Virus record (IMG/VR): IMGVR_UViG_2913152634_000006
DNA from: a virus
Taxonomy: Duplodnaviria > Heunggongvirae > Uroviricota > Caudoviricetes
Strand: one strand, 5' to 3'
Length of the DNA stretch: 39,545 nucleotides
Shown: positions 1 to 39,545 of the stretch, one piece after another
Position numbering within the stretch: position 1 is the stretch's first letter
Layout: each line of letters starts with the position of its first letter
Notes under the pieces: generated by a model
The model's database searches: none
Told to the model about the DNA's origin: nothing
Seen by the model: the letters and a program-made list of their open reading frames with translations, nothing else
Made by a program: the position numbers and the translations under genes

Positions 1-1020
1 TTAATCCCCCGTGGACACTGCGTGGACACTTACGCCACCTTTCAGCGGATTAAGGGCCACCGCATCCTGCAGGTAATCCGGTGCAAAATGCGCATATGCC
101 ATTGTTTGCTGAATGGTTGCGTGACCAAGAATCTTCTGAAGCGCAATAATGTTTCCTCCGTTCATCACAAAATGGCTGGCGAACGTATGCCGCAGCACAT
201 GTGCAGCCTGGCCTTTTGGTAAATCGGGCTTAACTCTTTTCAGCGCCAGGCAGAATTCCCGGTACTTCACCTCAAACAAGCCGCCTGTTTCTCTGGTTTT
301 GATCGCCTCACAAACTGCCTGCGAAATTGGCACTGTTCTCTTCCGGCCATTTTTGGTTTCAAGAAACGTTACACGGTTATGAACTATCTGTTCACCACGA
401 AGCTTACAAGCTTCACTCCAGCGCGCCCCTGTGCTTAAACACAAAAGCGCAACACGCCAGTAGTCGCCCTCCAGTGTATCGAGCAATAGCGCCACTTCCT
501 TCTGTGACAGGAACGCCATTTCTCGTGGAGATACATAAAGAATAGAAATTCCCCTTACTGGATGTTCTGCATCCCAAAGACCTATTTTTTTCAGCACGGT
601 AAACATTCCGGATAACCGATTCATGTACCTGTTAGCAGATGACGGTTTCAATCCTTCAGCTATCTTTTGAGAACGCCACGCGATAATTTTCAGCTTATCA
701 AGATCCACAGCCTGCATATCAGCGCCAAGCTCATTGATTATGTTGCGCAGTTGTTTTCGGTCTTCTTCCGCCTTACGCCTGTGCTGGCCGTGATACATCC
801 ACCACAACTCAAGCAAATCATTTAGCGTTCGACGATCACGGTAGCCCTGTATATATTCCCGCTTTTCAGCGTTCGCCATGATGTAGCGTTCAGTGGCCAC
901 CGCTACCGATTTTTTGTCAAATACCTTACGCACGCGCTTTCCCTTGCGTCCGTTCGGCCTGATGTCCAGCAAATAACGACCATCTTCGAGCTTCTTAATC
1001 GACATTACGAAGCCCTCCAA
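1..1020 (-). CDS. int: Phage integrase, tyrosine recombinase (P2/186 Int-like)
   Basis: 339-aa ORF; C-terminal region with conserved R...HxxR...Y-type catalytic context (ARWSEA, HVLRHTFAS, MAYAHF) typical of tyrosine integrases; first gene at prophage end, convergent layout with repressor as in P2. Confidence 0.9.
   Translation of the reverse strand: MEGFVMSIKKLEDGRYLLDIRPNGRKGKRVRKVFDKKSVAVATERYIMANAEKREYIQGYRDRRTLNDLLELWWMYHGQHRRKAEEDRKQLRNIINELGADMQAVDLDKLKIIAWRSQKIAEGLKPSSANRYMNRLSGMFTVLKKIGLWDAEHPVRGISILYVSPREMAFLSQKEVALLLDTLEGDYWRVALLCLSTGARWSEACKLRGEQIVHNRVTFLETKNGRKRTVPISQAVCEAIKTRETGGLFEVKYREFCLALKRVKPDLPKGQAAHVLRHTFASHFVMNGGNIIALQKILGHATIQQTMAYAHFAPDYLQDAVALNPLKGGVSVHAVSTGD
12..35. 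repeat. Candidate att core, left copy (inside the 3' end of int); contains an internal 10-bp tandem duplication cgtggacact x2
   Basis: gtggacactgcgtggacacttacgc at 12-35 recurs as gtggtcactgcgtggacatacgc at 38365-38386 (about 21/24 identical, direct orientation), bracketing the whole prophage. Confidence 0.35.
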
Positions 1021-1101
1021 TGAACCGCTCTACAATTTCTCCAGCCTCTTTCCAGCAATAATCAGACCAGACAAAAAGCAGGTCTAACCAGTTTTCTGGC
1101 C

Positions 1102-1440
1102 TCAGCGGGATAATTTTTGGATTGTTTCGGTTGAAACGCGATCTCCCTCCGAATTGCAGGAACCATCAAGAGAGAGAGCCGGAGAAATTTGCCCGACCTC
1201 CGGCATCGTTTCATCTGTTGATAACCAATAAGCATACTTCTTAAATTTAGGGTGTTTCGTAACCTTAAGTAAGGCACCCTCTGTTACTTGCTTCCCCCTC
1301 ACCTCATAGTTAGTTACCGTCCCATAAGGCAGCCCAACACAATCCGCAAACTCCTGGCGGGTCATACCTTCTGCTTCACGAATCAGGCGAAATTTTTCAC
1401 CCATGCTTGACAAAGATGCCATATCGGGCATATCCTCCAT
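1102..1440 (-). CDS. Immunity repressor (P2 C-type, XRE-family HTH)
   Basis: ORF track 1102..1476; HTH-like segment MTRQEFADCVGLPYGTVTNYE; start placed at internal ATG (MEDMPDMASL...) at 1440, ATG at 1476 is the alternative; transcribed divergently from cox as in the P2 immunity switch. Confidence 0.7.
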   Translation of the reverse strand: MEDMPDMASLSSMGEKFRLIREAEGMTRQEFADCVGLPYGTVTNYEVRGKQVTEGALLKVTKHPKFKKYAYWLSTDETMPEVGQISPALSLDGSCNSEGDRVSTETIQKLSR

Positions 1441-1480
1441 CGCAACATGCCACATCGGGCACAAACATAAAAACACTCAA

Positions 1481-1510
1481 ATAAGCCGATATAAGCCATT
1501 TTGAGCCATT
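1481..1510. promoter_or_regulatory. Candidate operator: three tandem direct 10-bp repeats (ataagccgat / ataagccatt / ttgagccatt) in the repressor-cox intergenic region
   Basis: Directly read; P2-type C repressors bind direct repeats flanking the early promoter; a TATAAG -10-like hexamer lies within the repeats about 45 bp upstream of the cox ATG. Confidence 0.4.
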
Positions 1511-1535
1511 CGAACGAATTAGGGAGATTACCACA

Positions 1536-1823
1536 ATGAGCGAATCAGAGCTTGGGGGGTTCATTCAGGTAGCACCATATCCACTTGAAGCGGTGCCATA
1601 TCAACTATTCGCCAAGATGATCGGCCGCAAGGAATCCACAGTCAGAACCATGATTGACGCAGCAAAGCTACCGACAATTGACTTTGTGAAACCAGGTTCA
1701 CTAAAGACGCGTGCATCAGAAAACTGGGTATATCTGCCAGCATTTAACGAAGGCATGCGCAAAGCGTTTTTTGAGCAACCGAAAGAACGCCGCGACGCAT
1801 GGTTGTTGTGGCTGGGACTTTAG
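1536..1823 (+). CDS. cox: Cox-like excisionase / early transcriptional regulator
   Basis: 95 aa; C-terminal NWVYLPAFNEG...RRDAWLLWLGL closely resembles recalled P2 Cox (YWVYLPAWNNG...WLMWLGL); position immediately right of the repressor, divergent. Confidence 0.8.
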   Translation: MSESELGGFIQVAPYPLEAVPYQLFAKMIGRKESTVRTMIDAAKLPTIDFVKPGSLKTRASENWVYLPAFNEGMRKAFFEQPKERRDAWLLWLGL

Positions 1824-1829
1824 TCATAA

Positions 1830-2036
1830 ATGACCAGCCATATCATCAGTGCCATTCTGATCCTTGTTTTTATTGAGATAGGCGTAATAGAGATCTATTT
1901 GTTTCGCAAGTTAACGGGACATGAAGAACGCTTTATTGAACTCAGCATTGAATATATCGCTGCTTATACCAAAGGACTTTTCCCGGCAGCTATTGGGGCG
2001 ATGTTTATAGCGTTTGTTATCTGGTTTATCGGGTGA
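1830..2036 (+). CDS. Small hydrophobic protein (two predicted TM helices), function unknown
   Basis: 68-aa ORF, strongly hydrophobic (ILILVFIEIGVIEIYLF ... IGAMFIAFVIWFIG); starts 7 nt after the cox stop. Confidence 0.4.
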   Translation: MTSHIISAILILVFIEIGVIEIYLFRKLTGHEERFIELSIEYIAAYTKGLFPAAIGAMFIAFVIWFIG

Positions 2037-2288
2037 GAAACCTGACAACCCACAACTACTGCAATGAGGGTAATTATGTGTGGCATGGACAAATTGGACC
2101 TTATGTTAATTGTAATACTATCAATTAACTTCGGTTACCTCTTAAGCGGCGCAATTCTCATGTGCGGAGGCAAACGAAAATGAACCAGCAGTCCGCAAAA
2201 CGTGAAAACAATGCGATGCGATTTAATCGCAAATATTTTGAGTTCGGCCTCTATGCCGGAATAATTAAATCTGTACAGAGTCTTTAAC

Positions 2289-2630
2289 ATGAAACAGCAA
2301 CGTAATTCACGCTTTCGCAATGGTGCAGAACGCCACGCTAACCGTTTTGCTACCAGTGCATCACGCAGCAACATCCGCTACAGCCTGAGTGATACACACG
2401 CAACGCCGGATGGCTACCCAGTAAAACAAATCGGCGAGCATGCCTGGCTGATTGAGAAAGCTGGAATCGTGATCCACAAATGCCCACGCAATCCGTTTAC
2501 CGGAAACCGCATTTTTGCTCTAAGCAGTGGCGACAATCAGTTCGGGCAGGATTTCACATTATACGAAGCACTTCGCACGGTTGATCGTCTGCTTCGCGGG
2601 CAAAGTTTTATTAAACAGGCTGATTTATAA
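2289..2630 (+). CDS. Hypothetical early protein
   Basis: 113-aa ORF, ATG 1 nt after the stop of a possible 35-codon upstream ORF; no family recognised with confidence. Confidence 0.5.
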   Translation: MKQQRNSRFRNGAERHANRFATSASRSNIRYSLSDTHATPDGYPVKQIGEHAWLIEKAGIVIHKCPRNPFTGNRIFALSSGDNQFGQDFTLYEALRTVDRLLRGQSFIKQADL

Positions 2631-2640
2631 CAGGTGCTTT

Positions 2641-2928
2641 ATGACCAAAGACCATGCACAAGGTGTATTTATCCGTTTTATTGATTTTCGCGGTGAATTG
2701 TTATTACGTGCATCCGCTATTGACGGAGTGACTCCGGCGGGTAAAAACGGAGCCGACGAAGCCACTTACGTTTATCTGAACGGCACGCGACTGCTTGTGG
2801 AACTTCCGTACCAGACCGTACGAGAAATCATTAGCGAAGCTGAAAAGGCACGCCAGGTTAATGGCGATGAACCCTATATCGAAATTATTTGTATGGATTC
2901 AGAAGCTGAAATACAGAAAGCAGATTAA
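2641..2928 (+). CDS. Hypothetical early protein
   Basis: In-frame ATG at 2641 preceded by GGTG (MTKDHAQGVFIRF...); the ORF-track start at 2527 would overlap the upstream gene by about 100 nt, so the shorter form is preferred. Confidence 0.5.
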   Translation: MTKDHAQGVFIRFIDFRGELLLRASAIDGVTPAGKNGADEATYVYLNGTRLLVELPYQTVREIISEAEKARQVNGDEPYIEIICMDSEAEIQKAD

Positions 2929-2939
2929 AGGGCGTTGTG

Positions 2940-3182
2940 ATGGGCAAAGAATATAAAACTCTCATTAACAAAGCACTTGAGCGTTTTTATTTTCGCTTAA
3001 GTGCATCAGGCGCTCATGCTGAACGTGCGGCCCGTGACTCATTGACCAGAGCAATCCGAAGTCTGTATGACGTGGCTTTTTACGCTGATGATCTGGATGC
3101 ACTTAACGAACTTTCCGAGCTGATCTGTGCCGCAGAATGCGGGGAACATATTGAACCGTATAAGCTGGGGAATATCGCATGA
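2940..3182 (+). CDS. Hypothetical early protein
   Basis: 80-81-aa ORF (GTG 2937 or ATG 2940), follows the previous gene by 9-12 nt. Confidence 0.5.
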   Translation: MGKEYKTLINKALERFYFRLSASGAHAERAARDSLTRAIRSLYDVAFYADDLDALNELSELICAAECGEHIEPYKLGNIA

Positions 3183-3292
3183 GTATATTTATCTCATGGC
3201 TTGTTCTGATTATTTCGGTGGCCTGCGCTATTGGGATTATGCGAATTATTCATTCAATAAAAAAGATTGAACGCTTTTTCACTGGCGAATAA
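3179..3292 (+). CDS. Possible 37-aa membrane peptide (MSIFISWLVLIISVACAIGIMRIIHSIKKIERFFTGE)
   Basis: ATG overlaps the upstream stop (ATGA); single hydrophobic helix; below the ORF-track size cutoff, found by hand translation. Confidence 0.3.
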   Translation: MSIFISWLVLIISVACAIGIMRIIHSIKKIERFFTGE

Positions 3293-3378
3293 CAGAGCAA
3301 ATAAAACCACAGATTAAATAAGAAAATGTAAAAACAATCCGCATTCGCGGAGGTATTCGCACACGCCAAGGAGGCGTA

Positions 3379-3582
3379 ATGGCAATTAAGCATTTTCCTG
3401 TCGTTCGTTTTACCTCCAGAGGGCGTGAATACGAAGTCGACGAACGCCTGATTACCACAATCGACAAACACCGTTCAGAAAAGGATGCACATCACATCTA
3501 TCTCACTGACGGCACTTACTTCTGCGCCACGAATGTGGTGCGGGTGAACCTTATCCGACAGGTACAGGAGTCACGCAGATGA
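3379..3582 (+). CDS. Hypothetical early protein
   Basis: 67-aa ORF with a strong SD (AAGGAGG) 6 nt upstream of the ATG. Confidence 0.55.
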   Translation: MAIKHFPVVRFTSRGREYEVDERLITTIDKHRSEKDAHHIYLTDGTYFCATNVVRVNLIRQVQESRR

Positions 3583-3824
3583 CCATTCTGGACTATATCG
3601 CCGCCAATCCGGGGTGTAGCGGTGGAGAAATCGCCGCAGCACTGAATACCCCAACCACAGCCATTAATGCGGAGTTACGCCGACTCTGGCGCAGCGGTTC
3701 AGTCATAAGAAAAGAGCGCAAAACAGGCGGTCGCTTTTCTTACCAGATAAACCCGATGCCGTTCGGGTGCGGCAATCCACTTACCAACACGTTTAACCAG
3801 CTACTGAAGGAAGCCAGAGCATGA
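3579..3824 (+). CDS. Putative small winged-helix DNA-binding protein
   Basis: 81-aa ORF, ATGA overlap with the upstream gene; DYIAANPGCSGGEIAAALNTPTTAINAELRRL resembles a winged-HTH recognition unit (motif-level inference only). Confidence 0.5.
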   Translation: MTILDYIAANPGCSGGEIAAALNTPTTAINAELRRLWRSGSVIRKERKTGGRFSYQINPMPFGCGNPLTNTFNQLLKEARA

Positions 3825-4120
3825 GCACCATCAACCACCAGAAGCTACGCGAACTGGCATTTGCCCTGCAACGAATGGCAACGCCTCAAAAATTACTGGC
3901 ATTTCGCGCAATGCTCTCGCCGTCTGCTGTGCTGGCACTGCTGAATGAGCTGGAGCACGCCAGAACCACGGCTCCTGCCATTCGCCTGACGCTCCATCAT
4001 GAAATCGCTGATTTCTGCGCGACGTTGGAGGCGCCGGGCGAACCGGAAACGCCGGAAGCAATACAGCAAGAGCTGCTGCAACGCATTGACAAGGTTTTTG
4101 ATTTTTTTCTGAACCAGTAA
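3821..4120 (+). CDS. Hypothetical early protein
   Basis: 99-aa ORF, ATGA overlap with the upstream gene, protein-like composition. Confidence 0.55.
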   Translation: MSTINHQKLRELAFALQRMATPQKLLAFRAMLSPSAVLALLNELEHARTTAPAIRLTLHHEIADFCATLEAPGEPETPEAIQQELLQRIDKVFDFFLNQ

Positions 4121-4242
4121 GAAACCAGAACATGCACACACAAAAAAACCGCTTGCCATGCCGCAATCAGTCAGGTTACATTTCCGCTGCACCTCATAAA
4201 ACGGGTGCCGGGATTTCCACCCCGCTGACAACTACAGCGCAC

Positions 4243-4265
4243 AACCGCGCCAGCGGTTTTTTTGT
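4243..4265 (+). terminator. Terminator-like hairpin (aACCGCgccaGCGGTt) followed by a T7 run inside the early region
   Basis: Directly read 6-bp GC-rich stem, 4-nt loop and ttttttt; lies in a 320-nt stretch without a convincing CDS. Confidence 0.35.
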
Positions 4266-4442
4266 GCGTACTGTATCGCCACGTCTTTTTCGCACACGAA
4301 TTATGGTGGGGCGTACGGGGCCGACTTCGGTCGGGCCGGGTTCTGTAGTTGCCGGTTGTGGAAACCCTGTACGTCTCACCACCCCGAGTTTTCCACCTCT
4401 GGATGGTGAGTTTTCAAAACTTGCAACTACAGAGGCCACACC

Positions 4443-4673
4443 ATGGCAAACCGCAAACAGCACCGCGCTATCGCGGAGCGTCGTCACATCCAGACTGAAA
4501 TCAACCGCAGACTTTTCCGCGCATCACGCGTCGCGCAAATCATGCACATCAATATGCTGCATGAGCGCAGCCACGCACTATCAAACATCTATTCCGCCGC
4601 TGTTTTCAGCTATCTGGCGGATGATCTGCACGAGCTTCAACAGCTCATCCAGCAGCAAAACAAACTCCATTAA
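4443..4673 (+). CDS. Hypothetical early protein
   Basis: 76-aa ORF with helical, protein-like composition; preferred over the overlapping 205-aa ORF 4132..4749, whose translation is S/T/P/R-rich and looks off-frame. Confidence 0.45.
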   Translation: MANRKQHRAIAERRHIQTEINRRLFRASRVAQIMHINMLHERSHALSNIYSAAVFSYLADDLHELQQLIQQQNKLH

Positions 4674-4745
4674 TTCCTGTTCCGGGCCTTTCCTGCACCT
4701 TGCGGCGGGAGGCCTTCGCACATCTGTAACAAGAGGATTGCCGCA

Positions 4746-5111
4746 ATGATTCTCGCCAACGACTTTCTTGAATACCTGCTCAACACAGAGCGTGATCTTG
4801 CCGTTCACGTGCGTGAACGTTATGACATGTACCTGAAATCCCTGCCTGTACCGCAGCTCGCTGACGGAAAGATTGTTATTGATGGTCGCTACATGATTGA
4901 CAGCCACGAGGGAAATTACAGGCTTTACCGCATTGAAGGTGGCACCCCGTCCGTTATTGGCATTTACCAGCGCCCATCCTCTGCAATCGTCGATGTGATT
5001 GCCGACAGCATCCGCATCACACATCGCCATGCCGACACAGAAGACACCGTGCTGGAAATTCAGCGGCTGGCTGCCGTCTGCCGCGACACCCTGAATGGCA
5101 TGACGAAGTAA
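4746..5111 (+). CDS. Hypothetical early protein preceding the replication gene
   Basis: 121-aa ORF, ends 6 nt before the gene A start. Confidence 0.55.
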   Translation: MILANDFLEYLLNTERDLAVHVRERYDMYLKSLPVPQLADGKIVIDGRYMIDSHEGNYRLYRIEGGTPSVIGIYQRPSSAIVDVIADSIRITHRHADTEDTVLEIQRLAAVCRDTLNGMTK

Positions 5112-5117
5112 ATCACT

Positions 5118-7943
5118 ATGACGGCAGAGTACATCAGGGACTGGCAACAACCGCGCCACGCAGTGGGACGTGAAGGAACGGGGATCCCCGTTCCTGAATC
5201 TGCGCTTTCCTCCTGGCTGGATGCCTACCGGGCAGAGAACGAGCGCCGCCAGGAAATGGCTGATGCGGCGTTCTCCGCCACGCCGCTGGGCAACCTGATT
5301 AATAAAAGCCTGGACGCACAGGAAAAACAGGACAAAACCATCACACTGGCAGGAGACGCCAGAAAACAGGCACGCGGCGCGGTGGATGAAGCCATGGCCT
5401 CGCTGCGCCTGCTGCCGTCCTATCTGCGCGATCCGCTTATTCGCCACCTCTCCTTCCTGCGCAAAAAACAGGAAGTCGATCGCCGGAAAGGCAAAAAGAG
5501 CTGGCAGGCTGAACGCTACGCGCGCGGAACCCTGCGCAAAATATTCGAACGTCTGGACCGCACCGACCACCGCTGGCTGACACCGGGTTATCGCTCCCTT
5601 GCCGGACGCGAACGCCTGGATGATTTGCTTTACCTGCCGCAGCTCAACAAGCACCAGATACAGACGCTGGCCACCATGACGGCGGCGATGTTCAGCAGCA
5701 CCTTCGAAAAACTCTGCGATGGCTTTGGCGCGACTGATGGCGAACTGACCATGGATGTAACGCTGAAGGCGTATCAGATGCTGGCCCGCATGGCGTTACA
5801 CCTGCACGCCATGCCTCCACATTATGACGCACTGACAACAGACAAAGACCGGAGGAACGAACCGGACACGGAGCTGCTGCCGGGCGCAATCCTTCGCCTG
5901 ACCTGTGCGGAATGGTGGAAACGCAAACTGTGGCTGTTACGTTGCGAGTGGAGAGAAGAACAACTCCGCGCCGCCTGTCTGGTTTCCAGAAAAACATCAC
6001 CCTATCTGAGCCAGGACGCGTTAAGCGAGTTTCGCGCACAGCGCGAGAAAACACGCGATTTCCTGAAAAGTTTCATGCTGGAAAATGAAGACGGGTTCAC
6101 GATTGATCTCGAGACAGTGTATTACGCGGGAGTAAGTAACCCGGTTCACCGTAAGGCAGAAATGATGGCCACCATGAAGGGACTGGAACTTCTGGCCGAA
6201 GCCCGTGGCGACAGAGCGGTGTTTCTGACCGTCACCTGCCCGTCAAAATACCACGCCACAACGGAGAACGGTCATCCGAACCCCAAATGGAACGGGGCCA
6301 CCATGCGCGACTCCAGCGATTACCTGGTTAACACGTTTTTTGCGGCGGTCCGCAAGAAACTGAACCGCGACGGCCTGCGCTGGTATGGCATCCGCACGGT
6401 GGAGCCTCACCATGACGGCACCGTGCACTGGCATATGATGGTCTTTGCTCATCCGGAAGAAATCGACACCATTGTGTCCCACACCCGCGATATTGCCATT
6501 CAGGAAGATCGTCACGAGCTGGGTGATGATATTACCCCACGCTTTAAGGCGGAGTACGTCGACGGCTCAAAAGGCACACCGACCAGCTACATCGCCACCT
6601 ACATTGGGAAAAACCTGGACAGCCGTGCCGTGGATGGCATCGACCCGAAAACGGGCAAGCCACGCGTTGACCACGAAACAGGTAAATCAATGGCCGAGAG
6701 CGTGGAGCGCGCCATCGGCTGGGCGCGCCTTCACCGGGTCCGTCAGTTCCAGTTCTTTGGCATCCCCTCCCGTCAGGTGTGGCGTGAACTGCGCCGCCTT
6801 GCCAGCCAGATGGCACGCAATCCGGAAGGCCCGCAACGGCTGAAAGATGATGCAATGGATGCGGTACTCGCTGCCGCCGATGCCGGGTGTTTTGCCACCT
6901 ACATTGAAAAACAGGGTGGCGTGCTTGTTCCACGCAAGGACTACCTGATTCGCACCGCCTACGACCTCGCAGATGAGCTGAACGATTACGGCGAACAGAG
7001 CGTACAGATTTACGGGATCTGGTCACCACTCATCGGGGAATCCTCCCGTGTGTGCACGCATCCGGATAACTGGAAGTTGGTAAGACGTAAACCAGAACCA
7101 GAAGACAACGCCCACGAAAATGGTTTTGACCTTCAGGGCGGCCCTGCCGCCCCTTGGACTCGTGGCAATAACTGTCCCCGTGTACAGGAAACAGGCAACA
7201 GCGGGACAGAACAGTCGAAAGAACGGCCTGCACCGTGGCCGCAGCTTCCTGACGGCGTTGAAGTGAACGAATGGATGCGCTCACTGAAACGGCACGAACG
7301 CCGGGCGCTGATGCGTTCGCTTCGTGACAAACAGGCAAAAAACAGCAGTGATGAAATGCAGAGCTGGACACAGAGCCGCAAACAGCAGCGGCCTTTGCCT
7401 GATAACCACGAATTACTCGCTAAAGAATGGCGGGAATCTGCCGAATCTCTCGGCCTGCATATCGGTGAACAGCAGATGCAGCACCTGTTACGGGGAGGCA
7501 GCCTGTACGTTGACGGCAGCATCATTGCACCGCAGGGATTTGAAATTGTACGCAAACCGGATACCCGCCCGGCCAGCCGAATCACGCAGCTCTGGCAGCG
7601 CCTGAGCCGTAATCACGGCGTAAGCAGCACAGAGATCCGTCATAACCCGGTCGCCAGCTATCTGGCACAGCTGGGGGCATCAGACCCCGAAGCCGCCGCA
7701 CGTCTGGCATCCACACTTCAGCAGGACCAGAACACCATGAAAACCCCCGTTACCGTGCTTTCTGACATGCTGCGCGCCATCCGTGACGCAGAGCACGCAC
7801 AAAGAATCAATGAAACCACTGAACGCGCCCGCCACAAGGCTACTTTGCTCCAAAAGAGAGGCAAACAGCACTTTAGTAATCAAAATGATGATGAGAAAAA
7901 ACAATTGCAAAGTTGGATATGCCTTTTCCATCATGAGGGATGA
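5118..7943 (+). CDS. A: Replication initiation endonuclease A (HUH rolling-circle initiator)
   Basis: 941 aa; HUH motif in GTVHWHMMVFAHP and paired catalytic tyrosines YIATYIGKN (Y-x3-Y) as in P2 gpA; position after the early operon; longer than P2 A (recalled 761 aa), with the 3' end running into AT-rich DNA. Confidence 0.85.
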   Translation: MTAEYIRDWQQPRHAVGREGTGIPVPESALSSWLDAYRAENERRQEMADAAFSATPLGNLINKSLDAQEKQDKTITLAGDARKQARGAVDEAMASLRLLPSYLRDPLIRHLSFLRKKQEVDRRKGKKSWQAERYARGTLRKIFERLDRTDHRWLTPGYRSLAGRERLDDLLYLPQLNKHQIQTLATMTAAMFSSTFEKLCDGFGATDGELTMDVTLKAYQMLARMALHLHAMPPHYDALTTDKDRRNEPDTELLPGAILRLTCAEWWKRKLWLLRCEWREEQLRAACLVSRKTSPYLSQDALSEFRAQREKTRDFLKSFMLENEDGFTIDLETVYYAGVSNPVHRKAEMMATMKGLELLAEARGDRAVFLTVTCPSKYHATTENGHPNPKWNGATMRDSSDYLVNTFFAAVRKKLNRDGLRWYGIRTVEPHHDGTVHWHMMVFAHPEEIDTIVSHTRDIAIQEDRHELGDDITPRFKAEYVDGSKGTPTSYIATYIGKNLDSRAVDGIDPKTGKPRVDHETGKSMAESVERAIGWARLHRVRQFQFFGIPSRQVWRELRRLASQMARNPEGPQRLKDDAMDAVLAAADAGCFATYIEKQGGVLVPRKDYLIRTAYDLADELNDYGEQSVQIYGIWSPLIGESSRVCTHPDNWKLVRRKPEPEDNAHENGFDLQGGPAAPWTRGNNCPRVQETGNSGTEQSKERPAPWPQLPDGVEVNEWMRSLKRHERRALMRSLRDKQAKNSSDEMQSWTQSRKQQRPLPDNHELLAKEWRESAESLGLHIGEQQMQHLLRGGSLYVDGSIIAPQGFEIVRKPDTRPASRITQLWQRLSRNHGVSSTEIRHNPVASYLAQLGASDPEAAARLASTLQQDQNTMKTPVTVLSDMLRAIRDAEHAQRINETTERARHKATLLQKRGKQHFSNQNDDEKKQLQSWICLFHHEG

Positions 7944-8128
7944 GATGTGAATCGCTAACCGAATATTGTGTTGAATAGAATGCAATTGATATAATTCCCC
8001 TTAATTCATTGAAAACTGGATTTTTTGCATAACTATGCAAATATCTATGGACGGCGACGATGTTTTTTATCGGGAAAACTCAAGTGCCATGTTAAGATTA
8101 TGTTTATTTTTTACTGAGAAAATCGTGG

Positions 8129-8974
8129 ATGACAAAGCCTTCTCATTTTAGAACCCCTCTTCGTTATCCGGGAGGTAAGGCAAAATTCTTGCCACATATT
8201 GAACAAATACTCCGCAACAATGATCTCATTGGTGGATGTTATGCTGAACCTTATGCAGGTGGAGCCGGTGTAGCATTAGGTTTGCTCCTTAACGGTCTTG
8301 TTGAAAATATCTTCATAAATGATATTGATCCTGCCATTTATTCTTTTTGGTTTGCAGTGGTTAATCATAACGATCTGTTATGTGAAATGATTGATGAAGT
8401 TCCTGTGACTATTGAAAATTGGCATACTCAAAAGGAGATACTCCTAAACAATGATAAATATAGTATGCTTGAAGTCGCATTATCTACTTTCTTTTTAAAT
8501 AGAACAAACCGTTCAGGAATACTTAAGGCTGGCGTTATTGGAGGGAAAGAACAAAAAGGACCATGGAAGTTAGATGCAAGATTCAACAAAAAAGAGTTAA
8601 TTAAAAGGATTGAACTAATTGGTGCATATAAGGAGAAAATTTACGTATCGAATTTTGATGCTGTAGATTTTCTGCTACACCAAAAAGCATTGCTACCCAA
8701 AAATAGTCTAATATATCTTGATCCACCTTATTATGTTAAAGGAGCAGAGTTATATAGAAATTTTTATAAACATGATGATCATGTAAAAATCGCTAATACA
8801 CTACGGGAAATTCAACTACCTTGGGTTGTGTCTTATGACAATGTGCCTGAAATAAAAAGCATATATCATGAATTCAATATGACTGATTATACGCTTAATT
8901 ATACTGCACAAGATAAGAAAAAAGGTCTAGAAATTATCATTTATAATCATGGTATAAAAATCCCTGACATTTAA
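8129..8974 (+). CDS. Dam-family (D12-class, alpha-type) N6-adenine DNA methyltransferase
   Basis: 281 aa; N-terminal RYPGGKAKFL, SAM-binding EPYAGGAGV, catalytic DPPYY; AT-rich coding sequence with an AT-rich upstream region. Confidence 0.85.
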   Translation: MTKPSHFRTPLRYPGGKAKFLPHIEQILRNNDLIGGCYAEPYAGGAGVALGLLLNGLVENIFINDIDPAIYSFWFAVVNHNDLLCEMIDEVPVTIENWHTQKEILLNNDKYSMLEVALSTFFLNRTNRSGILKAGVIGGKEQKGPWKLDARFNKKELIKRIELIGAYKEKIYVSNFDAVDFLLHQKALLPKNSLIYLDPPYYVKGAELYRNFYKHDDHVKIANTLREIQLPWVVSYDNVPEIKSIYHEFNMTDYTLNYTAQDKKKGLEIIIYNHGIKIPDI

Positions 8975-8991
8975 ATTTAAGGATGATATAG

Positions 8992-10689
8992 ATGATTAAA
9001 GAAATTAGTTTTAAAAAATTTAAGAAACTGATAGATATTGACTTCTCATTCAATGAAGACATCAATATAATATCAGGAACCAATGGGACATGTAAGACAA
9101 CATTGCTTCATTTAATTAGCAATGGTTTCCAAATGCCACCATCTCGATCACAAAATTATTCAAATAGTAATTGTGTTAGAGTTATAAAATCTATAAACAA
9201 AATAGCCAACCCCAAAATGGAAGCAATTGTTAGGGAATCAAAAAATTACACCGATCCGGCAGAGGGAACAAAAGGTGTGTTATTTTCTATTAACTATTTG
9301 GATCATAGCACACTAGACTTCAGAAAGCACAACTCAAAAAATCCAGACGAAGCGCAACGGTATGCTATCAAACCAGTATACCCACGCGGAAAAGAAAAAC
9401 AATCACTTCCAGCTAAACCAGTTTTATATCTTGGATTATCGCGACTATTCCCAATTGGTGAAACTAAAGACGACGCCCTTACAAAAATTCCGTTAAACCT
9501 ACCAGAAGAGTATGTTGGTTATATATCGAAAATATATAATGAACTTTTGGGCATTAATATTATAAATATAGAATCAAACAATATCGGAGATTTTAAAGCT
9601 GGCCCATTATTTGATACCGATAACCCAGCAATTGATTCTAATACCATATCATCCGGGGAAGACAATATATTCATTATAATCAAGGCATTAGTTAGCCTTA
9701 GGTATTATTTTGAATCACTTATTCAATCCACTGATCAAAAAGAAAGCATTCTGTTAATAGATGAATTTGATGCCACTTTACATCCTTCTTTACAGATAAG
9801 ATTATTAGATAAAATTTATCAATACGCAAAAGATTATAAGATTCAAGTATTTTTCACAACGCACAGTCTGACATTGCTAGAGTATGCTTTTCATAAAAAA
9901 TACCATGTTGTCTATCTAATTAACAATATTACAAAGGCTCTGCTTTTGGATAATCCTGATATATTAAAAATAACAATGTATCTGAAAACACAAACAAAGG
10001 ATGAGATATACACAAGGAACAAGATACCAGTTTTCACGGAAGATGAAGAAGCTCGCTTTTTATTTAATGAAATACTTGGTTATTGGATAAGCAAATATCC
10101 AAATTTTGCTATAGTTAGTAATTCATTTCACTTAATTGATTGTTTCATTGGCGCAGACAATTTAAAAACTATTTTTAATGATTCTCATCTTAAGGAAACC
10201 TCGTTAAAATCAATTTGTATTCTTGATGGAGATCACAGCCCTGAGGATCAGAGAGGAATTATATCACTGCCGGGTGAAAAAGCTCCAGAACAATTGATAT
10301 TTGAGCATTGTGAGCACCTTTATAATACCGACGACTCTTCCTTCTGGGAAAATCAGGATATAATTAACAATGGTTTTTCGAAAGAGTTATACTTACTCAA
10401 GATACGTCCTCAATTACAATCAATTGAAACTGAAATTCAGAAAAGAAAAGACAACCATGAGTCTACATCCGGTTTAAGAAGAAGATTAAATAAGAAAATA
10501 TTCAATCAGCATATTGAATTCTTTAGAATGATTACAAGAAACTGGTTAGACAAACCAGAAAATCAGAAATCTCTCCAGTATTTTTACAATGGATTACGAT
10601 CCTTATTCTACCGGGTTACACCAACAAACGGCATTGACAGAAAAATTTGGGATTTTGACTATAACAAAATCATTAAAGAGGATAAATAA
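8992..10689 (+). CDS. ABC/AAA-type ATPase with probable C-terminal TOPRIM-like region (OLD-family-like nuclease candidate)
   Basis: 565 aa; N-terminal P-loop ISGTNGTCKTTLLHLI, Walker B/D-loop ILLIDEFDATLHP, H-loop VFFTTHSL; C-terminal acidic motifs VFTEDEE and ILDGDHS spaced about 55 aa apart, resembling TOPRIM Glu and DxD; begins 18 nt after the methyltransferase stop with SD AAGGATGA; occupies the locus where P2 carries old/tin. Confidence 0.8.
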   Translation: MIKEISFKKFKKLIDIDFSFNEDINIISGTNGTCKTTLLHLISNGFQMPPSRSQNYSNSNCVRVIKSINKIANPKMEAIVRESKNYTDPAEGTKGVLFSINYLDHSTLDFRKHNSKNPDEAQRYAIKPVYPRGKEKQSLPAKPVLYLGLSRLFPIGETKDDALTKIPLNLPEEYVGYISKIYNELLGINIINIESNNIGDFKAGPLFDTDNPAIDSNTISSGEDNIFIIIKALVSLRYYFESLIQSTDQKESILLIDEFDATLHPSLQIRLLDKIYQYAKDYKIQVFFTTHSLTLLEYAFHKKYHVVYLINNITKALLLDNPDILKITMYLKTQTKDEIYTRNKIPVFTEDEEARFLFNEILGYWISKYPNFAIVSNSFHLIDCFIGADNLKTIFNDSHLKETSLKSICILDGDHSPEDQRGIISLPGEKAPEQLIFEHCEHLYNTDDSSFWENQDIINNGFSKELYLLKIRPQLQSIETEIQKRKDNHESTSGLRRRLNKKIFNQHIEFFRMITRNWLDKPENQKSLQYFYNGLRSLFYRVTPTNGIDRKIWDFDYNKIIKEDK

Positions 10690-10767
10690 TGTATTCTAAT
10701 AGGATATAAACATCAAAGCTATATTTTTTACACATATCAAGAGTAAAAAATAATTTAACTTTTACAT

Positions 10768-10803
10768 AACGACCTCTTTTACAAATAAGTAGAAAAGGTC
10801 GTT
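10768..10803 (+). terminator. Strong hairpin (15-bp imperfect inverted repeat, 6-nt loop) ending the methyltransferase-ATPase operon
   Basis: aacgacctcttttac / gtagaaaaggtcgtt read directly, 80 nt downstream of the ATPase stop; no canonical long U-tract. Confidence 0.45.
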
Positions 10804-10928
10804 ATAACTCTCATCTCCATAGCATGTAATTTTCTTTGCATATTTTCACATAACAGTCAGGGATGTATTTATAAGCAACGTCGTATACATAGGCTCAATT
10901 TTTCTATAAATAAGCACTCCGTTCGGTT

Positions 10929-10955
10929 TGCACAATAGTGCACAAATTTGCACAA
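10929..10955. repeat. Three direct TGCACAA repeats at exact 10-bp phasing, followed by a T7 run
   Basis: tgcacaa at 10929, 10939, 10949; lies in the A-to-Q interval where P2-like phages carry cos; candidate protein-binding array. Confidence 0.5.
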
Positions 10956-11379
10956 TTTTTTTGAACGACTTTTTGCCCTTCCGGCCCGCATGGCGGCTGG
11001 ATCCGTCAAGGATCCGTGCGTGCACAAAAAAACGCGCTTTTTCTGCGCGCAGGTGACGGGGGAACAGCCCGCGTTTCAGGGGGTAAATAGCATTCCCTGA
11101 GCGATGTCGCAGCGACACAACAGAATGGCCATATTTCTCACGCTGAGCGTGAAAAAGATGTGAGGGCTTTTGATTTGATGGGGGGAAAGGTAAGGCCGTC
11201 AAAATCGCACTGAGGCGGCGAGAACATACAGTCAACGCGGTAGGATTGCGTAAGAGTCTGACCGTCGATGGTGGCGATAAACTGGAAGGCGTCGTGAAAT
11301 TATCTGATTGATACAGGAGCTGGAGAGTCGGGGCATAAATTTTTTATGCCCCGGCGAAGCAGCAGACAAGCGAAGCGCG

Positions 11380-12429
11380 TCAGGATGTGGGCTGGGTATC
11401 TAACAGTGCGTAAGGGTTAAAGCGGATCACCTCTTCGCCAAGCCAGTCATTGATGTGCTTCATGGCCTCCATGACGGGCATCAGCTCGTTAATTGCGTAA
11501 ACCCGCGCGGCCTTCTCCACATCACCAAACGCACTTTTTTCACCCGGCATCGCCCCCATCAGTTGCGGCGGAACGCGGTGCGCAGCCAGCACATCATCAC
11601 GGGATGCCGCCTTAACATTCATGAACTCATCCTTTGCTGTGATCTGCTGGAACGGCAAAATTTGCACACCTTCTTTGCCACCGTTGGGCGCATGAATGAG
11701 CACGTTTTTAAATGCACCACCACCACGCGCACCCTGTAACGTTTCTTTCAGGGAGTCCATGCTTTCGCGGTTTACCTGCGCTGCACCGATGTAGATGATG
11801 CACCCGGCGTGGGATCCGTTGTCGTAATACAGTTTTCTGAACATGTCCGCCGAATGAGACAGGCTGGCCGAGAGTAATGCGCCGAGATATTCCGGCATGC
11901 CGTAGATTTCCTGGTTAATATCCGGATTCATCAGGTGGCACACTTTGCCAGGGCGAAACTGAAACGCGTCCTTGCCATCCTGCACATACCACCATGATTC
12001 AAGATCGCTTCCGCGTCGCATGTATTTCGCCAGGGCGTGCCGTAATTTAAGCGGTTCGCCGAGCATATTGCTCCGAAGCTCAAGGAATGCGTTACCGAAC
12101 ACAAACCAGTCCAGCGCCAGCGCCGAGAAATCCTGCCGGGAAAGCAGCGGGTGCGGAATATAGCAACCGAGCAATACATTGCGCTTAAAGTAAAGCGCAG
12201 ACTGATGCCAGGACGTTTGCCGGGCAGCTCTTGCCAGACCGTACCAGTCCACCGGGGTTTCATACCACCGCCCGTTATCAGCACAGTACATATTGTCCAG
12301 CAGGTCATGCCCGGTCAGGCGATAAGGACCATCAAATGTGAATGCACTGAGCGATGATTCTTTCCTGAGCGCATCAGCGAGATCAATGCGTGAACTCATG
12401 CGCACTTTTTTATTTTTTCTGCTCATCAA
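11380..12429 (-). CDS. Q: Portal (capsid portal protein, gpQ)
   Basis: 349 aa; size and position (divergent from the O-N-M-L capsid block, immediately downstream of the large terminase with a 4-nt overlap) match P2 Q. Confidence 0.85.
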   Translation of the reverse strand: MMSRKNKKVRMSSRIDLADALRKESSLSAFTFDGPYRLTGHDLLDNMYCADNGRWYETPVDWYGLARAARQTSWHQSALYFKRNVLLGCYIPHPLLSRQDFSALALDWFVFGNAFLELRSNMLGEPLKLRHALAKYMRRGSDLESWWYVQDGKDAFQFRPGKVCHLMNPDINQEIYGMPEYLGALLSASLSHSADMFRKLYYDNGSHAGCIIYIGAAQVNRESMDSLKETLQGARGGGAFKNVLIHAPNGGKEGVQILPFQQITAKDEFMNVKAASRDDVLAAHRVPPQLMGAMPGEKSAFGDVEKAARVYAINELMPVMEAMKHINDWLGEEVIRFNPYALLDTQPTS

Positions 12430-14177
12430 AACTCCATAACCGTGAAACGCTCGTTTTCTCCTTCGCCGCCAATCGGTTCGTTAATGACAGCAAGCATGGT
12501 TGCCCACGCAAGGTCGCCGTGGCTGATCCCCCTCGCGCGGTCCGTTTCGTAAGTGATAAAGCCGCCCGGTGTTTTCACCTTACGCACGGCGTTAAAGGCC
12601 GCGACCAGCTCGCGTTCGGCGCGATCGTATTCCCACCGCCCGGCACGCATTATTTGCAGCATTTTCAGTACCAGCGACCGTTTTGATGACAGCGTGAAGG
12701 TGTACGGAATAGCAGCAGGGAAAAACCGTTTCACTATCTGATAAACAGCCTCCCCGTTCCCGCCTGTCACATCAATGCCGATGTGTTCCACGTTGTAGCG
12801 ATACGTGAACTCTTCAATGACTCTGGCCTGTTCTTCAAACTCCAGCCCCTGAACGCGTCGCGTCTCCACCGTTCGAAAACGGCCTCCAGGAACAGCCGGA
12901 GGAACCACCACGGACACAGCGCCGCTGTCGCCGTTGCCACTGCTGCCGTTTGCGTCATACCCAATCCATACCGGACGATTCCCCATCGGGCGGGGAGCAA
13001 AAGGTTTCCAGTCTTTCCAGTCGTCGTATCCGTCAACACCGCAGCCAATCAGGATATTCAGGTTAAATGCCGATACCCCTTCGCGGACAAACTCACACAT
13101 ATAGAGATTGAGGAACTCGTCTTCGGTGTTTTCATCACGAATTTCATCAATATCGGTGTGTTTCCAGCCGTGATTAACCACATCTTCCAGCGTGACAATC
13201 TGCCGCCACGTCCGGTCAGGGCAGATAAGCCCGTTATGCAGCGTTTTCCAGTCCACAGGAAAACGCTGGCGTTTATGCGTGGCCTTTTTCTCGTTCCAGC
13301 GGTCGCCGTTCCAGTAGGCGTATGCCTCGTGCGTTTCGGTGGATGGCGTGGAGAAGTAGGTGCGCCGCAGTCCGCTGAGGGTTGCCATAGCGCCAGCCAC
13401 CTTGCGCAGTTCAGCAAAGCGACTGACCCAGAAAAATTCATCAAAATAAAAATTGCCCGTATAGGACTGTGCCGATGCAGCAGAAGTGCCGAGAAAATGC
13501 AGCTCTGCGCCGTTGGAGAGGATGATTTTATCGCCCCCTTTCAGCTCCACATCAACTTCAGCCGCAGCCTTCTGAATAATGCTTTTAAACTGGAACGCCT
13601 GACGACGCGACGCAGACAAAAAAATCTGGTTACGCTGGTAAGGTTGCGCCACATCGTCACGCAGCGCCATCAGCAGAGCTTCCTGTGCAAAATACCAGGT
13701 CGCCCCAATCTGTCGGGATTTCAGGATCATCCTGTTACGTATCCCGGCTTCCCTGCAAAGGGTCAGGGAGTCAAACCAGCCCCGCTGATGCCACTCCAGC
13801 CTGCTGATGATTTTTTCCCGCAGTGCGGCAATCTGTTCCGGCGTGAAATGATTTTTAAGTTTTTTCGCCCGGCCTTTCTTTCCTGTGGCCGCCGCATCCG
13901 GCTGGCCATCATGCAGTTTTTTAAGCTGCCGGGTCAGCAGGTCTATTTCCTTGAAGTCACCACCTGTTTTATTCTGTTTTTCAGTGAGCTGGATGAGGCG
14001 CGCATCGATGGACTGCGTGACACGCTGCACGGGTGGCGTTTCATCCCACTGGTCGCGTTTTTTCCACGCATAAATCGTGTTCGGGTTTATTCCCATCAGA
14101 CGTGATATTTCTGCGGGCGGATAACCCTGCCAGTAAAGTTGACGCGCACGCTGGCGCACAAAAGCGTCCTGAATCAT
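12426..14177 (-). CDS. P: Terminase large subunit (ATPase, gpP)
   Basis: 583 aa; N-terminal HTH-like segment and ATPase region; P-Q same-strand pair divergent from the O gene as in P2. Confidence 0.9.
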   Translation of the reverse strand: MIQDAFVRQRARQLYWQGYPPAEISRLMGINPNTIYAWKKRDQWDETPPVQRVTQSIDARLIQLTEKQNKTGGDFKEIDLLTRQLKKLHDGQPDAAATGKKGRAKKLKNHFTPEQIAALREKIISRLEWHQRGWFDSLTLCREAGIRNRMILKSRQIGATWYFAQEALLMALRDDVAQPYQRNQIFLSASRRQAFQFKSIIQKAAAEVDVELKGGDKIILSNGAELHFLGTSAASAQSYTGNFYFDEFFWVSRFAELRKVAGAMATLSGLRRTYFSTPSTETHEAYAYWNGDRWNEKKATHKRQRFPVDWKTLHNGLICPDRTWRQIVTLEDVVNHGWKHTDIDEIRDENTEDEFLNLYMCEFVREGVSAFNLNILIGCGVDGYDDWKDWKPFAPRPMGNRPVWIGYDANGSSGNGDSGAVSVVVPPAVPGGRFRTVETRRVQGLEFEEQARVIEEFTYRYNVEHIGIDVTGGNGEAVYQIVKRFFPAAIPYTFTLSSKRSLVLKMLQIMRAGRWEYDRAERELVAAFNAVRKVKTPGGFITYETDRARGISHGDLAWATMLAVINEPIGGEGENERFTVMEF

Positions 14178-14331
14178 TGCTCCCCCTGAGTAATTACAGG
14201 AAGATTACCCGCGCGCGAAACTGTTCTCCTTAACCCCCTGTTCTGGCCGTTTTCTTACAACAAAAGCCCTTTGTATCAGCCTGTTACGCTTTGCCATCAT
14301 GACTGAAGAACCAGTCAGAGGGGCAAAAACT

Positions 14332-15168
14332 ATGGCTAATGAAAAAAAGACATCCCGCAAAAAGTTTCGCGTGGCTGTCTCCGGTGTAACGGCAGACGGG
14401 CGCGAAATCAACGGCGACATGCTGAAAGCTGCCGCCACCAGTTATAACCCGTCCGTTTATGGTGCACGTGTGAATATTGAGCACATCCTGTCACCACTCC
14501 CCGGTAGCGAGTTTTCCGCTATGGGCGATGTTGTGGGGTTGAGCACCGAAGACATAACCGATGGCCCGCTGGCAGGTCGCACGGCACTGTATGCCGAAAT
14601 TGAGCCGACCGCTCGCATGATGTCCCTGCTTAACGATGGTAAAAAAATTTACTCCAGTATTGAGCTGGAACCACAGTCAACCATCACGGGAGGTCCTTAC
14701 CTGCGCGGGCTGGCAATGACCGACACCCCTGCCAGCCTGGGCACGGAACGTCTGGCCTTTGCGGCACAACAACGTATGCAACTGATGACATTCAACTGTC
14801 AGCAGGGAGACGTGGCGATGTTTACCGCCGCTATGGAGTCAGAACTTATCGAACTCACCGAACAACGTCAGGAAGAAGGCACCCAGTGGTTTAACCGCGT
14901 TATGGGGATTATTGGCCGTGGCCGCAAAGCGGATGACGCCAGTTTCTCCCGTATTCAGGAAGCGGTGGAAGGTGTCGCAACGTCACAGGCCGACATTATC
15001 GACCGTTTTAATGTGCTGGAAACCCGCCATCAGCAGGACAGCCAGAAAATCACTTTACTGACCACAGAGCTGGCAGCACTGAAGGAAAAACTGCGCACGC
15101 AGGACGGCGATCCGCAGAACCGGTTCACCGCAACGGGCGCAGCCTCCGACCAGCTGGCTGACTTCTGA
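14332..15168 (+). CDS. O: Capsid scaffolding protein (gpO)
   Basis: Start chosen at ATG 14332 (SD-like AGAGGGG upstream; MANEKKTSRKKFRVAVSGVTADGREING...VYGARVNIEH resembles recalled P2 O N-terminus); ORF-track start 14299 lacks an SD. Confidence 0.8.
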   Translation: MANEKKTSRKKFRVAVSGVTADGREINGDMLKAAATSYNPSVYGARVNIEHILSPLPGSEFSAMGDVVGLSTEDITDGPLAGRTALYAEIEPTARMMSLLNDGKKIYSSIELEPQSTITGGPYLRGLAMTDTPASLGTERLAFAAQQRMQLMTFNCQQGDVAMFTAAMESELIELTEQRQEEGTQWFNRVMGIIGRGRKADDASFSRIQEAVEGVATSQADIIDRFNVLETRHQQDSQKITLLTTELAALKEKLRTQDGDPQNRFTATGAASDQLADF

Positions 15169-15191
15169 TAAGACAAAGGAGCAAATTTTTT

Positions 15192-16244
15192 ATGAATCTG
15201 GTGATGTCAGATATTACCCGCAACAAGCTGGGTTGCTATATGGCGCAGCAGGCGTCGCTTAACAATATCCCGGTTTCTGCGCTGGTATCGCGATTTACCG
15301 TAGAACCCTCGGTGCAGCAGCGTTTTGAAAACGCCTCAAAGGAAAGCACCGAATTTACAAAAAGAATTAACGTGATCGGCGTGACCGACCAGAAAGGCGA
15401 AAAAATCCTCCTGGACACCACCGGGCCAATTGCACGCACGAATACCAGTTATGACGGCACAAAACGCCGTAACCCGAATAACGTGGTTGATCTGAAAAAC
15501 CGCAAATACCAGTGCGAACAGGTGAACTACGACACGTTTATTTCATATCCGCAGCTTGATGCCTGGGCGGCACATCCTGATTTTCAGTCCCGCATCAGCG
15601 CACAGATTGCCCGACAGGTGGCGCTTGACCGCATCATGATCGGTTTCAACGGCACGTCTCACGCGGATGAGTCCAACTTCAGCACCAACAAGCTGCTTCA
15701 GGACGTTAACGTGGGCTGGCTGGAGCACATCAGAACCGACGCCAGCGAGCGCGTTATGAATGACGTGACGCTGACCTCCCGCAACATGGACAACACCGTG
15801 GCGCACGCGGGTAAGTATGCGAACGCTGATGCACTGGTACAGGACGCACGCTCATCCCTGCTGGATGAATGGCACAAGGAAGCTGACGACCTCGTGGTGA
15901 TTATGGGGCGCAACCTGTTTAACTCGCTGCGTCTGCCCGTGCTGAACAGCATCAGCGGCCAGAATCCCAATGCGGAATTACTTGCCGGGCAGCTCATCCT
16001 GTCATCGCGCACCATTGGCGGGCTGGGCGTGTTCCTTGCGCCGTTCTTCCCGGATGCAACGATGCTGATCACCTCGTTCAACAACCTGTCGATTTACTGG
16101 CAGAAAGGTTCAATGCGTCGCCTGATGAAAGACGAGCCGGAATACAACCGCATCGCCACCTACCAGTCCATCAATGACGCTTATGTCGTTGAAGACTATG
16201 GCAAGTGCGCGATGGTCACTGGTCTGAAGTTCGCCGACAGCTAA
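15192..16244 (+). CDS. N: Major capsid protein (gpN)
   Basis: 350 aa; FTVEPSVQQRF...RINVIGVTDQKGEKI resembles recalled P2 N (FTVEPSVTQTL...RINIVPVSEMKGEKI); position after the scaffold gene. Confidence 0.9.
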   Translation: MNLVMSDITRNKLGCYMAQQASLNNIPVSALVSRFTVEPSVQQRFENASKESTEFTKRINVIGVTDQKGEKILLDTTGPIARTNTSYDGTKRRNPNNVVDLKNRKYQCEQVNYDTFISYPQLDAWAAHPDFQSRISAQIARQVALDRIMIGFNGTSHADESNFSTNKLLQDVNVGWLEHIRTDASERVMNDVTLTSRNMDNTVAHAGKYANADALVQDARSSLLDEWHKEADDLVVIMGRNLFNSLRLPVLNSISGQNPNAELLAGQLILSSRTIGGLGVFLAPFFPDATMLITSFNNLSIYWQKGSMRRLMKDEPEYNRIATYQSINDAYVVEDYGKCAMVTGLKFADS

Positions 16245-16289
16245 TCAACTCACGGCGGGCATCATGCCCGCCAGTAACGGAGAGAACAA

Positions 16290-17090
16290 ATGATTACTCC
16301 TGCACAGCAACACTGGCAGAACGTGATGGCACAGCGCGCAGGCCGGGCGAATGAAGGCGTGGACCACGCCGCGCGTACCGCGCATGAAGAGGTGCTGTAT
16401 CGTCTGCGTCTGGCACAAGCCCGGCTTAAGGGCGTACAGGCCAGAAGCGCGAAAGCCGCCATCAAAAAAGAGTTGTTGCCGGACTTTTCCGGCTGGATTG
16501 AGGGAACGCTGGAGGCTGACGGCGGGCAGCAGGATGAAGTGATTGCCACGCTGATGGTGTGGGCGATTGACTGCGGCGATCTTCCGCTGGCGCTGCGTAT
16601 TGGTGCGTATGTGGTCCGTCACAACCTCATCATGCCGGATAACTTTGGCCGTACTGCTGCCACGGTACTGACCGAAGAAATCTGCAACCCGGTACTGACG
16701 CAGGCCGGGGCGGATGCCGACGCGGATTTGTCCGCCTTTATCGAACCACTGGACACCCTCCGGAAGATTGTCACCGACCAGGACATGCCGGACGAAGTAC
16801 GCGCCAAATTATGCAAGGCGTGCGCCTTTGCCCGTCGTGGTCTGAGCGATGCAGACAACATGGCCTTATCACTGAAGCTGCTGCGCGAAGCGATGCACCT
16901 GAACCCGAACGCAGGTGTGAAACGCGAGATTGCAACCCTTTCCCGCGCCCTGAAAAAAGCCGATTCCGCAGCCGAACCAGAAGACGCCAGCGCACAGCAG
17001 GCGCAGGACGAAAGCAGCAAAAGTAAAAAGACAACGCGGAAGCCTGCAACACGAAAAACCACCGCGACGCAGAAGGCGAAGCGCGGTTAA
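16290..17090 (+). CDS. M: Terminase small (endonuclease) subunit (gpM)
   Basis: 266 aa; KKELLP, MPDEVRAKL and a basic K/R-rich C-terminal tail as in P2 M. Confidence 0.85.
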   Translation: MITPAQQHWQNVMAQRAGRANEGVDHAARTAHEEVLYRLRLAQARLKGVQARSAKAAIKKELLPDFSGWIEGTLEADGGQQDEVIATLMVWAIDCGDLPLALRIGAYVVRHNLIMPDNFGRTAATVLTEEICNPVLTQAGADADADLSAFIEPLDTLRKIVTDQDMPDEVRAKLCKACAFARRGLSDADNMALSLKLLREAMHLNPNAGVKREIATLSRALKKADSAAEPEDASAQQAQDESSKSKKTTRKPATRKTTATQKAKRG

Positions 17091-17192
17091 CGACTGACCC
17101 CGTCAGCGGGCGGCGTGTGCGGTGTTCCGGTTTGACTCCGTGACCGTTTACACCGCGCACCCACCGCCCGATTTTTTTCAGGAGTGAACCCC

Positions 17193-17687
17193 ATGAGTAT
17201 GGTTGCCAGAACTGAACCCAGACCCGCAGAGGACGACATCACCGATACCGATGATGGCGATACCCGCATTTCAGCGGGTGCATTCTGGCCGGATATTGTG
17301 CTGCGCGAGCTGCGTCTGGCGGTACGACTGCCGGGCCGCGTAACCACCTCCCGCCTGCTGCATACTGCCACCGGGGCTGTGGCACACGTTACCCGCGAGC
17401 TGGAAGCATGGCAGCAGGAACAGCAGGCAGCTGGCCATCAGACGCTGGCCGATGTTCCGGCACCCGTAATTAACGGAGAAAGCGTCAATCTCTGGCACTG
17501 GCGCAATGCTGTTTATACCGCCACACGCGCCCTGATTCTGGAGCGTTACCGCGATGCGGACACAACGGACAAGGGCGACCGCCGGGCGGACGCACTGGAT
17601 ATACAGACATCGGATTTGTGGCGCGATGTGAGCTGGGCCATCTCTGACATTCTGTGCCGCCCGCGAATCTTTGCGGAGTTGTGCTGA
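17193..17687 (+). CDS. L: Head completion/stabilisation protein (gpL)
   Basis: ATG 17193 sits 8 nt after AGGAG (GTG 17184 is the alternative); size and position as P2 L. Confidence 0.8.
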   Translation: MSMVARTEPRPAEDDITDTDDGDTRISAGAFWPDIVLRELRLAVRLPGRVTTSRLLHTATGAVAHVTRELEAWQQEQQAAGHQTLADVPAPVINGESVNLWHWRNAVYTATRALILERYRDADTTDKGDRRADALDIQTSDLWRDVSWAISDILCRPRIFAELC

Positions 17688-17887
17688 TGAAAGTGAAGGC
17701 ACTGGAAGGCGACACCGTGGATTCGCTCTGTTTCCGGTACTACGGCACGACGCAGGGCGTCACCGAAAAGGTGCTGGATGCCAACCCCGGACTCTGTCAG
17801 CAGGTATTTCTGGACGCCGGGCAGGAAGTGGAGATGCCGGAGCCGGAGAAGAAGAAACGAGAAATGATTCAGTTGTGGGGGGAGTAG
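17687..17887 (+). CDS. X: Tail protein X (LysM-like)
   Basis: 66 aa from ATG 17687, overlapping the L stop (TGATG); MKVKALEGDTVDSLCFRYYG is LysM-like as in P2 X. Confidence 0.7.
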   Translation: MKVKALEGDTVDSLCFRYYGTTQGVTEKVLDANPGLCQQVFLDAGQEVEMPEPEKKKREMIQLWGE

Positions 17888-17889
17888 CA

Positions 17890-18213
17890 GTGAGCACCAT
17901 TCAAACAGGGATCACAGAGCAGGTTATTGCGTGGCTCTTTGACCACCTGCCAACGGTGTATGCAGTAGGCGCGGCGGTCAGCATTTCCGCGCTGATGAGT
18001 CTTTATGACGGACGAACACTGGTTCAGACCGTAACGGGATCGCTGGCGTGCGGCGTTCTTGCCATGGCCGTGGCCGGGTCGTTGCGCTTCTTCGGTTTTC
18101 CTGAAGATGCCGTGACGTTTATCGGCGCATCAATCGGTTTTATGGGCGCAGAGAAAGCACGCGACAAGGTTATTGCAGCCTTTAATCGCAGGGTGAAGGA
18201 GAAGGACGAATGA
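17890..18213 (+). CDS. Y: Holin (gpY-like)
   Basis: GTG 17890 after GGGGGGAG; 107 aa with hydrophobic helices and a charged C-terminus; precedes the endolysin with ATGA overlap. Confidence 0.6.
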   Translation: MSTIQTGITEQVIAWLFDHLPTVYAVGAAVSISALMSLYDGRTLVQTVTGSLACGVLAMAVAGSLRFFGFPEDAVTFIGASIGFMGAEKARDKVIAAFNRRVKEKDE

Positions 18214-18602
18214 GCAACACATTTAAATTCAGCAGCCGGAGCGAAAAGAATTTGCAGGGCGTAAATCCTGATCTGGTGAAAGTGACCCGACGGGCACTGG
18301 AAATTTCGGAAGTGGATTTTGGTATCACCGAAGGGTTGCGCAGCCGTTACCGCCAGAAGCAACTTGTGGCCACAGGTAAGAGCCAGACCATGAACAGCCG
18401 CCACCTTACGGGACATGCCGTGGATGTTGTGGCTTATATCGGCAGCCAGGTGTCATGGGAGTGGCCGCTGTACGAAAAAATCGCAGCAGCATTCAGACAG
18501 GCCAGCCGGGAACTGAATATTCCGGTGGAATGGGGCGGCGACTGGAAGACCCTGAAAGACGGACCGCATTTTCAGTTACCACACGGAGCCTATCCGGCAT
18601 GA
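18210..18602 (+). CDS. Endolysin, M15-family L-alanyl-D-glutamate peptidase type
   Basis: 130 aa; SRHLTGHAVD and DGPHFQL match the zinc-ligand pattern (H...D...H) of VanY/M15 peptidase endolysins; not the P2 K lysozyme type. Confidence 0.8.
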   Translation: MSNTFKFSSRSEKNLQGVNPDLVKVTRRALEISEVDFGITEGLRSRYRQKQLVATGKSQTMNSRHLTGHAVDVVAYIGSQVSWEWPLYEKIAAAFRQASRELNIPVEWGGDWKTLKDGPHFQLPHGAYPA

Positions 18603-19006
18603 AGCTCTGGCCCACGCTGGGCGTCGCTTTCCTTCTGATTGCCGCATGGGGAACATCCATGCGTCTGTCGTGGTCGCTGGGCCGGGAGAACGCCAGAAAC
18701 GAAGCGCAGGCCAGCGCCCTGAAAAGCACCGTCGACAACCTGAATATCATCAGCACCGGGGTACAGGATATGCAGCAGGTGCTGGCGCAACTCCGCGTGG
18801 AAAATCAACAGCGAAATCAGGACGGAGAGGCCAGACGTGAACAGCTACGCAACGATATTGCAAAAGATGAATGCGCCCACGCTTTGCCTGACGCTCGTTT
18901 TACTGACAGGTTGCGCAGGCACGCAGAACGCGCCACGGCCAGCGCCGTCAGTCCGGCTTATACCGCAGACGCTGACCATACCGGTAACACCTCCCCCCTT
19001 CCCTGA
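18599..19006 (+). CDS. Rz-like i-spanin (LysB-like)
   Basis: In-frame ATG 18599 (MKLWPTLGVAFLLIAAWGT... N-terminal TM then charged coiled-coil-like region); the C-terminal extent is uncertain. Confidence 0.5.
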   Translation: MKLWPTLGVAFLLIAAWGTSMRLSWSLGRENARNEAQASALKSTVDNLNIISTGVQDMQQVLAQLRVENQQRNQDGEARREQLRNDIAKDECAHALPDARFTDRLRRHAERATASAVSPAYTADADHTGNTSPLP

Positions 19007-19157
19007 CACTCCCACATGGGGAAATCTCGGTATATGGGGCGACCGCCTTCTGGATGCACTGGAAACCTGTAACGCGGATAAACGGGCCATTGAATTACTG
19101 GAACAGCGCAGGCTGCAACGACTGAACAACGAGGACAACAACCATGCTGAAAACTGA
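18867..19157 (+). CDS. Rz1-like o-spanin lipoprotein (LysC-like), overlapping the i-spanin in another frame
   Basis: Signal peptide with lipobox LLTGC (MNAPTLCLTLVLLTGCAG) and a proline-rich mature region; embedded/overlapping arrangement typical of Rz/Rz1. Confidence 0.55.
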   Translation: MNAPTLCLTLVLLTGCAGTQNAPRPAPSVRLIPQTLTIPVTPPPFPDTPTWGNLGIWGDRLLDALETCNADKRAIELLEQRRLQRLNNEDNNHAEN

Positions 19158-19611
19158 TTCCCTGCGTGAAGCCATGACCTGTTCATGCCGATGGTGTCAG
19201 GCCAACCCGGAAAAATTCACCATTTTCGTGGAGAGCGGCAACATTGAAACGACCGGAGAAACGCCCTCGTTTGTTTACCGCTATCAGATGGTGATGTTTG
19301 TCATGGATTACGCCGGGGAGCTGGACGACCTCACGCTGCCGCTGCTGGCGTGGTTATCCGAAAATCAGCCACAGTTGTTGCTCAACCCTGAGCGTAATCA
19401 GGACATCAAATTCTCCGCCGTTATCAATGACGATGACAGCGCCGATCTCCTGTTTACGCTCCCCCTGCGGGAACGCGTTCGCATCACGCGCAGCAGTCAG
19501 GGCACACCGCAGGCAGAACACCTGCCGGAGCCAAAACCCCGCCTGCCCTCTTCCGAAGGCGACTGGTCGCATGTATTCCAGGATGTGACGTGGTGTGAAA
19601 GCGATGGATAA
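19144..19611 (+). CDS. R: Tail completion protein R
   Basis: 155 aa (same length as P2 R), position after the lysis cassette. Confidence 0.8.
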   Translation: MLKTDSLREAMTCSCRWCQANPEKFTIFVESGNIETTGETPSFVYRYQMVMFVMDYAGELDDLTLPLLAWLSENQPQLLLNPERNQDIKFSAVINDDDSADLLFTLPLRERVRITRSSQGTPQAEHLPEPKPRLPSSEGDWSHVFQDVTWCESDG

Positions 19612-20239
19612 GGCATTCACCCGCGTGGATGAAACCTTTGAGGCCATCCGCGACAGCCTGAATCAGCAGGCCATCAATAACATCGCCAGAAAGCTGGCAC
19701 AGGATTTACGCCGCGCCCAGCAGGCGCGCATCCGGTCACAGAAAGCGCCGGACGGGACCGCATGGACACCGCGCAGACGCCGCGTAACCCGGATACAGGA
19801 ACGCATTCGCTTTATCTGGAATAACGAAGCACGCACGCTGAAAAACTGGCATCACGACACGGGGAAATACGGGCGAACCATTACCGGGTGGGATGAGGAT
19901 AAAAACAATATCCGCACGTTTTACCGGGATGACATCGACCGTTTTCTGGAAATACGCACCCGGCGCATCAACCAGGACAGCACAAAGCGCGTCCCCATGT
20001 TCGTAAAACTGCGCACCGCCCGCTACCTGAAAGCCCGTGCAGATGCTTCCGGTGTGACGGTGGGTTACAGCGGCGTGGCCGCACGTATTGCCCGCGTTCA
20101 TCAGTTCGGTGAGCGCGATCAGGTTGCGCCGGGCATTTTCACCGATTACCCGGTACGTGAGCTGTTGGGCATCAGTCAGGCAGATGAACGCCTGATTTAT
20201 AACACGGTGCTGGGCCGGATTGCGGAGGCTGTACGGTGA
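19604..20239 (+). CDS. S: Tail completion / virion morphogenesis protein S
   Basis: ATG 19604 overlaps the R stop; position between R and V. Confidence 0.7.
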   Translation: MDKAFTRVDETFEAIRDSLNQQAINNIARKLAQDLRRAQQARIRSQKAPDGTAWTPRRRRVTRIQERIRFIWNNEARTLKNWHHDTGKYGRTITGWDEDKNNIRTFYRDDIDRFLEIRTRRINQDSTKRVPMFVKLRTARYLKARADASGVTVGYSGVAARIARVHQFGERDQVAPGIFTDYPVRELLGISQADERLIYNTVLGRIAEAVR

Positions 20240-20817
20240 GCGCAGAACTCATGCGACTGCTGAGCAATATCATCCGCACCGGGATCATCTCTGAAGTTGA
20301 TGAGAAGTCCTGGCGCGTGCGCGTTCGCAGCGGCGAACTGGAAACAGGCTGGTTGCGCTGGAACACCACGCGCGCGGGGGCCTTCAATGTGTGGCTGCCG
20401 CCATCACCAGGCGAACAGGTGGTAATTGCCTGCATTGGCGGCAACCCGGAAACCGCCATGATAATTGGCAGCCTGTGGAGTGATGCCAATCCGGCCCCCG
20501 GCAAAAGCCTGAAAGAAATCGTGATCAGCGCGCCGGACGGCGCGGTGTTCCGCTACGACGCGGACGCAGGCGCACTGAGCGCCAGCGGCATGAAAACGGC
20601 CACTTTACAGGCATCCGTCAGCGTGAAACTGGACACGCCCGTCGTGGAATGCACAAACCTTCTGAGAACGGCGACGCTTGACGTCACAAAAGGAGGAAAG
20701 ATGAGCGGCAATATCACGCACAGCGGCGGCAACTTCACCTCAAACGGCATTACCGTGCATACGCATAAACACGGTGGCGTGAAAGGTGGCAGCGATTCGA
20801 CAGGAGGCCCGCAGTGA
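20236..20817 (+). CDS. V: Baseplate spike/assembly protein V
   Basis: 193 aa, GTG start overlapping the S stop; glycine-rich C-terminus; synteny S-V-W-J-I. Confidence 0.8.
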   Translation: MSAELMRLLSNIIRTGIISEVDEKSWRVRVRSGELETGWLRWNTTRAGAFNVWLPPSPGEQVVIACIGGNPETAMIIGSLWSDANPAPGKSLKEIVISAPDGAVFRYDADAGALSASGMKTATLQASVSVKLDTPVVECTNLLRTATLDVTKGGKMSGNITHSGGNFTSNGITVHTHKHGGVKGGSDSTGGPQ

Positions 20818-21164
20818 CAACCCGCTACACAGGAATGAATCCGGACGGGACAGGAAACCTGAACGATATGGAGCACCTGAAACAGTCAGTCAGGGATATC
20901 CTGACCACCCCGCTGGCAAGCCGGGTTATGCGACGGGAATATGGCAGCCTTGTGCCTGATTTGATTGACGAACCCATGAATAACACCACGCGTCTGCAAT
21001 GCATGAGTGCTGCCGTGATTGCGCTGACACGATGGGAACCCCGCATTGCCCTGGATGCCATCGACGTTGTCTGGAAAGCGGGAGGCCGCGCCGGGGTGAC
21101 GCTGTCGGGCACTGTCATGCAGACCATGCAGAATGTTGAATTAACCATCACGCTAAGGGAGTAA
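20814..21164 (+). CDS. W: Baseplate protein W (T4 gp25-like)
   Basis: 116 aa (P2 W is 115 aa); 4-nt overlap with V. Confidence 0.8.
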   Translation: MTTRYTGMNPDGTGNLNDMEHLKQSVRDILTTPLASRVMRREYGSLVPDLIDEPMNNTTRLQCMSAAVIALTRWEPRIALDAIDVVWKAGGRAGVTLSGTVMQTMQNVELTITLRE

Positions 21165-21167
21165 ATC

Positions 21168-22064
21168 ATGCCCGCCGTTGACCTTTCACAGTTACCGGAC
21201 CCCGCCATCATCGCGGAGCCTGACTTTGAGGCAATTCTGGCTGACACAAAGGCCATGATAATTGCGGCTTATCCCGCCGAACAGCGTGAAGCCGTTTCCG
21301 CCGCGCTGGAGCTGGAATCGGAACCCCTTAACGTTATCGCTCAAACCATGTCTTTTCGTGAAATGCTGTTACGCCAGCGGGTTAACGAGGGGGCACGCGC
21401 CTGCATGTTAAGCCACAGCGCCGGGACAGACCTGGACAACCTCGCGGGCAATATGAACACAAAGCGCCTGGTTATCACTCCGGCAACGGATACCACCGAC
21501 GCGGTGATGGAGAGCGACACATCGCTGAGACTGCGGGCGCAGCGGGCGTACGACGGCCTGAGTGTTGCTGGCCCGTCAGGTGCATACGAGTATTTTGCCC
21601 GCAGCGCCAGCGGTCTGGTGCGTGATGCGCGGGCTATCAGTCCGTCTCCGGCAAATGTGACGGTTTCCATTCTGTCCACTGAAGGCGACGGCACAGCAAC
21701 GGAGGCGTTGCTTAATACCGTTCGCGCCGTTCTGAATGCAGAGGACACCCGCCCGGTGGCCGACCGCCTGACCGTACAGAGCGCCAGAATCGTGACATGG
21801 CGGCTGAATGCAAAACTGTACTTTTACCCCGGTCCGGAATCCGAACCTATTCTGGCTGCGGCGGAATCGTCGTTCAGGAAGTGGCTGGCTGAGCAGGGGC
21901 TTATCGGTCAGGACGTGGCGTTGTCCGCCATTGCTGCCGCACTGCATGTGCACGGTGTGCAACGCGTGGAGATAATCGAACCCACACAGAATATGGCCAT
22001 CAGCGACATACAGGCGGCGCGCTGTGAGTCATTCACCATCAGCGAAGGTGGGCGCAATGAGTAA
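21168..22064 (+). CDS. J: Baseplate assembly protein J
   Basis: 298 aa, synteny and size as P2 J. Confidence 0.85.
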   Translation: MPAVDLSQLPDPAIIAEPDFEAILADTKAMIIAAYPAEQREAVSAALELESEPLNVIAQTMSFREMLLRQRVNEGARACMLSHSAGTDLDNLAGNMNTKRLVITPATDTTDAVMESDTSLRLRAQRAYDGLSVAGPSGAYEYFARSASGLVRDARAISPSPANVTVSILSTEGDGTATEALLNTVRAVLNAEDTRPVADRLTVQSARIVTWRLNAKLYFYPGPESEPILAAAESSFRKWLAEQGLIGQDVALSAIAAALHVHGVQRVEIIEPTQNMAISDIQAARCESFTISEGGRNE

Positions 22065-22587
22065 TTCGTTGTTACCACCATCAGCCAGCAATTTCATGCG
22101 TTGTGCCGAAGCCGTCGGAACACGCATTACAGACATTCCGGTAGACCTCAACACACTGTGGTCGCCGGATACCTGCCCGGTGCATCTGCTGCCCTATCTC
22201 GCCTGGGCATTTTCCGTTGACCGCTGGGATCGCAACTGGCCGGAAGAGACAAAGCGACAGGTTATTCGTGATGCATGGCTGATACACCGACACAAAGGGA
22301 CCATCAGAGCACTGCGCAGGGCCATTGAGCCGCTGGGATACCTCATTCGCGTGTCTGAGTGGTGGGAGTTCGGCGGAGAACCGGGAACATTTACCGTTGA
22401 AGTCGGCACACTGGACAGTGGCGTGACGGAGGAAATGTATCTGGAAATGGAGCGGTTGATTGCTGATGCCCGTCCGGTCAGCCGCCACATGACAGGGCTG
22501 AATATCATTCAGGAAATTCCGGGGGATATTTTCGCAGCGGCGGCAACTTATGACGGTGAAGTTATTACCATTTATCCGGACGATTAA
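22057..22587 (+). CDS. I: Baseplate/tail protein I
   Basis: ATG 22057 overlapping the J stop by 8 nt; 176 aa (P2 I is 176 aa). Confidence 0.75.
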   Translation: MSNSLLPPSASNFMRCAEAVGTRITDIPVDLNTLWSPDTCPVHLLPYLAWAFSVDRWDRNWPEETKRQVIRDAWLIHRHKGTIRALRRAIEPLGYLIRVSEWWEFGGEPGTFTVEVGTLDSGVTEEMYLEMERLIADARPVSRHMTGLNIIQEIPGDIFAAAATYDGEVITIYPDD

Positions 22588-22589
22588 GC

Positions 22590-24749
22590 ATGAGTACCAC
22601 AACACGAAAATTTAAAACCGTTATCACCGATACAGGTGCAAAAAAATTAGCTCAGGCAGCCGCGCCAGATGGTAAGCCTGTCCGCCTGACTCATATGGCC
22701 GTGGGCGACGGTGGCGGCACGTTGCCCACACCAGACAGTAAGCAGACCCGTCTGGTGCATGAGGTGTGGCGACACACTGTTAATCGCGTCATCCTGGACG
22801 CAACACATCAGAACCGCATTATTGCGGAGCTGGTTATACCTCCTGAAACGGGCGGATTCTGGATCCGGGAAATTGGTGTATTTGATGAGCACGGCGATTT
22901 AATCGCGGTGGGCAATACTGCCGAAAGTTACAAGCCAACCGTTGCCGAGGGGTCCGGACGTGCACAAACATTTCGCACCATTCTGACCGTATCCAGCACT
23001 GCCAGCGTGGCGCTTACCGTGGATAACACCATGGTGATGGCCACAGTGGATTACGTGGATGACAAACTGAAAGAGCATGAACAGTCACGACGTCACCCGG
23101 ATGCCTCGCTGACCGCAAAAGGCTTTGTTCAACTCAGTAGCGCCACTAACAGCGATTCTGAAACGCTGGCCGCAACGCCGAAAGCGGTTAAGGCCGCGTA
23201 TGACCTGGCTAACGGAAAATATACCGCTCAGGACGCCACGACGGCACGAAAAGGGATAGTCCAGCTCAGCAGTGCAACCAACAGCACGTCTGAAACGCTG
23301 GCAGCGACACCAAAAGCGGTTAAGGCGGTAATGGATGAAACGAACAAGAAAGCCCCATTAAACAGCCCGGCACTGACCGGAACGCCAACAACACCAACTG
23401 CACAACAGGGAACGAATAATACCCAAATCGCAAGCACGGCTTTCGTTATGACCGCGATTGCCGCACTTGTAGACTCTTCACCTGACGCACTGAACACGCT
23501 GAACGAGCTGGCGGCGGCGCTGGGCAACGACCCGAATTTTGCGACCACCATGACTAACGCGCTTGCGGGTAAGCAACCGAAAGATGCCACCCTGACGGCG
23601 CTGGCCGGGCTTGCTACTGCGGCAGACAGGTTTCCGTATTTTACGGGGAATGATGTTGCCAGTCTGGCAACCCTAACAGAAGTCGGGCGGGATATTCTTG
23701 CGAAATCGACCGTTGCCGCTGTTATCGAATACCTCGGTTTACAAGAAACGGTAAATCAGGCTTCTGGCGCATTACAGAAAAACCAGAACGGCGCAGATAT
23801 TCCCGATAAAAAACTATTCCTGCGTAATATCGGCACAACAAATTCAACAACAATGTCTTTTAGTGGTGGTGCTGGATGGTTCAAACTGGCAACTGTAACA
23901 ATGCCACAAGCCAGTTCCGTGGTTTACATAAACCTGATTGGTGGCGCAGGGTATAACGTTGGCTCCCCGCAGCAAGCAGGCATCTCTGAGCTGGTTCTGC
24001 GTGCAGGAAATGGAAATCCAAAAGGTATTACTGGTGCATTATGGCGACGGACCTCGGTTGGATTTACTAATTTTGCATGGGTGAATACATCCGGTGATAC
24101 CTATGACATTTATGTAGAAATAGGTAATTACGCCACAGGTGTTAATATCCAGTGGGATTATACAAAGGATGCAACTGTACAAATTCATACATCACCAACT
24201 TATACAGCGAATAAACCAACAGGCCTGACAGATGGAACTGTATATGTAATTTACAGTTCGCACATTAAACCGACTGCTGCTGAGGTTGGGGCGTTGTCAT
24301 TATCTGGCGGTCAATTGAATGGTGCATTGGGTATCGGAACATCCAGTGCTCTTGGCGGTAACTCGATTGTTTTGGGTGATAATGACACGGGATTTAAACA
24401 AAATGGCGACGGGTATCTGGATGTTTATGCTAATAACGTCCATGTTATGCGCTTTGTCTCCGGCGGCATTCAAAGTAATAAAACCATAAATATTACAGGG
24501 CGTGTTAACCCCTCGGATTACGGTAACTTTGATTCCCGCTATGTGAAAGATGTTCGACTTGGTTCACAGCAATATTATGGCGTGAACAACTGGCAAACAT
24601 GGAATTTCCAGTGCCCGTCAGGTCATGTATTGACTGGTATTAATGTTCAGGATACAGGGTCCAATTCTGCCGATAATATAGCGGGCGTTTATTACAGACC
24701 CGTTCAAAAGTATATAAATGGCACCTGGTATAATGTAGCGAGCGTTTAA
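22590..24749 (+). CDS. H: Tail fibre protein H (constant N-terminal part plus currently expressed variable C-terminal part)
   Basis: 719 aa; tail-fibre repeat motifs ([19 protein letters not shown] twice); C-terminal [11 protein letters not shown] shared with the inverted Hv' cassette; gix-like site inside the gene at codons about 378-386. Confidence 0.85.
23127..23330 (+). repeat. Tandem duplication of a tail-fibre collar repeat (two roughly 72-bp copies, period about 132 bp) within H
   Basis: Copy 1 at 23127-23198 and copy 2 at 23259-23330, encoding [22 protein letters not shown]. Confidence 0.5.
23722..23747. promoter_or_regulatory. gix/cix-like recombination site, left (inside H)
   Basis: ttatcgaatacctcggtttacaagaa; 23/26 identical to the reverse complement of the right site and close to the recalled Mu gix sequence; central dinucleotide TC at 23734-23735. 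Confidence 0.6.
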
Positions 24750-24750
24750 T

Positions 24751-25275
24751 ATGATGCACTTAAAGAACATAAAAGCGGGTAACGCTAAAACACTGGAACA
24801 GTATGAGTTAACAAAGAAACACGGAGTTATCTGGCTTTACTCTGAGGACGGAAAAAACTGGTATGAGGAAGTGAAAAACTTTCAGCCAGACACCATAAAG
24901 ATTGTTTACGATGAAAATAATATTATTGTCGCCATCACCAAAGATGCCTCCACGCTTAACCCTGAAGGTTTTAGCGTAGTTGAGGTTCCCGATATAACAA
25001 CCAATCGTCGGGCCGATGATTCCGGTAAGTGGATGTTTAAGGACGGAGCTGTGGTTAAACGGATTTATACAGCTGACGAACAACAACAGGCCGAATCACA
25101 AAAGGCCGCGTTACTTTCCGAAGCAGAAAGCGTTATTCAGCCACTGGAGCGCGCTGTCAGGCTGAATATGGCGACGGATGAGGAACGCGCACGACTGGAA
25201 TCATGGGAACGCTACAGTGTTCTGGTCAGCCGTGTGGATACGGCAAATCCTGAATGGCCACAAAAGCCTGAATAA
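24751..25275 (+). CDS. G: Tail fibre assembly chaperone G
   Basis: 174 aa, starts 2 nt after the H stop; paralogous to the inverted G' (shared MMHLKNI...GKNWYEE...[22 protein letters not shown]). Confidence 0.8.
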
Positions 25276-25282
25276 AAATTAA

Positions 25283-25298
25283 GGCCCGATAGCGGGCC
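25283..25298. terminator. Short GC hairpin (GGCCCG-atag-CGGGCC) between convergent G and G'
   Basis: Perfect 6-bp stem read directly; bidirectional position between convergent genes; weak flanking U-tracts. Confidence 0.4.
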
Positions 25299-25303
25299 TT
25301 GTC

Positions 25304-25837
25304 TCATTCTGGTTGTTCGGGAAACGTTACTGGCAGGCTGGAGGTGTCTGTAGATTCGACCTTCTGCGCATAGAGCATCCACTCGGTTAATTTTTGTTTA
25401 TTCTCGTCGGAAATGATGCCCAGCCGTAGCTGTGAGTCCCATAGCTGGGTTTTATCCCTGACAAGTTGCACCAGGCTTTGCTTTTCATTCTCTGCCTGCT
25501 GCCTCTGTTCCTCTTCGGTATAAGTTCGCTTTATCACTACGCCATCTTTGAACATCCATTTACCCGAAATATCAGCCCGGCGATTTGCTGTAATATCAGG
25601 AACCTCAACGACGCTTGCGCCTTCCGGATTAATTGCTGAAACATCCTTTTCAATACAAATAATAACGCCGTTGTAGTCATAGACCATTTTCAACGTATCA
25701 GTCTGGAAATTCTTTTGTTCCTCATACCAGTTTTTTCCATCCTCTGTATAAAGCCATTTGATGTTAAATTGTTTCGTTAGCTGGTATTGCTCTTTTGTTT
25801 TAGGGTTGCCAGCTGTAATATTTTTTAAGTGCATCAT
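25304..25837 (-). CDS. Alternative tail fibre assembly chaperone G'
   Basis: 177 aa, paralogue of G on the opposite strand inside the invertible segment. Confidence 0.8.
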   Translation of the reverse strand: MMHLKNITAGNPKTKEQYQLTKQFNIKWLYTEDGKNWYEEQKNFQTDTLKMVYDYNGVIICIEKDVSAINPEGASVVEVPDITANRRADISGKWMFKDGVVIKRTYTEEEQRQQAENEKQSLVQLVRDKTQLWDSQLRLGIISDENKQKLTEWMLYAQKVESTDTSSLPVTFPEQPE

Positions 25838-25839
25838 AA

Positions 25840-26796
25840 TTAAATACTCCCCGCGTTATACCACGTTCCATTAATGCAATACTGAATTGGCCTTGCCTGA
25901 GTTGTATCAATTAATTCATCACGGTTTCCGTTAACTGAACCAGTAACGACATAACCTGACCTGTCAGACCAGCCGGGACCATTCCATGTCTGAACAGATG
26001 ACAGACCGCCCAGGCGAATACCTGTAATAAACCTTGAGTTACATTCTGCCTGCGTATATGCACCAACATCCCCCGCAGAGGGTTTGCGGGTTGTGGTGTA
26101 AAACTCTGACCAGTTAGCTTCAAAGCCATAACCATCACGCGCTGAACGATAAAAGATGCCGCCGTTCTTATAATTCACGCGGAACTGTACAGCAGGGCAA
26201 CTCCCCGCATTCATATTGAAGTGGAGGATTAATGTCGATGCACCACTGATATCTGCATCATAAACACCGCTATTCCAGTTCCAGCCAACAGCTTTATCAT
26301 TTGCGACCCTGCTTCCTGTTTGCCCTAAAGCAAATGCAGGCTGCTGGTTTTTCGTGTTGTAGTCTCGTCGCCAGCCAGGAGAATAAGCATCACCATGATT
26401 AATATAAGTGAATTGAGCGTTAGTAATTCCGCCACCGCTGGACGTGCTCGGCGTGGTAACGCGTATAGTCATTGCGCCGCGGGTGCCAATAACTTCCACC
26501 ACAGCACCTGCAAGACAAATATTTCCGCAACCTGTATCTGTAATTACCTTATTATTTGCATAAGCCCATGAGCCTTTGCACATCCAGTAAGGATGGTTAA
26601 ATGCCCCCTGACTCTCCAGCCACGAAATGAATTGTGCGGTTGTCCAGGCCTGACTATCGCCACCAATATTCAGCCATGAGCTATATGCGCGGCAGGCCCC
26701 AATATTTTTGGTGAAGGTATCTTTTCCCGGAATATCTGCGCCGTTCTGGTTTTTCTGTAATGCGCCAGAAGCCTGATTTACCGTTTCCTGTAAACC
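25840..26796 (-). CDS. Alternative tail-fibre C-terminal cassette Hv' (promoterless and start-less; expressed only after inversion fuses it to H)
   Basis: Open frame from the crossover in the right gix site to the stop at 25840; the frame is closed by TAA immediately outside the site; C-terminus IQYCINGTWYNAGSI parallels the H C-terminus; the ORF-track Met start (26583) is internal. Confidence 0.65.
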   Translation of the reverse strand, partial: GLQETVNQASGALQKNQNGADIPGKDTFTKNIGACRAYSSWLNIGGDSQAWTTAQFISWLESQGAFNHPYWMCKGSWAYANNKVITDTGCGNICLAGAVVEVIGTRGAMTIRVTTPSTSSGGGITNAQFTYINHGDAYSPGWRRDYNTKNQQPAFALGQTGSRVANDKAVGWNWNSGVYDADISGASTLILHFNMNAGSCPAVQFRVNYKNGGIFYRSARDGYGFEANWSEFYTTTRKPSAGDVGAYTQAECNSRFITGIRLGGLSSVQTWNGPGWSDRSGYVVTGSVNGNRDELIDTTQARPIQYCINGTWYNAGSI

Positions 26797-26810
26797 GAGG
26801 TTTTAGATAA
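26785..26810. promoter_or_regulatory. gix/cix-like recombination site, right (inverted relative to the left site)
   Basis: ttcctgtaaaccgaggttttagataa; its reverse complement ttatctaaaacctcggtttacaggaa is close to the recalled gix sequence. Confidence 0.6.
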
Positions 26811-26864
26811 TGGCCGTTTCCGGCCTGCATGGCATGATTTGCGCTTTTGGACGGGAGATTCAGC

Positions 26865-27452
26865 GTGCTGATTGGCTATGTAAGGGTATCAACAAATGAC
26901 CAGAATACAGACCTGCAACGAAACGCTCTTGTTTGTGCAGGATGTGAACAAATATTTGAAGATAAATTAAGCGGGACAAAGACAGACCGACCGGGATTAA
27001 GACGCGCTTTAAAGCGCCTTCAAAAAGGTGACACGCTGGTTGTCTGGAAACTGGATCGCCTCGGGCGAAGCATGAAACATCTGATTTCTCTCGTCGGGGA
27101 ACTACGGGAGCGAGGAATTAATTTTCGCAGTCTGACCGACAGCATAGATACATCTTCTCCAATGGGGCGTTTTTTCTTCCACGTGATGGGTGCCCTGGCT
27201 GAAATGGAACGTGAATTAATTGTTGAACGTACACTGGCCGGACTGGCGGCAGCACGCGCACGGGGGCGCACAGGCGGACGTCGACCGAAGCTGACAAAAG
27301 AACAGCATGAGCAAATAGCAAGGCTGATCAAAAACGGGCACGACAGAAAACAACTGGCAATAATTTACGGCATTGGTATATCGACGATTTATCGTTACCA
27401 CCCCGCAGGAGAATCAATCGGAACAATAGAGAAGAGTCAGGAAACAAAATAA
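26865..27452 (+). CDS. Serine-recombinase DNA invertase (Gin/Hin/Cin/Pin family)
   Basis: From GTG 26865 (GGGAG SD 7 nt upstream): MLIGYVRVSTNDQNTDLQRNALVCAGCEQIFEDKLSG... is near-identical over the first ~140 aa to recalled Mu Gin, including the catalytic Ser in YVRVSTNDQ; C-terminal HTH. ORF-track ATG 26847 is the alternative start. Confidence 0.9.
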   Translation: MLIGYVRVSTNDQNTDLQRNALVCAGCEQIFEDKLSGTKTDRPGLRRALKRLQKGDTLVVWKLDRLGRSMKHLISLVGELRERGINFRSLTDSIDTSSPMGRFFFHVMGALAEMERELIVERTLAGLAAARARGRTGGRRPKLTKEQHEQIARLIKNGHDRKQLAIIYGIGISTIYRYHPAGESIGTIEKSQETK

Positions 27453-27480
27453 CCGCTAATCTGACCATTAGCGGTTTTTG
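27451..27480 (+). terminator. Rho-independent terminator after the invertase gene
   Basis: aaccgctaat-ctgacc-attagcggtt followed by tttt, immediately after the invertase stop. Confidence 0.55.
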
Positions 27481-27487
27481 TGTTAAA

Positions 27488-27982
27488 TCAGAACAGCCCT
27501 TTAACTGAACTGGCCGCGCTGTTAAGAGATGATGTCACCTTATCTTTGAAGCCGGACAGCATATCGCTGAATGATGAGGATTGCAGGCGCTCCCGCAAAT
27601 CCTCATCACAGCGTTCAAGGGTCAGTGAAAATTCTATCTTTTTCGCCTTACCGTAGCGATCAAACTCGGAACGGGTCGTATTCGTTTCAGTCAGCACATA
27701 CATGCCGTAAATCTGCCCGACACCATCAATCAGAGGCCAGGGGCGTCCTGTATATGCCTGCGTGGTCAGCAACGAAAGCGACACTTCGCCACCTGTAATT
27801 TCAGGATAAAGCACGCCGGAAAGCACAATGCGATCATCACCTGCACCTATATACTGCCAGCTTGCTGAACGGTTAACGCGTTCATTTTTCACATGCCGCC
27901 AGCTTTTGTTTTGCTGTAACTGCTGATGCGGCAGTGTGCGCAGCTCAAAAACAAACATGCCGTAGATCATCATCATGACCAT
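27488..27982 (-). CDS. U: Tail protein U
   Basis: 164 aa, immediately downstream of the tape measure on the same strand; SWRH...GAGDD..I.LSG...RPWPL.DG...EFDRYG pattern as recalled for P2 U. Confidence 0.8.
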   Translation of the reverse strand: MVMMMIYGMFVFELRTLPHQQLQQNKSWRHVKNERVNRSASWQYIGAGDDRIVLSGVLYPEITGGEVSLSLLTTQAYTGRPWPLIDGVGQIYGMYVLTETNTTRSEFDRYGKAKKIEFSLTLERCDEDLRERLQSSSFSDMLSGFKDKVTSSLNSAASSVKGLF

Positions 27983-27988
27983 GACTCC

Positions 27989-30805
27989 TCAATCTTTATC
28001 GTAAAAACTGCCACGTCCGGCACGGGCGCGCCGTTCCATCTCTGCCCTGACCATTTCACCGACCAGTTTCGCCAGTTCGCGGGGATTCTGCGTAACAACG
28101 TTATGCAGATGAACATGAATTTCACCGCCAAATCTGGAGACAGCAGGCTCCCGATTACGGGAAGCTGCAGGAACTGATGCCACTGGCGATCGTATGGCCT
28201 CCGCCACCGGGCGGGAGCTGACCGCAACAACAGGGACCAGCGCCGGAGGCAGCGGAGCCGGGACTACGGGTGTGATATTAATTGCGGGGGCAGGCTTACT
28301 GACCTGCGCAATCTTCCGCTCCTGCCACTCCCCACGAACAGCAAGTGCGCGGGGCAGGTTCTTAAAGACAATATCGCCAGGGCCAATGCGTTTTTTCGTC
28401 TCATCAACCAGCTTACCTGTGTTATCAGCAATTTTGCTGAGTCTGCGTAGCGTCCCGGTATTGCTGTCTGTGAGCGGTTTGTTGTCTTTGGGTTTATCAC
28501 CTCCGGTGCCATTGCCATTTTCCACAGGCTTCGGCGGATTGATTTTCGCAAGGTCCCCCTGAAGCAAGGCAACCTTGTCCTGAAGAATGGCCGCACGCTG
28601 TGCGTCTTCGATTTTCTTGCGCGCCTTTTCCGCTTCATCCGGAAGGACGCCAAGTTTTTCAAGTATCCACGCCAGCGTATCCAGTAGCATTTTTGCAGGT
28701 GTCAGAACAAGCTGTAGCGCACCGCCAAGAACGTTACCGAATATCTCGCCAGCACTGGTACATTTATCCAGCGTTTCCTTGCTGGACTCCATCGGTGACA
28801 GCAGCGATTTAAACCAGTTAAACACCTGGCTGATCCCGCTTCCGATTGCGTCAAAAACAGGACCAAACCGTTCAAAGGTTTCGCGCAACGGGGTCAGCCT
28901 TTCCATAATCCCGCTGAACACCCCGGCAAAAAATGCCCTGATGGGATCCCAGTATTTCCAGATAAGAACGGCAGCTCCGGCAAGCGCAGCCACGATAAGA
29001 CCAACCGGACTGATCAGCGCCCCGATAGCGCCTCCCAGTAAAGAAACGGAACCCGTCACCATTCCCCATAGTGCTGGCAGGACCCTGACAGCATTCATTG
29101 ATCCGGTCAGGAGAGAAAAACCAAGACGCAGTTTTGCCAGCGGACCAGCAAGCACACCAATAGCCAGCGACAACGAGCCAACCGTTGCAGTCATTGCCAG
29201 CAACGCACCGCCTGCTATCAGTAGCTGGCGCGTCAGTGCCGGATGGGCCTGCGCCAGCGCCGTCACCCTTGATACCACCCGCGCGAGCCACTGCGTGACA
29301 GAACGCAGCGGACCGTCAATCAGATCTGCAATGCGGATGCGCAACCCTTCCCATGCACTGCCGAGTGATTTCAGATCGCCGTCAAGGTTGTTGGCCATAA
29401 CCTTTGCTGTGCGTTCAGCCTCACCGCGCGCGCCTTCAAGTTCTTTTCTCAGTTTGGGTAAGGAACCGTCACCCGCTGCATCAACGAGCGCCATAAACGA
29501 TGTGAAAGCCTCTTCTCCGGCAATGTCCTTAAAGAACGATACCCGGTCAACTTCCCCGTATTTGCGGGTGGCTTTATAAAGGTCGGCCAGCACATCCTCC
29601 ATCGGGCGCATTTTGCCCCCGGCATCCGAGACGGACACGCCCAGCTCTTTCAGAGCTTCTGCCGCCGCCTTTGGCGGTGATGCCAGACGAGCCAGGCTGG
29701 CACGCATTGCCGTCCCGGCATCACTCCCTCTGATGCCCATATTCGCCAGCACGCCAGCCATCGCTGCGGCCTGCTCCAGCGATATTCCCAGCTTACCCGC
29801 CACCGGACCTGCATATTTCATGGTTTCGCCCAGTGCGCGAAGGTCAGTGTTGGTACGGGTAAACGCTGCGGTGAGTGTGTCACCAACCCGGTCCATCTGG
29901 TCAGCAGAAAGGCCGAACTGCGTCAGGATATTTGAGCCAATATCTGCCGTCTCGCCGAGATCCATACCGCCAGCCGTTGCCATGCTCAGCACGCCGGGAA
30001 GCGCAGCCTGAATGGCCTGCGGAGTGAAGCCAGCCATTGCAAGAAATGCCTGTCCACTGGCGGCATCGCCTGCGGTGAACTGCGTTTCAGAGCCAAGTTT
30101 TAACGCCTGCTCACGCAGCGCCTTAAACTGCGGGCTGTTCTGGTCGATTCGCGTCAGTGCCTGAACGCGGGACATCTCTTTGCCGAACCCGATCGCAGGC
30201 TGCAAAAAACGCCCGGCAGCATAGCCGCCCGCCGCTGCCGCACCAATTGCCAGCGCACCACCTGTTTTCAGTTTTCCCGCTGTTTCCTGCGCGCGCGAAT
30301 ACCGCTCACGCGCCCGCGTTACACGCGCAAGCGCCTGCCGTTCGCGTTCAAGCTGGTTGTTGTACTGTTCGGTGCGTCTGATGGCCTGCTGGATGGTGTT
30401 ATCGCTGCCTGTCAGGGAAATGCCGTGGCGTTTCAGCTCTCCGCCAAGCTCCCGCATTTTCTGAATTTCCCGTGTGCGCGATTCATTCAGGCGTTCAAGC
30501 CGGGTGCTTAACTGCTGCATCAGCTTTTGTTGTTTTTCGCTGAGCACTGTACCCGTGCGTTGTAACTGATTAAGGGCGTTAAGCTGGCGTCGTGCTTTCA
30601 CGATGCCAGCATCCGCTTTACTGACAGCGTCACGGGCGCGCTCAAATGAACGCGCCTGACGCTCGAGATTTTTGATCGCCCCCTGCGTTCGCTGGATGGA
30701 GTCACCAAACTGCCCCATCAGGCGGCGGGCGTTTTCGGCAGGCCGGGTCAGCCTGTCAACGGCGCTGAAAGCGACCCGGATATCAAGAGTCTTCATTATC
30801 TGCAT
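27989..30805 (-). CDS. T: Tail tape measure protein T
   Basis: 938 aa; coiled-coil N-terminal part, Gly/Ala-rich hydrophobic central region; follows E/E'. Confidence 0.85.
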   Translation of the reverse strand: MQIMKTLDIRVAFSAVDRLTRPAENARRLMGQFGDSIQRTQGAIKNLERQARSFERARDAVSKADAGIVKARRQLNALNQLQRTGTVLSEKQQKLMQQLSTRLERLNESRTREIQKMRELGGELKRHGISLTGSDNTIQQAIRRTEQYNNQLERERQALARVTRARERYSRAQETAGKLKTGGALAIGAAAAGGYAAGRFLQPAIGFGKEMSRVQALTRIDQNSPQFKALREQALKLGSETQFTAGDAASGQAFLAMAGFTPQAIQAALPGVLSMATAGGMDLGETADIGSNILTQFGLSADQMDRVGDTLTAAFTRTNTDLRALGETMKYAGPVAGKLGISLEQAAAMAGVLANMGIRGSDAGTAMRASLARLASPPKAAAEALKELGVSVSDAGGKMRPMEDVLADLYKATRKYGEVDRVSFFKDIAGEEAFTSFMALVDAAGDGSLPKLRKELEGARGEAERTAKVMANNLDGDLKSLGSAWEGLRIRIADLIDGPLRSVTQWLARVVSRVTALAQAHPALTRQLLIAGGALLAMTATVGSLSLAIGVLAGPLAKLRLGFSLLTGSMNAVRVLPALWGMVTGSVSLLGGAIGALISPVGLIVAALAGAAVLIWKYWDPIRAFFAGVFSGIMERLTPLRETFERFGPVFDAIGSGISQVFNWFKSLLSPMESSKETLDKCTSAGEIFGNVLGGALQLVLTPAKMLLDTLAWILEKLGVLPDEAEKARKKIEDAQRAAILQDKVALLQGDLAKINPPKPVENGNGTGGDKPKDNKPLTDSNTGTLRRLSKIADNTGKLVDETKKRIGPGDIVFKNLPRALAVRGEWQERKIAQVSKPAPAINITPVVPAPLPPALVPVVAVSSRPVAEAIRSPVASVPAASRNREPAVSRFGGEIHVHLHNVVTQNPRELAKLVGEMVRAEMERRARAGRGSFYDKD

Positions 30806-31321
30806 TCCCGCTGCGAAGTGCCGCCCGCTCGCGCCAGCTAACCACTTCGCCGGGCGTCATCATGAAGATTTCGGCGGGCGACCAGTTAAAAATGGCGGCA
30901 ATATCCGCCACCAGATCTTCGATGTGCTCAAAGCACACCAGGGTGATTACGCTGCCGTCTCCTGCACGCTCTTCGCGCCAGAGTCTGGCTCGCTCATAAA
31001 ATTTACAGCCACTGCGCACAACTGAATAAAATCGCGTGACGACATTTTTTTAATCATCACTTCATCCAGTCGTGGCGAGGTCACGCGAGGCAACAGCGTA
31101 AACATGGTATCCGCTTTCAGATTCAGCACATCAGACAGCGACAGACCACGCAGGGATCCAGCCTGCTCAATAGCCCCGGTGATCTCCACATACGTGATTT
31201 TTTCGCCACCACGCTCAATTGGTCGGGTCAGTTTTACGCCACGTTCGACAGCCATATCCTCACCTGCCGTCACATCATCCGCCACGGTGTTATTCCGGGT
31301 TTCAGTATTGATGTCTTTCAT
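30783..31321 (-). CDS. Tail assembly chaperone E+E' (predicted -1 programmed frameshift product)
   Basis: The -1 frame (ORF-track 30783..31019) stays open across the E stop; its only upstream in-frame stop lies just 5' of an A7 run (minus strand; T7 at 31045-31051 on plus), so entry must be at or after the run; arrangement equals P2 E/E'. Confidence 0.55.
30947..31321 (-). CDS. E: Tail assembly chaperone E
   Basis: 124 aa, ATG 31321 with AAGGAG 8 nt upstream; position between tail tube FII and tape measure T. Confidence 0.75.
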   Translation of the reverse strand: MKDINTETRNNTVADDVTAGEDMAVERGVKLTRPIERGGEKITYVEITGAIEQAGSLRGLSLSDVLNLKADTMFTLLPRVTSPRLDEVMIKKMSSRDFIQLCAVAVNFMSEPDSGAKSVQETAA

Positions 31322-31376
31322 CAGTTGTCTCCTTTTCAGTCAGAGGCGACGCACTGCGCCGCCTGCATATTACTTA

Positions 31377-31889
31377 TCAGCCAAGCCCAAGCGCGGAACG
31401 GATACGGTCAGGCACAATGTCCTTGCCGTCCTTCCGGTAGATGTGGTTCAACAGGTCGATTTCCCACAGCGGGCGATCGTTAACGCTCAGCTTGTAGTAG
31501 GTGTTTTTGACAGCGTAAGTGTGTGATGTGGCTTCGCCCTGTTTGGCTTCCCCCATATCAATTTCCGTCACACGCCCGCGCATCTCGATTTCATACAGAT
31601 CGCTTTCTGCATCGGTGTAGTATTCACCCGCAAAACGCAGCAGCGTGCCGTCAATCGTGCCGCCATATTTAAGGAACAGCGCACGAACAGCTCCCCCCAT
31701 GACAAAACTCGCATCAAGCGCGGAGTCGTCCAGACCGAGATCAATACTTACCGCCCCCATCATGCCACCACCACGATAGCTGTCGGTTTTGCGCGTCAGT
31801 TTGGGCGGCGTGACGGATGTCACTTTACCCACTTCGTTTTCACCATCCACAAACAACGTAAAAAAGCGAAGATGTTTTGGTACAGCCAT
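31377..31889 (-). CDS. FII: Tail tube protein FII
   Basis: 170 aa (P2 FII is about 172 aa), directly downstream of the sheath gene with a 1-nt overlap. Confidence 0.85.
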   Translation of the reverse strand: MAVPKHLRFFTLFVDGENEVGKVTSVTPPKLTRKTDSYRGGGMMGAVSIDLGLDDSALDASFVMGGAVRALFLKYGGTIDGTLLRFAGEYYTDAESDLYEIEMRGRVTEIDMGEAKQGEATSHTYAVKNTYYKLSVNDRPLWEIDLLNHIYRKDGKDIVPDRIRSALGLG

Positions 31890-33073
31890 CAGGCACCTCC
31901 CAGCACCGCAAATGCGGGACCAAAGAATTCATCAGTAAACGTCTGGTAAAGCTCCATGTCTTCCAGCGGGGGAACAGGCGTATATTTGTAGCGAATACGC
32001 ACACGTCCCTGACGTAAATTCGTGGTGCCGTTATCCACCACGTCATACCAGCACTCCGCACCAATCAGTTTCCCGGCAGTAACCAGCGAATCCAGTTTTG
32101 CCCTGATGGCGCTGATAACATCCTTCACGTTCGCAGGTGTCAGTGGACTGTCGATGGTTTCAAACTGCGCTTCCGCAATTGAATCAGCCAGCACCTGTGC
32201 GGTTCGGGTATACACCTCAAAGATGTAGGCGTTCGTTTCCGGTGTGCGGTTGCCCCAGAAGCGGAACCCGTTGCGACGAATAATGGTCGTGATTTCTTTG
32301 TTGTTGAGGCTGTTGGCATCGCTGTCTTCGGCCTGCAACGACCAGAACACATGCCTGGACATTCCCAGCACATTTTTAACCGGAACGTTGGACAGCGATT
32401 TGTGCCAGCCCTGCTCATGGTCAATGTACGCACGAAGGCCGCACGCATAAGCAGGCGCGGGGAACGTTTCGTTTTTGCCACTTTTCGGGTTGTAGGCGAT
32501 GAAGTCCGGCCATAAGAGCATCACCTCACGTTCGTTGAATTTCTGGCGGTAGGTAATCGCCTCAGCCATCGTGTTACAGCCGTGACATGAGGCATACACA
32601 AACGCGCGCAGTTTACCTGCAATCACGCACAGGGATTTTGTTACAGCCTCCGTGTCCAGCTCCGGCGCGGCCAGAATACGCGGACGGTATCCGATGCTTT
32701 CATCCTGCTCTGCAACAAGCAGCGCATACATCCCCGTATAGCTGCCGTCATCCTCAGAACCACCGATAACCAGTTGATCCTGCGTCTTTCCGTCTTCTTC
32801 TTTGTGTTCAGCCACGCGAACGACGATCACCTTTGTGCTCACCTGGTCTGCGATGGCCTTAAGCGCACGATAAAGCGTCCCCGTTGTCCCGCATTTTCCC
32901 AGCACGTCATTGACGCGGGTCAGCAGTGTGGGCTTATTCAGCGGGAACAGCTTCGCGTCCGCATCATCCGCCGTTGCCACGATACCGATAACGCTGGAAT
33001 CAACATCGTTAATCGCTGTTACCAGGTCGGTATTTTCCGTAACACGGGCACCATGAAAACGAGTTTCACTCAT
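31889..33073 (-). CDS. FI: Contractile tail sheath protein FI
   Basis: 394 aa (P2 FI about 396 aa); good SD (AAGGGG) upstream; first gene of the FI-FII-E-T-U block. Confidence 0.9.
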   Translation of the reverse strand: MSETRFHGARVTENTDLVTAINDVDSSVIGIVATADDADAKLFPLNKPTLLTRVNDVLGKCGTTGTLYRALKAIADQVSTKVIVVRVAEHKEEDGKTQDQLVIGGSEDDGSYTGMYALLVAEQDESIGYRPRILAAPELDTEAVTKSLCVIAGKLRAFVYASCHGCNTMAEAITYRQKFNEREVMLLWPDFIAYNPKSGKNETFPAPAYACGLRAYIDHEQGWHKSLSNVPVKNVLGMSRHVFWSLQAEDSDANSLNNKEITTIIRRNGFRFWGNRTPETNAYIFEVYTRTAQVLADSIAEAQFETIDSPLTPANVKDVISAIRAKLDSLVTAGKLIGAECWYDVVDNGTTNLRQGRVRIRYKYTPVPPLEDMELYQTFTDEFFGPAFAVLGGA

Positions 33074-33230
33074 AGCTTCAGCCCCTTGTATCCGTTAAAT
33101 GATTCGGCAACAATCATCACCCACCACGCGCGTAATCTCACCCCTGCGCCGTTCTTCCGACCCAGCGACAACAAAAAGCAGTAACCCCCTCCGCACGCAC
33201 ATGCGACCATGCCGCACAGGGAGGGAACAG

Positions 33231-34340
33231 ATGACCGACACCACCATGCAATTGCTCAGTCAGAGCACAGACCCCGTGAAAATGCCGGATTTTGATATTC
33301 TCGCGGAGGGTAAAACGCTGTCAGGCGTGGCAGAGCGCCTGATGAGCCTGTCACTGACCGACAACCGGGGATTTGAGGCGGACCAGCTCACCATCACGCT
33401 GGATGATGCGGATGGTCAGTTGCAGCTACCGCCACGGGGCGCGCGCCTGACGGTTCTCATTGGCTGGAAAGGAGAACCGCTGACAGAAAAAGGCACTTAC
33501 ATTGTTGATGAAATCGCTCACGAAGGACCGCCGGACAGGCTGACTGTTTCAGCCAGAAGCGCAGATTTTCGGGATGAATTTAACGTTAAACGTGAGGTGT
33601 CCTGGCATGATGTGACCGTTGAGCGTGTGGTATCCGCCATCGCTCATCGGTATGGTCTGAAACCGCAAATCAGCGAAATGCTGATGGATATCGAAATCGA
33701 CCACGCCGACCAGACCGAAGAAAGCGACATGTCCTTCCTTACGCGCATGGCGGAAATGCTGGGCGCAATCACCACGGTAAAAAGCGGTAATCTGTTATTC
33801 ATCATGCCCGGCGGTGGCGTGAACGCACAGGGCCAGCCGTTGCCATCGTTTGCCATCACACGCAGCAGCGGCGATCGCCATCAGTTCCGCATTGCTGACC
33901 GCGAGGCGTATACAGGGGTACGCGCTTACTGGCTTGATCTTAATTACGGGAAAAAGAAAAAAGTCAGCGTGAAACGCCGCAAACCGCCAAAACCCAAAAA
34001 GGAGAAAAGCAGCAGCCGTGAAGGTGATTATATGGAAGGCGCAGAAGGCAATGTGTTTGTGTTACGCAAGACTTATCAGAACGAGCAGGCAGCAAGACGC
34101 GCAGCGGCGGCAAAGTGGCAGCAGCTACAACGCGGAGCCGCATCATTTTCCATCACGCTGGCGCGTGGACGTGCAGAACTCTACCCCGAAATGCATGGCA
34201 CGGTAACAGGATTTAAAAGCGAGATTGATAATCAGGACTGGATTATTGCGAAAGCCGAGCACACCATTGATAACAGTGGCTTTACCACGCAGCTTGAGCT
34301 TGAAGCAAAAATTCCGGAATGGATCGTAGAAACAGAATGA
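33231..34340 (+). CDS. D: Tail protein D (late control gene D family)
   Basis: Start at ATG 33231 after GGGAGGG; 369 aa; size and composition as P2 D; here divergent from FI rather than downstream of U. Confidence 0.8.
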   Translation: MTDTTMQLLSQSTDPVKMPDFDILAEGKTLSGVAERLMSLSLTDNRGFEADQLTITLDDADGQLQLPPRGARLTVLIGWKGEPLTEKGTYIVDEIAHEGPPDRLTVSARSADFRDEFNVKREVSWHDVTVERVVSAIAHRYGLKPQISEMLMDIEIDHADQTEESDMSFLTRMAEMLGAITTVKSGNLLFIMPGGGVNAQGQPLPSFAITRSSGDRHQFRIADREAYTGVRAYWLDLNYGKKKKVSVKRRKPPKPKKEKSSSREGDYMEGAEGNVFVLRKTYQNEQAARRAAAAKWQQLQRGAASFSITLARGRAELYPEMHGTVTGFKSEIDNQDWIIAKAEHTIDNSGFTTQLELEAKIPEWIVETE

Positions 34341-34462
34341 GTAAATTAGATGCATTAGCTCAGTCATGAGTTTACTGATTACGTACGGCACAGAAGCAGA
34401 CCTGATAGTTTGCTCTGTGCCAGAAACGGACATTGCCGACATCATAATCGACACAAATTACA

Positions 34463-35248
34463 TCAATCACCTATGTGATTACGTTCTATATATCTTACAA
34501 TCTTCTCTAAAGATTCAAATCCCCACCTCTGCATAGCATGTGGGAATTCTGTATATTCATAATCTTCTATGGTGAGATCCCATGTACTTTTCTTGAATTC
34601 ACACTGATATAATCGCACAGTCTTGTTTAAAACCAACCCTTCTAACACACTGCTTTTCTTAATGATTTTGTCAATGTCTTTATTGTTAATCCCAATGTAG
34701 ATAGCTGTTACCGAACTTAAATCAGTTATCTTGTCAATTAAAATATTTTCTTGCTTTTGTAATAGCCCCACTCGCTTTATTATTCTAACTTCTTCTTCAT
34801 ATTTCCAATGCAATGATTTAGTAAGCAATAATTTACTAATTACATCAGCGCTATAAATGTTTTCTTGACTGATTTTTAGTTTACTTTTTATTCGACTCTC
34901 TAAATAATTAATGTCACCTTTCTGTGCCGTAATTAGGCATTTTTCTTCATCATCAAACCCTGCCCTTTCTGTGTCAATTGCTACAACAAACCCCTGATGT
35001 TTATCAGCATAATGTGACCACATCAGTACATTGAGAGGATTTTTAGAAAGGCATAAGCAGGCAACATTTTGATTGATCTCCCCCCTCATAGCTAATGGTT
35101 CAAGCGATTCACCATCTAATGAAAGTTCATAGCCATAGCTTTCAAAAGGATCATTAAACTCACTATACGGAGTGAATTTTATAGAGATGTAACCATCTTT
35201 AAAAAATCGTTCCAATGATGTCTTATCTATATATTTATACAGAATCAT
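34463..35248 (-). CDS. AT-rich accessory (moron) gene, DUF2971-like protein of unknown function
   Basis: Start placed at ATG giving MILYKYID...; LYKY N-terminus, FNDPFE and MWSHYADKHQGFVV motifs resemble DUF2971 as I recall it; opposite strand to flanking D and ogr; strongly AT-rich relative to neighbours. Confidence 0.55.
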   Translation of the reverse strand: MILYKYIDKTSLERFFKDGYISIKFTPYSEFNDPFESYGYELSLDGESLEPLAMRGEINQNVACLCLSKNPLNVLMWSHYADKHQGFVVAIDTERAGFDDEEKCLITAQKGDINYLESRIKSKLKISQENIYSADVISKLLLTKSLHWKYEEEVRIIKRVGLLQKQENILIDKITDLSSVTAIYIGINNKDIDKIIKKSSVLEGLVLNKTVRLYQCEFKKSTWDLTIEDYEYTEFPHAMQRWGFESLEKIVRYIERNHIGD

Positions 35249-35443
35249 AATATATTCAGAATTAATTATAGGTGTTATCAGTATACAGTACTTCAACAAG
35301 TAGATGTAAAGATCCCATTTAAACGTTCCTCCTCAATACGCGGATTAAACAAATTAAAGCATCTTACTCAAAATGGACCATCAGTTGGATTTAGAGCCAA
35401 CACAACCTAGAATAGCGGCAGCACCACGTTAAGGGAGGTCGCT

Positions 35444-35704
35444 ATGTTCCGTTGTCCGCTTTGTGGCGCATCTGCCCGTATCCGCACCAGTCGTCCGGAA
35501 AATGATTCAAACACCGTGCGACAAAAGTATTACCAGTGCAACAACCTGGAATGCGGCGTATGCTTCTCAACACTGGAAGCTTTCCATAAATTCACATCGA
35601 AACACGCCTCCGGCGTTCACTCTTCAGAAGGTATCCCGTGGCATGAGCTGCCAGCTTCACACAGGGGAAACAATCAGATGAGTTTGCCTTTACCTCAGAA
35701 TTAA
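35444..35704 (+). CDS. ogr: Late gene transcriptional activator Ogr (zinc finger)
   Basis: MFRCPLCGASARIRTSR...YYQCNNLEC matches the C-x2-C...C-x4-C Ogr/Delta pattern and recalled P2 Ogr N-terminus (MFHCPLC...ARTSR...HQCQNVNC); strong SD AAGGGAGG. Confidence 0.8.
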   Translation: MFRCPLCGASARIRTSRPENDSNTVRQKYYQCNNLECGVCFSTLEAFHKFTSKHASGVHSSEGIPWHELPASHRGNNQMSLPLPQN

Positions 35705-35844
35705 CAGGCAGAATTGCCGGAGTAACAAAAAAGCGATAGATTACGCGCGGGTGCCTTTCGGCTGATGGTCGGAGGGAATACCCGAAGGCCAGATGTGGAA
35801 AGGCCCCGGAAAACATTTCTGTTTAACCGAGGCCCTAACACTTC

Positions 35845-36933
35845 TTACCTTCGCAAGTAGAAGGTTAGCGCCTCTCCTCTCAGGAGACAAGCGTTTGTAT
35901 GGGTCCACCACATATTGCAATTTTTATTCTCTTTTAAAATATATTCCACGGGCGTCATTAGTGCGAGCGCCTTGTGGGGTCTTTTGCTGTTATACAGCAC
36001 CAGATATTCCGCCAGCTTCTGGTTAAATAGCGCCAGATCTTCAAAGAGTAAAATCTCATTAAATTCAATAAACTGCTCTCTTAACGTCCGGTTAAAACGT
36101 TCACAGATAGCGTTCATTTTTGGCGTGTAGGGATAGGTCCAGAGGTGTTTGATAGCGGCTTCCTGCAGCGTTTTGTCGAAGTTTCCCAGGAACTCTTTTC
36201 CGTTATCTGTGATTATCTGGCTGATACCGACCGGGAACAACCGGGCTGCGCGGCTGAAGAAGTGATTGACGATATCACTGTTGAGTGACGGCACAGCCAG
36301 TGCCAGCGCGTAATTGCTGCATTCGTCGATCATGGTGATGACATAGCGACGCAGTTCGCCCATTCTGAGCTCAATGGCGTCCATCCCAATGAGCTCACCT
36401 GTCTTTACCGGGCGGTAGTGCTTTGGCCTGCGGGGTTTGGCAGACCGCTTTTTGACAAGCAGTGCCTTCCCCCGCGATCCCAGACGCACAGGTATCATCC
36501 GCATTTTATCATGTGCGGCAGCGATCATTCTGCCGATGGTGGAAACACTCGGACAGGCCAGATAGCGCTGTTCGCACCAGGGCTTCAGGCGAACAAAAAT
36601 CTGCTCTTTACCGAGGTTCGGCAGCTCTGTCCTGAGGCGTCGAATCTCTTTCAGCACATCGGGATGCCAGTGTTTTTTTCGTCGCACCAGAGGTGCCTTA
36701 CTGTGCGGGATTAGCCCCTCAGGTCCTTCCTTGTTCAGTAACTGACGCCACCAGTAAAGCGTGCGGCAGGACACGCCAAAGGCTTCAGAAGCTGCAGAAA
36801 TACCGTGTTTATCCCAGAAGTGCAGAGCCTTCATTCTCATTGTTGCTATATCAGCCATCACTGAAAGCCTCAACGCATAATCGGCCGTTTGGTAGTACTT
36901 AGGATAGCCAACCATCAGATGCTGCATTTGCAT
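35845..36933 (-). CDS. IS-element DDE transposase (rve integrase-core type, single ORF)
   Basis: 362 aa; N-terminal HTH-like segment (MKALHFWDKHGIS...CRTLYWWRQ), DDE-type core with ITDNGKEF; the real start is probably an internal Met (MADIATMRMK...); IS family and ends not determined. Confidence 0.7.
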   Translation of the reverse strand: MQMQHLMVGYPKYYQTADYALRLSVMADIATMRMKALHFWDKHGISAASEAFGVSCRTLYWWRQLLNKEGPEGLIPHSKAPLVRRKKHWHPDVLKEIRRLRTELPNLGKEQIFVRLKPWCEQRYLACPSVSTIGRMIAAAHDKMRMIPVRLGSRGKALLVKKRSAKPRRPKHYRPVKTGELIGMDAIELRMGELRRYVITMIDECSNYALALAVPSLNSDIVNHFFSRAARLFPVGISQIITDNGKEFLGNFDKTLQEAAIKHLWTYPYTPKMNAICERFNRTLREQFIEFNEILLFEDLALFNQKLAEYLVLYNSKRPHKALALMTPVEYILKENKNCNMWWTHTNACLLRGEALTFYLRR

Positions 36934-37225
36934 AGTGCAATCTCCCCTTACTTATCCGGAGGCAATTGCAATATCTCTGTGAACTTACACAGCGTTATGA
37001 CGCAAATTCCGTTAAAAACCCTGTTACTTTGCATAACTGCGGTAGCGATAATCTGGATCCTCCACACATCACCGTGCGAGTTACGATTCAGGTTTGCTGG
37101 CACGGAAATTGCGGCATTCTTACTATGTAATAAGTAAGATAACCGCGACGGGGGAGTAATCCCCCGTCAATCGGTTGCTAAGGTTGGTCGAAACGGCACC
37201 CTATCTCACAGACATGAACAACAAA

Positions 37226-37257
37226 CCCGCAGCGTAAAAACTGCGGGTTTTCTTTTT
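37226..37257 (+). terminator. Rho-independent terminator (CCCGCAG-cgtaaaaa-CTGCGGG + ttttcttttt)
   Basis: 7-bp GC-rich stem with a 10-nt T-rich tract read directly; lies between the IS and the com-methyltransferase cassette. Confidence 0.5.
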
Positions 37258-37304
37258 GGTGCCCTCACAAATGAGGGCACCATACATAAGCAATAGGCAT
37301 AACA

Positions 37305-37339
37305 GATCGATGCAATAAATCCGATCGATAAAAACGATC
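37305..37339. promoter_or_regulatory. Cluster of three GATCGAT repeats (three Dam GATC sites within 35 bp) upstream of the com-like gene
   Basis: GATC at 37305, 37323 and 37336, each within aGATCGATg / cGATCGATa / cGATCGATt; lies 50-80 bp upstream of the com start. Confidence 0.4.
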
Positions 37340-37386
37340 GATTTGTTATCATATCGGCAGCAGTAACCACACAAGAGGTGCCGCAA

Positions 37387-37584
37387 ATGACGCAAAATGT
37401 ACGATGCAAAAATTGCAACAAACTACTTGCCCGCGCCTCATTTCACTACATTGAAATAAAATGTCCGCGCTGCAAAACACTTAACCAGATAACGAGAGCC
37501 ATCGAGCACCCCACACACATGAGGAGTTATGACCGTGGGGATCGCAATCCAGCACCAACCAGCACATACACCGGAACACACTAA
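37387..37584 (+). CDS. Com-like zinc-finger translational regulator
   Basis: MTQNVRCKNCNKLLARASFHYIEIKCPRCKTLNQI resembles recalled Mu Com (MKSIRCKNCNKLLF...HIEIRCPRCK); ATG 37387 sits 7 nt after AGAGGTG; 3' end overlaps the downstream methyltransferase by 56 nt. Confidence 0.7.
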   Translation: MTQNVRCKNCNKLLARASFHYIEIKCPRCKTLNQITRAIEHPTHMRSYDRGDRNPAPTSTYTGTH

Positions 37585-38320
37585 GGTTTATCAGACTGAC
37601 AATGCCACGCTCTGTCGTGGGAATGCGCTGGAAATATTGCCGCTGATTGAGCCAGAAAGCATTGATGCCTTAATCACTGACCCGCCTTACAGTTCGGGTG
37701 CGACACACAAGGCCGGACGCACCAACCAGGGCAGCCATGCAAAATATCTGAACGGCGAGAACCTTCACCGCTTTGATGGGTTCGCGGGTGAAAACATGGA
37801 CGCCCGTTCGTGGGCTTACTGGACACAATTATGGATGGCACAGGCACACCGCGCAGTCAGGCCGGGCGGTTATGCCCTGGTATTTACTGACTGGCGACAA
37901 CTACCAGCTTTAACCGATGCGTTTCAGGCCAGTGGCTTTACATGGCGCGGCATCATTGCGTGGAACAAAGGGAGGGGGTCACGAACACCACATACCGGGT
38001 ATTTCCGGCATCAGTGCGAATACATCGTCTGGGGCAGCAAAGGCCATTTAGATAAATCGCCTTCGGGACCGTTCGACGGCTGCATGACGTTCCCGGTTAT
38101 CTCGTCAAAGAAAATGCACCCGACCGGAAAACCAGAAGAACTAATGGCGGAACTGGTCAGGACTGTGAATAGTGGCGGAACAGTCCTTGATCCTTTTATG
38201 GGGTCAGGGACAACGGGTGTGGCTGCACTGAAAGCAGGACGCAAATTTATTGGTATAGAAACCAGTGATCATTATTTTGATGTAGCAACACAACGGCTCA
38301 AAACGGCGATCGAACCATAA
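37529..38320 (+). CDS. DNA methyltransferase, beta-class N6-adenine/N4-cytosine type (DPPY before FxGxG)
   Basis: 263 aa; catalytic ALITDPPYSS near the N-terminus and SAM-binding VLDPFMGSGTTGVAA near the C-terminus (circularly permuted beta-class order); SD GAGGAG 2 nt upstream of the ATG; start overlaps the com-like gene. Confidence 0.85.
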   Translation: MTVGIAIQHQPAHTPEHTKVYQTDNATLCRGNALEILPLIEPESIDALITDPPYSSGATHKAGRTNQGSHAKYLNGENLHRFDGFAGENMDARSWAYWTQLWMAQAHRAVRPGGYALVFTDWRQLPALTDAFQASGFTWRGIIAWNKGRGSRTPHTGYFRHQCEYIVWGSKGHLDKSPSGPFDGCMTFPVISSKKMHPTGKPEELMAELVRTVNSGGTVLDPFMGSGTTGVAALKAGRKFIGIETSDHYFDVATQRLKTAIEP

Positions 38321-38364
38321 GAGTAAGCCCGCAATGTTGCGGGCTTACTCTACCTCTCGAAAAT

Positions 38365-38386
38365 GTGGTCACTGCGTGGACATACG
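38365..38386. repeat. Candidate att core, right copy (attR)
   Basis: Direct imperfect repeat of positions 12-35; lies between the last prophage-associated gene and the putative host gene. Confidence 0.35.
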
Positions 38387-38549
38387 CTGATACAAATCCT
38401 TTTATATCAATAAATTAAATCTTTGTTTTTTTCATCAACAAGGATTTTCACGTTTGTGTTACCTGTATGAGACGAGAGTTAACCAGACAAGTGTGCCATA
38501 ATCTCGCGGCCAGGCATACTTGCGAAGATTTCAGGTATAAGGATACGTA

Positions 38550-39545
38550 ATGATACAACCTATTTCCGGCCCTCCTCCTGGGCAACCACCAGGTCAGGGA
38601 GATAACCTGCCGTCTGGCGCGGGCAATCAGCCTTTATCCAGTCAGCAACGTACTTCGCTGGAAAGCTTAATGACGAAAGTGACCTCACTGACGCAACAAC
38701 AAAGAGCAGAACTGTGGGCGGGTATCAGGCACGATATTGGTCTATCGGGAGATTCACCGCTGCTTTCGCGTCACTTCCCTGCCGCTGAGCATAATCTGGC
38801 GCAACGTCTGTTGGCCGCGCAAAAAAGCCATTCTGCCCGCCAGCTTTTAGCGCAATTAGGGGAGTATTTACGTCTGGGGAATAATCGTCAGGCGGTCACG
38901 GAGTATATCCGTCATAACTTTGGTCAGACGCCGCTGAATCAGCTCTCACCGGAGCAATTAAAAACCATTCTCACCCTGTTGCAGGAAGGGAAAATGGTTA
39001 TTCCGCAACCACAGCAGCGCGAGGCAACCGACCGTCCTTTATTACCGGCGGAGCACAATGCGCTCAAACAGCTGGTGACCAAACTTGCGGCGGCAACGGG
39101 GGAACCCAGCAAACAGATCTGGCAATCGATGCTGGAACTTTCCGGGGTGAAAGATGGCGAGTTAATTCCAGCGAAACTGTTTAACCATCTGGTGACCTGG
39201 CTACAGGCGCGTCAGACGCTAAGCCAGCAAAATACGCCGACACTGGAATCACTACAGATGGCGCTAAAACAACCTTTAGATGCCAGTGAACTGGCGGCGT
39301 TATCGGCATATATCCAGCAAAAATATGGCCTTTCTGCGCAATCATCGCTTTCTTCTTCCCAGGCCGAGGATATTCTTAACCAGCTTTATCAACGGCGGGT
39401 TAAAGGGATTGATCCGCGTGATATGCAACCGCTGCTTAATCCTTTTCCACCGATGATGGACACGTTGCAAAATATAGCAACGCGTCCCGCGCTGTGGATA
39501 CTGTTAGTCGCGATTATCCTGATGCTGGTCTGGCTGGTTCGTTAA
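38550..39545 (+). CDS. flk: Probable host gene: Flk-like flagellar regulator with C-terminal membrane anchor
   Basis: 331 aa; Pro/Gln-rich N-terminus (MIQPISGPPPGQPPGQ) and C-terminal hydrophobic anchor (ALWILLVAIILMLVWLV); recalled match to enterobacterial Flk in length and architecture; lies outside the candidate attR. Confidence 0.5.
   Translation: MIQPISGPPPGQPPGQGDNLPSGAGNQPLSSQQRTSLESLMTKVTSLTQQQRAELWAGIRHDIGLSGDSPLLSRHFPAAEHNLAQRLLAAQKSHSARQLLAQLGEYLRLGNNRQAVTEYIRHNFGQTPLNQLSPEQLKTILTLLQEGKMVIPQPQQREATDRPLLPAEHNALKQLVTKLAAATGEPSKQIWQSMLELSGVKDGELIPAKLFNHLVTWLQARQTLSQQNTPTLESLQMALKQPLDASELAALSAYIQQKYGLSAQSSLSSSQAEDILNQLYQRRVKGIDPRDMQPLLNPFPPMMDTLQNIATRPALWILLVAIILMLVWLVR

Follow-up and report, generated by a model that had tools for sequence, protein, structure and literature searches.

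The attP of phage lambda contains arm-type sites (P1, P2 and P'1-3), and the heterobivalent lambda Int bridges arm and core sites together with IHF. In phage P2 (NC_001895), attP is annotated with an Int P arm, an IHF site, an Int core, a Cox site and an Int P' arm, in this order, and the P' arm lies within the last codons of int. The arm-site consensus of P2-type Int proteins is tgTGGaCa (PMC3448106). For Citrobacter phage PhiSM, whose isolation host was C. rodentium, a 17-bp attP (ATCCTTGTTGATGAAAA) in the 5' end of pdxB was mapped experimentally, and it was already proposed that a phage-borne AAGGAG Shine-Dalgarno sequence and a TTG start rebuild pdxB (PMC6456863); only the core, and no arm sites, was reported in that study.

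A direct repeat is located near the two ends of the phage genes in the window, that is, the whole stretch of 39,545 nucleotides that was analysed here (IMGVR_UViG_2913152634_000006). Sequence comparisons indicate, with a probability of roughly 0.93, that its copies correspond to the P' arm (in attL) and the P arm (in attR), the arm-type Int sites of a P2-type attachment site. Arm sites of this kind around a P2-like att are ordinary phage biology and have already been described. The features of the window are as follows.

1-1005, minus strand: int, encoding a 334-aa tyrosine integrase of the P2 type (Pfam Int_N, Phage_integrase)
10-28, plus strand: probable P' arm, direct octamers CGTGGACA at 10-17 and 21-28 (left repeat copy)
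35444-35704, plus strand: ogr, late-gene activator (Pfam Ogr_Delta); the core P2-like genes end here and the cargo follows
35896-36990, minus strand: IS481-family insertion sequence, 1095 bp
36997-37137, plus strand: hok-family toxin gene, 46 aa (Pfam HOK_GEF), phage cargo
37387-37584, plus strand: com (Pfam Zn_ribbon_Com), overlapping the methyltransferase gene, phage cargo
37529-38320, plus strand: N6/N4 DNA methyltransferase gene (Pfam N6_N4_Mtase), phage cargo
38320-38351, plus strand: G+C-rich hairpin with a 14-bp stem, just upstream of the P arm
38364-38382, plus strand: probable P arm, octamers TGTGGTCA at 38364-38371 and CGTGGACA at 38375-38382 (right repeat copy)
38405-38417, plus strand: putative IHF site between the P arm and the core
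38429-38448, plus strand: attR core TTTTCATCAACAAGGATTTT, the true right prophage boundary
38449-38549, no strand assigned: host DNA, orphaned pdxB start codon and pdxB-flk intergenic region, continuous with K-12
38550-39545: flk, on the host side after the pdxB-flk intergenic region

Elements of the attachment site

The repeat pair was located by a pattern search and was not among the 20 largest families of the default repeat finder. The left copy (gtggacactgcgtggacacttacgc) occupies positions 11-35 in the last codons of int and the right copy (gtggtcactgcgtggacatacgc) positions 38365-38387, which confirms the pair reported in the sequence-only reading with its limits adjusted from 12-35 and 38365-38386. 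Twenty-two of 23 aligned bases are equal, and the alignment contains a 2-nt gap. The exact 13-mer common to both copies, CACTGCGTGGACA, is found only at 16-28 and 38370-38382, with 0.06 occurrences expected by chance. The unit cgtggacact is present twice in the left copy (10-19 and 21-30), as had been noted earlier, with a period of 11 bp and not 10 bp. Each copy contains two tandem octamers of the form (C/T)GTGG(A/T)CA, which have a 3-nt spacer and are 11 bp apart. The plus strand contains two such tandem pairs, starting at 10 and 38364, and no others were observed in the whole window. Single octamer matches were located on the plus strand at 10, 21, 27761, 38364 and 38375 and on the minus strand at 6675, 15066 and 35022.

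Both arms flanking the core thus contain two direct repeats of the tgTGGaCa type, and the octamers at the left end match the consensus and are colinear with the P2 annotation. A set of 49 attR junctions was collected from IMG/VR by an octamer-free pattern, and the octamer pair was found at a constant distance from the core in all 49. The 5 nt that follow the second octamer, included in the repeat as 'tacgc' by the sequence-only reading, were variable. All 49 matches to the P arm and core in IMG/VR were attR junctions; the contig scan for the P arm, the core and the phage-side flank identified no intact attP there, and intact attP sequences were taken from GenBank phage records. Alignment of attP from P2, WPhi, Chuche and P88_4B11 indicated that the octamers and the IHF block are conserved and that the cores differ.

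A match to the IHF consensus TATCAATAAATTA (WATCAANNNNTTR) was identified within the sequence GATAyAAATCCTTTTATATCA, a block that can be aligned with the IHF site annotated in P2 and with its WPhi counterpart; this suggests that an IHF site separates the P arm from the core. The hairpin (-26.4 kcal/mol, z -8.4) is without a T-run and sits where P2 has its ogr terminator; a promoter and terminator scan of 38200-38560 detected neither consensus sites nor a canonical terminator. The spacer of approximately 190 bp that separates the P' arm from the core lies outside the window. No Cox boxes, no second IHF site and no convincing repeat motif were recognised in this spacer, and it shared only trivial A/T-rich 7-9-mers with the C-cox switch region.

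The int stop codon is at 1-3 on the minus strand, and the last nine codons (C-terminus ...GGVSVHAVSTGD*) overlap the P' arm sites. Over its whole length the integrase shares 49% identity with P2 Int, and the similarity is higher in the N-terminal roughly 45 residues; it contains a P2-type N-terminal arm-binding domain. Residues Y11, D14 and R16 are as in P2 Int and probably correspond to alignment positions 16, 19 and 21 of PMC3448106. The protein is nearly the same as PhiSM Int, with 329 of 334 residues identical. Homology to P2 suggests that Int and IHF would bind at the predicted sites.

Prophage boundaries and cargo

The core, read on the minus strand, corresponds to pdxB codons 2-7 and positions 1 and 2 of codon 8. 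The identical 20-mer was found in attB (K-12), attL (lysogens L004, L005 and TUM2820), attR (the window, C7 and TUM2820) and attP (Chuche), and nothing other than this 20-bp core was common to all four types of site; it is single-copy in empty sites such as K-12. In all 24 sampled rows and in the K-12 sequence, the empty site joins the window precisely at 38429, and from this position on the window is continuous with K-12 at 98.5% identity. The orphaned pdxB start is a GTG codon at 38449-38451 on the minus strand. The window ends at the int stop codon, and the map of attL, which is outside the window, rests on the three other lysogens. In these, the core copy of attL is located to the left of window position 1, at a distance of 182-183 bp from the int stop codon, and the left breakpoint adjoins pdxB and is not within int.

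These junctions bear on the earlier proposal that the repeat is the signature of attL and attR with an att core overlapping the 3' end of int. In a broad sense the copies are parts of attL and attR, as P' and P arms, but they are neither the att core nor the prophage ends. The core of the lysogens is away from the int 3' end, and the sequence left of int places attL elsewhere. The empty attB was expected to contain one repeat copy next to flk, but the K-12 pdxB-flk region holds none, even when up to 5 errors were allowed; the empty sites, expected to be bounded by the repeat, join 41 bp right of the right copy. Both observations that the sequence-only reading had named as refuting its proposal were made.

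The claim that the insertion sequence and the com-methyltransferase cassette lie inside the prophage, with flk outside, held, and the same applies to hok: on the free phage Chuche ogr, hok, com, the methyltransferase gene, attP and int are contiguous, with the cassette between hok and attP. The position of hok is the same in Chuche and P88_4B11. The com-methyltransferase pair was found at a coverage of at least 80% in 169 E. coli genomes. The insertion sequence directly precedes the hok start codon and is flanked by a 6-bp target duplication, AGCGTT (35890-35895 and 36991-36996); its terminal repeats are imperfect (TGTA...ATATTGCAATT), plasmid copies match exactly its span, and the segment is missing from Chuche and P88_4B11, which represent the empty site. 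Its transposase matched the NCBIfam IS481 model NF033577 with an E value of 1.7e-65 and 221.4 bits, marginally below the 224-bit cut-off. The transposase, the terminal repeats and the short target duplication assign the element to the IS481 family. The region containing hok, the insertion sequence and com-methyltransferase is mobile phage cargo adjoining attP.

These results are of value chiefly for correct annotation. In P2-like prophages a terminal direct repeat can consist of arm-type Int sites and not of the crossover core, and both ends are misplaced when arm sites are read as boundaries. At the right end, positions 38388-38428 would be wrongly excluded from the prophage, and at the left end the core of attL is past the window edge. 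In the corrected map the prophage is inserted in the 5' end of pdxB, and the window is without attL. No open question is advanced, and the biology is already known.

Alternative explanations and a predicted mechanism

One alternative takes the 24-bp repeat for an att core that integration has duplicated, with the prophage extending from 11-35 to 38365-38387. As expected for such a core, the copies form a direct repeat of one orientation, are non-random and lie at the two ends of the set of phage genes, but they differ from each other by one mismatch and a 2-nt indel, host homology begins at 38429 and not at 38365-38387, and phage DNA in the lysogens runs further left of int. Furthermore, in free phages a single molecule carries both copies at a distance of approximately 300 bp, and the real core is situated in this interval. 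The comparisons with empty sites, in which the repeat is missing, and with attP refuted this explanation, and its probability is negligible. Equally negligible is the probability of chance similarity without function: single octamers, 8 observed against 4.9 expected, are approximately at background elsewhere, as chance would have it, but tandem pairs were expected only 0.003 times on average in first-order Markov resamples of the window, against the two observed, and their position is conserved across distinct phages as well as in the IMG/VR junctions.

It is slightly less remote, and still very unlikely, that the octamer pairs are bound by another phage protein, such as Cox or the C repressor. 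The Cox and C proteins of P2-like phages likewise recognise direct repeats, and the assignment of the octamers to Int here comes from homology. However, the homologous P2 positions are annotated as Int arms, while Cox of P2 has its site in the interval from the core to int and the operators of C are at Pe/Pc; the octamer is conserved in P2, WPhi and this group despite their differing immunity and Cox systems, and the C-cox switch region of the window has no octamer match.

If the copies are arm-type Int sites, the octamers, one helical turn apart, would be bound by the N-terminal arm-binding domain of a heterobivalent tyrosine integrase, and IHF bending, together with Cox in excision, would deliver arm-bound Int to the core. 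Strand exchange would take place inside the 20-mer, which is common to the phage and the first pdxB codons. The circular phage is predicted to have the order cargo hairpin, P arm, IHF site, 20-bp core, spacer, int stop codon and P' arm, and the excised-circle junction would read ...TGTGGTCACTGCGTGGACA, 46 nt, TTTTCATCAACAAGGATTTT, TAACCC..., approximately 183 nt, TTAATCCCCCGTGGACACTGCGTGGACA. Integration puts the whole prophage between the arms, and therefore the arms resemble a terminal direct repeat.

The phage-borne AAGGAG Shine-Dalgarno sequence and TTG start are the same here as in PhiSM, and the spacer would provide them to pdxB in lysogens, possibly with read-through from the C-int operon. 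We regard it as unlikely, if conceivable, that pdxB, an essential vitamin-B6 gene, in the lysogen, lacking its own promoter and start, is expressed wholly from phage DNA in a manner coupled to the state of the prophage; such coupling might be exerted by Int bound at P', since the P' octamers lie within the int 3' end directly upstream of pdxB.

Comparison with other attachment sites

In Escherichia phages Chuche (PP925824) and P88_4B11 (NC_049391) attP is intact, and a single molecule contains the P arm, the IHF block, the core and the P' arm. The hok-com-methyltransferase cargo of the window is also found in Chuche, whereas P88_4B11 carries other cargo and a core with one mismatch (TTTTCCTCAAC...); both phages are without the insertion sequence and have a hok allele different from that of the window. 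The PhiSM attP is contained within the 20-bp core of the window, and its P' region is also the same; the PhiSM record ends at att, which places the att-adjacent cargo outside this comparison.

The order of the elements is the same as in P2. The P2 arms, TGTGGTCAatgTGTGGACG (P, at the same relative place) and TGTGGACActgTGTGGACA (P'), also consist of two direct octamers of the TGTGG(A/T)CA type, 11 bp apart, TGTGGTCA is the first repeat of the P arm in P2 as well as here, and the IHF blocks are homologous. In contrast, the P2 core (AAAAAATAAGCCCGTGTAAGGGAGATT) differs and corresponds to an intergenic host site, its distance from the P' arm is 87 bp, about half of that observed here, and P2 has no cargo between ogr and the P arm. 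The lambda site, with unrelated arm and core sequences and arm sites of another number and orientation, is an analogue of the site in the window and not a member of the same group.

The direct repeat and the prophage ends

The sequence-only reading proposed that an imperfect 24-bp direct repeat, at the 3' end of the integrase gene (int) and again 38.3 kb away, constitutes the attL/attR core and marks the prophage boundaries. Both copies were found, and the proposed coordinates are correct to within one base. Aligned with each other, the copies show a single mismatch plus a 2-nt gap. The repeat is real and non-random: the 13-mer CACTGCGTGGACA is common to both copies and occurs at no third site in the window (chance expectation 0.06 matches), and each copy contains two octamers, (C/T)GTGG(A/T)CA, 11 bp start to start. 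Tandem octamer pairs were restricted to these two sites on both strands of the window, compared with a mean of 0.003 in first-order Markov resamples of the window.

Elements of the attachment region in the window
1-3, minus strand: int stop codon
11-35: left repeat copy, gtggacactgcgtggacacttacgc, inside the last int codons (minus strand); octamers start at 10 and 21
38365-38387: right repeat copy, gtggtcactgcgtggacatacgc; octamers start at 38364 and 38375
38405-38417: perfect match to WATCAANNNNTTR
38429-38448: attachment core, TTTTCATCAACAAGGATTTT

Window positions 35700-39545 were compared against 5,426 complete E. coli genomes. In nearly all of them the match starts at query base 2730, corresponding to window position 38429; all 24 empty-site rows sampled (24 of 24) showed this start. 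The matching segment carries pdxB, flk and yfcJ. K-12 has an empty attB; there flk lies next to pdxB in divergent orientation, with 98 bp between the two genes, and the junction with the window falls inside the first codons of pdxB. In genomes with an identical int, pdxB lies immediately left of int, including TUM2820, the sole genome among those compared that shares the IS and cargo of the window. A single segment, the core listed, was common to attB (K-12), attL (lysogens L004, L005 and TUM2820), attR (the window, C7 and TUM2820) and attP (the free Escherichia phage Chuche, PP925824), and its attL copy is located 182-183 bp left of the int stop codon, beyond the window edge. The expected single copy of the repeat in the empty attB was not found in K-12 with up to five errors allowed, and the repeat was rejected as the att core. 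The empty-site junction and the attL core position, the two grounds on which the sequence-only reading had allowed its boundary claim to fail, thus both refute that claim.

A core variant, TTTTCCTCAAC..., is present in the free phage P88_4B11 (NC_049391) itself and at three IMG/VR attR junctions. The phage-type C of this variant is retained in attR, which would put strand exchange on the right-hand side of core position 6. The variant TTTTCCTCAACAAGGATTTT (L006 3806-3825, and the three IMG/VR junctions) occurs in P88_4B11 and is retained at attR in lysogens.

Arm-type integrase sites

Several lines of evidence identify the repeat instead as a pair of arm-type Int sites, with binding predicted by homology; the left copy is the P' arm (attL) and the right copy the P arm (attR). 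The RefSeq annotation of P2 gives the order ogr terminator, Int P arm (protein_bind), IHF, Int attP core, Cox, int stop codon and Int P' arm; this last element falls within int, 6 bp from its 3' end. The P2 arms are TGTGGTCAatgTGTGGACG (P) and TGTGGACActgTGTGGACA (P'), and their window counterparts are TGTGGTCActgCGTGGACA and CGTGGACActgCGTGGACA. When the attP regions of P2, WPhi, Chuche and P88_4B11 were aligned, the cores proved unrelated; conservation covered the octamer pairs and the block GATATAAATCCTTTTATATCA, annotated in P2 as its IHF site. Chuche and P88_4B11 carry both repeat copies on one molecule, approximately 300 bp apart, with the core in between. IMG/VR was scanned with a pattern of IHF block, core and host flank, and again with the octamers required; both scans returned the identical set of 49 contigs, in which the octamer pair keeps a constant spacing to the core at 49/49 attR junctions (22 sequence variants), and the five bases following the second octamer, 'tacgc' in the sequence-only reading, vary freely. 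The window Int is 49% identical to P2 Int, with an especially close N-terminal arm-binding segment; this segment has the Y, D and R residues named as P2-type discriminators by Nilsson et al. (PMC3448106), under an inferred offset in residue numbering. The octamers also fit the P2-type arm-site consensus given in that paper, tgTGGaCa.

The comparisons demonstrate the geometry and junctions of the att sites, and Int binding to the octamers is inferred by homology. In the recombination systems of lambda and P2, Int contacts arm sites through its N-terminal domain while its core-binding and catalytic domains work at the core. By the same scheme, the N-terminal domain would occupy the arm octamers and the other two domains the core, bending of the P arm by IHF would allow a single Int to bridge arm and core, and Cox would work on the P' side in excision.

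Cargo and other prophage loci

The proposal that the IS and the com-methyltransferase cassette are prophage cargo was borne out on independent grounds: the ogr-to-methyltransferase region lies left of the true core, and in Chuche ogr, hok, com, methyltransferase, attP and int are contiguous. The cassette was found in 169 E. coli genomes.

Further loci in the window
8129-10689: gene A/portal hotspot with a D12-class adenine methyltransferase (PADLOC PD-Lambda-5_B, E 1.6e-122); next to it, downstream, an ATPase of ABC/AAA_15 type (565 aa) that weakly matches PtuA, AriA and GajA
24741-27452: serine recombinase/invertase gene (26847-27452) adjoining oppositely oriented ORFs (25304-26583), downstream of tail-fibre genes; inverted repeats 24745-24815 and 25773-25843, 75% complementary
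34463-35299, minus strand: AT-rich 278-aa DUF2971 gene between D and ogr (PADLOC PDC-S31 candidate defence match, E 3.7e-27), absent from Chuche, P88_4B11 and the strain C7 prophage
35896-36990: IS, 1095 bp, flanked by a 6-bp AGCGTT duplication, absent from Chuche and P88_4B11
36997-37137: hok CDS
37387-38320: Mu-Com-like zinc-ribbon gene, then an N6/N4 DNA methyltransferase gene (PF01555) whose start overlaps it by 56 nt

Within 35890-36999, the IS481-family element, whose transposase scored 221 bits against the IS481 model, below the 224-bit cut-off, sits exactly between the hok upstream region and its ATG at 36997, and its transposase ORF extends 51 nt beyond the IS end into flanking DNA. 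Through the insertion, hok, a toxin gene, is probably no longer coupled to its promoter or to mok. The arrangement resembles the chromosomal hok loci that are inactivated by IS elements in K-12. The hok CDS (versus L007 2380-2520) is strongly divergent from the Chuche/P88_4B11 allele between almost identical flanks, suggesting allele or cassette exchange inside the cargo region. The com partner is an N6/N4 DNA methyltransferase, not mom, and the gene arrangement suggests Com-type translational control of the methyltransferase. The D12-class methyltransferase and the ATPase are probably a two-gene defence system, and 24741-27452 resembles a Gin/Cin-type invertible tail-fibre segment governing host range.

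pdxB and comparison with PhiSM and P2

The window Int is identical to that of the Citrobacter phage PhiSM at 329/334 residues. In PhiSM, attP has been mapped to the 17-bp ATCCTTGTTGATGAAAA (Magaziner et al. 2019, PMC6456863), the reverse complement of window core positions 1-17, 6 bp inside the K-12 pdxB 5' end. The authors proposed that pdxB is restored by a phage-borne AAGGAG and TTG start, and PhiSM lysogens grow on minimal medium (PMC6456863). The fusion in L004, TTG-SETEKGL-KILVDENMPY... compared with V-KILVDENMPY... in K-12, matches this proposal.

Integration splits pdxB (window 38405-38451, minus strand; L004 2799-2842). The native promoter, GTG start and first seven codons are left at attR as a 14-codon stub (VKILVDEKNKDLIY, then stop) running into phage DNA. 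On the attL side, AAGGAG and a TTG start come from the phage, giving the product MSETEKGL-KILVDE.... RefSeq annotations of the pdxB start in lysogens conflict (385, 370 and 378 aa).

A hairpin precedes the P arm (38320-38351, -26.4 kcal/mol, without a T-run). The spacer between core and P' arm, in which no Cox or IHF sites were recognised, contains the rebuilt pdxB 5' end and is approximately 190 bp long, compared with 87 bp in P2. The arrangement is the standard, already known arm-site layout of the P2 type, and its integration site has been described before for a near-identical integrase.

Follow-up and report, generated by a model that had tools for sequence, protein, structure and literature searches.

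Which protein reads the three tandem 10-bp direct repeats that lie between the divergent repressor and cox genes of a P2-like prophage? The question arises in a stretch of viral DNA of 39,545 nucleotides, analysed at its full length and called the window throughout, in which a first-pass annotation had recognised a P2-type immunity switch and had taken the repeats for operators of the immunity repressor. The recognition of the switch was upheld: the locus is the P2-type immunity switch of a P2-like Escherichia coli prophage of the Xuanwuvirus/P88 lineage, and the genes are divergent as described, with a minus-strand HTH repressor and a plus-strand protein of the Pfam family Phage_Cox. The genes concerned are:

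1..1005, minus strand: integrase gene (Pfam Int_N and Phage_integrase; annotated integrase in relatives)
1102..1422, minus strand: C-type immunity repressor gene, 106 aa, HTH (Pfam HTH_3, under the gathering score)
1536..1823, plus strand: cox gene, 95 aa (Pfam Phage_Cox, PF10743, E 2e-22), encoding the proposed binder of the repeats, or boxes, 1-3

The window C protein is 37% identical to P2 C, which is also its sole PDB match (2L49/2XCJ, E 4e-16), and the window Cox is 56% identical to P2 Cox, with 4LHF as its sole PDB match (E 5e-26). The gene directly downstream of the boxes, in the early operon, encodes the cognate Cox-family protein, and by analogy with P2 the integrase would be the second gene of the Pc operon. 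The repressor had been delimited as 1102..1440; its start is most likely 1422 (106 aa) instead, the position used by PGAP (NCBI) and by the Shae_phiSM record, with a GGAG 12 nt upstream in all three repressor types. Public annotations of this start conflict: among phages that are nearly identical or related, the protein is given as 100, 106, 112 or 122 aa (1102-1476). With the repressor starting at 1422, the regulatory region of the window therefore extends left to ~1405. Escherichia phage P88_4B11 (genus Xuanwuvirus) matches the region at 99.7% identity and PhiR44_2 at 98.4%. A scan of genome contigs for the C protein yielded a single, distant locus in Pseudoalteromonas, and an Rfam search of 1000-2100, with E-values up to 1, returned no RNA family.

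The three tandem direct 10-bp repeats at 1481-1510 were confirmed and are unique in the window:

1481-1490: repeat unit 1, ATAAGCCGAT
1491-1500: repeat unit 2, ATAAGCCATT
1501-1510: repeat unit 3, TTGAGCCATT

The units are pairwise identical at 8/10, 8/10 and 6/10 positions, share an invariant AGCC core and follow one another with a period of exactly 10 bp. At only 30 bp, the array is too short for generic repeat tools: Tandem Repeats Finder (score of at least 30) gave no row in 1350-1600, and the 10-bp units are absent from the list of a general repeat search. Its significance was therefore shown by a custom scan of the whole 39.5-kb window for three successive 10-mers, each matching the next at 8/10 positions or more, in which 1481 was the sole site, against 0.01 expected by chance per dinucleotide-shuffled window; shuffles of 1405-1535 yielded no such triple (0/5,000). 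The bare hexamer TAAGCC shows no enrichment across the window (18 copies vs 15 expected), and isolated matches elsewhere are therefore meaningless. The three repeats are very probably operator sites for some repressor.

Were that repressor C, the repeats would be its half-sites, in a three-copy variant of P2 O1/O2. Direct repeats are what P2-type C proteins recognise (PMC1904268, PMC2995052), these ones are located in the C-cox intergenic region, and they are invariant in 21 immunity-compatible loci. The surroundings of the early promoter, however, offer a better pair, exactly at the P2/WPhi operator position:

1407..1436, plus strand: predicted early promoter Pe, TTGACA (1407-1412), 18-bp spacer, TATCCT (1431-1436)
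1413-1430: candidate C operator O1, AAGATGCCATATCGGGCA, exactly filling the Pe spacer and covering the C start codon
1444-1461: candidate C operator O2, AACATGCCACATCGGGCA, 31 bp from O1, at ~+1 to +18 of Pe

Pe is the best sigma-70 promoter match in 1000-2100 (10/12) and also the top score in a separate scan of our own; its layout is kept in other repressor types (TTGACA-18-TATACT and TTGATT-18-TAAACT), and P2 Pe occupies an equivalent position. O1 and O2 were returned by a repeat search as an 18-nt direct repeat, of which the 15-nt cores match at 14/15 positions, a level equalled in 0/1,000 shuffles; no further copy of the core with fewer than 3 mismatches occurs elsewhere in the window. The two repeats co-vary with C type, their cores are invariant in the 21 loci, and O2 corresponds in position to P2 O2. 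The C operators of P2, WPhi and P2 Hy dis, the three that have been mapped, flank the Pe -10 or -35 (PMC1904268). This P2-type layout of a direct repeat pair flanking a Pe hexamer is found at 1413-1430/1444-1461, whereas the 10-bp repeats sit 45-75 bp downstream from the -10 predicted for Pe and flank no Pe hexamer. We thus regard 1413-1430 and 1444-1461, ~50 bp to the left of the boxes, as candidates for the immunity repressor's own operators.

Natural recombinants reveal which repeats follow which protein. The comparison set consisted of IMG/VR loci encoding relatives of the window Cox, which fall into three groups by their C-adjacent sequence:

Type A, the window (also P88_4B11 and PhiR44_2): C recognition-helix region LPYGTVTNYEVRG
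Type B, Shae_phiSM-like: C recognition-helix region VSQYNLKNYEILG
Type C, Chuche-like: C recognition-helix region IPLNTIQKYETGH

Between types, identity is 49-62% in the Pe/operator segment (-135..-61), 88-95% in the segment with the boxes and the ribosome-binding site (-60..-1) and 87-96% in the cox coding sequence. The repeats in the Pe spacer and then just past the -10 read GATCATATGTGATC and TTACATGTRATAC in type B, and TTTCTCATATGAGAAA and TTTCTAAGTTGAGAAA in type C. The array AATAAGCC / TATAAGCC / TTTGRGCC is common to all three types; in types B and C it is extended by a fourth box in the same phase, AATAGCCAAA, which is absent from the window. Within type A, the 21 loci vary only at 1411, 1431, 1432, 1442, 1443, 1462 and 1473, and both repeat sets are constant. 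In the reciprocal recombinants L081, L082 and L084 the C protein shares 82-86% identity with that of the window, and the Cox is very different; they retain TTGACA-18-TATCCT with related Pe-flanking repeats (ATGTGCCATGT..GGAAT and its partner), and upstream of cox they carry a different period-10 array of the GTCT type, which in L081 reads GTTCCAGAGT GTTCTAGAAC GGTCTGCAAA GGTTTGCAAA. More distant cox genes (~53% identity) are closely preceded by their own period-10 arrays, and the array of one of these loci (L053) fits the P2 consensus, as in TTAAAAGCA and TTATAGGCA.

Since the same boxes accompany three C types and different boxes accompany other Cox proteins, the 10-bp array tracks Cox, and the Pe-flanking repeats track C. 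That the 10-bp repeats do not change with the C recognition helix, and are swapped when Cox changes beside a similar C, is contrary to what is expected of C operators, and we consider it very unlikely that they are C half-sites; position, inheritance and the comparison with P2 all point to Cox, and the original assignment to C is abandoned. Conservation in immunity-compatible relatives had been put forward as a test of that assignment. The repeats are indeed conserved, in 21/21 loci, but the test does not discriminate, because heteroimmune relatives also retain them. The two cassettes, C with its Pe operators and Cox with its Pc boxes, seem to be exchanged as independent modules that join near 1465-1478. 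Five loci (L006, L042, L044, L045 and L046) encode, upstream of cox (locus 1501), a 195-aa protein in which two whole C-type repressor domains are joined in frame, the first of type C and the second of type A (L006) or type B; such a fused double repressor could give immunity to two classes of phage simultaneously.

Part of the co-inheritance of boxes and cox could be simple linkage, because the box segment is linked to cox and also holds the cox ribosome-binding site and probably Pc. Two candidates exist for the location of Pc:

1488..1514, minus strand: region expected to hold the Pc core, by positional homology with the annotated P2 and WPhi records
1493 to 1488, minus strand: Pc -10 candidate TATATC, homologous to the annotated Pc -10 of P2
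1513 to 1508 and 1536 to 1531, minus strand: Pc candidate TCGAAT plus TTGTGG, resembling the WPhi layout

A consensus scan for Pc gave weak candidates and nothing convincing. The boxes overlap either candidate, and their overlap with Pc itself is something we infer from homology with P2 and WPhi. A TATAAG hexamer had also been proposed as -10-like; it is present at 1490-1495 on the plus strand, but it has no acceptable -35 partner and goes unreported by the promoter scan. Taken to its limit, the linkage argument would have the segment kept only for the Pc core, the cox leader and the ribosome-binding site, its period reflecting phased A/T tracts that provide curvature or a UP-like element. The segment is A/T-rich with phased ATAA/TTTG, its linkage to cox is tight enough for co-inheritance to follow from it, and the Pc candidates overlap it. 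Yet the repeated part is the G+C core AGCC and not A/T tracts alone, unrelated Cox lineages each have their own motif at this place, including GTCT and P2-like TTAWWGGCA types, and the homologous boxes of P2 fit a consensus obtained from Cox-protected regions (PMC3936717). Neither the repeated AGCC core nor the lineage-specific arrays would be accounted for by linkage, and we judge retention for these other functions alone to be unlikely.

The consensus in question, the P2 cox-box, reads TTAAA(G/C)NC(A/C); it was derived from Cox-protected regions, recurs with a spacing of 10-11 bp and overlaps the -10 and -35 of Pc (PMC3936717). Placed in the P2 cox-box register, the repeats become the following boxes, scored over the eight specified consensus positions:

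1480..1488, plus strand: box 1, AATAAGCCG (unit 1481-1490), 4/8
1490..1498, plus strand: box 2, TATAAGCCA, 6/8
1500..1508, plus strand: box 3, TTTGAGCCA, 6/8
1510..1518, plus strand: possible degenerate fourth box, TCGAACGAA, 5/8, in phase with boxes 1-3

The window boxes match the consensus in part; the three boxes of P2 score 7, 6 and 8 of 8. Box 1 is invariant in the 21 type-A loci and reads AATAAGCCT in heteroimmune relatives; box 2 is kept in all three repressor types and equals the middle box of P2, TATAAGACA, save at the N position; and box 3 is kept as TTTGRGCCA in every relative with the same cox. The in-phase TCGAACGAA is conserved together with cox and is a possible fourth Cox box. 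In all, the window shows three clear boxes, with one or two more that are degenerate. A diverged Cox may here be reading a diverged box; Arg30 in the recognition helix of P2 Cox aligns with a Thr in the window Cox.

The annotated P2 record, which marks Pe, O1, O2 and Pc, allows the two switches to be aligned. The P2 box nucleotides were deduced from the consensus together with this record. Counted from the cox ATG, the elements lie at:

Pe -35: P2 -121..-116; window -129..-124
O1: P2 -111..-104; window -123..-106 (18-nt repeat, copy 1)
Pe -10: P2 -98..-93; window -105..-100
O2: P2 -89..-82; window -92..-75 (18-nt repeat, copy 2)
Three tandem boxes: P2 -51..-24; window -56..-28
Pc -10: P2 -43..-38; in the window the homologous TATATC, a candidate only
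Pc -35: P2 -23..-18

The P2 boxes, TAAAAGGCA / TATAAGACA / TTAAACGCA, are tandem, lie over the annotated Pc -10 and fit the cox-box consensus, which again speaks against C half-sites at the homologous place in the window. The first-pass annotation had read the three copies as a variation on the two described for P2; P2 carries three boxes here too, and they belong to Cox. From the sequence comparisons, the three 10-bp repeats are most likely the core of a Cox operator over Pc in this P2-like prophage of the Xuanwuvirus/P88 lineage.

One more conceivable reader is another DNA-binding factor, such as the arm-binding domain of the integrase or host IHF. Int and IHF both act at the switches and att sites of P2-like phages, and Int arm sites typically consist of direct repeats. 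The probable Int arm motif in this case, however, is GTGGACA, which is unlike the boxes, and inspection by eye found no WATCAANNNNTTR-like IHF match in 1470-1515; we hold it to be very unlikely that the repeats serve such a factor. GTGGACA occurs at 11-17 and 22-28, in tandem at the 3' end of int, and at 38376-38382, near the right end. These motifs match annotated P2 sites (TGTGGACAC twice, in the P' arm) and are probably the Int arm sites of this phage.

The window represents an integrated prophage whose right end (38350-39545) matches the P arm of P88_4B11 attP up to CAACAAGGATTTT (~38440-38452) and then continues as host DNA. Beyond this attR-like junction lies a host gene, a 331-aa ORF at 38550-39545 that matches one annotated as flk, for flagella regulator Flk, in a related record. 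At the other end, window position 1 truncates the prophage, and the attL side with its P' arm is missing. In the 37529-38349 region, a 263-aa ORF matches a Chuche region annotated as DNA methyltransferase. After it, still within the prophage but close to its end, stands a perfect hairpin, AGTAAGCCCGCAATGTTGCGGGCTTACT (38322-38349), a likely terminator. The TAAGCC pair at 38324/38342 is nothing more than this hairpin.

P2 Cox has a target in attP as well. A P2-type Cox operator is expected to have a footprint of ~70 nt and a second box cluster in attP, which for this phage would fall beyond the window. The attP of P88_4B11 (L002:455-476, outside the window) carries the box-like motifs TTTAAGCC (+) and ATATAGCC (-), on opposite strands and directly ahead of both the int stop codon and the Int arm sites; the attP Cox site of P2 is located likewise. 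The pair is suggestive, but only suggestive, of a second Cox site in the attP of relatives, and since the relatives with these motifs all share one attP, their conservation is uninformative.

How a Cox operator over Pc would work can be modelled on P2, in which Cox monomers bind cooperatively, head to tail and one per helical turn, and wrap the DNA (PMC3936717). Both P2 Cox and 186 Apl bind with high cooperativity, bend or wrap DNA and can spread to neighbouring DNA (PMC3936717, PMC7498355). The window Cox would likewise line up its monomers head to tail on boxes centred on AGCC. We expect that Cox produced from Pe occupies boxes 1-3, and perhaps also TCGAACGAA (1510-1518), and thereby occludes Pc. 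The boxes are proposed to lie over or just downstream of a weak leftward Pc that transcribes C and int; because Cox would sit over Pc, its occupancy would shut off the synthesis of C and integrase and commit the phage to lytic growth. At high Cox concentration the filament may extend left toward Pe, as extrapolated from P2. In the opposite state, C would bind the two 15-18-bp direct repeats flanking the Pe -10 (1413-1430, 1444-1461) and block the transcription of cox. Pe and Pc would face each other, with transcripts that are predicted to overlap.

The candidate C operators have a peculiarity of their own. Both contain an internal dyad, TGCC-N6-GGCA. The C start ATG (1422-1420) falls in the middle of O1, within CATATG, and the ribosome-binding site of C (GGAGGA, 1437-1432, minus strand) directly adjoins the Pe -10; every one of the three repressor types shows this nesting. 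At the equivalent place type C has the dyads TTTCTCATATGAGAAA and TTTCTAAGTTGAGAAA and type B has GATCATATGTGATC; the type C palindrome is perfect over 16 bp, and in variants the dyad arms are retained while the centres vary. The structure of the symmetric P2 C dimer raises a puzzle regarding its non-palindromic half-sites (PMC2995052). We suggest, tentatively, that the C operators here could be direct repeats of a dyad-symmetric TGCC-N6-GGCA, each taking one symmetric C dimer; the right arm is GGAA in the L081-L084 group, which weakens this dyad-symmetric reading. If it is true, P2-type C proteins are not obligate binders of non-palindromic repeats, and the dyad operators would suit a symmetric C dimer better than the non-palindromic half-sites of P2 do (PMC2995052). 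In L083, another IMG/VR locus, the second Pe-flanking element upstream of cox is a perfect 18-bp palindrome, CATGTCTAATTAGACATG, which goes with an altered recognition helix, LSYDTITNYETRG.

The 141-bp switch was found in 214 of 5,426 complete E. coli genomes (~4%), and a correct assignment of its proteins matters for annotating and engineering P2-like prophages. An easy mis-annotation is corrected here, namely that of taking any direct repeats in a P2-type switch for C operators, and coordinates for both operators are now available for testing. One Cox and box module is common to three repressor types, and the reciprocal case exists too, which presents the halves of the P2 switch as exchangeable cassettes and the recombinants as ready-made natural controls for binding experiments.

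Set against known systems, the architecture is an ordinary one, already known from P2, WPhi and 186, and the switch in the window is an unstudied P2-type member. The P2 cox-boxes resemble those of the window in being three same-orientation tandem boxes with a 9-10-bp period and a TAAG.C core between convergent Pe and Pc, a promoter layout that is predicted in the window. They differ in the core, which is AGCC in the window and AG.CA in P2, and in number, with three clear boxes in the window against at least 6 reported for P2 Cox targets, where DNA bending by Cox needs more than 4 (PMC3936717).

The candidate O1/O2 are a direct repeat pair flanking the Pe -10, like the C operators of P2, WPhi and Hy dis, with a spacing of 31 bp, against 22, 26 and 34 bp in P2, Hy dis and WPhi respectively (PMC1904268). 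The mapped operators that flank the Pe -10 are 8 bp long and 22 bp apart in P2 and 10 bp long and 34 bp apart in WPhi (PMC1904268); the Pe annotated in the WPhi record has its -10 between TATTGGTGAC repeats. Unlike the 8-10-bp cores of P2, WPhi and Hy dis, the window core measures 15-18 bp, contains the internal dyad TGCC-N6-GGCA and, in O1, overlaps the C start codon. The 10-bp repeats, by contrast, share no positional feature of the P2, WPhi and Hy dis operators.

In WPhi the Cox site is separate from the C operators and lies between O2 and the cox gene (PMC5009727), as the boxes lie between candidate O2 and cox in the window; it is made of two 12-nt repeats within Pe-Pc (CCTAGAARGGAC) 20 bp apart, in contrast to three boxes 10 bp apart, and WPhi Cox is 41% identical to the window Cox. 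The Apl operators of 186, and the X1-X1.5-X2 sites of lambda Xis, are also direct repeats one helical turn apart, and small dual-function excisionase/regulators bind such repeats cooperatively, head to tail (PMC7498355). The Apl sites lie between face-to-face lytic and lysogenic promoters (pR and pL), as the window boxes are predicted to do, although 186 differs in having seven sites, a CI repressor of another family and unrelated sequence motifs. P2-like phages place repressor operators over the lytic promoter and separate Cox or Apl repeats over the lysogenic promoter (PMC7498355).

Follow-up and report, generated by a model that had tools for sequence, protein, structure and literature searches.

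Small open reading frames between the 68-aa gene and the DUF4761 gene in the early operon of a P88-like Escherichia coli prophage

Layout of the early operon and its small genes

The viral DNA analysed here (IMGVR_UViG_2913152634_000006), a stretch of 39,545 nt referred to as the window, is, judged by nucleotide similarity and gene order, a P88-like prophage of Escherichia coli (Xuanwuvirus, P2-family, Peduoviridae), and the small open reading frames (ORFs) described below lie in its early lytic (cox) operon. Region 1500-3400 shares 99.5% nucleotide identity over 1901 nt with Xuanwuvirus P88_4B11 and 96.9% with phage PhiR44_2. P88 itself shows 92.8% identity and matches the right-hand 57% of the query only. 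The gene order follows the P2-type layout, with an integrase gene, a divergent HTH repressor gene and cox as the first gene of the rightward operon (Table 1), and the annotation of relatives agrees. The promoter-like site upstream of cox is a candidate for the early promoter (Pe), a role proposed from this P2-type layout.

Between the 68-aa membrane-protein gene and the DUF4761 gene lies a gap of 252 nt, which is tiled by two ORFs of 35 codons each, here termed ORF-A and ORF-B. A third small gene, of 37 codons, follows the DUF4754 gene. Further downstream, genes of 67, 81 and 99 aa are linked to each other by the same ATGA logic that is seen at ORF-A/ORF-B and at DUF4754/37-aa gene.

Table 1. 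Coordinates of the early-operon features in the window, with the basis for each.
Feature	Position	Strand	Basis and remarks
Integrase gene	1-1020	minus	Left end of window; ORF layout
HTH repressor gene	1102-1476	minus	ORF layout; divergent from cox
Promoter-like site TTGACA-18-TATCCT	1407..1436	+	Consensus scan, 10/12 matches
cox (Cox-family excisionase/repressor), first early-operon gene	1536..1823	+	Pfam Phage_Cox, E=2.2e-22; Cox in relatives' annotation
68-aa hydrophobic protein gene, directly 5' of ORF-A	1830..2036	+	phrog_14475, unknown function, E=2.8e-40; GRAVY 1.20; annotated by PGAP
Shine-Dalgarno site of ORF-A, GAGGG	2066..2070	+	Five bases before ATG 2076; anti-SD duplex -6.1 kcal/mol
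ORF-A, 35-aa hydrophobic single-helix (membrane-type) peptide gene	2076..2183	+	MCGMDKLDLMLIVILSINFGYLLSGAILMCGGKRK; stop TGA 2181-2183
Shine-Dalgarno site of ORF-B, GGAGG, within ORF-A 3' end	2166..2170	+	-9.5 kcal/mol
ATGA overlap, ORF-B start / ORF-A stop	2180..2183	+	Direct reading; every divergent allele of ORF-A ends in the same overlap
ORF-B, 35-aa basic peptide gene	2180..2287	+	ATG start; MNQQSAKRENNAMRFNRKYFEFGLYAGIIKSVQSL; stop TAA 2285-2287
Junction CTT TAA C ATG	2282..2291	+	ORF-B stop, then C2288, then DUF4761 ATG 2289; resembles prfB-type shifty stop
113-aa gene of the DUF4761 family, downstream partner of ORF-B	2289..2630	+	Pfam PF15958, E=2.1e-69; annotated by PGAP
DUF4754 family gene, upstream partner of 37-aa gene	2940..3182	+	Pfam PF15946, E=2.8e-54
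37-aa single-helix hydrophobic (membrane-type) peptide gene	3179..3292	+	ATG overlaps DUF4754 stop as ATGA
Putative replication gene, 941-aa ORF	5118-7943	+	Expected position at the early operon's end

A first-pass annotation, made by reading the sequence alone, had described these frames. Its 35-codon ORF at 2180-2287, ending 1 nt before the next ATG, is confirmed in the sequence and in the ORF list and corresponds to ORF-B. For the overlapping hydrophobic ORF it gave 35 codons from about 2077; frame and length hold, and the start has to be corrected to the conserved ATG at 2076-2078 that is preceded by a Shine-Dalgarno (SD) site. The frame of its 37-aa membrane peptide at 3179-3292 stands as described, and this gene proved near-invariant across the phage group. 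All three had been called unannotated, which is true of ORF-A and ORF-B in RefSeq PGAP annotation; phage records, GenBank and UniRef list both, and the 37-aa gene is annotated by PGAP as well.

In a 99.8%-identical E. coli prophage, the RefSeq PGAP annotation leaves the stretch from the 68-aa gene to DUF4761 without a CDS, and a PGAP CDS in this gap was found in none of 40 sampled carriers. In NC_049391, ORF-A and ORF-B are gp42 and gp43, and PV340564 also annotates both, with exactly these coordinates. The exact peptides are recorded as hypothetical proteins in GenBank (ART17483.1 and ART17484.1) and UniRef (A0A0K5DAA2_ECOLX and A0A0K4FFT0_ECOLX), from at least 1000 contigs each. The 37-aa gene carries the PGAP accession WP_000021652.1, is named 'membrane protein' in P88 and has been recorded from Salmonella and Shigella, too.

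The strength of SD sites was expressed as the energy of the duplex formed with the anti-SD, for which random positions gave a mean of -2.35 kcal/mol. Divergent alleles of ORF-A carry AAGGAG at the same place as the window's GAGGG, with -8.5 to -9.2 kcal/mol. The hydrophobic frame is open already from ATG 2064 (39 aa). This codon was rejected as the start of ORF-A, as it is without an SD site (+0.7 kcal/mol) and not conserved. The SD site of ORF-B surpasses the 1st percentile of random positions and ranks second in strength among those scored in the operon, after that of the 67-aa gene.

Conservation, selection and distribution

Besides the window's own allele, three further alleles of ORF-A (L027, L029 and L031/L063) were obtained from IMG/VR loci and E. 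coli JP538. Across four alleles that differ at about 33% of their nucleotides and share 60-63% amino acid identity, ORF-A comprises exactly 35 codons without any indel. All alleles start with MCG(L/M)DK, end with K(R/Q)K, follow a strong SD site and overlap the next cistron by ATGA. Compared with the window they gave pS values of 0.60-0.63 and pN values of 0.24-0.28, corresponding to dN/dS of 0.22-0.29 (Fisher p 0.002-0.01), where these tests, as those for ORF-B, are based on few and short sequences. The remaining plus-strand frames over ORF-A contain stops and are free of a selection signal. One antisense frame mirrors the signal of ORF-A, as is expected from shared wobble positions, and is closed by a stop in the window. 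We conclude that the ORF-A gene is genuine and that its product is an orphan, predicted single-pass membrane peptide.

The predicted structure fits this assignment. An AF2 model of ORF-A consists of one helix spanning residues 4-32 (pLDDT 82.6), the best 19-mer reaches a Kyte-Doolittle hydropathy of 2.13, the N-terminus is acidic and the C-terminus, KRK, is basic. With 35 aa and these features, ORF-A would fall among the small single-pass membrane proteins, which have up to 50 aa and a single hydrophobic helix some 20 residues long. The invariant residues include C2, G3, D5, K6, D8, S16, N18, F19 and G20, and small residues are spaced as G20-xxx-(S/A/G)24.

Homology searches placed ORF-A in no larger family. 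It matched no family in Pfam, PHROG or NCBIfam, and its profile, searched against 1.84 billion representative proteins, retrieved only its own cluster with a single 50%-identity representative. Consequently, no function can be transferred to ORF-A. Protein database searches with padded peptide sequences and alignments returned E. coli prophage variants only. Scanning species-representative genomes with the ORF-A alignment produced 76 pattern matches, of which none was confirmed, so that the family is absent there. A tblastn search of phages with the small ORFs gave the two near-identical phages and noise only. In the literature we found nothing on DUF4761, nothing relevant on Xuanwuvirus and no paper with these peptide sequences, and a PDB sequence search with DUF4761 delivered noise only (E of 0.056 or worse).

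The 37-aa gene is the more widespread of the two membrane peptide genes. In the majority of related loci, even in distant ones such as L034 (MSIFISWLALVISVFCAIGIVRIIDSLKKIERFFTGE), its length is kept and its sequence hardly varies. The peptide likewise has the properties of a small single-pass membrane protein, the hydropathy of its best 19-mer being 2.68. It would thus represent a second predicted membrane peptide of the operon, ATGA-coupled to DUF4754.

The substitution pattern marks the ORF-B frame as coding and under purifying selection. Comparison of codons 1-27 with distant homologues yielded pS values of 0.59-0.94 and pN values of 0.15-0.36 (Fisher p <0.0001 to 0.02), and for all 35 codons compared with L031, pS is 0.82 and pN 0.32. 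Other plus-strand frames over ORF-B have stops and no purifying-selection signal, and the minus-strand frame that mirrors the ORF-B signal is interrupted by two stops in every allele. The conserved motif reads R-x-YFE-x-G-x-YAG, and its core is untouched in the common alleles. ORF-B is modelled by AF2 as a single helix with moderate confidence (pLDDT 73); with a GRAVY of -0.69 it does not belong to the small single-pass membrane proteins. It has no match in Pfam, PHROG or NCBIfam, and the Pfam model of DUF4761 does not match it either. A duplication of the 5' end of DUF4761 was considered as the source of ORF-B and rejected, since only the first seven residues (MNKQQRN) are significantly similar and the rest is not (p of about 0.5).

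Within the window's clade, ORF-B has several common non-synonymous alleles, above all at residue 24 (L/R/S/I), and also at residue 7 (K/Q). Another allele with a 1-nt deletion, by which ORF-B is frameshifted and cut to 27 aa, is present in 11 of 234 E. coli carriers; eight of these 11 records have the same length (5,067,659 bp), come from chicken isolates and are probably one strain, which leaves about four independent genomes. Rare variants within the clade strike deeply conserved residues in both ORF-A and ORF-B, and many of them may be assembly errors.

Among 5426 complete E. coli genomes, 234 carry the 255-bp segment that holds both ORFs, in each case with at least 95% identity, compared with about 1400 genomes that hold the DUF4761-DUF4754 block downstream. 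The segment is therefore an optional module at a variable junction. Both ORFs are intact in the viable phages P88_4B11 and PhiR44_2, and both are absent from P88 and Chuche. At every ORF-A locus the 68-aa gene is found directly upstream, while the reverse is not true: Shae_phiSM, Chuche and L033-L035 have kept the 68-aa gene and are without ORF-A. Thus, ORF-A is not essential.

ORF-B takes several forms among relatives. In Shae_phiSM and L033 a 1-nt indel brings its first 27 codons into frame with DUF4761, to which they are fused; the fused Shae_phiSM protein comprises 152 aa, of which PF15958 covers 48-152 only, so that the domain does not include the ORF-B-like extension. L031 and E. coli JP538 have a frame that agrees with that of the window through 35 codons (…YAGKVKSVSTI) and runs on to 62 aa, entering an insertion that bears a minus-strand gene. 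L027 and L029 are without ORF-B, and ORF-A directly adjoins DUF4761, which starts with MNKQQ(C/R)N, as do the ORF-B homologues. An unrelated 136-aa ORF occupies the position of ORF-A and ORF-B in L035. In L028 an IS element, which we take to be of the IS3 family because of an orfA-like ORF, interrupts the 3' end of the 68-aa gene, and the ORF-A/ORF-B segment is intact.

ORF-B is thus dispensable or labile: in relatives and carriers it is absent, fused, extended or frameshifted. As a check of its small frames, the first-pass annotation had named their conservation in related prophages. ORF-A, intact in four alleles, and the near-invariant 37-aa gene pass this test, and ORF-B does so in part of the relatives only. 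The broader proposal that the frames are genuine small proteins coupled to their neighbours is supported by conservation, substitution patterns, SD sites and tight junctions. Taken together, ORF-A and the 37-aa gene are solid, and ORF-B looks translated and constrained, and is evolutionarily unstable. The case for ORF-B as an independent functional peptide is weaker than that for ORF-A.

Proposed roles and alternative readings

The reading that we favour, with a probability of roughly 70%, is that all three ORFs are genuine, translated early-lytic genes packed stop-to-start, and that ORF-B couples the translation of DUF4761 to its own. Stops overlap or lie next to starts at ATGA 2180-2183, at ATGA 3179-3182 and at TAA-C-ATG 2285-2291. 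The downstream cistrons of these junctions differ in their own SD sites. DUF4761 is without an effective one, ORF-B has a strong one (-9.5 kcal/mol), which makes independent initiation possible, and the 37-aa gene is intermediate (-5.5 kcal/mol). In the window the DUF4761 site has -2.4 kcal/mol, which equals the random mean, and reads ACAGAG in every window-type haplotype. P88, Chuche and Shae_phiSM, in which this type of junction is absent, have (C)GGAG before the DUF4761 ATG (-6.1 kcal/mol). DUF4761 has lost its own SD site in the lineage of the window, and this pattern suggests that it may depend on termination-reinitiation coupling from ORF-B.

The order of events could then be as follows. 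ORF-A would be initiated at its own SD site. Ribosomes would load at the strong SD site of ORF-B, or reach ORF-B from ORF-A via the ATGA overlap, terminate at TAA 2285-2287 and reinitiate at the DUF4761 ATG at 2289. Since a strong SD site, a stop 1 nt upstream of the next start and the loss of the DUF4761 SD site come together here, delivery of ribosomes to DUF4761 appears to be the clearest role of ORF-B, which would make it a coupling cistron. Its sequence probably derives from the same stretch that forms the N-terminal extension of DUF4761 in related phages.

This derivation also opens the most serious alternative, in which ORF-B is a by-product of gene fission: a 1-nt indel would have cut off the N-terminal extension of DUF4761 and left a functionless, drifting peptide. 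The homologous 27 codons that are fused in frame in Shae_phiSM and L033 differ by just such an indel, the first seven residues of ORF-B (MNKQQRN type) are the start module of DUF4761 in L027, L029 and L034, and the many non-synonymous alleles, the frameshift allele and the several relatives without ORF-B all fit this reading. However, the last eight codons in the window (IIKSVQSL) match KVKSVSTI of L031 in the same frame, and the excess of pS over pN across all 35 codons indicates that the stand-alone frame itself is old and constrained. The untouched core motif in the common alleles and the strong SD site of ORF-B likewise speak against drift. We therefore regard fission without function as possible, if rather doubtful. 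Gene fission would allow ORF-B to be translated nevertheless, with the translation keeping ribosomes flowing to DUF4761.

For ORF-A the favoured reading of a genuine early-lytic gene leads to a peptide that is most likely a single-pass helix of the inner membrane, with the N-terminus (MCGxDKxD) out and the C-terminal K-R/Q-K in. From the C-terminal KRK we infer this N-out, C-in topology. The conserved S16-x-N18-F19-G20 together with G20-xxx-(S/A/G)24 suggests that ORF-A may act through helix-helix packing. It could pack against another copy of itself, against the 68-aa membrane protein of the preceding gene or against a membrane protein of the host.

ORF-A might instead be a toxin-like peptide that damages the membrane, such as a type I toxin, a small holin or a cell-division inhibitor; at an early stage of lytic growth it would then arrest the host or make it permeable, and would not modulate one particular partner protein. 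Type I toxins of the Hok, Ldr, TisB and Ibs kind are small hydrophobic peptides, and in size, single hydrophobic helix and basic C-terminus ORF-A resembles those of the Hok, Ldr and TisB type. Moreover, the early-lytic operon is repressed in a lysogen, which would therefore withstand a toxic product encoded there. However, the locus has neither an antisense RNA nor a separate promoter architecture: no Rfam RNA was found at 1400-3500 and the scan gave no antisense promoter-like site. ORF-A does not form a stand-alone locus either, as it is embedded in an operon and ATGA-linked to the next cistron. Searches with Pfam, PHROG, NCBIfam and the profile against 1.84 billion proteins gave no similarity to a known family, and the conserved motif of polar and small residues points to specific packing rather than to bulk membrane damage. 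Thus, we consider a toxin-like action of ORF-A unlikely.

At the ORF-B/DUF4761 junction, +1 frameshifting at CUU UAA C (2282-2288) could add a 149-aa ORF-B/DUF4761 fusion to the two separate products. The CUU-stop-C arrangement resembles the shifty stop of prfB including the C as fourth base, the +1 frame is that of DUF4761 and gives an open fusion (...QSL-N-MKQQ...), and Shae_phiSM provides a natural in-frame fusion comparable to the 149-aa product. However, the SD-like stimulator 3 nt upstream is absent (GUACAG-AGU here compared with AGGGGG-UAU in prfB), the stop is UAA and not UGA, and the fourth base C is replaced by A in two haplotypes (L017 and L065). In addition, the motif is confined to a near-identical clade, and L031 reads through with a different sequence. 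It is simpler to assume that ribosomes reinitiate at the adjacent ATG, and frameshifting appears highly improbable. If it were true, ORF-B and DUF4761 would be a split gene that frameshifting re-joins in part, and three products would come from one locus: the 35-aa peptide, DUF4761 with 113 aa and a fusion of 149 aa that corresponds to the natural in-frame version in Shae_phiSM.

Finally, chance might have produced the ORFs in a spacer that codes for nothing, or the feature that counts might be an antisense 79-aa ORF at 2135-2374 or an RNA element. Short ORFs are frequent, with 103 of at least 20 aa within the first 6 kb in all six frames, PGAP annotates nothing here in RefSeq genomes, the window has an open antisense frame across ORF-B and a weak inverted repeat is found at 2212-2231. 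This view is largely refuted and is the least probable of all, since two tandem ATG-initiated ORFs of at least 35 codons arose in the 252-nt gap in only 3 of 5000 dinucleotide-preserving shuffles, the SD sites are strong and conserved, purifying selection is specific to the plus-strand frames, pS and pN are about equal in the open antisense frame, which L031 has in interrupted form, stops occur in the antisense frame mirroring the signal, and the RNA has no Rfam match and an unexceptional fold (z-score -0.77).

Taken together, these are ordinary small phage genes, already listed elsewhere as hypothetical proteins, and a dispensable accessory function in the early lytic phase is their likeliest role. 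One point concerns annotation: PGAP leaves a 252-nt hole in a type of prophage that is carried by 234 of 5426 complete E. coli genomes, and this hole holds two conserved small genes that are called in phage records. In addition, ORF-A and the 37-aa peptide enlarge the list of phage single-helix membrane peptides, here with predicted early-lytic expression, a class whose targets are mostly unknown. Current understanding is left unchanged by these results; they would matter only if one of the peptides turned out to act on a defined target in the host or if frameshifting could be demonstrated.

Comparison with known systems

The nearest equivalents are found in the two close phages. The gp42 and gp43 proteins of P88_4B11 (YP_009877431.1 and YP_009877432.1) are identical in sequence to ORF-A and ORF-B and are encoded at the same place between the 68-aa gene and DUF4761. 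Those of PhiR44_2 (PV340564) differ by one residue and are encoded at the same place. The records name them 'hypothetical protein' only.

Well-known small membrane proteins are AcrZ, MgtS, MgrB and Kil of phage lambda. ORF-A and the 37-aa peptide are like them in size, in the one hydrophobic helix and in the predicted basic cytoplasmic end, and ORF-A shares with them that it was missed by annotation, in this case by PGAP. However, neither is related in sequence to a characterised member, and both are encoded in an early-lytic phage operon instead of a host stress regulon. The class of bacterial and phage single-pass membrane proteins of at most 50 aa has been reviewed (PMC12648545).

With respect to the possible shifty stop, the +1 site of prfB, which encodes RF2, consists of CUU-UGA followed by C, with AGGGGG one spacer codon upstream of CUU (PMC13245932). 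The junction of ORF-B and DUF4761 resembles this site in its CUU-stop-C with the downstream frame at +1. It differs in the upstream GUA CAG AGU, which is without an SD-like stimulator, in its UAA stop and in the restriction of the motif to near-identical haplotypes.

A further known system is the coupling of adjacent cistrons through ATGA or TAAnATG, as in trpE-trpD and trpB-trpA of E. coli and in many phage operons. The same arrangement is seen here as ATGA at ORF-A/ORF-B and DUF4754/37-aa gene, and as TAA-C-ATG at ORF-B/DUF4761, where the downstream SD site is absent. In contrast to the trp genes, the coupling cistron ORF-B would have 35 codons only and is homologous to the N-terminal extension that the downstream protein has elsewhere, and for the prophage the coupling is read from the sequence.

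This extension is seen in the DUF4761 protein of the Citrobacter phage Shae_phiSM (WOZ57157.1, 152 aa). Homology to ORF-B covers the first 27 residues of this protein, which share the pattern MN.Q...R.YFE.G.YAG and show pS far above pN. In Shae_phiSM, which has no ORF-A, the segment is in frame with DUF4761 owing to a 1-nt indel, while the window has it as a separate cistron of 35 codons. Phage by phage, one and the same sequence thus appears as an N-terminal extension of DUF4761, as a separate and putatively coupling cistron, or not at all.

Exchange and fusion around ORF-B

The ORF-B/DUF4761 locus, where the gene of a 35-aa basic peptide (ORF-B) ends 1 nt before the DUF4761 gene, is a natural fusion/fission polymorphism. 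In two relatives, one of them Citrobacter phage Shae_phiSM, a 1-nt indel brings 27 ORF-B-like codons in frame with DUF4761, and the fused gene encodes a protein of 152 aa. Three further loci carry an insertion of about 430 nt at this point, which holds a 78-aa gene on the opposite strand, annotated by PGAP; here, ORF-B runs on into the insertion and reaches 62 aa. The DUF4761 gene of Escherichia coli JP538, one of these three, is flagged as frameshifted by PGAP. Within ORF-B of the window, a 6-bp inverted repeat (TGCGAT...ATCGCA, 2212-2231) has a terminator-like score on both strands. The repeat is weak, and the region as a whole folds in an unremarkable way.

The slot between the gene of the 68-aa hydrophobic protein and DUF4761 is a hotspot in which cargo is swapped. 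In L028, the segment of ORF-A (the hydrophobic 35-aa peptide gene) and ORF-B is intact just downstream of an IS element, which, judged by an orfA-like ORF, reads as a putative IS3-family member. The distinct ORF in L035 opens with the same MNKQQ start module that ORF-B homologues share with some DUF4761 genes.

Features in the window and in related loci (own coordinates)
Feature	Locus	Position	Strand	Remark
205-aa ORF	window	4132-4749	+	covers both RNA genes (isrK, C4)
357-aa ORF	window	4581-5654	-	antisense to 121-aa and 941-aa genes
isrK Hfq-binding sRNA	window	4189-4263	+	Rfam, gathering-level, 63.6 bits
C4 antisense RNA	window	4299-4386	+	Rfam, gathering-level, 80.5 bits
IS element	L028 (IMGVR_UViG_2874920711_000009)	about 2170-3550		breaks 3' end of 68-aa gene
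136-aa ORF, MNKQQKSNTNNAQLLVQPEDK...	L035	2218-2628		between truncated 68-aa gene and DUF4761
ORF-B-like/DUF4761 fusion	L005 (Shae_phiSM)	849-1307		
ORF-B-like/DUF4761 fusion	L033	2219-2677		
locus with ~430-nt insertion	L063 (JP538, NZ_AP025180.1)	1647-2424		between ORF-B and DUF4761; also L031, L032

RNA genes and overlapping ORFs

The isrK and C4 matches adjoin each other within the early operon, directly 3' of the Ead/Ea22-like 99-aa gene and 5' of a 76-aa ORF (4443-4673). Together they look like a regulatory RNA module of the P1/P7 C4 type or similar to Gifsy isrK, in a P2-like phage. Both long ORFs overlapping other genes look spurious.

The junction compared with prfB

At the ORF-B/DUF4761 junction, the window reads CTT TAA C ATG (2282-2291). 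In contrast to prfB, the RF2 gene with its programmed +1 frameshift, this junction has no SD-like stimulator; nevertheless, CTT TAA C resembles the shifty-stop heptanucleotide, and DUF4761 lies in the +1 frame.

Follow-up and report, generated by a model that had tools for sequence, protein, structure and literature searches.

A probable IsrK–C4 RNA immunity module of the P4 and P1 type in the early operon of a P88-like prophage

The immunity region of satellite phage P4 is composed, in this order, of the PLE promoter, seqA, the CI RNA (cI), seqC, the nested kil/eta genes and epsilon, after which comes the replication gene alpha. RNAs of the isrK/P4 seqA family have a promoter of their own directly upstream, are produced as discrete short transcripts and bind Hfq, and those of the C4 family are mature RNAs cut from a longer transcript, with a 5' end generated by RNase P, that confer immunity in trans. 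Members of the epsilon (Derepression) protein family, in turn, bind and inactivate P2-type C repressors. The P4 arrangement has been referred to as P4's IsrK-C4 immunity system (PMC3632133); its eta gene starts upstream of the internal promoter and contains CI, and eta translation prevents termination (PMC10111431). In phage P1, the c4 RNA represses icd/ant (PMC8198154). Here we analyze positions 4132-4442 of a 39,545-nt viral sequence (IMG/VR record IMGVR_UViG_2913152634_000006, hereafter the window), which, together with the target gene at 4443-4673, very probably make up an IsrK–C4 RNA immunity module of the type found in P4, P1, N15 and Gifsy-1. The module lies in the early operon of a prophage that is P88-like (P2-like) and, by analogy with its characterized relatives, its two regulatory RNAs, an IsrK/seqA-like and a C4/CI-like RNA of kinds already known in phages, most likely lead to the silencing of an antirepressor gene and of the replication genes. 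It is a clear yet ordinary case of an already-described RNA immunity system, and the class of mechanism is not new.

A search of Rfam identifies two curated families on the plus strand of the region, both above their gathering scores: isrK (RF01394) at 4189-4263, which scores 63.6 bits where 50 is required, and C4 (RF01695) at 4299-4386, with 80.5 bits against 45 (E-values of about 1e-11 to 1e-16). Both matches are full length, covering model positions 1-77 of 77 and 1-87 of 87, respectively, and the E-value of the latter over the whole window is 2e-14. The same two families are found in tandem in P4, N15, six lambdoid phages, one Yersinia phage and one Hafnia phage. The preliminary description of this DNA, which had recommended the Rfam search, postulated a structured RNA element separating the small early genes from the replication genes, and both matches bear this out; its suggestion of an attenuator or small RNA holds in that there is a true intrinsic terminator at the 3' end of a small RNA and a putative small stable RNA, but the element turns out to be an already known, curated pair. 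RefSeq/PGAP leaves 4121-4442 blank, with neither CDS nor ncRNA, in an E. coli prophage that is 100% identical over 3800-4800. Other candidates were rejected. Matches to STnc410, Ms_IGR-4 and IMPDH within 3900-4800 are attributable to chance (15-17.5 bits against gathering scores of 50-95), and neither the minus-strand ORFs at 4194-4487, 3893-4231 and 3831-4166 nor a 49-aa ORF at 4349-4498 have a Pfam match even at E = 0.1. The minus-strand 'hypothetical protein' of the P88 record is merely antisense to C4, and a tRNA/tmRNA scan of the window detected none.

The IsrK-like RNA, which is the equivalent of P4 seqA, is predicted to fold into three hairpins (-26.1 kcal/mol, z = -2.8), and compensatory changes are seen in 7 of the 16 pairs of its consensus structure. 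A consensus scan locates a predicted σ70-like internal promoter at 4153-4182 (plus strand), consisting of TTGCCA at 4153-4158, an 18-nt spacer and TACATT at 4177-4182. Transcription would start at about 4189, which is the 5' end of the isrK match, and a -35/-10 pair is present at a constant distance upstream of this match in 13 of 13 diverse loci, including P4, where PLE is the positional counterpart of the predicted promoter, and N15. The 3' end of isrK is an intrinsic terminator (4243-4265, plus strand) with a 6-bp GC-rich stem and a GCCA loop (AACCGC-GCCA-GCGGTT) followed by seven Ts, which the preliminary description had placed to within 1 nt. Stem and T-run are kept in 15 loci, and transcripts would end at about 4265. 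The essential gene A lies further downstream in the early operon that contains this terminator, and the location of the latter, combined with the strong predicted structure of the full transcript (-109 kcal/mol, z = -4.6), might be taken to indicate a cis-acting attenuator or terminator of the early operon that operates alone, with no trans-acting RNA. We deem this very improbable, because such a device would need neither an own promoter conserved in position, nor a processed RNA whose tRNA-like fold is conserved from P1 and P4 to the present phage, nor the triplicated boxes, analyzed below, that diversify in concert among near-identical phages.

The C4-like RNA (4299-4386) starts 35 nt after isrK. 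Its folded core (4304-4381) comprises a 17-bp closing stem, two inner hairpins and a single-stranded junction, and its minimum-free-energy fold (-44.7 kcal/mol, z = -4.9 against shuffled sequences) is the Rfam consensus. Across 21 distinct sequences, the C4 helices are paired in 567 of 567 cells, as compared to 34-46% of cells in slid controls, and both sides change in 13 of 27 pairs. The first inner hairpin (4319-4337; GGCCGAC-UUCG-GUCGGGCC), which is nested between GGUGG (4305-4309) and CCACC (4379-4383), had been noted beforehand. It exists, within 1 nt of the location given for it, but it amounts to no more than the first of the two hairpins inside C4, and the UUCG loop is not conserved, some alleles carrying ATCA with a compensated stem. 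The functional parts of C4 appear instead to be the 12-nt loop of the second inner hairpin, which bears a segment here termed b' (4342-4352), and the adjoining junction, which bears a' (4358-4364), both of which are predicted to pair with the boxes described below. An invariant CC directly after the closing stem provides the single sequence-level hint of processing by RNase P, which characterized relatives would also lead one to expect. The flanks of C4 seem at first to covary but do not pair with each other: two versions of the 5' flank (ACACG, GTCAG) are joined to two of the 3' flank (CCGAG, CACAG), and each of the four possible combinations exists.

Complementary boxes for a' and b' are present on either side of C4, all of them on the plus strand. 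Upstream, box a1 (4214-4220) occupies the loop of the second isrK hairpin and box b1 (4229-4237) the isrK linker, with the terminator beginning 5 nt later. Downstream, target box a2 (UUUCCAC, 4390-4396) is complementary to a', and target box b2 (GCAACUACAGA, 4423-4433) is an 11-nt complement of b' that overlaps the Shine-Dalgarno sequence (AGAGG, 4431-4435) of the 76-aa ORF. Exact pairing extends over 11 nt for b'::b2, 9 nt for b'::b1 and 7 nt each for a'::a1 and a'::a2, and the 39.5-kb window holds just three copies of the 9-mer CAACTACAG or its complement, all of them at these boxes within 4229-4432, versus 0.16 expected. The geometry is shared by 13 diverse loci, in which a' and b' occupy constant C4 positions, a2 and b2 fall at +91 to +134 from the C4 start (b2 itself at +121 to +134) and the ATG of the next ORF at +139 to +145, with its Shine-Dalgarno sequence at b2; in essentially all 13, b2 overlaps or abuts the latter. 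An additional 8-nt match between C4 (4353-4360) and the left arm of the terminator (4240-4247) is missing from other box alleles and was discarded as incidental.

The boxes covary. Among 13 P88-like alleles, pairing with the upstream boxes is found in 100% of cells and with the downstream boxes in 98%, against 27-52% in slid controls, and both sides change in 10 of 16 and 9 of 16 pairs, respectively; for a'::a2, all cells are paired in the 13 alleles and both sides change in 4 of 7 pairs. The covariation analysis that had been advised at the outset thus uncovers compensatory changes in the C4 helices, in the isrK consensus structure and in the intermolecular boxes. In 80 IMG/VR relatives whose epsilon-like gene is at least 92% identical there are 15 box types, amounting to about 10 a/b combinations, nearly all of which are fully complementary in triplicate (allele L088, with a b'::b2 mismatch, is an exception). 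Substitutions among close relatives concentrate in the six boxes, and the flanks are invariant. By analogy, immunity specificity would be set by the box sequences; Citron and Schuster reportedly placed, in 1990, the specificity differences of heteroimmune P1 and P7 in these boxes. The exact a'+b' allele of the window was not found outside P88-like phages, the 14 IMG/VR contigs that carry it all being P88-like, so that there is no evidence of its sharing across phage classes.

Two readings that give C4 or IsrK a different role bear on this box arrangement. According to the first, the system would operate only as in P4: by pairing with the two sets of boxes (a1/b1 and a2/b2) while the transcript is still being made, the C4-like RNA would act mainly through premature termination, whether at the IsrK terminator, at a Rho-dependent site or at both, and the fact that b2 overlaps the ribosome-binding site would matter solely because untranslated RNA lets Rho act. 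The isrK and C4 matches of P4 coincide with seqA and CI, and CI-dependent termination is what keeps the P4 replication genes off (PMC4825925, discussion; PMC10111431); here, moreover, the intrinsic terminator lies 5 nt past b1 and gene A is downstream in the same operon. However, b2 is placed at the Shine-Dalgarno sequence in essentially 13 of 13 loci, as it is in P1, where c4 uses this layout to repress the translation of icd, and a Rho-dependent site cannot be identified from sequence. Termination as in P4 and a translation block as in P1 do not exclude each other, and we consider termination as the sole mechanism possible, if on the doubtful side.

According to the second, modeled on Gifsy-1, the short IsrK-like RNA would be the main trans-acting regulator, pairing through a1/b1 with a'/b' on either the read-through transcript or C4, opening the downstream ribosome-binding site and switching the antirepressor on. 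In Gifsy-1, short IsrK acts in trans to activate orf45-anrP translation; the inactive structure has the middle part of IsrK base-paired to the downstream region, and processing of read-through transcripts gives rise to a stable downstream RNA, STnc1160 (PMC4825925). The perfect and covarying complementarity of a1/b1 to a'/b' is consistent with such a role, as is the predicted fold of the full-length transcript, in which the Shine-Dalgarno sequence is sequestered by cis pairing between a'/b' and a2/b2. Yet this activity would add to C4 repression rather than replace it, and seqA, the P4 equivalent, is needed for immunity and not against it (PMC3632133), which leads us to regard the reading as rather unlikely.

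The gene preceded by b2 (4443-4673, plus strand; phrog_3688) encodes a 76-aa homolog of P4 epsilon, the antirepressor responsible for helper derepression. It matches the Pfam Derepression family (PF25738) with 31.8 bits against a gathering score of 27 and shares 29% identity over 66 aa with P4 epsilon (BLASTP, E = 2e-8). Counted from the internal promoter it comes first among the ORFs, and it is the predicted direct target of C4, which relatives suggest would repress it. The repressor of the prophage itself (1102-1422, minus strand) is a P2 C homolog (37% identity, E = 3e-23), and a target for an epsilon-like protein therefore exists. The same operon continues on the plus strand with a 121-aa ORF (4746-5111) and with the replication gene A (5118-7943; Phage_GPA, 437 bits), and termination or polarity at the module would make itself felt in both. 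The module would constitute a second layer of control in a P2-like phage that is already under repressor C and Cox.

The remaining component is a long ORF of 205 codons (4132-4749, plus strand), rich in S, T, P, G and R, that stretches from upstream of the promoter over isrK and its terminator, C4 and the target boxes and then, in another frame, over the whole epsilon-like gene, and whose last codons share an ATGA with the start of the following gene. Its ATG lies 21 nt upstream of the -35 hexamer, before the internal promoter, and is preceded by a weak purine-rich stretch as its sole translation signal. The 99-aa early ORF upstream (3821-4120, plus strand; phrog_4144) has its TAA stop at 4118-4120, only 11 nt before this ATG, and ribosomes could therefore enter the long ORF by translational coupling. 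Residues 16-107 yield a marginal match to Phage_ASH (PF10554; 27.2 bits, the gathering score being 26), and residues ~4-122 are hit by five PHROG families of the 'transcriptional regulator/repressor' kind. The frame is open up to the ATGA overlap in 82 of 83 complete relatives, with the exception of L029, in which it is broken by a net +1 indel, and the ATG is retained at no fewer than five different left junctions, with indels being compensated. None of 20 distinct stop-triplet sites is in frame; the ORF stays open in epsilon variants with 50-58 nt differences and, beyond close relatives, the frame is open across the module in 9 of 13 diverse loci. The preliminary description had correctly noted this as the only long sense ORF of the region, overlapping the 76-aa ORF at 4443-4673 in another frame, but its judgment that the ORF is probably non-coding is probably wrong in view of the Phage_ASH match, the start before the internal promoter that it shares with P4 eta, the retained ATG, the open frame in 82 of 83 relatives and the lack of in-frame stops at the 20 sites.

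An open frame, together with the Phage_ASH and PHROG matches and its annotation as a CDS in phages 569R5, PhiR44_2 and P884B11, could suggest that this is an ordinary protein gene, of the 'Ash family' or 'transcriptional regulator' kind, in which RNA structures are incidental. The pattern of substitutions speaks strongly against it. Substitutions by codon position are 17/16/21, with no third-position excess, versus 11/10/28, with a clear excess, in the neighboring 99-aa gene; they correspond to three-way compensatory RNA changes that are non-synonymous in the long-ORF frame, and pairs of +1/-1 indels, separated by 110-175 nt and cancelling each other out, give entire segments a new amino-acid sequence. 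In addition, the C-terminal half overlaps the better-conserved 76-aa gene, where 50 nt differences produce 22 amino-acid changes in the 76-aa gene and 30 in the long ORF, and PGAP does not call the ORF. The protein-family matches cover exactly the RNA region and may just reflect RNA nucleotide conservation, though in P4 eta is a true ORF. From the codon-position counts and the indels that rewrite the frame we rejected a conventional protein-coding reading, and we consider it extremely unlikely that an ordinary gene accounts for the locus. The codon-periodicity test proposed beforehand, with translation and purifying selection named as the outcome that would speak for a gene, hence gives a split answer: the frame is kept open, but there is no purifying selection on the protein (17/16/21). 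The long ORF resembles P4 eta in starting upstream of the promoter; its frame is apparently kept open by selection, but its amino-acid sequence is unconstrained, a combination that lends indirect support to the idea that its translation from an upstream promoter would prevent termination. It reads the epsilon-like gene in the +1 frame, however ((4443 - 4132) mod 3 = 2), and, being out of frame with the first downstream gene, would work like eta at most, without being its strict equivalent.

Taken together with what is established for characterized relatives, the IsrK–C4 module can be envisaged to function as follows. In the lysogen, the internal promoter would generate an untranslated transcript that ends mostly at the IsrK terminator, and read-through transcripts would be processed to a stable C4 RNA, as RNase P does in P1 and P4. 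Binding of C4 to a2/b2 would block translation of the epsilon-like gene and, via polarity or premature termination, transcripts from the internal promoter would leave the 121-aa gene and gene A silent. The a1/b1 copy in IsrK might either aid C4-dependent termination, as P4 seqA does, or compete for C4, the latter amounting to a decoy or activator role like that of Gifsy-1 IsrK. Once the early promoter further upstream, which C represses, becomes active, ribosomes entering by coupling to the 99-aa gene may translate the long ORF across the terminator and the RNA structures, and this translation would override both termination and C4 control, allowing the expression of gene A.

More speculatively, P88-like phages might combine a translation-gated switch, embodied in the 205-codon unconstrained ORF, with a hypervariable RNA 'barcode' of at least ~10 box alleles, an idea that we put forward only tentatively. 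If the switch were real, upstream ribosomes would carry expression through to gene A, and transcripts from the internal promoter would yield an immunity RNA that silences the antirepressor. The existence of a box 'barcode' in phages that are at least 92% identical suggests diversifying selection, which could stem from conflict among P2-like prophages or between helpers and P4-like satellites, by way of RNA cross-silencing or of cross-derepression by the epsilon-like protein.

Positions 3800-4800 of the window have a match in 1293 of 5426 complete E. coli genomes (roughly a quarter), 956 of which cover at least 80% of the query. Phage records label the RNA region as 'hypothetical protein', 'transcriptional regulator' or 'Ash family protein', and labeling it as isrK and C4 would correct a recurrent mis-annotation, the 76-aa 'hypothetical protein' being probably an RNA-controlled antirepressor of the epsilon type. 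Our literature search found no account of an IsrK–C4 module in P2-like/P88 phages. P4-type RNA immunity would also occur in helper-type P2-like phages, ahead of the replication gene and with many specificities, and this has a bearing on superinfection immunity, prophage induction and helper-satellite conflict. The early region of P2 itself gives no Rfam match, so that the module is not a general P2 feature.

Among described systems, P4 displays the same families in the same order, on its minus strand (isrK at 8615-8692 and C4 at 8420-8507), with a1/b1 upstream and a2/b2 downstream at equal offsets, a promoter at equal distance, a long ORF that runs from before the promoter across the RNAs, and an epsilon homolog followed by a replication gene. 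The element in the window differs in being a complete P2-like (helper-type) phage, with gpA in place of the alpha primase; the gap between isrK and C4 is 35 nt instead of 107 nt, the first gene after b2 is the epsilon homolog instead of kil, and the box sequences are different. Moreover, eta and kil are nested in frame in P4, whereas the long ORF of the window is out of frame, overlaps the 76-aa gene fully and ends in the ATGA of the next gene. The immI region of P1/P7 (c4, icd, ant1/2), compared by description in the case of P1, has in common with the window the C4 family (RF01695) and the location of antisense RNA and target on one transcript, predicted in the case of the window, and in P1 a b2-type target likewise lies over the ribosome-binding site of the first downstream ORF, with an antirepressor being ultimately controlled (PMC8198154). 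On the other hand, P1, also by description, is a plasmid prophage with a C1 repressor and has icd and ant downstream, as opposed to the epsilon-like gene, the 121-aa ORF and gpA of an integrated P2-like prophage with a P2-C-type repressor.

Salmonella Gifsy-1 (isrK, orf45/STnc1160, anrP), again by description, has features that are found in or predicted for the window: an IsrK equipped with a promoter and an intrinsic terminator, some read-through of the latter, a stable RNA that is processed from the downstream part and is complementary to IsrK, and control of an antirepressor-like protein (PMC4825925). It departs from the window in being lambdoid, in that AnrP is an antirepressor of another type than the epsilon-like protein and leads to the AntQ antiterminator, and in that the reported net effect of IsrK is activation. 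Finally, N15 (CA RNA, antirepressor operon) and the lambdoid Stx, mEp460 and ST64B phages share with the window the pair of Rfam families, the promoter position, the box geometry and the overlap with the ribosome-binding site. A long ORF spans the RNAs in the lambdoid loci of 1720a-02, PhiR49_2, mEp460 and ST64B but not in N15, and these phages differ from the P88-like prophage in their backbone and in carrying downstream an icd-like or Rha/Ant-type gene that, where a long ORF is present, is in frame with it.

A scan of the whole 39.5-kb window against Rfam at gathering thresholds, one of the checks put forward in the preliminary description, returns exactly two matches, both within 4121-4442: isrK (RF01394; 4189-4263, 63.6 bits versus a gathering score of 50) and the C4 antisense RNA (RF01695; 4299-4386, 80.5 bits versus 45). 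The features from which a structured regulatory element had been proposed are all present as described. The GC-rich hairpin followed by seven T's (4243-4265) is the 3' end of isrK, the UUCG hairpin GGCCGAC-UUCG-GUCGGGCC (4319-4337) is the first inner hairpin of C4, and the GGUGG (4305-4309) and CCACC (4379-4383) arms belong to the C4 closing stem; a single long sense ORF (4132-4749, 205 aa) overlaps the 76-aa ORF at 4443-4673 in another frame. The element clearly belongs to an RNA family that is already known and curated. In P88-like and P2-like phages, however, the module is undescribed, no mention of it being found in the literature searched, and genome annotation misses or mislabels it. In one E. 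coli chromosome, the prophage of which matches window 3800-4800 with 100% identity, RefSeq leaves the interval between the 99-aa and 76-aa genes empty.

The C4 core (4304-4381) is predicted to fold into the family consensus (-44.7 kcal/mol, z = -4.9), in which a closing stem of 17 bp encloses hairpin 1, hairpin 2 and a junction of 8 nt. Hairpin 2 has a 12-nt loop, which carries box b' (4342-4352, UCUGUAGUUGC), and the junction carries box a' (4358-4364, GUGGAAA). Both have complements within isrK and again downstream of C4: b1 (4229-4237) and b2 (4423-4433) match b' over 9 and 11 nt, respectively, and a1 (4214-4220) and a2 (4390-4396) each match a' over 7 nt. Within isrK, the second hairpin has a1 in its loop and b1 is part of the linker, 5 nt ahead of the terminator stem; b2 overlaps the Shine-Dalgarno sequence AGAGG (4431-4435) of the 76-aa ORF (ATG at 4443). 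The b-box 9-mer has no occurrence in the 39.5 kb other than at its box sites. A putative sigma-70-like promoter at 4153-4182 (TTGCCA, 18-nt spacer, TACATT) has its predicted start at about 4189, where the isrK match begins, and a -35/-10 pair is found at equal distance in 13 of 13 diverse loci, including those of P4 and N15.

The gene whose ribosome-binding site is overlapped belongs to the Pfam Derepression family (31.8 bits, gathering score 27) and aligns with epsilon of satellite phage P4 (29% identity, E = 2e-8), which inactivates the C repressor of P2 and thereby derepresses this phage. At the equivalent position, P4 and N15 encode an icd/kil-like peptide and lambdoid phages a Rha/Ant-type antirepressor. 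Hence, an antisense RNA guarding an antirepressor appears to be the conserved logic, the antirepressor itself being swapped.

The comparison with related phages, also proposed beforehand, supports both the C4 fold and the box pairings. Across 21 distinct C4 sequences, all 567 pair cells of the helices hold standard pairs and both sides have changed in 13 of 27 pairs, versus 34-46% pairing in slid controls. In one allele group, CCGAC-UUCG-GUCGG is replaced by CCAGC-AUCA-GCUGG, so the UUCG loop is dispensable. Among five P88-like phages, substitutions concentrate in the six boxes, the flanks being almost invariant, and define three box alleles, each complementary within itself. A larger sample of 80 IMG/VR contigs, with an epsilon-like gene at least 92% identical, contains 15 box types, in which a and b alleles are reassorted into about ten combinations; complementarity is exact in every type but that of contig L088, where b'::b1 has one G-U and b'::b2 one mismatch. 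Over 13 alleles, pairing of a1/b1 with a'/b' reaches 100%, with both sides changed in 10 of 16 pairs, and that of a'/b' with a2/b2 reaches 98%, with both sides changed in 9 of 16 (slid controls, 27-52%). The geometry is conserved as well: across 13 diverse phages, C4 carries a' and b' at constant positions, a2 falls within +89 to +102, b2 falls within +121 to +143, and the ATG of the following ORF falls within +133 to +145, its Shine-Dalgarno sequence being at or adjoining b2. This box-allele diversity is noteworthy, but it is not a new kind of mechanism. Some a' alleles (C4 positions 60-66) recur in unrelated phages: GTTCCAA is common to Yersinia phage vB_YpM_39 and the P88-like phages Shae_phiSM and L026, and GTTGAGAA to N15 and the P88-like L022. 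The a' of the window is the complement of that of mEp460 and ST64B (UUUCCAC). Either the pool of alleles is limited, these cases suggest, or phage classes exchange them.

The window is a P88-like, P2-like prophage (Xuanwuvirus, Peduoviridae), identical to P88 over 4139-4760, that is, the module from its promoter onward. Its gene order is integrase, P2-C-type repressor (a P2 C homologue, 37% identity), cox, small early genes, module and gene A. Rfam detects the isrK-then-C4 tandem in P4, exactly at the seqA and CI RNA positions, in N15, in six lambdoid phages (Stx2a_JNE121849, 1720a-02, PhiR49_2, P14437, mEp460 and ST64B) and in one Yersinia and one Hafnia phage; the early region of P2 itself gives no isrK or C4 match. 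The left edge of the module (window ~4121-4135; P88 record L001 3884-4914; contigs L018-L097) is a recombination junction, at which at least five unrelated upstream sequences adjoin a conserved block beginning at ACAAAAAAACCGC; P88 carries there two additional cargo genes, for a membrane protein and an SPFH/serine-protease lipoprotein. Other RNA matches lie near the module in two phages: a full-length ryfA (134.6 bits; 149-447 of the flank L015, minus strand) ~1 kb upstream in vB_YpM_39, and sRNA-Xcc1 (RF02221, 79.6 bits; L012 2523-2606, plus strand) ~0.9 kb downstream of C4 in the Stx-type phage P14437, overlapping the annotated antB2 gene.

Directly after gene A, a 32% GC island (8001-11000) encodes a D12 N6-adenine methyltransferase (PADLOC PD-Lambda-5_B, 406 bits) and a 565-aa AAA_15/AAA_21 ATPase of the OLD/Gabija/PtuA type (ORFs 8129-8974 and 8992-10689). 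The island is probably a cargo of anti-phage defence genes, sited where P2 has its tin/old hotspot. In the ARS-C101 prophage, which matches window 3800-4800 with 100% identity, this place is taken by ParM and a partition protein. A second low-GC patch (34463-35299 and 35845-36933, both minus strand) holds a DUF2971 protein matching the PADLOC candidate defence family PDC-S31 (93.8 bits), adjoined by an rve-type transposase of an insertion sequence.

The preliminary description was right about a regulatory RNA and a terminator; its reading of the long ORF as probably non-coding is itself probably wrong. A conventional protein is argued against by the substitutions in 4132-4442, which show no third-position excess (17/16/21 by codon position, versus 11/10/28 in the neighbouring gene, 3821-4120), and by compensated indels 110-175 nt apart that rewrite long amino-acid stretches. 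In the overlap, moreover, the epsilon frame is the better conserved, since 50 nucleotide differences cause 22 amino-acid changes in it versus 30 in the long-ORF frame. Yet the frame is held open. In 82 of 83 complete relatives, including epsilon variants 50-58 nt diverged, it continues until it overlaps the next gene by ATGA, although by chance this frame would be open in only ~1-10%, and at least five different left junctions each provide an in-frame ATG shortly after the stop codon of the upstream gene. In 41 unique sequences, from ATG to epsilon start, none of 20 distinct stop-triplet sites falls in this frame ((2/3)^20 ~ 3e-4), and three indel events are frame-compensated, one sequence (L029) being broken. 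The evidence is mixed, but this is the pattern expected if translating itself, rather than the protein product, were selected. The position of the terminator points the same way: it precedes the essential gene A within the early operon, and lytic growth therefore needs passage through it. Such an overlapping, spanning ORF is likewise noteworthy without being a new kind of mechanism. Also in favour of translation is a match of the ORF to Pfam Phage_ASH (27.2 bits, gathering score 26). The matches of this family and of several PHROG 'transcriptional regulator' families coincide exactly with the RNA-coding stretch, and what is conserved in them may for the most part be the nucleotide sequence of the RNAs. 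Public records contain CDSs that cross the isrK and C4 genes (L013 1141-2292, L014 1147-2304, L010 1441-2304, L016 1241-1924 and L007 8168-8584), labelled for example 'regulatory protein Rha', 'putative antirepressor', 'Ash family protein' and, in P4, 'cI gene product'.

With the parts, their complementarity and covariation, the promoter position and the target-gene homology observed, the steps of a mechanism can be proposed by analogy with P1, P4, N15 and Gifsy-1. The internal promoter would yield an untranslated transcript ending mostly at the isrK terminator, and read-through RNA would be processed to stable C4. Pairing of C4 with a2/b2 would prevent translation of the epsilon-like gene from starting and keep the downstream replication genes off through polarity or termination; the a1/b1 copy in the IsrK-like RNA might aid termination, as in P4, or titrate C4, as in Gifsy-1. 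Transcripts from the C-repressed early promoter would be translated across the module and escape this control. The ATG of the long ORF lies upstream of the internal promoter, and the frame is therefore translatable only on transcripts begun further upstream. In P4, the CI RNA is encoded within eta, which contains an internal constitutive promoter and is translated only from an upstream promoter, coupled to the preceding gene, its translation preventing termination (PMC10111431). The selection pattern of the long ORF fits this reported behaviour. Unlike P4 eta/kil, however, the ORF and the first gene downstream are in different frames, and we therefore take the ORF as eta-like in action rather than as a strict equivalent.

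What the first reader, a model, noticed from the sequence alone, without database searches (positions are those of the whole stretch)
7944..10803. Methyltransferase plus OLD-like ATPase two-gene cassette in the P2 old/tin defence hotspot: candidate methylation-coupled OLD-family restriction module
Between replication gene A and the portal gene, where P2 carries old and tin, this prophage has an AT-rich operon. By eye it is roughly 30-35% G+C against roughly 50-55% in the flanking phage genes (not computed). The first gene is a Dam-family D12-class N6-adenine methyltransferase (RYPGGK, EPYAGGAGV, DPPYY). Eighteen nucleotides later, with its own SD, comes a 565-aa ABC-type ATPase (P-loop, Walker B DEFD, H-loop TTHS). 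Its C-terminal third carries VFTEDEE and ILDGDHS about 55 residues apart, which I read as TOPRIM Glu and DxD motifs. That is the ATPase-TOPRIM architecture of OLD-family nucleases (P2 Old, Gabija GajA). OLD-family systems I know of are stand-alone, helicase-linked (Gabija), retron-linked or PARIS-type. I do not recall a described system in which an OLD-like nuclease is paired with a dedicated Dam-like methyltransferase. The tight linkage, shared composition, single upstream AT-rich promoter region and strong downstream hairpin suggest one co-acquired unit, plausibly a restriction-modification-like defence in which methylation protects self DNA from the nuclease. The alternative is an orphan anti-restriction Dam sitting next to an ordinary Old homologue.
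Basis: partly seen in the sequence, partly recalled or inferred. Interest (0 to 1): 0.85.

Follow-up and report, generated by a model that had tools for sequence, protein, structure and literature searches.

The report
Methyltransferase plus OLD-like nuclease defence pair
A P2-like E. coli prophage carries a DNA methyltransferase tightly paired with an ATP-driven, OLD-like nuclease; the pair is conserved across many bacterial phyla, is related to the known PD-lambda-5 defence system, has never been tested, and probably acts as a restriction-modification-like phage defence.

Summary
Two co-oriented genes (8129-8974, 281 aa; 8992-10689, 565 aa) form a 32% G+C block between P2 gene A and the portal gene.

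The first gene is a D12-class DNA methyltransferase. The second is an ABC ATPase with a C-terminal TOPRIM-like domain. Its E350 and D412-x-D414 residues are invariant, but support for the fold is only moderate.

The pair is not a chance neighbourhood. In 79 genome loci and 38 viral loci, every intact ATPase with sequenced flanks has this methyltransferase beside it. Gene order and orientation vary between loci.

The methyltransferase belongs to the PD-Lambda-5_B family (406 bits). PD-lambda-5 is a validated E. coli defence system whose partner is a ParB/HEPN protein. Among the 80 closest viral methyltransferase loci, 43 carry an ATPase partner, 30 a ParB/HEPN partner and 1 both. Some genomes encode all three genes in one operon.

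The window therefore holds the ATPase-only form of a modular, methyltransferase-centred system. That arrangement is listed in a supplementary table of Rousset et al. 2022 but is unnamed and untested.

An R-M-like mechanism is the best reading (about 0.55). I rate it a new variant of a known kind, of moderate interest.

The parts
7944..8128 (+). AT-rich (33% G+C) intergenic region upstream of the methyltransferase; presumed promoter region, not verified
   Evidence: Composition. The sigma-70 scan found no + strand site here and no excess of sites over shuffles. Sequence read.
8129..8974 (+). D12-class (alpha-class) DNA methyltransferase, 281 aa, member of the PD-Lambda-5_B family. Motifs: RYPGGK, EPYAGGAGV, DPPYY. 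Conserved central segment at aa 121-160.
   Evidence: Pfam MethyltransfD12 5e-20. PADLOC PD-Lambda-5_B 1.6e-122 at 406 bits and MTase_II 1.2e-108. 49-53% identical to the MTases of PD-lambda-5-type and ATPase-type loci in E. coli. Closest solved structure is M.CbeI 7M6B, 2.7e-17. Conservation profile.
8975..8991 (+). 17-nt intergenic spacer with Shine-Dalgarno AAGGA (8979-8983), 8 nt before the ATPase ATG
   Evidence: Sequence read directly.
8992..9966 (+). ABC-type ATPase domain of the 565-aa protein (aa 1 to about 325). Walker A K35, signature-like NTISSGEDN (217-225), Walker B D257-E258, H-loop H291.
   Evidence: Pfam AAA_15 3.1e-12, AAA_21 1.4e-10, SMC_N. These residues are invariant in 42 homologues down to 45% identity. 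Foldseek matches to the retron Eco8 effector, GajA, Ts OLD, PtuA and Rad50.
10009..10326 (+). TOPRIM-like domain (aa about 340-445). Strand then E350/D351/E353 (VFTEDEE); strand then D412-G-D414 (ILDGD).
10327..10689 (+). C-terminal all-helical domain (aa about 446-565) with invariant F451, W452, W518 and W553; function unknown (candidate DNA- or partner-binding part); includes the stop codon
   Evidence: Secondary structure and pLDDT. Invariant columns. No informative structural match. A second tier of homologues aligns only up to about aa 455-488, so this domain is specific to the subfamily.
10766..10805 (.). Inverted repeat 77 nt after the ATPase stop (17-nt arms, 6-nt loop); possible transcript end or stabiliser, not a canonical intrinsic terminator
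   Evidence: the repeat finder I1, 88% complementary. No T-run. Not called by the terminator scan.
10690..10900 (.). Low-GC (28%) tail of the acquired block; the composition returns to phage level (51%) after about 10900

Best explanation
The cassette is a mobile, two-gene, methyltransferase-centred defence module.

Gene 1 is a D12-class DNA methyltransferase of the PD-Lambda-5_B family. It marks the DNA of the lysogen, prophage included, at a short motif. The motif and the base (m6A or m4C) are unknown.

Gene 2 is an ABC-ATPase fused to a TOPRIM-type metal-dependent nuclease and a helical C-terminal domain, an OLD-like architecture. It is the effector. It uses ATP binding or hydrolysis to engage DNA, and it nicks or cleaves DNA that lacks the mark. 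In effect it is an ATP-dependent restriction enzyme built on a TOPRIM nuclease.

The module is the 'ATPase-only' form of a modular system. Its other forms are PD-lambda-5 (the same MTase family with a ParB/HEPN effector) and three-gene operons that carry both effectors.

Shown here: the gene pair, its domains, its obligate linkage, its relation to PD-lambda-5, and its spread on prophages, ICEs and islands.

Inferred: that methylation protects self DNA from this nuclease, and that the nuclease targets unmethylated DNA.
For: 1. Linkage. In 79 genome loci from at least 9 phyla and one archaeal MAG, an MTase homologue (32-58% identical) lies next to the ATPase wherever flanking sequence exists. 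The same holds in 36 of 36 viral loci with room. Every ATPase-without-MTase locus is cut by a contig end or holds a decayed ATPase.

2. R-M-like arrangement. 39 loci are ATPase>MTase adjacent, 15 are MTase>ATPase adjacent, 4 are on opposite strands and 7 are separated.

3. Co-inheritance. Mantel r = 0.59 between the two proteins' distance matrices, with 0 of 2000 permutations as high.

4. Asymmetry expected if the nuclease needs the MTase. The MTase occurs without this ATPase (30 of 80 viral loci have ParB/HEPN instead). About 6 loci have a fragmented ATPase beside an intact MTase, and 0 show the reverse.

6. Defence context. The window's cassette sits in the P2 gene A to portal hotspot. Relatives sit on an ICE and on an integrase islet.

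7. The sister system is a proven defence. PD-lambda-5 could only be cloned in a host deleted for the mrr region, so that MTase family modifies DNA in E. coli.

8. L001 and L041 carry PD-Lambda-5_A (1.6e-165), the MTase and the ATPase in one operon.
Against: - No experiment bears on this pair. Neither methylation nor cleavage has been shown.
- Most characterised OLD-like and ABC-TOPRIM systems (P2 Old, Gabija, PARIS, retron Eco8, HEC-04) act by sensing infection and are not known to read methylation.
- The TOPRIM assignment is only moderately supported.
- The MTase recognition segment is the best-conserved part of the family, whatever the partner. No region of the ATPase could be identified as a matching sequence reader.
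- In most relatives the nuclease gene comes first, and no controller protein is conserved. It is therefore unclear how safe establishment in a new host is achieved.
- The decay asymmetry (6:0) is weak. Given gene lengths a 2:1 ratio is expected, so p is about 0.09, and some frameshifts may be assembly errors in MAGs.
Confidence: 0.55

Rival explanations
1. Guard or abortive-infection model. The ATPase-TOPRIM protein is an infection sensor and effector like PARIS, Gabija, Old or HEC-04. The MTase is not a self-marker for it. Instead it is the guarded or regulating partner: an antitoxin-like inhibitor, or a decoy for phage anti-restriction or anti-methylase proteins. When a phage inhibits or titrates the MTase, the nuclease is released and degrades nucleic acids indiscriminately, which stops the infection at the cost of the cell.
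For: Known ABC-TOPRIM systems are triggered by phage proteins such as Ocr, Stp, SSB and RecBCD inhibitors. HEC-04 works as a single gene and is toxic when induced. Vassallo et al. read PD-lambda-5 as a compacted 'RM+Abi' system. The other partner of the same MTase family carries a HEPN (RNase-type) domain. No sequence-reading domain could be found in the ATPase. Obligate linkage and the decay asymmetry fit a toxin-antitoxin relation equally well.
Against: The MTase keeps all its catalytic motifs invariant across the family, including DPPY, the FxGxG-type motif and NRxNxSG. That argues that methylation itself is selected, not just a protein-protein contact. Opposite-strand and separated arrangements are more typical of R-M pairs than of tight toxin-antitoxin operons. 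PD-lambda-5's MTase is active enough to require deleting the mrr region in the cloning host.
Confidence: 0.27
2. Independent neighbours. An orphan phage MTase (anti-restriction or epigenetic) happens to sit beside a stand-alone Old-type exclusion nuclease in a hotspot that collects accessory genes.
For: P2 itself carries a stand-alone old at this locus. Phages often carry orphan D12 MTases, as in cyanophages and Helicobacter phages at 25-40% identity. RefSeq annotates the two genes generically.
Against: Linkage is complete in more than 100 non-identical loci across phyla and mobile-element types. The two genes are co-inherited. The closest 80 viral MTases almost always have an ATPase or ParB/HEPN partner. 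The ATPase is not an Old orthologue.
Confidence: 0.03
3. A non-defence role. The pair serves the mobile element itself, for example as an addiction or stabilisation module (post-segregational killing) or in epigenetic control of prophage genes, with phage exclusion as a side effect at most.
For: R-M-like pairs act as selfish addiction modules. The pair rides on prophages, ICEs and integrase islets. The decay asymmetry fits addiction.
Against: The location is in hotspots dedicated to anti-phage systems. The sister system PD-lambda-5 gives broad phage protection. Addiction and defence are not mutually exclusive, so this is more a complement than a rival.
Confidence: 0.1

Closest known systems
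PD-lambda-5 (Vassallo et al. 2022; PADLOC/DefenseFinder PD-Lambda-5_A + PD-Lambda-5_B)
   Same: Same MTase family: 406 bits to the PD-Lambda-5_B model, and 53% identical to the MTase of the PD-lambda-5-type locus L082. Same two-gene 'MTase + effector' layout. Same P2 gene A to portal hotspot. Both effectors occur together with the MTase in three-gene operons.
   Different: The effector differs. PD-lambda-5_A is a ParB/HEPN protein, while here it is an ABC ATPase-TOPRIM protein. No PD-Lambda-5_A-like ORF exists anywhere in the window, so PADLOC-type rules would not call the system.
OLD-family nucleases: Class 1 P2 Old and Ts OLD, Class 2 GajA, Class 3 retron Eco8 effector, Class 4 PARIS AriA/AriB
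   Same: N-terminal ABC ATPase of the AAA_15/AAA_21 type followed by a TOPRIM-type domain with a Glu and a DxD. Best full-length structural matches are the retron Eco8 effector, GajA and Ts OLD. Same locus as P2 old.
   Different: Very low sequence similarity. Only the Walker B to H-loop core aligns with P2 Old. No Pfam OLD-like TOPRIM hit. The conserved partner is an MTase, not none (Class 1), a UvrD-like helicase (Class 2), a retron (Class 3) or a separate TOPRIM protein (Class 4). It has a distinct C-terminal helical domain.
HEC-04 (Payne et al. 2024 preprint): single-gene ABC ATPase-TOPRIM defence
   Same: This is the only family whose sequence model matches the TOPRIM-like region (aa 343-445, 3.5e-7). 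ATPase and E/D/D residues are required for defence, and the protein is toxic when over-expressed.
   Different: The match is partial, covering model positions 230-408 of 494. HEC-04 acts alone and is embedded in Hma systems. This protein is always paired with its own MTase.
Type II restriction-modification systems
   Same: One MTase and one nuclease gene, obligately linked, with variable order and orientation. They are mobile and of low G+C relative to the host. The MTase also matches a PADLOC Type II MTase model at 1.2e-108.
   Different: The nuclease would be ATP-dependent and TOPRIM-based. To my knowledge that fold is not used by any characterised restriction enzyme. It matches no REase model ahead of generic ATPase models in PADLOC. 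Sequence-specific cleavage is unproven.
M.CbeI (PDB 7M6B), alpha-class N4-cytosine MTase of Caldicellulosiruptor bescii
   Same: Closest solved relative of the MTase (2.7e-17 over aa 8-275), with shared RYPGGK, LNR..SG and LDPPYY motifs.
   Different: Only a distant relative. It partners a conventional restriction enzyme, which I state from my own knowledge. It shows that the methylated base of the window's MTase cannot be read from the DPPY motif alone.

Membership tests
OLD-family nuclease | N-terminal ABC-type ATPase with Walker A, signature-like motif, Walker B and H-loop | tested here: met
   AAA_15 at 47.2 bits (cut-off 32.1) and AAA_21 at 42.2 bits (cut-off 27). K35, S220-G222-E223, D257-E258 and H291 are invariant. 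Structural matches to OLD, GajA and the retron Eco8 effector.
OLD-family nuclease | C-terminal TOPRIM domain with catalytic Glu and DxD | tested here: inconclusive
OLD-family nuclease | Genomic context of one of the four described classes (alone, UvrD-type helicase, retron, split ATPase/TOPRIM) | tested here: not met
   The conserved neighbour is an MTase, with or without ParB/HEPN. No helicase, retron or separate TOPRIM gene is conserved. Classes as described.
OLD-family nuclease | ATP-modulated metal-dependent nuclease activity | not testable with these tools
   Needs purified protein.
PD-lambda-5 | PD-Lambda-5_B methyltransferase | tested here: met
   PDLC04018 at 1.6e-122 and 406 bits, over aa 6-280 of 281.
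PD-lambda-5 | PD-Lambda-5_A (ParB/HEPN) effector adjacent to the MTase | tested here: not met
   A ParB/PD-Lambda-5_A profile finds nothing in any frame of the window at E <= 1. The 565-aa protein does not hit PD-Lambda-5_A among its best PADLOC matches, whereas true members score 4e-74 to 5e-168.
Type II restriction-modification system | MTase and nuclease genes obligately linked and mobile as a unit | tested here: met
Type II restriction-modification system | Nuclease cleaves at or near the motif that the MTase protects | not testable with these tools
   Needs a methylome and cleavage assays. Simple motif counts in the prophage were uninformative.
HEC-04 | Full-length match to the HEC-04 model; stand-alone gene | tested here: not met
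   The match covers only model positions 230-408 of 494 (1.3e-16). The gene is never stand-alone.
Gabija / PARIS / MADS / Hma | Cognate partner genes (GajB helicase; AriB DUF4435; mad genes; Hma helicase) | tested here: not met
   GajA, AriA and mad3 hits cover only short ATPase motifs. The cassette has two genes and no such partner. The MTase hits no MADS or Hma model.
Dam (GATC N6-adenine) methyltransferase | Score above the curated dam family threshold; similarity to Dam structures | tested here: not met
   TIGR00571 scores 69.3 bits against a cut-off of 114.85. No Dam, T4 Dam or DpnM chain matches at E <= 0.01. The only hit is the N4-cytosine MTase M.CbeI.

The most novel reading that the evidence does not exclude
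The pair defines a fifth, methyltransferase-linked context class of OLD-like ATPase-TOPRIM nucleases, and the first restriction enzyme built on a TOPRIM fold. It would be an ATP-dependent nuclease whose self/non-self decision is set by a dedicated D12-class MTase. It would also be the missing 'R' of a tripartite M + R + Abi system, of which PD-lambda-5 (M + ParB/HEPN) is the other reduced form. The two effectors would be exchangeable modules reading one conserved methylation mark.
Probability: 0.4. Interest if true: 0.7.

Novelty: new variant of a known kind. Interest (0 to 1): 0.55.

Why it matters
OLD-family nucleases are widespread, but what tells them to cut is poorly understood. A subfamily that is always tied to its own methyltransferase offers a simple, testable self/non-self rule. 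It would add TOPRIM to the folds used by restriction enzymes.

The link found here also reframes PD-lambda-5. PD-lambda-5 and this cassette look like alternative outputs of one methyltransferase-centred platform, with ParB/HEPN, ATPase-TOPRIM or both as effector. Current defence-finder rules miss the ATPase form: 43 of the 80 closest viral MTase loci carry it.

The practical gains would be better annotation of prophage, ICE and island cargo, a candidate barrier to transformation and phage therapy in E. coli and many Firmicutes, and a compact (2.6 kb) system for dissecting how methylation is coupled to an ABC-ATPase nuclease.

Tried and rejected
- Pfam on the C-terminal 246 aa, and on 18 homologous C-termini: no TOPRIM, OLD-like_TOPRIM or DUF4435 hit.
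- Profile of the C-terminal region against all PDB sequences: only chance globin matches.
- hhalign and BLASTP against P2 Old: only the Walker B to H-loop segment aligns. 'Ordinary Old homologue' is therefore rejected.
- Promoter and terminator scans: no support for a defined upstream promoter or a canonical terminator.
- Observed versus expected counts of GATC, GANTC, GGCC, CATG, GATATC and CTGCAG in the cassette and the prophage: uninformative about MTase specificity.
- Literature: no paper in the library describes an OLD-like nuclease paired with a D12 MTase. The 2023 OLD review and the 2025 papers proposing new OLD classes never use the word methyltransferase.
- Krishnan et al. [quoted passage not shown] It is not held in the library, so a prior computational description cannot be excluded.
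- Considered and rejected: membership of Gabija, PARIS, Septu, MADS and Hma. Hits are limited to generic ATPase motifs, and the partner genes are absent.
- My first 'broken MTase' calls in L007 and L180 were artefacts of a second, unrelated D12 MTase nearby.
Full report
**What is in the sequence**

The window is a complete P2-like prophage of E. coli. It has an integrase at 1-1020, replication gene A at 5118-7943, and portal and terminase genes at 11380-14177, followed by the late genes.

Two co-oriented ORFs lie between gene A and the portal gene. One is 281 aa (8129-8974) and the other is 565 aa (8992-10689). A 17-nt spacer separates them and carries AAGGA 8 nt before the second ATG.

The block is 32% G+C, against 53-57% in the flanking phage genes. 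The low-GC stretch ends near 10900. Phage P2 carries tin and old at this same locus.

A 17-nt-arm inverted repeat lies at 10766-10805, but it is not a canonical terminator. No promoter could be substantiated upstream.

**The two proteins**

The 281-aa protein is a D12-class methyltransferase (Pfam 5e-20). Calling it 'Dam' goes too far. It scores 69 bits against a curated dam cut-off of 115. Its only solved relative at E <= 0.01 is M.CbeI, an alpha-class N4-cytosine methyltransferase. The modified base is therefore open.

The 565-aa protein has an ABC-type ATPase domain, with AAA_15 and AAA_21 above cut-off. The Walker A lysine, the signature-like motif, Walker B and the H-loop are invariant in 42 homologues down to 45% identity.

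**Is the C-terminal part a TOPRIM nuclease?**

The evidence is mixed, and I rate it moderate.

Against:
- Pfam finds nothing in this region, in this protein or in 17 homologues.
- A profile of the region finds nothing among PDB sequences.
- Foldseek on a confident model of the isolated region (pLDDT 91) finds nothing significant.
- hhalign against P2 Old aligns only the Walker B to H-loop core.

For:
- The full-length model's best end-to-end matches are OLD-family enzymes: the retron Eco8 effector at 1.9e-12, GajA, and Thermus scotoductus OLD at 7.9e-10.
- E350 and D412-x-D414 sit just after beta-strands and are invariant.
- The PADLOC model of HEC-04 matches exactly this segment (aa 343-445, 3.5e-7). 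HEC-04 is a validated ATPase-TOPRIM defence protein whose Walker A lysine and E/D/D site are required.

The protein therefore has an OLD-like architecture. It is not an Old orthologue, and it fails the context criterion of all four described OLD classes.

**The pair is a conserved unit**

I fetched 79 loci encoding relatives of the ATPase from one-genome-per-species contigs. They come from Proteobacteria, Firmicutes, Actinobacteria, Fusobacteria, Spirochaetes, Deferribacteres, Planctomycetes, Bacteroidota, Tenericutes and one archaeal MAG.

- A homologue of the methyltransferase (32-58% identical) lies beside the ATPase in every locus where the flank is present.
- An independent sample of 38 viral contigs gave 36 of 36.
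- Every locus with an ATPase and no methyltransferase is either cut by a contig end just past the ATPase or holds a decayed ATPase.

Arrangement varies as in R-M systems. There are 39 ATPase-first and 15 methyltransferase-first adjacent pairs, 4 on opposite strands and 7 separated.

Distances between ATPases and between their methyltransferases are correlated (Mantel r = 0.59; 0 of 2000 permutations reach it). About six loci show a frameshifted or truncated ATPase beside an intact methyltransferase, and none shows the reverse. That fits a nuclease that needs its methyltransferase, but the numbers are weak.

The ATPase subfamily has 125 cluster representatives at E <= 1e-30 among 1.84 billion. 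In E. coli the exact cassette is in 15 of 5426 complete genomes.

The methyltransferase scores 406 bits (1.6e-122) on PADLOC's PD-Lambda-5_B model. PD-lambda-5 was selected experimentally by Vassallo et al. 2022. They describe it as 'ParB/HEPN, methyltransferase'. It gives unusually broad protection and had to be cloned in a host deleted for the mrr region. [quoted passage not shown]

A PD-lambda-5-type locus sits in the very same P2 hotspot in another E. coli strain. It is L082, 2460 bp, with a partner scoring 5.3e-168 on PD-Lambda-5_A. Its methyltransferase is 53% identical to the one in the window.

The window has no PD-Lambda-5_A-like ORF in any frame. It therefore shares the methyltransferase and not the effector.

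Among the 80 viral loci closest to this methyltransferase (of at least 589), 43 have an ABC-ATPase partner, 30 a PD-Lambda-5_A partner and 1 both. Three are truncated and 3 have other neighbours.

In 12-18 genome loci all three genes lie together. One example is PD-Lambda-5_A > methyltransferase > ATPase in Pantoea coffeiphila, where the A protein scores 1.6e-165.

E. coli also carries more distant ATPase-methyltransferase pairs on an ICE and on an integrase islet. The system is therefore modular: one methyltransferase family, and one or both of two effectors.

**Mechanism**

I favour, at about 0.55, an R-M-like logic. The methyltransferase marks resident DNA, and the ATPase-TOPRIM protein attacks unmarked DNA in an ATP-dependent way.

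Shown: obligate and asymmetric linkage, variable gene order, invariant catalytic motifs in both proteins, mobile defence-hotspot context, and an active methyltransferase in the sister system.

Inferred: protection by methylation, and the nuclease's target.

The main rival, at about 0.27, is a guard or abortive-infection model. There the ATPase-TOPRIM protein is an infection sensor, as in PARIS, Gabija or HEC-04, and the methyltransferase is the guarded or restraining partner. This fits what is known of characterised ABC-TOPRIM systems. It also fits my failure to find a sequence-reading domain.

Chance adjacency is excluded.

Two points remain unexplained. The methyltransferase's central segment (aa 121-160), which may hold the recognition element, is the most conserved part of the family whatever the partner. 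That suggests one shared mark rather than many specificities. Also, no controller gene is conserved.

**Novelty**

The exact arrangement is listed in Table S5A of Rousset et al. 2022, as 'MethyltransfD12 + AAA_15/AAA_21' and as 'AAA_15/AAA_21 + MethyltransfD12 + hypothetical' with WP_000588792, the window's ATPase. It is not discussed in their text and is not among their validated systems.

No paper in the searchable library describes the pair. PADLOC v2 has no model for it as a system.

One caveat remains. Krishnan et al. [quoted passage not shown]

I class the finding as a new variant of a known kind. It is an unnamed, untested sister of PD-lambda-5 with an OLD-like effector. It is of moderate interest and directly testable.

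Noticed in passing
window 25304-27452: At the position of P2's second variable locus (Z/fun) lie an alternative tail-fibre C-terminus (25840-26583, minus strand, gp37_C) and a tail-fibre assembly gene (25304-25837, minus strand). They are on the opposite strand to the main tail-fibre gene (22590-24749, plus strand). A Hin/Cin-type serine invertase follows (26847-27452, Resolvase 1.7e-50). This looks like an invertible host-range switch. PADLOC finds no defence gene there.
   Followed up: partly
window 5118-7943: Replication protein A is 941 aa, against 761 aa in P2. The extra C-terminal part has only a weak DUF4951 hit. P2 instead has a separate DUF3850 gene (Orf91) after gene A.
   Followed up: no
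window 10929-10959: Three TGCACAA repeats form overlapping palindromes right at the boundary between the low-GC insert and phage-level composition. They could be a protein-binding site or a recombination scar.
   Followed up: no
window 34463-36933: A DUF2971 protein (34463-35299, minus strand) and an IS3-type transposase (35845-36933, minus strand) lie just beyond the prophage late genes.
   Followed up: no
L198:3324-7231: In one viral contig the same MTase family is flanked on both sides by PAPS-reductase-domain (DndC-like) genes instead of an ATPase or ParB/HEPN gene. This hints at a further partner type.
   Followed up: partly
L001:5545-9689 and L041 (also L015, L016, L021, L023, L035, L058, L075, L120): These loci hold three-gene operons with PD-Lambda-5_A (ParB/HEPN), the MTase and the OLD-like ATPase, in several gene orders. 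PADLOC-type rules would call only PD-lambda-5 there and would miss the third gene.
   Followed up: yes
L007:11612-12484, L180:5918-6727, L099:1058-1840, L004:5002-5784: A second, distantly related D12-class MTase often lies within a few kb of the pair. C5-cytosine MTases lie nearby in six other loci. The pair tends to sit in R-M-rich islands.
   Followed up: no
window 8129-8974: The closest solved structure to this 'DNA adenine methylase' is the N4-cytosine MTase M.CbeI (7M6B). The generic RefSeq name may therefore state the wrong base.
   Followed up: partly

Follow-up and report, generated by a model that had tools for sequence, protein, structure and literature searches.

Where the cohesive-end site (cos) of this prophage lies, and which of the repeats and hairpins around it belong to the packaging signal, are the questions raised by the interval at 10690–11379 of the window, i.e., the whole stretch of 39,545 nucleotides that was analysed (IMG/VR record IMGVR_UViG_2913152634_000006). 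The original prediction placed cos between the cargo cassette and the portal gene by synteny, and regarded three TGCACAA repeats and a hairpin as candidate binding elements for terminase or a host factor, or as a transcript end. From the sequence comparisons reported below, we consider it rather likely that 10929–11094 is the cos module of a P88-type P2-family prophage, with units that would be read by the terminase, and that the hairpin is a separate transcript 3′ end.

Genomic context of the cos interval

On its sequence, the window is a P88-like prophage (Xuanwuvirus, P2 family) of E. coli. The interval is flanked by gpA and the cargo genes on one side and by the portal, large terminase, scaffold and capsid genes on the other (Table 1). 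The portal and large terminase genes are transcribed towards the site, with gpA and the cargo opposite, as is the case for cos in the P2 family, and the published position of the cos-adjacent hotspot in P2 matches the interval analysed here (PMC9122126). In 110 of 110 related loci whose sequence reached far enough, the portal gene was found 218–955 bp downstream on the minus strand. This gene order, together with a cosN-like 19-mer with conserved flanks at 11052–11070, upholds the predicted location between the cargo cassette and the portal gene. The large terminase carries an N-terminal helix-turn-helix (Pfam Terminase_5/HTH_23, residues 6–63), and of the four head and packaging proteins that were set against those of P2, gpM has diverged furthest.

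The portal open reading frame (ORF) reaches 11380 when its stop codon is counted. A minus-strand ORF of 129 amino acids (10846–11235) that spans cos was not considered credible, and the window has no open counterparts of the small ORFs that the P88 annotation places in the cos–portal interval. The stretch from the cos module to the hairpin (11095–11328) contains an imperfect palindrome of 15 nt at 11130–11160, and a search of 10500–11500 with Rfam assigned it no family above threshold.

Table 1. Positions of genes and predicted packaging elements in the window.
Feature	Position	Strand	Remarks
gpA (replication)	5118–7943
Cargo genes	8129–10689		transcribed towards the TGCACAA array
Distal array, three TGCACAA	10929–10955	+	offsets −123, −113 and −103 from predicted cosN; left edge of the conserved module
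T7 tract	10956–10962	+	mostly at least 95% conserved; inverted counterpart is the A7 at 11025–11032
Variable spacer	10963–11020		weighted conservation 0.4–0.9
Proximal TGCACAA + A7	11021–11032	+	offset −31; 11021–11030 at least 95% conserved
Short GC hairpin, CGCGC-TTTTTCT-GCGCG	11033–11049	−	terminator-like; T-run supplied by the A7
cosN left flank, GCGCGCA	11045–11051	+	at least 95% conserved; outside the 16-mer used for collecting
Predicted cosN, GGTGACGGGGGAACAGCCC	11052–11070	+	19-nt 5′ cohesive end by analogy with P2; ± about 2–3 nt
Module right flank, GCGTTTCAGGGGGTAAATAGCAT	11071–11094	+	nucleotide similarity to satellite L015 stops at 11094
Non-coding stretch specific to the P88 lineage, cos module to hairpin	11095–11328		matches P88-like records only
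Hairpin, 11-bp arms	11329–11353	−	probably ends or stabilises the P-Q transcript at its 3′ side; outside the cos module
Portal gene, gpQ homologue	11380–12429	−	Pfam Phage_portal; 47% amino-acid identity to P2 gpQ
Large terminase, gpP homologue	12426–14177	−	Pfam Terminase_6N, Terminase_6C; 44% identity to P2 gpP
Small terminase, gpM homologue	16290–17090	+	Pfam Phage_term_smal; 36% identity to P2 gpM

Predicted cosN and the TGCACAA units

The P2 19-mer had no match in the window at up to 3 mismatches, in agreement with the original prediction, in which the 19-nt P2 cos sequence could not be matched confidently. The best P2-like site is the predicted cosN, which is identical to the P2 cohesive end GGCGAGGCGGGGAAAGCAC at 13 of 19 positions. 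The original prediction is supported as to the location of cos but missed this candidate, as well as a fourth TGCACAA described below. A block of 24 nt, GCGCAGGTGACGGGGGAACAGCCC, is identical in Novemvirus phiT5282H despite diverged flanks. The left flank GCGCGCA is also present in Klebsiella 3LV2017, CP052639 and Kp4845, and the bottom-strand nick of P2 is likewise preceded by GCGCGCA. The right flank is conserved in E. coli P88-type modules but not in other genera. No phage record or viral contig begins or ends at the predicted cosN; partial contigs stop at arbitrary positions. The cos string of Ralstonia RSA1 (quoted in PMC5694545) had 0 matches in viral contigs.

The three TGCACAA repeats that were reported to lie at 10-bp spacing before seven Ts were verified at 10929–10935, 10939–10945 and 10949–10955, exactly 10 bp from start to start, with the T7 directly 3′ of the third. 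A fourth exact copy, absent from the original list, occupies 11021–11027 and continues into an A7 (to 11032). As a single heptamer, TGCACAA is no more frequent in the window than expected (10 found vs 10.3 expected); the phased triple by far exceeds what chance would give, with 0 matches in 100 dinucleotide shuffles even when 2 mismatches were allowed. The spacer between the array and the proximal unit contains a lineage-specific direct repeat, GGATCCGT, twice at 10999–11017. In phiT5282H, the satellite L015 and more distant relatives, this spacer has the same length but most of its sequence is replaced.

The proximal unit is the counterpart of TGCATTAAAACC, with which the 55 bp common to P2 and P4 begin by our own count, and its logo, TGCACAAAAAAA at −31, is invariant across 97 modules. 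Between the proximal unit and cosN, a terminator-like scan matched the minus strand (stem from 11050 to 11032, 6 pairs, then TTTTTTGTGC). This short GC hairpin has a stem conservation of 0.4–0.6 and is weak or absent in phiT5282H-type modules and in 3LV2017; it was dropped as a general conserved structure because its stem is lost in other lineages. We regard it as lineage-specific and of uncertain function.

Conservation of the module among relatives

Relatives were gathered by the cosN sequence alone (a 16-mer), and conservation was weighted over 102 distinct modules. In IMG/VR, 116 of 120 matches were real modules. In a 16-mer scan of genome contigs, 3 of the 120 matches listed were real modules, and the rest were chance matches in GC-rich genomes. 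Weighted conservation was at least 0.95 in the array with its T7, in TGCACAAAAAA and in cosN with its flanks, and only 0.4–0.6 in the spacers and upstream of the array in the same cosN-collected modules. Three phased YGCRMRA units occurred in 94 of 95 modules, and the density of TGCA was 0.93–0.98 per 10-nt bin at −130 to −101, compared with a background of about 0.03. Homology to the backbone begins at 10926–10929 in 1,151 of 5,426 complete E. coli genomes, that of phage records likewise starts at the array, and the TGCACAA array is retained in other genera as well. The array is neither cargo nor a chance repeat; the comparative pattern fits packaging recognition, and the array stands as a candidate binding element.

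Comparison of unit geometry with known cos regions

P2, 186 and P4 have 19-nt 5′ cohesive ends and a “55-bp core” (Ziermann and Calendar, 1990, as cited in PMC3931495, PMC5694545 and PMC9594776); the 55 bp common to P2 and P4 correspond to P2 −29 to +26 by our own count. The P2-family cos literature accessible to us, which cites the original 1990 definition, describes only this core, without a distal array or a cosB. P2, 186 and P4, in whose records the cohesive end is either annotated or the starting point, served as anchors. Relative to the predicted cosN, TGCA occurs here at −123, −113, −103 and −31, and in P2, 186 and the satellite P4 it occurs at −124/−123, −111, −101 and −29. The comparison with P2 and 186, which had been proposed as a check on the original prediction, thus found TGCA units at positional counterparts. 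The distance from the array to cosN is kept within 2 bp across phages with 36–47% protein identity.

The pattern was repeated in 106 P2-type modules, including 20 portal-less, P4-like loci. TGCA was at −29 in 110 of 115 P2-type modules; two TGCA were exactly 10 bp apart in only 77 of 106, and the third unit drifts between −120 and −124. The 46 Smp131-type modules have GCAG at −111, −101, −37 and −28, and TGCAG at −29 was found in 98% of this type. The P2-family core, TGCA with an A-rich run about 29–31 bp upstream of the top-strand nick, is represented in the window by TGCACAAAAAAA. The unit itself is characteristic of the cos type (TGCAT in P2, 186 and P4; TGCACAA in P88; YGCAG in Smp131), and in all three types the distal and proximal units carry the same type-specific extension. 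Klebsiella 3LV2017 combines units of the P88 type with a cosN resembling that of P2, a naturally occurring hybrid.

The module therefore resembles the cos regions of P2, 186 and P4 in its locus, with the cargo hotspot on one side and the portal gene on the other, in its predicted, G+C-rich cosN, in the TGCA with an A-rich run about 30 bp upstream and phased TGCA near −101, −111 and −123, and in being common to satellites. It differs from P2 at 6 of the 19 positions of cosN, in the unit (TGCACAA vs TGCAT), in having about 260 more non-coding bases that separate cos from the portal terminator, and in its terminase proteins, which are only 36–44% identical to those of P2. It also differs from P2, 186 and P4 in the spacing of the array (10/10 bp vs 12–13/10 bp) and in the conserved T7 and A7.

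The lambda cos (cosQ–cosN–cosB, with R3, I1, R2 and R1) is also a composite of about 150–200 bp in which a nicking site is combined with phased recognition repeats and with a short element about 20–30 bp upstream of the nick. The R elements of lambda are 16 bp long, whereas the repeats in the window are 7-bp direct repeats. Lambda cosB includes an IHF site, whereas the window has no IHF consensus, and the packaging proteins of lambda and of the P2 family are unrelated in sequence. Furthermore, cosB is on the terminase-gene side of cosN, whereas the units here are on the cargo side, away from the terminase and portal genes. In P2, the cargo side of cosN would be the last-packaged end, opposite to the cosB of lambda, so a role of the units in initiation is not assured. 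P2-family phages package monomeric circles (PMC2231350).

The cos module in a satellite-like island

The satellite-like island L015 encodes a primase, an integrase, Ogr/Delta and its own capsid gene, and judging from this gene content it would rely on the terminase of a helper. It matches the window at 10929–11094 with 80.6% identity, and the only other notable DNA match is part of int. In L015, the four units and cosN are at identical offsets while the spacer is rewritten, and the array is kept downstream of the integrase gene. For P4, longer flanks around cos raised cosmid transduction more than 1,000-fold (PMC9594776), which by analogy may be taken as indirect experimental support for an extended packaging signal.

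The hairpin downstream of the portal gene

The original prediction described a perfect hairpin just after the portal stop. The hairpin was confirmed, but its arms are 11 bp and not 10, and it covers 11329–11353 rather than 11330–11352. The inverted repeat CGGGGCATAAA/TTTATGCCCCG (11329–11339 and 11343–11353) is 100% complementary with a 3-nt loop and starts 27 nt beyond the portal stop. As minus-strand RNA in an 86-nt context, it folded with −27.7 kcal/mol (z = −4.2), and 0 of 200 shuffles were as stable. It is unchanged in about 60 related loci, and three close relatives are without it altogether. A gyrA-RNA match in Rfam over the hairpin was sub-threshold (22 bits vs a gathering score of 45) and was treated as chance.

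The suggestion that this hairpin is a transcript end gains from the comparison with relatives. The annotated terminators tQ of P2 and tW of 186 occupy its position, and other lineages have canonical terminators, a GC hairpin with a U-run, in the equivalent place; for these two reasons, a transcript end is the better reading. Like tQ and tW, it is a strong hairpin on the portal strand, no more than about 30 nt away from the portal stop codon. It is unlike tQ, a canonical GC stem with a T-run, in being perfectly palindromic, A/T-rich in the inner half and without a U-run. The U-run was absent after the stem on both strands (the minus strand continues GACUCUCC), and the terminator scan did not call the hairpin at 11329–11353.

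Alternatively, the element might be a protein site in duplex DNA, bound by a dimeric regulator or by the packaging machinery, in view of its perfect 11-bp arms around a 3-bp centre, the missing U-run on both strands and, in one relative, an extension to 21-nt arms. We consider this unlikely, yet it is the best placed of the alternatives. After the portal stop of other lineages there are unrelated GC hairpins, often with U-runs, which implies that structure and position are conserved and not sequence. Terminators are annotated there in P2 and 186, and the palindrome is not included in the cos module of the satellite. The hairpin is probably the 3′ end or a stabiliser of the terminase–portal (P-Q) transcript.

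Proposed mechanism and alternative readings of the units

The module has three parts in helical register, namely the distal array with T7, the proximal unit with A7, and the predicted cosN. A distance of 72 bp, or about 7 helical turns, separates the proximal TGCACAA from the third unit of the array, and the predicted cosN, flanked by GCGCGCA, lies about 3 turns beyond the proximal unit. In the mechanism that we propose, the phage terminase would read the four units on the same face, with gpM as the reader, perhaps aided by the N-terminal helix-turn-helix of gpP; the intervening DNA would be wrapped or looped, and the gpP nuclease would nick cosN in a stagger to yield 19-nt 5′ cohesive ends. 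The unit sequence would set the packaging-specificity class (TGCACAA here, TGCAT in P2, 186 and P4, and YGCAG in Smp131-like phages), and satellites would copy the unit class of their helper so as to be packaged. If the hairpin marks the 3′ end of the leftward terminase–portal transcript, the cos module would lie between converging transcription units. The comparisons show the sequences, how they are conserved, their geometry and their sharing with satellites, and from these we infer where the cuts fall, which protein binds and that the DNA loops; gpM is the main candidate reader, and gpP is one further candidate.

Since the distal and proximal units change together by cos type, a phage-encoded reader is favoured, and this reader is probably the terminase. 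The TGCA core common to the types could be read by a host factor, but one host factor serving all types fits poorly, because P2-type and P88-type modules both occur in E. coli-derived records. This alternative holds that the units are sites for a host bending or architectural protein (DnaA-like, IHF, Fis, etc.) which would help terminase in the way that IHF helps it at lambda cosB. The YGCA core shared by all cos types speaks for it, as does a one-mismatch fit of two units to the relaxed DnaA box TTWTNCACA. DnaA boxes with one mismatch are nevertheless at chance level throughout the window (74 found vs 75 expected), the TGCAT units of the P2 type misfit the DnaA box, and the IHF consensus WATCAANNNNTTR had no match in 10690–11379. 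The type-specific extension (CAA vs T vs GG) that changes together in distal and proximal units, in P2-type and P88-type records that are both E. coli-derived, further weakens this explanation, to which we give little weight.

It is somewhat less probable again that the array with its T7 acts as an intrinsic terminator, in which units 2 and 3 (GUGCA/UGCAC) and the following U7 would halt rightward early or cargo transcription before cos, a role that would account for the conservation of the array. The cargo genes are transcribed towards the array, the terminator-like scan gave a weak plus-strand match (10938–10953 followed by AATTTTTTTG), and in 186 the terminator t95b is annotated upstream of cos. 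The stem has only 5 pairs, though, and the RNA fold is unremarkable (z = −1.5, 19 of 200 shuffles as stable). The first unit is equally conserved yet not needed for the stem, the P2-type and Smp131-type arrays are at the same offsets without a T-run, t95b lies at −189 to −161, upstream of the 186 array and not within it, and the array of the satellite follows an integrase gene.

We find it very improbable that the array is a recombination boundary of the cargo hotspot, i.e., a crossover or recombinase site conserved for cargo turnover. In more than 1,000 genomes, variable DNA gives way to conserved DNA exactly at the first unit, and Rousset et al. speculated that cos-adjacent ends drive exchange (PMC9122126). 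An array that formed the outer limit of the essential cos DNA would, however, give the same junction. P4-like satellites retain the array although their hotspot is on the opposite side of cosN (PMC9122126), no recombinase is associated with the array, and a boundary leaves the conserved distance to cosN unexplained.

Equally hard to credit is a cohesive-end cut elsewhere in the interval, e.g., at 10973|10974, with the P2-like 19-mer left uncleaved: LR595891/NC_049391 was deposited as a linear record with the first bases TGCCCTTCC, opened at the equivalent of this position, and no record or contig starts at the predicted cosN, but the ends of LR595891 join without a terminal repeat or overhang, like an arbitrarily opened circle, the position is inside the poorly conserved spacer, and the 19-mer with GCGCGCA is the best-conserved part of the module and resembles known cos ends.

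Returning to recognition of the units by terminase, we tentatively suggest a broader reading, for which the chances are somewhat below even: the phased YGCA array about 100–125 bp from the cut may be an essential terminase element of the P2 family beyond the 55-bp core, with unit classes that decide the pairing of satellites and helpers. Under such a reading, the 7-turn register of the array with the proximal unit would imply wrapping of the DNA. If this is true, the capsid-gene-carrying satellite family described here would be one parasite matched by unit class.

Implications

The window itself is ordinary, with a probable phage cos site and a probable operon-end hairpin. Few mobile elements of enterobacteria are as common as P2-like prophages and their satellites, and their cos-adjacent hotspots hold much of the known anti-phage defence repertoire. 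A packaging signal of about 166 bp, composed of the distal array, the proximal unit and cosN, would mark the end of the cargo for annotators. It may also be a concrete reason for the poor packaging of short “55-bp” cos inserts in P2/P4-based transducing particles. Finally, the unit types would provide a sequence-level predictor of the compatibility between helpers and satellites, separating the P2-type, the P88-type and the Smp131-type.

The Probable Cos Module and Its Predicted Nick Site

Direct reading of 10400–11700 confirmed the three phased TGCACAA copies of the original prediction, at 10929, 10939 and 10949 in 10-bp steps and followed by T7 at 10956–10962, and a repeat finder located one more exact copy (11021, 72 bp past the third). 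The single heptamer was not enriched across the window (10 found vs. 10.3 expected), and the phased triple did not occur in any of 100 dinucleotide shuffles with 2 mismatches permitted.

The P2 19-mer had not been matched confidently, and indeed the window contains no match at ≤ 3 mismatches. The reference set comprised the cos junctions of P2, 186, and P4 (in the records of these three, the cohesive end is annotated or is the first base), three P2-like elements of Klebsiella, and Enterobacter phage phiT5282H (Novemvirus). Comparison with these cos regions singled out GGTGACGGGGGAACAGCCC at 11052–11070, with phased TGCA units at near-equal offsets; 13 of its 19 positions are identical to P2 GGCGAGGCGGGGAAAGCAC. 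GCGCGCA stands directly before it, as in the Klebsiella phages, and also precedes the bottom-strand nick of P2, and the block GCGCAGGTGACGGGGGAACAGCCC is unchanged in phiT5282H despite the diverged surrounding DNA. By analogy with these junctions, the cohesive-end cut site (cosN) is likely to lie within 3 nt of 11052–11070, and the exact nick positions could be in error by 2–3 nt. The cosN candidate and the flanking genes thus very probably place a cos site within 10690–11379, as originally predicted; it is essentially ordinary here, the cos of a common prophage type with an operon-end hairpin.

BLAST searches against phage records showed that 10926/10929–11379 is 94–98% identical to P88-like phages (Xuanwuvirus, Peduoviridae). 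Escherichia coli E110019 is 100% identical over 10926–11078, a module found in 1,151 of 5,426 complete E. coli genomes. In nearly all genomes having it, the matches start at query position 1–4; therefore, the conserved backbone begins at the first TGCACAA, and variable cargo lies to its left. On that side lies the gpA–gpQ cos-adjacent hotspot of Rousset et al. (2022; PMC9122126). The AT-rich cargo at 8129–10689 pairs a D12-class N6-adenine methyltransferase with a 565-aa AAA_15/AAA_21 (OLD/AbiEii-like) ATPase and probably serves in anti-phage defense or modification.

Coordinates of the cos module and neighboring features in the window
Feature	Position	Strand	Basis or remark
Replication protein gpA	5118–7943	+	Pfam
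D12 adenine methyltransferase (cargo)	8129–8974	+	Pfam
AAA_15/AAA_21 ATPase (cargo)	8992–10689	+	Pfam
Conserved island 1	10929–10962		units and T7; ≥ 0.95, but 3-nt inter-unit spacers 0.7–0.9
Conserved island 2	11021–11030		TGCACAAAAA; ≥ 0.95
Conserved island 3	11045–11074		predicted cosN and flanks reaching past the search pattern; ≥ 0.95
Portal (gpQ)	11380–12429	−	Pfam
Large terminase (gpP), N-terminal HTH (Terminase_5)	12426–14177	−	Pfam
GPO scaffold	14299–15168	+	Pfam
P2-family capsid	15192–16244	+	Pfam
Small terminase gpM	16290–17090	+	Pfam

In one IMG/VR locus, an IS1 terminal inverted repeat adjoins C/AGGTGACGGGGG, an insertion 1–2 nt to the left of the predicted cosN that parts it from the units; therefore, this prophage probably cannot be packaged. 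The linear P88_4B11 record (LR595891.1/NC_049391.1) is opened at the equivalent of window 10973/10974, within the stretch of cos spacer that separates the array from the proximal unit (extracted ends L001 1–20 and L002 3990–4001). We regard this opening as arbitrary rather than as a true end, because the ends abut without terminal repeat or overlap and the position is not conserved.

Conservation of the Phased Units Across Cos Types

Counted from the start of the cohesive end, the TGCA cores of the units lie at closely similar offsets in P2-type and P88-type elements (an extra TGCA of P4 at −75 was left out of the unit count).

Offsets of TGCA cores from the cohesive end
Element	Distal	Proximal
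P2	−123, −111, −101	−29
186	−124, −120, −111, −101	−35, −29
P4	−124, −111, −101	−35, −29
Window, P88, phiT5282H	−123, −113, −103	−31
Klebsiella 3LV2017	−121, −111, −101	−38

To prevent selection on the array, relatives were collected from IMG/VR with the cosN 16-mer alone; 116 of the 120 matches were real modules and 4 were chance. The portal lay on the minus strand 218–955 bp away in all 110 loci with sufficient downstream sequence. A weighted profile of 102 distinct modules contained three islands of conservation at ≥ 0.95 (table of coordinates), and conservation was just 0.3–0.6 in the spacers and the upstream DNA. In the remotest modules, the spacer was wholly different and of equal length. 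Three phased YGCRMRA units were present in 94 of 95 modules, and TGCA density per 10-nt bin was 0.93–0.98 between −130 and −101 and reached 1.04 in the bin of the proximal unit (−40 to −31), against a background of ∼0.03.

P2-type cos sites, collected with an 18-mer (106 unique modules), gave TGCA densities of 0.67–0.92 for the distal and 0.81–0.95 for the proximal units; 20 loci without a portal were P4-like. In the third and distant type, Smp131 of Stenotrophomonas/Xanthomonas, GCAG occurs at −111 (87%), −101 (89%), −37 (74%), and −28 (98%). The common layout places two distal units at about −102 and −112 with a 10-bp step between them, usually a third unit beyond these, and a proximal unit at about −30. 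By sequence comparison, this geometry persists in lineages that share just 36–47% identity in their head and packaging proteins. The last distal unit precedes the proximal unit by 72–73 bp (∼7 helical turns) and the proximal unit precedes the predicted nick by ∼3 turns; therefore, all units would lie on the same helix face.

A Satellite-Like Island Sharing the Module

One weak E. coli match led to a ∼9-kb island adjoining hpt and can (L015; NZ_CP122604.1 4120974–4133123, reverse complement, about 10–9640), with its cos module at L015 6001–6166. The island encodes an Icd-like protein, an 889-aa P4-alpha-like Toprim primase, an integrase, an Ogr/Delta zinc finger, MazEF, two proteins without known function, and its own 423-aa P2-family major capsid protein with a ∼120-aa N-terminal extension; portal, terminase, and tail genes are absent, as are psu and sid. 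The island is possibly a relative of the P4-like satellites that encodes its own capsid. Its only substantial DNA matches to the window are 10929–11094 (80.6%) and part of the integrase gene, the third match being a 27-nt stretch. In this module, offsets are the same as in the window for all three TGCACAA units, for a T6 tract, for TGCACAAAAAA, and for cosN, and the spacer and short hairpin are rewritten. The cos flank of the island is carried by 56 of 5,426 complete E. coli genomes; among the matches listed, 24 of 40 genomes have at least two P88-type cos places, and 21% of all complete E. coli genomes have any.

The cos of P2 and P4 was originally recognized by the same logic of satellite sharing. 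Here, sharing appears to delimit the functional cos module, at −123 on the left because of cargo turnover in the phages and at about +43 on the right because of divergence in the satellite. On these comparisons, 10929–11094 is very likely a cos module.

Unit Types and a Candidate Reader

Distal and proximal units switch together among the three cos types. In the P88 type, the distal TGCA is followed by C (0.99), A (0.95), and A (1.00) and the proximal unit is TGCACAAAAAAA; the P2 type has TGCA-T (0.90) and TGCATTAAAACCG, and the Smp131 type has CGCAGGG and TGCAG(AAAAA). Host-factor binding had been one suggestion for these elements; no IHF consensus match was found in 10690–11379, and DnaA-box-like matches were at chance level only. 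E. coli-derived records contain both P2-type and P88-type elements. A common host protein would not account for type-specific units shifting in step at both sites; a phage-encoded reader would, and is therefore favored. We give about even chances that the reader is the terminase, with gpM and the N-terminal HTH of gpP as candidates. Of four proteins compared with their P2 counterparts, gpM has diverged the furthest (36% identity), in keeping with altered specificity, although phylogeny is a confounder here.

Klebsiella phage 3LV2017 (L011 about 1500–1640) and CP052639 (L013) are natural hybrids, with P88-type (TGCACAA-like) distal and proximal units and a P2-like cosN (GGCGAGGCGGGGGAGCAAG), which suggests that the units and the nick site can be read separately.

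The units are found on the side of cosN that faces the cargo, and the equivalent side is reportedly the last-packaged end in P2; therefore, their likeness to lambda cosB is positional only. They could equally well act in termination or in the recognition of circles.

The Hairpin Downstream of the Portal Gene

The perfect inverted repeat noted after the portal stop was found at 11329–11353 (CGGGGCATAAA/TTTATGCCCCG), with arms of 11 bp rather than 10 and a 3-nt loop. It begins 27 nt past the stop of the minus-strand portal ORF, and its minus-strand RNA is far more stable than shuffled sequence (z = −4.2). Among the cosN-collected relatives, one strong hairpin almost always lies within 90 nt after this stop. 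The CGGGGCATAAA palindrome is carried by E. coli P88-type loci (∼60 loci, with rare single-base changes), and Enterobacter/Klebsiella lineages have unrelated GC stems and then U-rich runs, i.e., canonical terminators. The P2 record has terminator tQ 6 nt after Q, and in 186, tW is annotated after the portal gene. Three close relatives have different DNA there without a strong hairpin (IMG/VR L061, L035, and L066, with portals 98–99% identical to that of the window). What is conserved is position and structure, not sequence, and this therefore supports the transcript end that was among the options originally proposed, a role we consider somewhat favored. No U-run follows 11329–11353, so one defining feature of an intrinsic terminator is missing, and the hairpin may stabilize the 3′ end or terminate inefficiently. 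Beside cosN, the same strand has a terminator-like site of more canonical form, from 11050 to 11032 and then T7; conservation of its stem is limited to the E. coli lineage.

In IMG/VR locus L038, the arms after the portal stop are lengthened to a perfect 21 nt (GCTGCTTCGCCGGGGCATAAA/TTTATGCCCCGGCGAAGCAGC), and the window retains just GCTG…CAGC of the outer part. The non-coding, P88-specific DNA that separates cos from the portal hairpin contains a 15-nt imperfect palindrome at 11130–11160 (CATATTTCTCACGCT/AGCGTGAAAAAGATG), which shows moderate conservation in the P88 lineage.

Extent of the Cos Signal

The accessible literature on P2/P4 cos always describes a "55-bp" core, which, when we counted it out in P2 and P4, extends from TGCATTAAAACC (−29) to GCGCGC (+26); its first element is the counterpart of the fourth TGCACAA of the window. 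We found no description of a distal array or cosB-like element in P2-like phages in this literature, and Ziermann and Calendar (1990) may note the array. Cunliffe et al. (PMC9594776) report that cosmids with longer flanks around P4 cos are transduced more than 1,000-fold better; such a gain would be expected from an essential element outside the core. The array is probably needed for packaging. As far as the sequences indicate, it is one version of a conserved, phased, and type-specific element in the cos sites of P2-family phages and their satellites, and it would stretch the functional signal well past the 55-bp core.

Follow-up and report, generated by a model that had tools for sequence, protein, structure and literature searches.

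Analysis of the whole 39,545-nt stretch of DNA (the window) revealed four consecutive genes, encoding a holin, an endolysin, an inner-membrane spanin subunit (i-spanin) and an outer-membrane spanin lipoprotein (o-spanin), which in all likelihood constitute a canonical lysis cassette acting in three steps, that of a P88-like prophage of the P2 family, and are transcribed together with the late capsid/tail genes. The family assignments of the four gene products all lie above curated or strong thresholds. By analogy with these families, the lambda-S-family holin would build up in the inner membrane and open large, non-specific holes at a programmed time. The soluble, signal-less peptidase of M15 subfamily C (M15C) would then reach the periplasm and cleave the stem peptides of the peptidoglycan between L-Ala and D-Glu. 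Finally, the type-II i-spanin and the lipoprotein o-spanin, linked via their periplasmic C-termini, would fuse the inner and outer membranes after murein loss. The timing, hole formation, bond specificity and membrane fusion in this scheme are those expected of the families to which the four proteins belong.

Genomic setting of the cassette

The window contains a complete Xuanwuvirus prophage (P88-like; Peduoviridae, P2 family), with integrase, replication, capsid and tail genes as well as homology to the ogr region. The late operon reads L-X-holin-endolysin-spanins-R-S, placing the cassette between the tail genes X and R, the same slot that is occupied by the lysis genes of P2. The upstream neighbour, encoding tail protein X (gpX, 17687-17887, plus strand; PF05489 Phage_tail_X, 73.8 bits; 48% identity with P2 X), anchors the position of the cassette in a P2-type late operon, and the downstream neighbour encodes the tail completion protein R (gpR, 19144-19611, plus strand; PF06891 P2_Phage_GpR, 136 bits). 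All ORFs described in the initial annotation were recovered where it had placed them. Its range for the lysis cassette, 18210-19157, takes in the endolysin and both spanins; the holin gene at 17890-18213, also part of the cassette, falls outside it.

The stop codon of the holin gene overlaps the start codon of the endolysin gene in the sequence ATGA, as does the stop codon of the endolysin gene with the start codon of the i-spanin gene, suggesting that both gene pairs may be translationally coupled. A promoter and terminator scan of positions 14000-21000 returned the same counts as in shuffled sequence, so that separate regulation of the cassette is without support, and no counterpart of the putative attenuator in P2 lysC was found in the o-spanin gene. 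Rfam and tRNA scans gave no match within or close to the cassette, and no NCBIfam models were found for the endolysin or the spanins. Three alternative ORFs on the minus strand (18024-18416, 18493-18756 and 18845-19186) and an in-frame upstream extension (18455-18598) were dismissed as spurious, all of them being Pfam-negative even at E ≤ 1.

A single-start holin of the lambda S family

The holin gene (17890-18213, plus strand) encodes a protein of 107 aa that matches PF05106 Phage_holin_3_1 over its full length (71.1 bits, cut-off 23.8) and phrog_126 at 1.7e-35. Its score against the stricter equivalog TIGR01594 holin_lambda, 54.5 bits, is just under the cut-off of 55.05, and a PDB search returned nothing meaningful. 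Two clear hydrophobic segments (residues 20-39 and 43-70) were observed in a simple Kyte-Doolittle scan, together with a weak third segment (approximately residues 75-88) under the cut-off. The gene starts with GTG, with GGGGGAG 5' of it. An internal start at Met36, as annotated in phage Chuche, has no Shine-Dalgarno sequence and would delete TMD1, and was rejected as an annotation artefact.

The dual-start (Met-Lys-Met) antiholin motif is absent from this protein, the N-terminus of which reads V(M)STIQTGITEQ, with neither a second start nor a basic residue. An upstream in-frame GTG at 17875 has no Shine-Dalgarno sequence and contributes no charge. The antiholin search at the cassette thus found neither a dual-start holin motif nor a homologue of LysA.

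The endolysin belongs to the M15C peptidases

The endolysin gene (18210-18602, plus strand) encodes a single-domain protein of 130 aa, for which the zinc-ligand pattern of L-alanyl-D-glutamate peptidases had been proposed. Profile searches bear this out: the protein passes PF13539 Peptidase_M15_4 with 46 bits (cut-off 25) and matches phrog_465 'endolysin' with E = 5e-77. PDB matches were ChiX (5opz, E = 2.5e-48), 23ri, LysECD7 (8q2g) and the T5 endolysin (2mxz, E = 9e-23), and the identity to the L-Ala-D-Glu endopeptidases ChiX and LysECD7, both with crystal structures, is 62-63%. The zinc site follows the pattern H65-x6-D72 ... D117-x2-H120, in which the Zn ligands H65, D72 and H120 align with H68, D75 and H123 of ChiX and with H62, D69 and H117 of LysECD7. 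Furthermore, D117 is aligned with the catalytic D120 of ChiX and R44 with its substrate Arg, R47, while W112 corresponds to W109 of EndoRB49, a Trp conserved in M15C enzymes (PMC10487532). The L-Ala-D-Glu specificity of ChiX, by muropeptide analysis, its Zn ligands and its essential Asp120 have been established by experiment (PMC5778951). Taken together, the profile match, the 62% identity to measured enzymes and the active-site residues support the assignment of the 130-aa protein as a putative L-Ala-D-Glu-type peptidase of M15 subfamily C, and its similarity to ChiX suggests that it is likely to cleave the L-Ala-D-Glu bond in a zinc-dependent manner. LysECD7, EndoRB49, EndoRB43 and EndoT5, all enzymes of virulent phages of the T4-like and T5-like groups, resemble the endolysin of the window in being globular proteins of ~130 aa with an H/D/H zinc site and the conserved Trp; EndoT5 is Ca2+-activated. 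The highest 17-residue hydropathy of the window protein is 0.83, and its hydrophilic N-terminus rules out a SAR or signal-peptide endolysin.

The description line of PF13539 reads 'D-alanyl-D-alanine carboxypeptidase' and the H-x6-D...H zinc site is common to all LAS enzymes, both of which would also suit a VanY/VanX-like D-Ala-D-Ala carboxypeptidase or dipeptidase instead of an L-Ala-D-Glu endopeptidase. We consider such an activity very unlikely, given that the nearest solved relatives are ChiX, with its muropeptide-proven specificity, and LysECD7 (E ~1e-48, 62-63%), followed by the T5 endolysin, and that VanX is ~16% identical to ChiX (PMC5778951).

The endolysin gene is an exchangeable module

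The initial annotation had set the endolysin apart from the lysozyme fold of P2 K and taken this to indicate modular exchange of the lysis enzyme. Indeed, P2 K belongs to the lambda-lysozyme fold (1am7/3d3d, E = 4e-44) and shares no similarity with the endolysin of the window. The exchange itself is directly supported by a ~98% identical relative that has a GH108 enzyme at the position of the M15 gene. Positions 18191-18618, a module around the endolysin gene that is defined, without reference to strand, by the BLASTN flanks and junction alignments, are exactly replaced by a GH108 muramidase in Citrobacter phage Shae_phiSM and likewise in 32 E. coli genomes. The replacement is a 639-nt gene encoding an endolysin with GH108 and PG_binding_3 domains (Pfam), and the flanks at 16290-18190 and 18619-20300 are 97.8% and 97.7% identical, respectively, with no BLASTN match between them. 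One breakpoint falls within the final ~23 nt of the holin gene and the other within the initial ~20 nt of the i-spanin gene; the swap between M15 and GH108 (1007 versus 32 E. coli genomes) is one at gene boundaries. This provides a clean textbook case of lysis-gene mosaicism in P2-family phages, with either an M15 peptidase or a GH108 muramidase on one backbone. In close relatives from other genera the holin-M15 pair is kept, and an embedded Rz/Rz1 pair is present instead.

Overlapped spanin genes

The i-spanin gene (18599-19006, plus strand; 408 nt) encodes a protein of 135 aa with a single N-terminal hydrophobic segment (within residues 1-23; TM approximately 3-21), followed by a charged periplasmic domain with one Cys at position 92. 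It matches phrog_214 'Rz-like spanin' at 6.2e-40 and scores 17.8 bits with Pfam DUF2570, short of the threshold of 26.6; the protein is assigned as a putative i-spanin from PHROG and topology only.

The o-spanin gene (18837-19157, plus strand) is read in the +1 frame with respect to the i-spanin gene. Two start codons were considered, GTG at 18837, with GGAGAGG 7 nt upstream, and the first ATG at 18867. The former is the likely start and the latter the alternative: with the GTG start, the phrog_456 match rises from 57.0 to 62.6 bits and extends to profile positions 2-99. The gene overlaps the last 140 nt (ATG) or 170 nt (GTG) of the i-spanin gene, runs 151 nt beyond its stop codon and overlaps the start of the gpR gene by 14 nt. 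The different frame and the overlap with the 3' part of the i-spanin gene were thus correctly described before, although the overlap covers 34-42% of that gene and not its 3' half. Similarly, the spanin genes do overlap, as had been noted in calling them Rz/Rz1-like, but they fall into the 'overlapped' class of P2 LysB/LysC, not the embedded class of lambda Rz/Rz1.

The o-spanin signal sequence ends in LLTG|C, and the lipobox LLTGC proposed earlier was recovered with the core pattern of PROSITE PS51257; with either start, the Lys or Arg that the auxiliary PROSITE rule asks for in the first seven residues is absent. The mature protein of 81 aa has Ala, and not Asp, at position +2, 10 Pro among its first 35 residues and a second Cys at mature position 53.

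The ORF is unannotated in the GenBank entries for phages P88, Chuche and Shae_phiSM, and PGAP calls only a 65-aa C-terminal part of it, from an ATA start. This would be expected if 18837-19157 were a chance frame and the phage used the i-spanin-like protein alone, or no spanin. Such an explanation is extremely improbable. The protein scores 51.5 bits with PF23793 LysC against a cut-off of 27, and is therefore not the product of a chance ORF. It also shares its PHROG with P2 LysC, and it combines a perfect lipobox and a Pro-rich mature N-terminus with a good Shine-Dalgarno sequence. Moreover, a divergent Yersinia relative keeps the order holin, M15 peptidase, i-spanin and overlapped lipoprotein, with the ORF, the lipobox (LLSAC) and the C-terminal CNADK motif all conserved, and the ORF is intact in Shae_phiSM.

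Comparison with known lysis and secretion systems

Across P88 and other Xuanwuvirus, the 1471-nt stretch from X to the o-spanin gene is 98-99% identical at the DNA level, and gene order and overlaps are unchanged. These cassettes differ from that of the window in point differences only, and the prophage in the window carries other accessory cargo elsewhere.

P2 shares with the window the X-to-R slot and the 'overlapped' lysB/lysC layout, in which the o-spanin gene extends beyond the end of the i-spanin gene and into R. P2 LysC is a homologue of the o-spanin of the window (32% identity, E = 3e-5 in BLASTP), with the same Pfam family and PHROG 456. In contrast, P2 has a PF04550 holin, Y, without similarity to the PF05106 holin of the window, and the P2 antiholin LysA has no counterpart in the cassette. 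P2 LysB belongs to phrog_89, touches phrog_214 only at 2e-4 and gives no BLASTP match with the i-spanin of the window; the two proteins are analogous in function and, at most, distantly homologous. Relative to P2, the change judged from these comparisons goes beyond the enzyme: the holin family and the i-spanin differ as well, and LysA is absent.

The cassette has in common with lambda the holin family PF05106, the holin-endolysin-spanin logic and an o-spanin gene in the +1 frame. However, lambda R is a transglycosylase and not an M15 peptidase, lambda Rz1 is fully embedded in Rz and not 'overlapped', and lambda S has the dual-start antiholin motif that the holin of the window is without.

The chiWXYZ operon of Serratia marcescens offers a further comparison. 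Over 126 residues, the endolysin of the window and ChiX share 62% identity, as well as their Zn ligands, catalytic Asp and Arg, and the operon likewise comprises a single-start lambda-S-family holin, ChiW, and spanin homologues (PMC4259817). Whereas chiWXYZ is a chromosomal operon that serves secretion and lies within a chitinase locus, the cassette of the window lies in a prophage late operon. Moreover, the chiWXYZ spanin genes are separate, with the gene of the lipoprotein (ChiY) named ahead of that of the membrane-anchored subunit (ChiZ), while those of the window overlap.

The shared component families, namely a single-start holin-3/lambda-S-type holin, an M15 L-Ala-D-Glu endopeptidase and two spanins (PMC4259817), would be compatible with a domesticated, non-lytic device for type 10 secretion, on the model of Serratia chiWXYZ, in place of a phage lysis module. 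We regard this interpretation as very unlikely. The cassette sits within the operon of late morphogenesis genes in a complete prophage, with X and R on either side as in P2; the free phages P88, Chuche and PhiR44_2 carry the same cassette; and no secreted cargo gene is adjacent, in contrast to a chromosomal, non-prophage and cargo-linked locus. The single-start lambda-type holin, the ChiX-like M15 peptidase and the spanins, together with the lack of LysA or a dual-start antiholin, also led us to speculate that the cassette may be the phage ancestor from which chiWXYZ-type type 10 secretion systems directly descend, and that in the ~19% of E. coli strains with it, a subpopulation of cells might express it for protein release and not for virion release alone, a proposal to which we give very low probability. 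A phage lysis cassette is the interpretation that we retain.

Distribution and annotation

Of 5426 complete E. coli genomes, 1007 (~19%) contain the cassette, which is already known as the standard lysis set of a common P88-type E. coli prophage, annotated in about a thousand genomes. Its genes are named in RefSeq as 'phage holin family protein', 'M15 family metallopeptidase', 'DUF2570 domain-containing protein' and 'Rz1-like lysis system protein LysC'. Identical cassettes are carried by P88, PhiR44_2 and Chuche, which are phage isolates that form plaques or can be induced (PMC5285337). Coordinate mapping between the window and E. coli PV0838 is valid only for positions 10929-23314, the cargo regions being different, and E. 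coli E110019 is a closer overall match to the window than PV0838. From a practical point of view, the o-spanin gene is absent from several GenBank phage records, and in some RefSeq annotations it is truncated at the N-terminus, with the lipobox lost.

Gene organisation of the lysis cassette

Sequence and ORF reading revealed a compact plus-strand gene run from gpL to gpR. In Pfam searches gpL (17184-17687) matched Phage_GPL (154.7 bits, cut-off 27), gpX (17687-17887) matched Phage_tail_X (73.8 bits, cut-off 22) and gpR (19144-19611) matched P2_Phage_GpR (136.1 bits, cut-off 25). Between gpX and gpR lie genes encoding a 107-aa membrane protein belonging to Phage_holin_3_1, the lambda S family (17890-18213; 71.1 bits, cut-off 23.8), a 130-aa endolysin (18210-18602; Peptidase_M15_4, 46 bits, cut-off 25), a 135-aa i-spanin (18599-19006; DUF2570, 17.8 bits, sub-threshold at a cut-off of 26.6) and, in a +1-frame ORF at 18837-19157 with its first ATG at 18867, an o-spanin (LysC, 'Rz1-like lysis system protein', 51.5 bits for 18867-19157, cut-off 27). 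PHROGs profiles identified the products as holin/antiholin (1.7e-35), endolysin (5e-77) and Rz-like spanins (6e-40 for the i-spanin and 3e-25 for the o-spanin). ATGA stop/start overlaps join holin to endolysin and endolysin to i-spanin. Promoter and terminator signals over 14-21 kb did not exceed chance, which fits transcription of the cassette within a long late operon, as in P2.

The holin gene starts at a GTG preceded by GGGGGAG, and NCBIfam added only holin_lambda (54.5 bits, just below the 55.05 cut-off). An antiholin was not evident, the holin having no dual start and no counterpart of P2 LysA being present; ChiW, the holin of the Serratia marcescens type 10 secretion system (T10SS), is likewise single-start (PMC4259817). 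The GenBank record of phage Chuche begins the holin at an internal Met36 (window 17995; 1309 in the Chuche locus), by which the first transmembrane segment would be lost. This start is probably an annotation artefact, since no Shine-Dalgarno sequence precedes Met36. A lambda-type holin without TMD1 is the kind of product able to act as an antiholin. In E. coli E110019, the closest E. coli relative, the holin gene (17890-18212 of its locus) is annotated as frameshifted; that of the window is intact.

A ChiX-like M15 endolysin

The initial annotation had proposed an M15-type peptidase with zinc ligands, structurally distinct from the lysozyme-like K of P2, and both points held. A PDB sequence search with the endolysin returned ChiX of S. 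marcescens (5opz, E=2.5e-48) and the T5 L-alanyl-D-glutamate peptidase (2mxz, E=9e-23), together with 23ri (an unnamed M15C protein), Listeria Ply500 (2vo9) and 8q2g, identified as LysECD7 (PMC11267749); where the alignments are ungapped, identity is 62-63%. Muropeptide analysis established ChiX as an L-Ala-D-Glu endopeptidase; its Zn ligands are His68/Asp75/His123, Asp120 is essential and Arg47 is the substrate Arg (PMC5778951). At the positions aligned with these, the endolysin has H65, D72, H120, D117 and R44, respectively. W112 is the counterpart of Trp109, which is critical in EndoRB49 (PMC10487532). P2 K, in contrast, matched lambda lysozyme (1am7, 3d3d, E=4e-44), and no similarity between K and the window endolysin was found. 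The endolysin lacks a hydrophobic N-terminus (maximum 17-residue hydropathy 0.83), predicting a cytoplasmic enzyme that needs a hole-forming holin.

By analogy with the lambda and P2 paradigms and ChiX/EndoT5 biochemistry, holin triggering would open the inner membrane, the M15C peptidase would strip stem peptides at L-Ala-D-Glu, and the spanin complex would then fuse the two membranes. That the cassette instead serves as a T10SS of the chiWXYZ type is unlikely, because its genes lie within a phage late operon and also occur in free phages.

An overlapped spanin pair

The 135-aa protein displays the i-spanin pattern: its one hydrophobic segment lies at the very N-terminus, the rest is charged, and Cys occurs once. 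The o-spanin signal sequence ends in LLTG|C, which fits the PROSITE lipoprotein core pattern, and its mature part carries Ala at +2, 10 Pro in the first 35 residues and a second Cys, bearing out the lipobox and the different-frame overlap with the i-spanin 3' part suggested initially. Of the two possible starts, GTG 18837 is preferred: GGAGAGG lies 7 bases upstream of it, while ATG 18867 lacks a Shine-Dalgarno sequence, and the GTG extends the phrog_456 match to the profile start (+5.6 bits). A minor blemish is that neither start places a basic residue within the first seven positions.

The final 170 nt (GTG) or 140 nt (ATG) of the i-spanin gene also encode part of the o-spanin, whose ORF runs on for a further 151 nt and shares 14 nt with the start of gpR. 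The geometry is the same in P2 lysB/lysC/R, and P2 LysC is 32% identical to the o-spanin, with Pfam family and PHROG in common, so the arrangement belongs to the 'overlapped' LysB/LysC class rather than the 'embedded' lambda Rz/Rz1 class. P2 LysB differs, with no homology to the i-spanin detectable by BLASTP and another PHROG. In Yersinia pekkanenii, a divergent locus retains the holin, the M15 gene, the i-spanin and an overlapped lipoprotein that has LLSAC as its lipobox and shares the C-terminal CNADK motif of the window; this speaks for conservation of the overlapped ORF as a gene.

All genes of the cassette already carry names in RefSeq (phage holin family protein, M15 family metallopeptidase, DUF2570 protein, lysC), and several crystal structures exist for the enzyme family. 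The only small practical finding is a gap in o-spanin annotation. The gene is unannotated in the GenBank records of P88, Chuche and Shae_phiSM, and for the E. coli strains PV0838 and E110019 the RefSeq (PGAP) annotation begins lysC at an ATA codon (corresponding to window 18960; 2774-2971 in locus L006), so that the 65-aa product lacks both signal peptide and lipobox, even though the complete, LLTGC-containing ORF is there.

Exchange of cassette components

Modular exchange of the lysis enzyme, as first proposed, is right but understated, because every component can be exchanged. Citrobacter phage Shae_phiSM is 97.8% identical to the window over 16290-18190 and 97.7% over 18619-20300; between these flanks a 639-nt segment encoding a Glyco_hydro_108 + PG_binding_3 endolysin stands in place of 428 nt, with breakpoints in the last few holin and first few i-spanin codons. 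This GH108 version occurs in 32 complete E. coli genomes, versus 1007 for the M15 version. In P2, holin family, endolysin and i-spanin are all unlike those of the window, recognisable homology being confined to LysC and, at the flanks, X, R and L. The order L-X-holin-M15-R is kept in prophages of Enterobacter soli, Dryocola and Citrobacter sp.; at least in the P2-like prophages of E. soli (3309-3914 of locus L012) and Citrobacter sp. (3471-4028 of L018), with endolysins 71-75% identical, a fully embedded Rz/Rz1-type pair replaces the overlapped LysB/LysC type, its lipoboxes (FLTGC and LLVGC) lying within the ORF of the i-spanin. The M15 gene has relatives in 1326 phage records, T4-like, T5-like and Yersinia PY100-type phages among them, and at 77 genomic loci spread over numerous proteobacterial genera; this holin and these spanins are missing from most of those genomic loci.

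In E. coli isolate 131, an IS-disrupted relative, a 1.9-kb DUF6645 gene lies between lysC and gpR (3453-5330 of locus L086); the lysC/R junction is therefore also a cargo insertion site. In E. coli variants of ~95% identity, similarity to the cassette ends after window ~19092.

Prophage context and distribution

The window represents an entire P2-type prophage, in which homology covers the integrase, replication, portal, terminase, capsid and tail functions and the ogr region. Across the 1471 nt from X to the o-spanin, identity is 98-99% to Escherichia phages PhiR44_2, 500465-2, P88, Chuche and others of Xuanwuvirus (Peduoviridae). Of 5426 complete E. coli genomes, 1007 carry this stretch at a coverage of at least 80%.

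Two plus-strand RNAs were detected at Rfam gathering level in the early region, the isrK Hfq-binding RNA (4189-4263, 63.6 bits) and the C4 antisense RNA (4299-4386, 80.5 bits). At 26356-26724 (and roughly 23300-27500) the window matches the PV0838 prophage tail-fibre region in inverted orientation (89%), and E110019 carries a recombinase there, along with tail-fibre and assembly genes that face in opposite directions; this suggests an invertible host-range segment. Accessory cargo at ~7840-10930 and ~34330-37100 varies among otherwise near-identical prophages: after the replication gene, the window and E110019 carry a Dam-type methylase and an AAA ATPase and PV0838 carries ParM and partition genes, and near its right end PV0838 holds a His-Xaa-Ser (hxsABCD) radical-SAM cluster.
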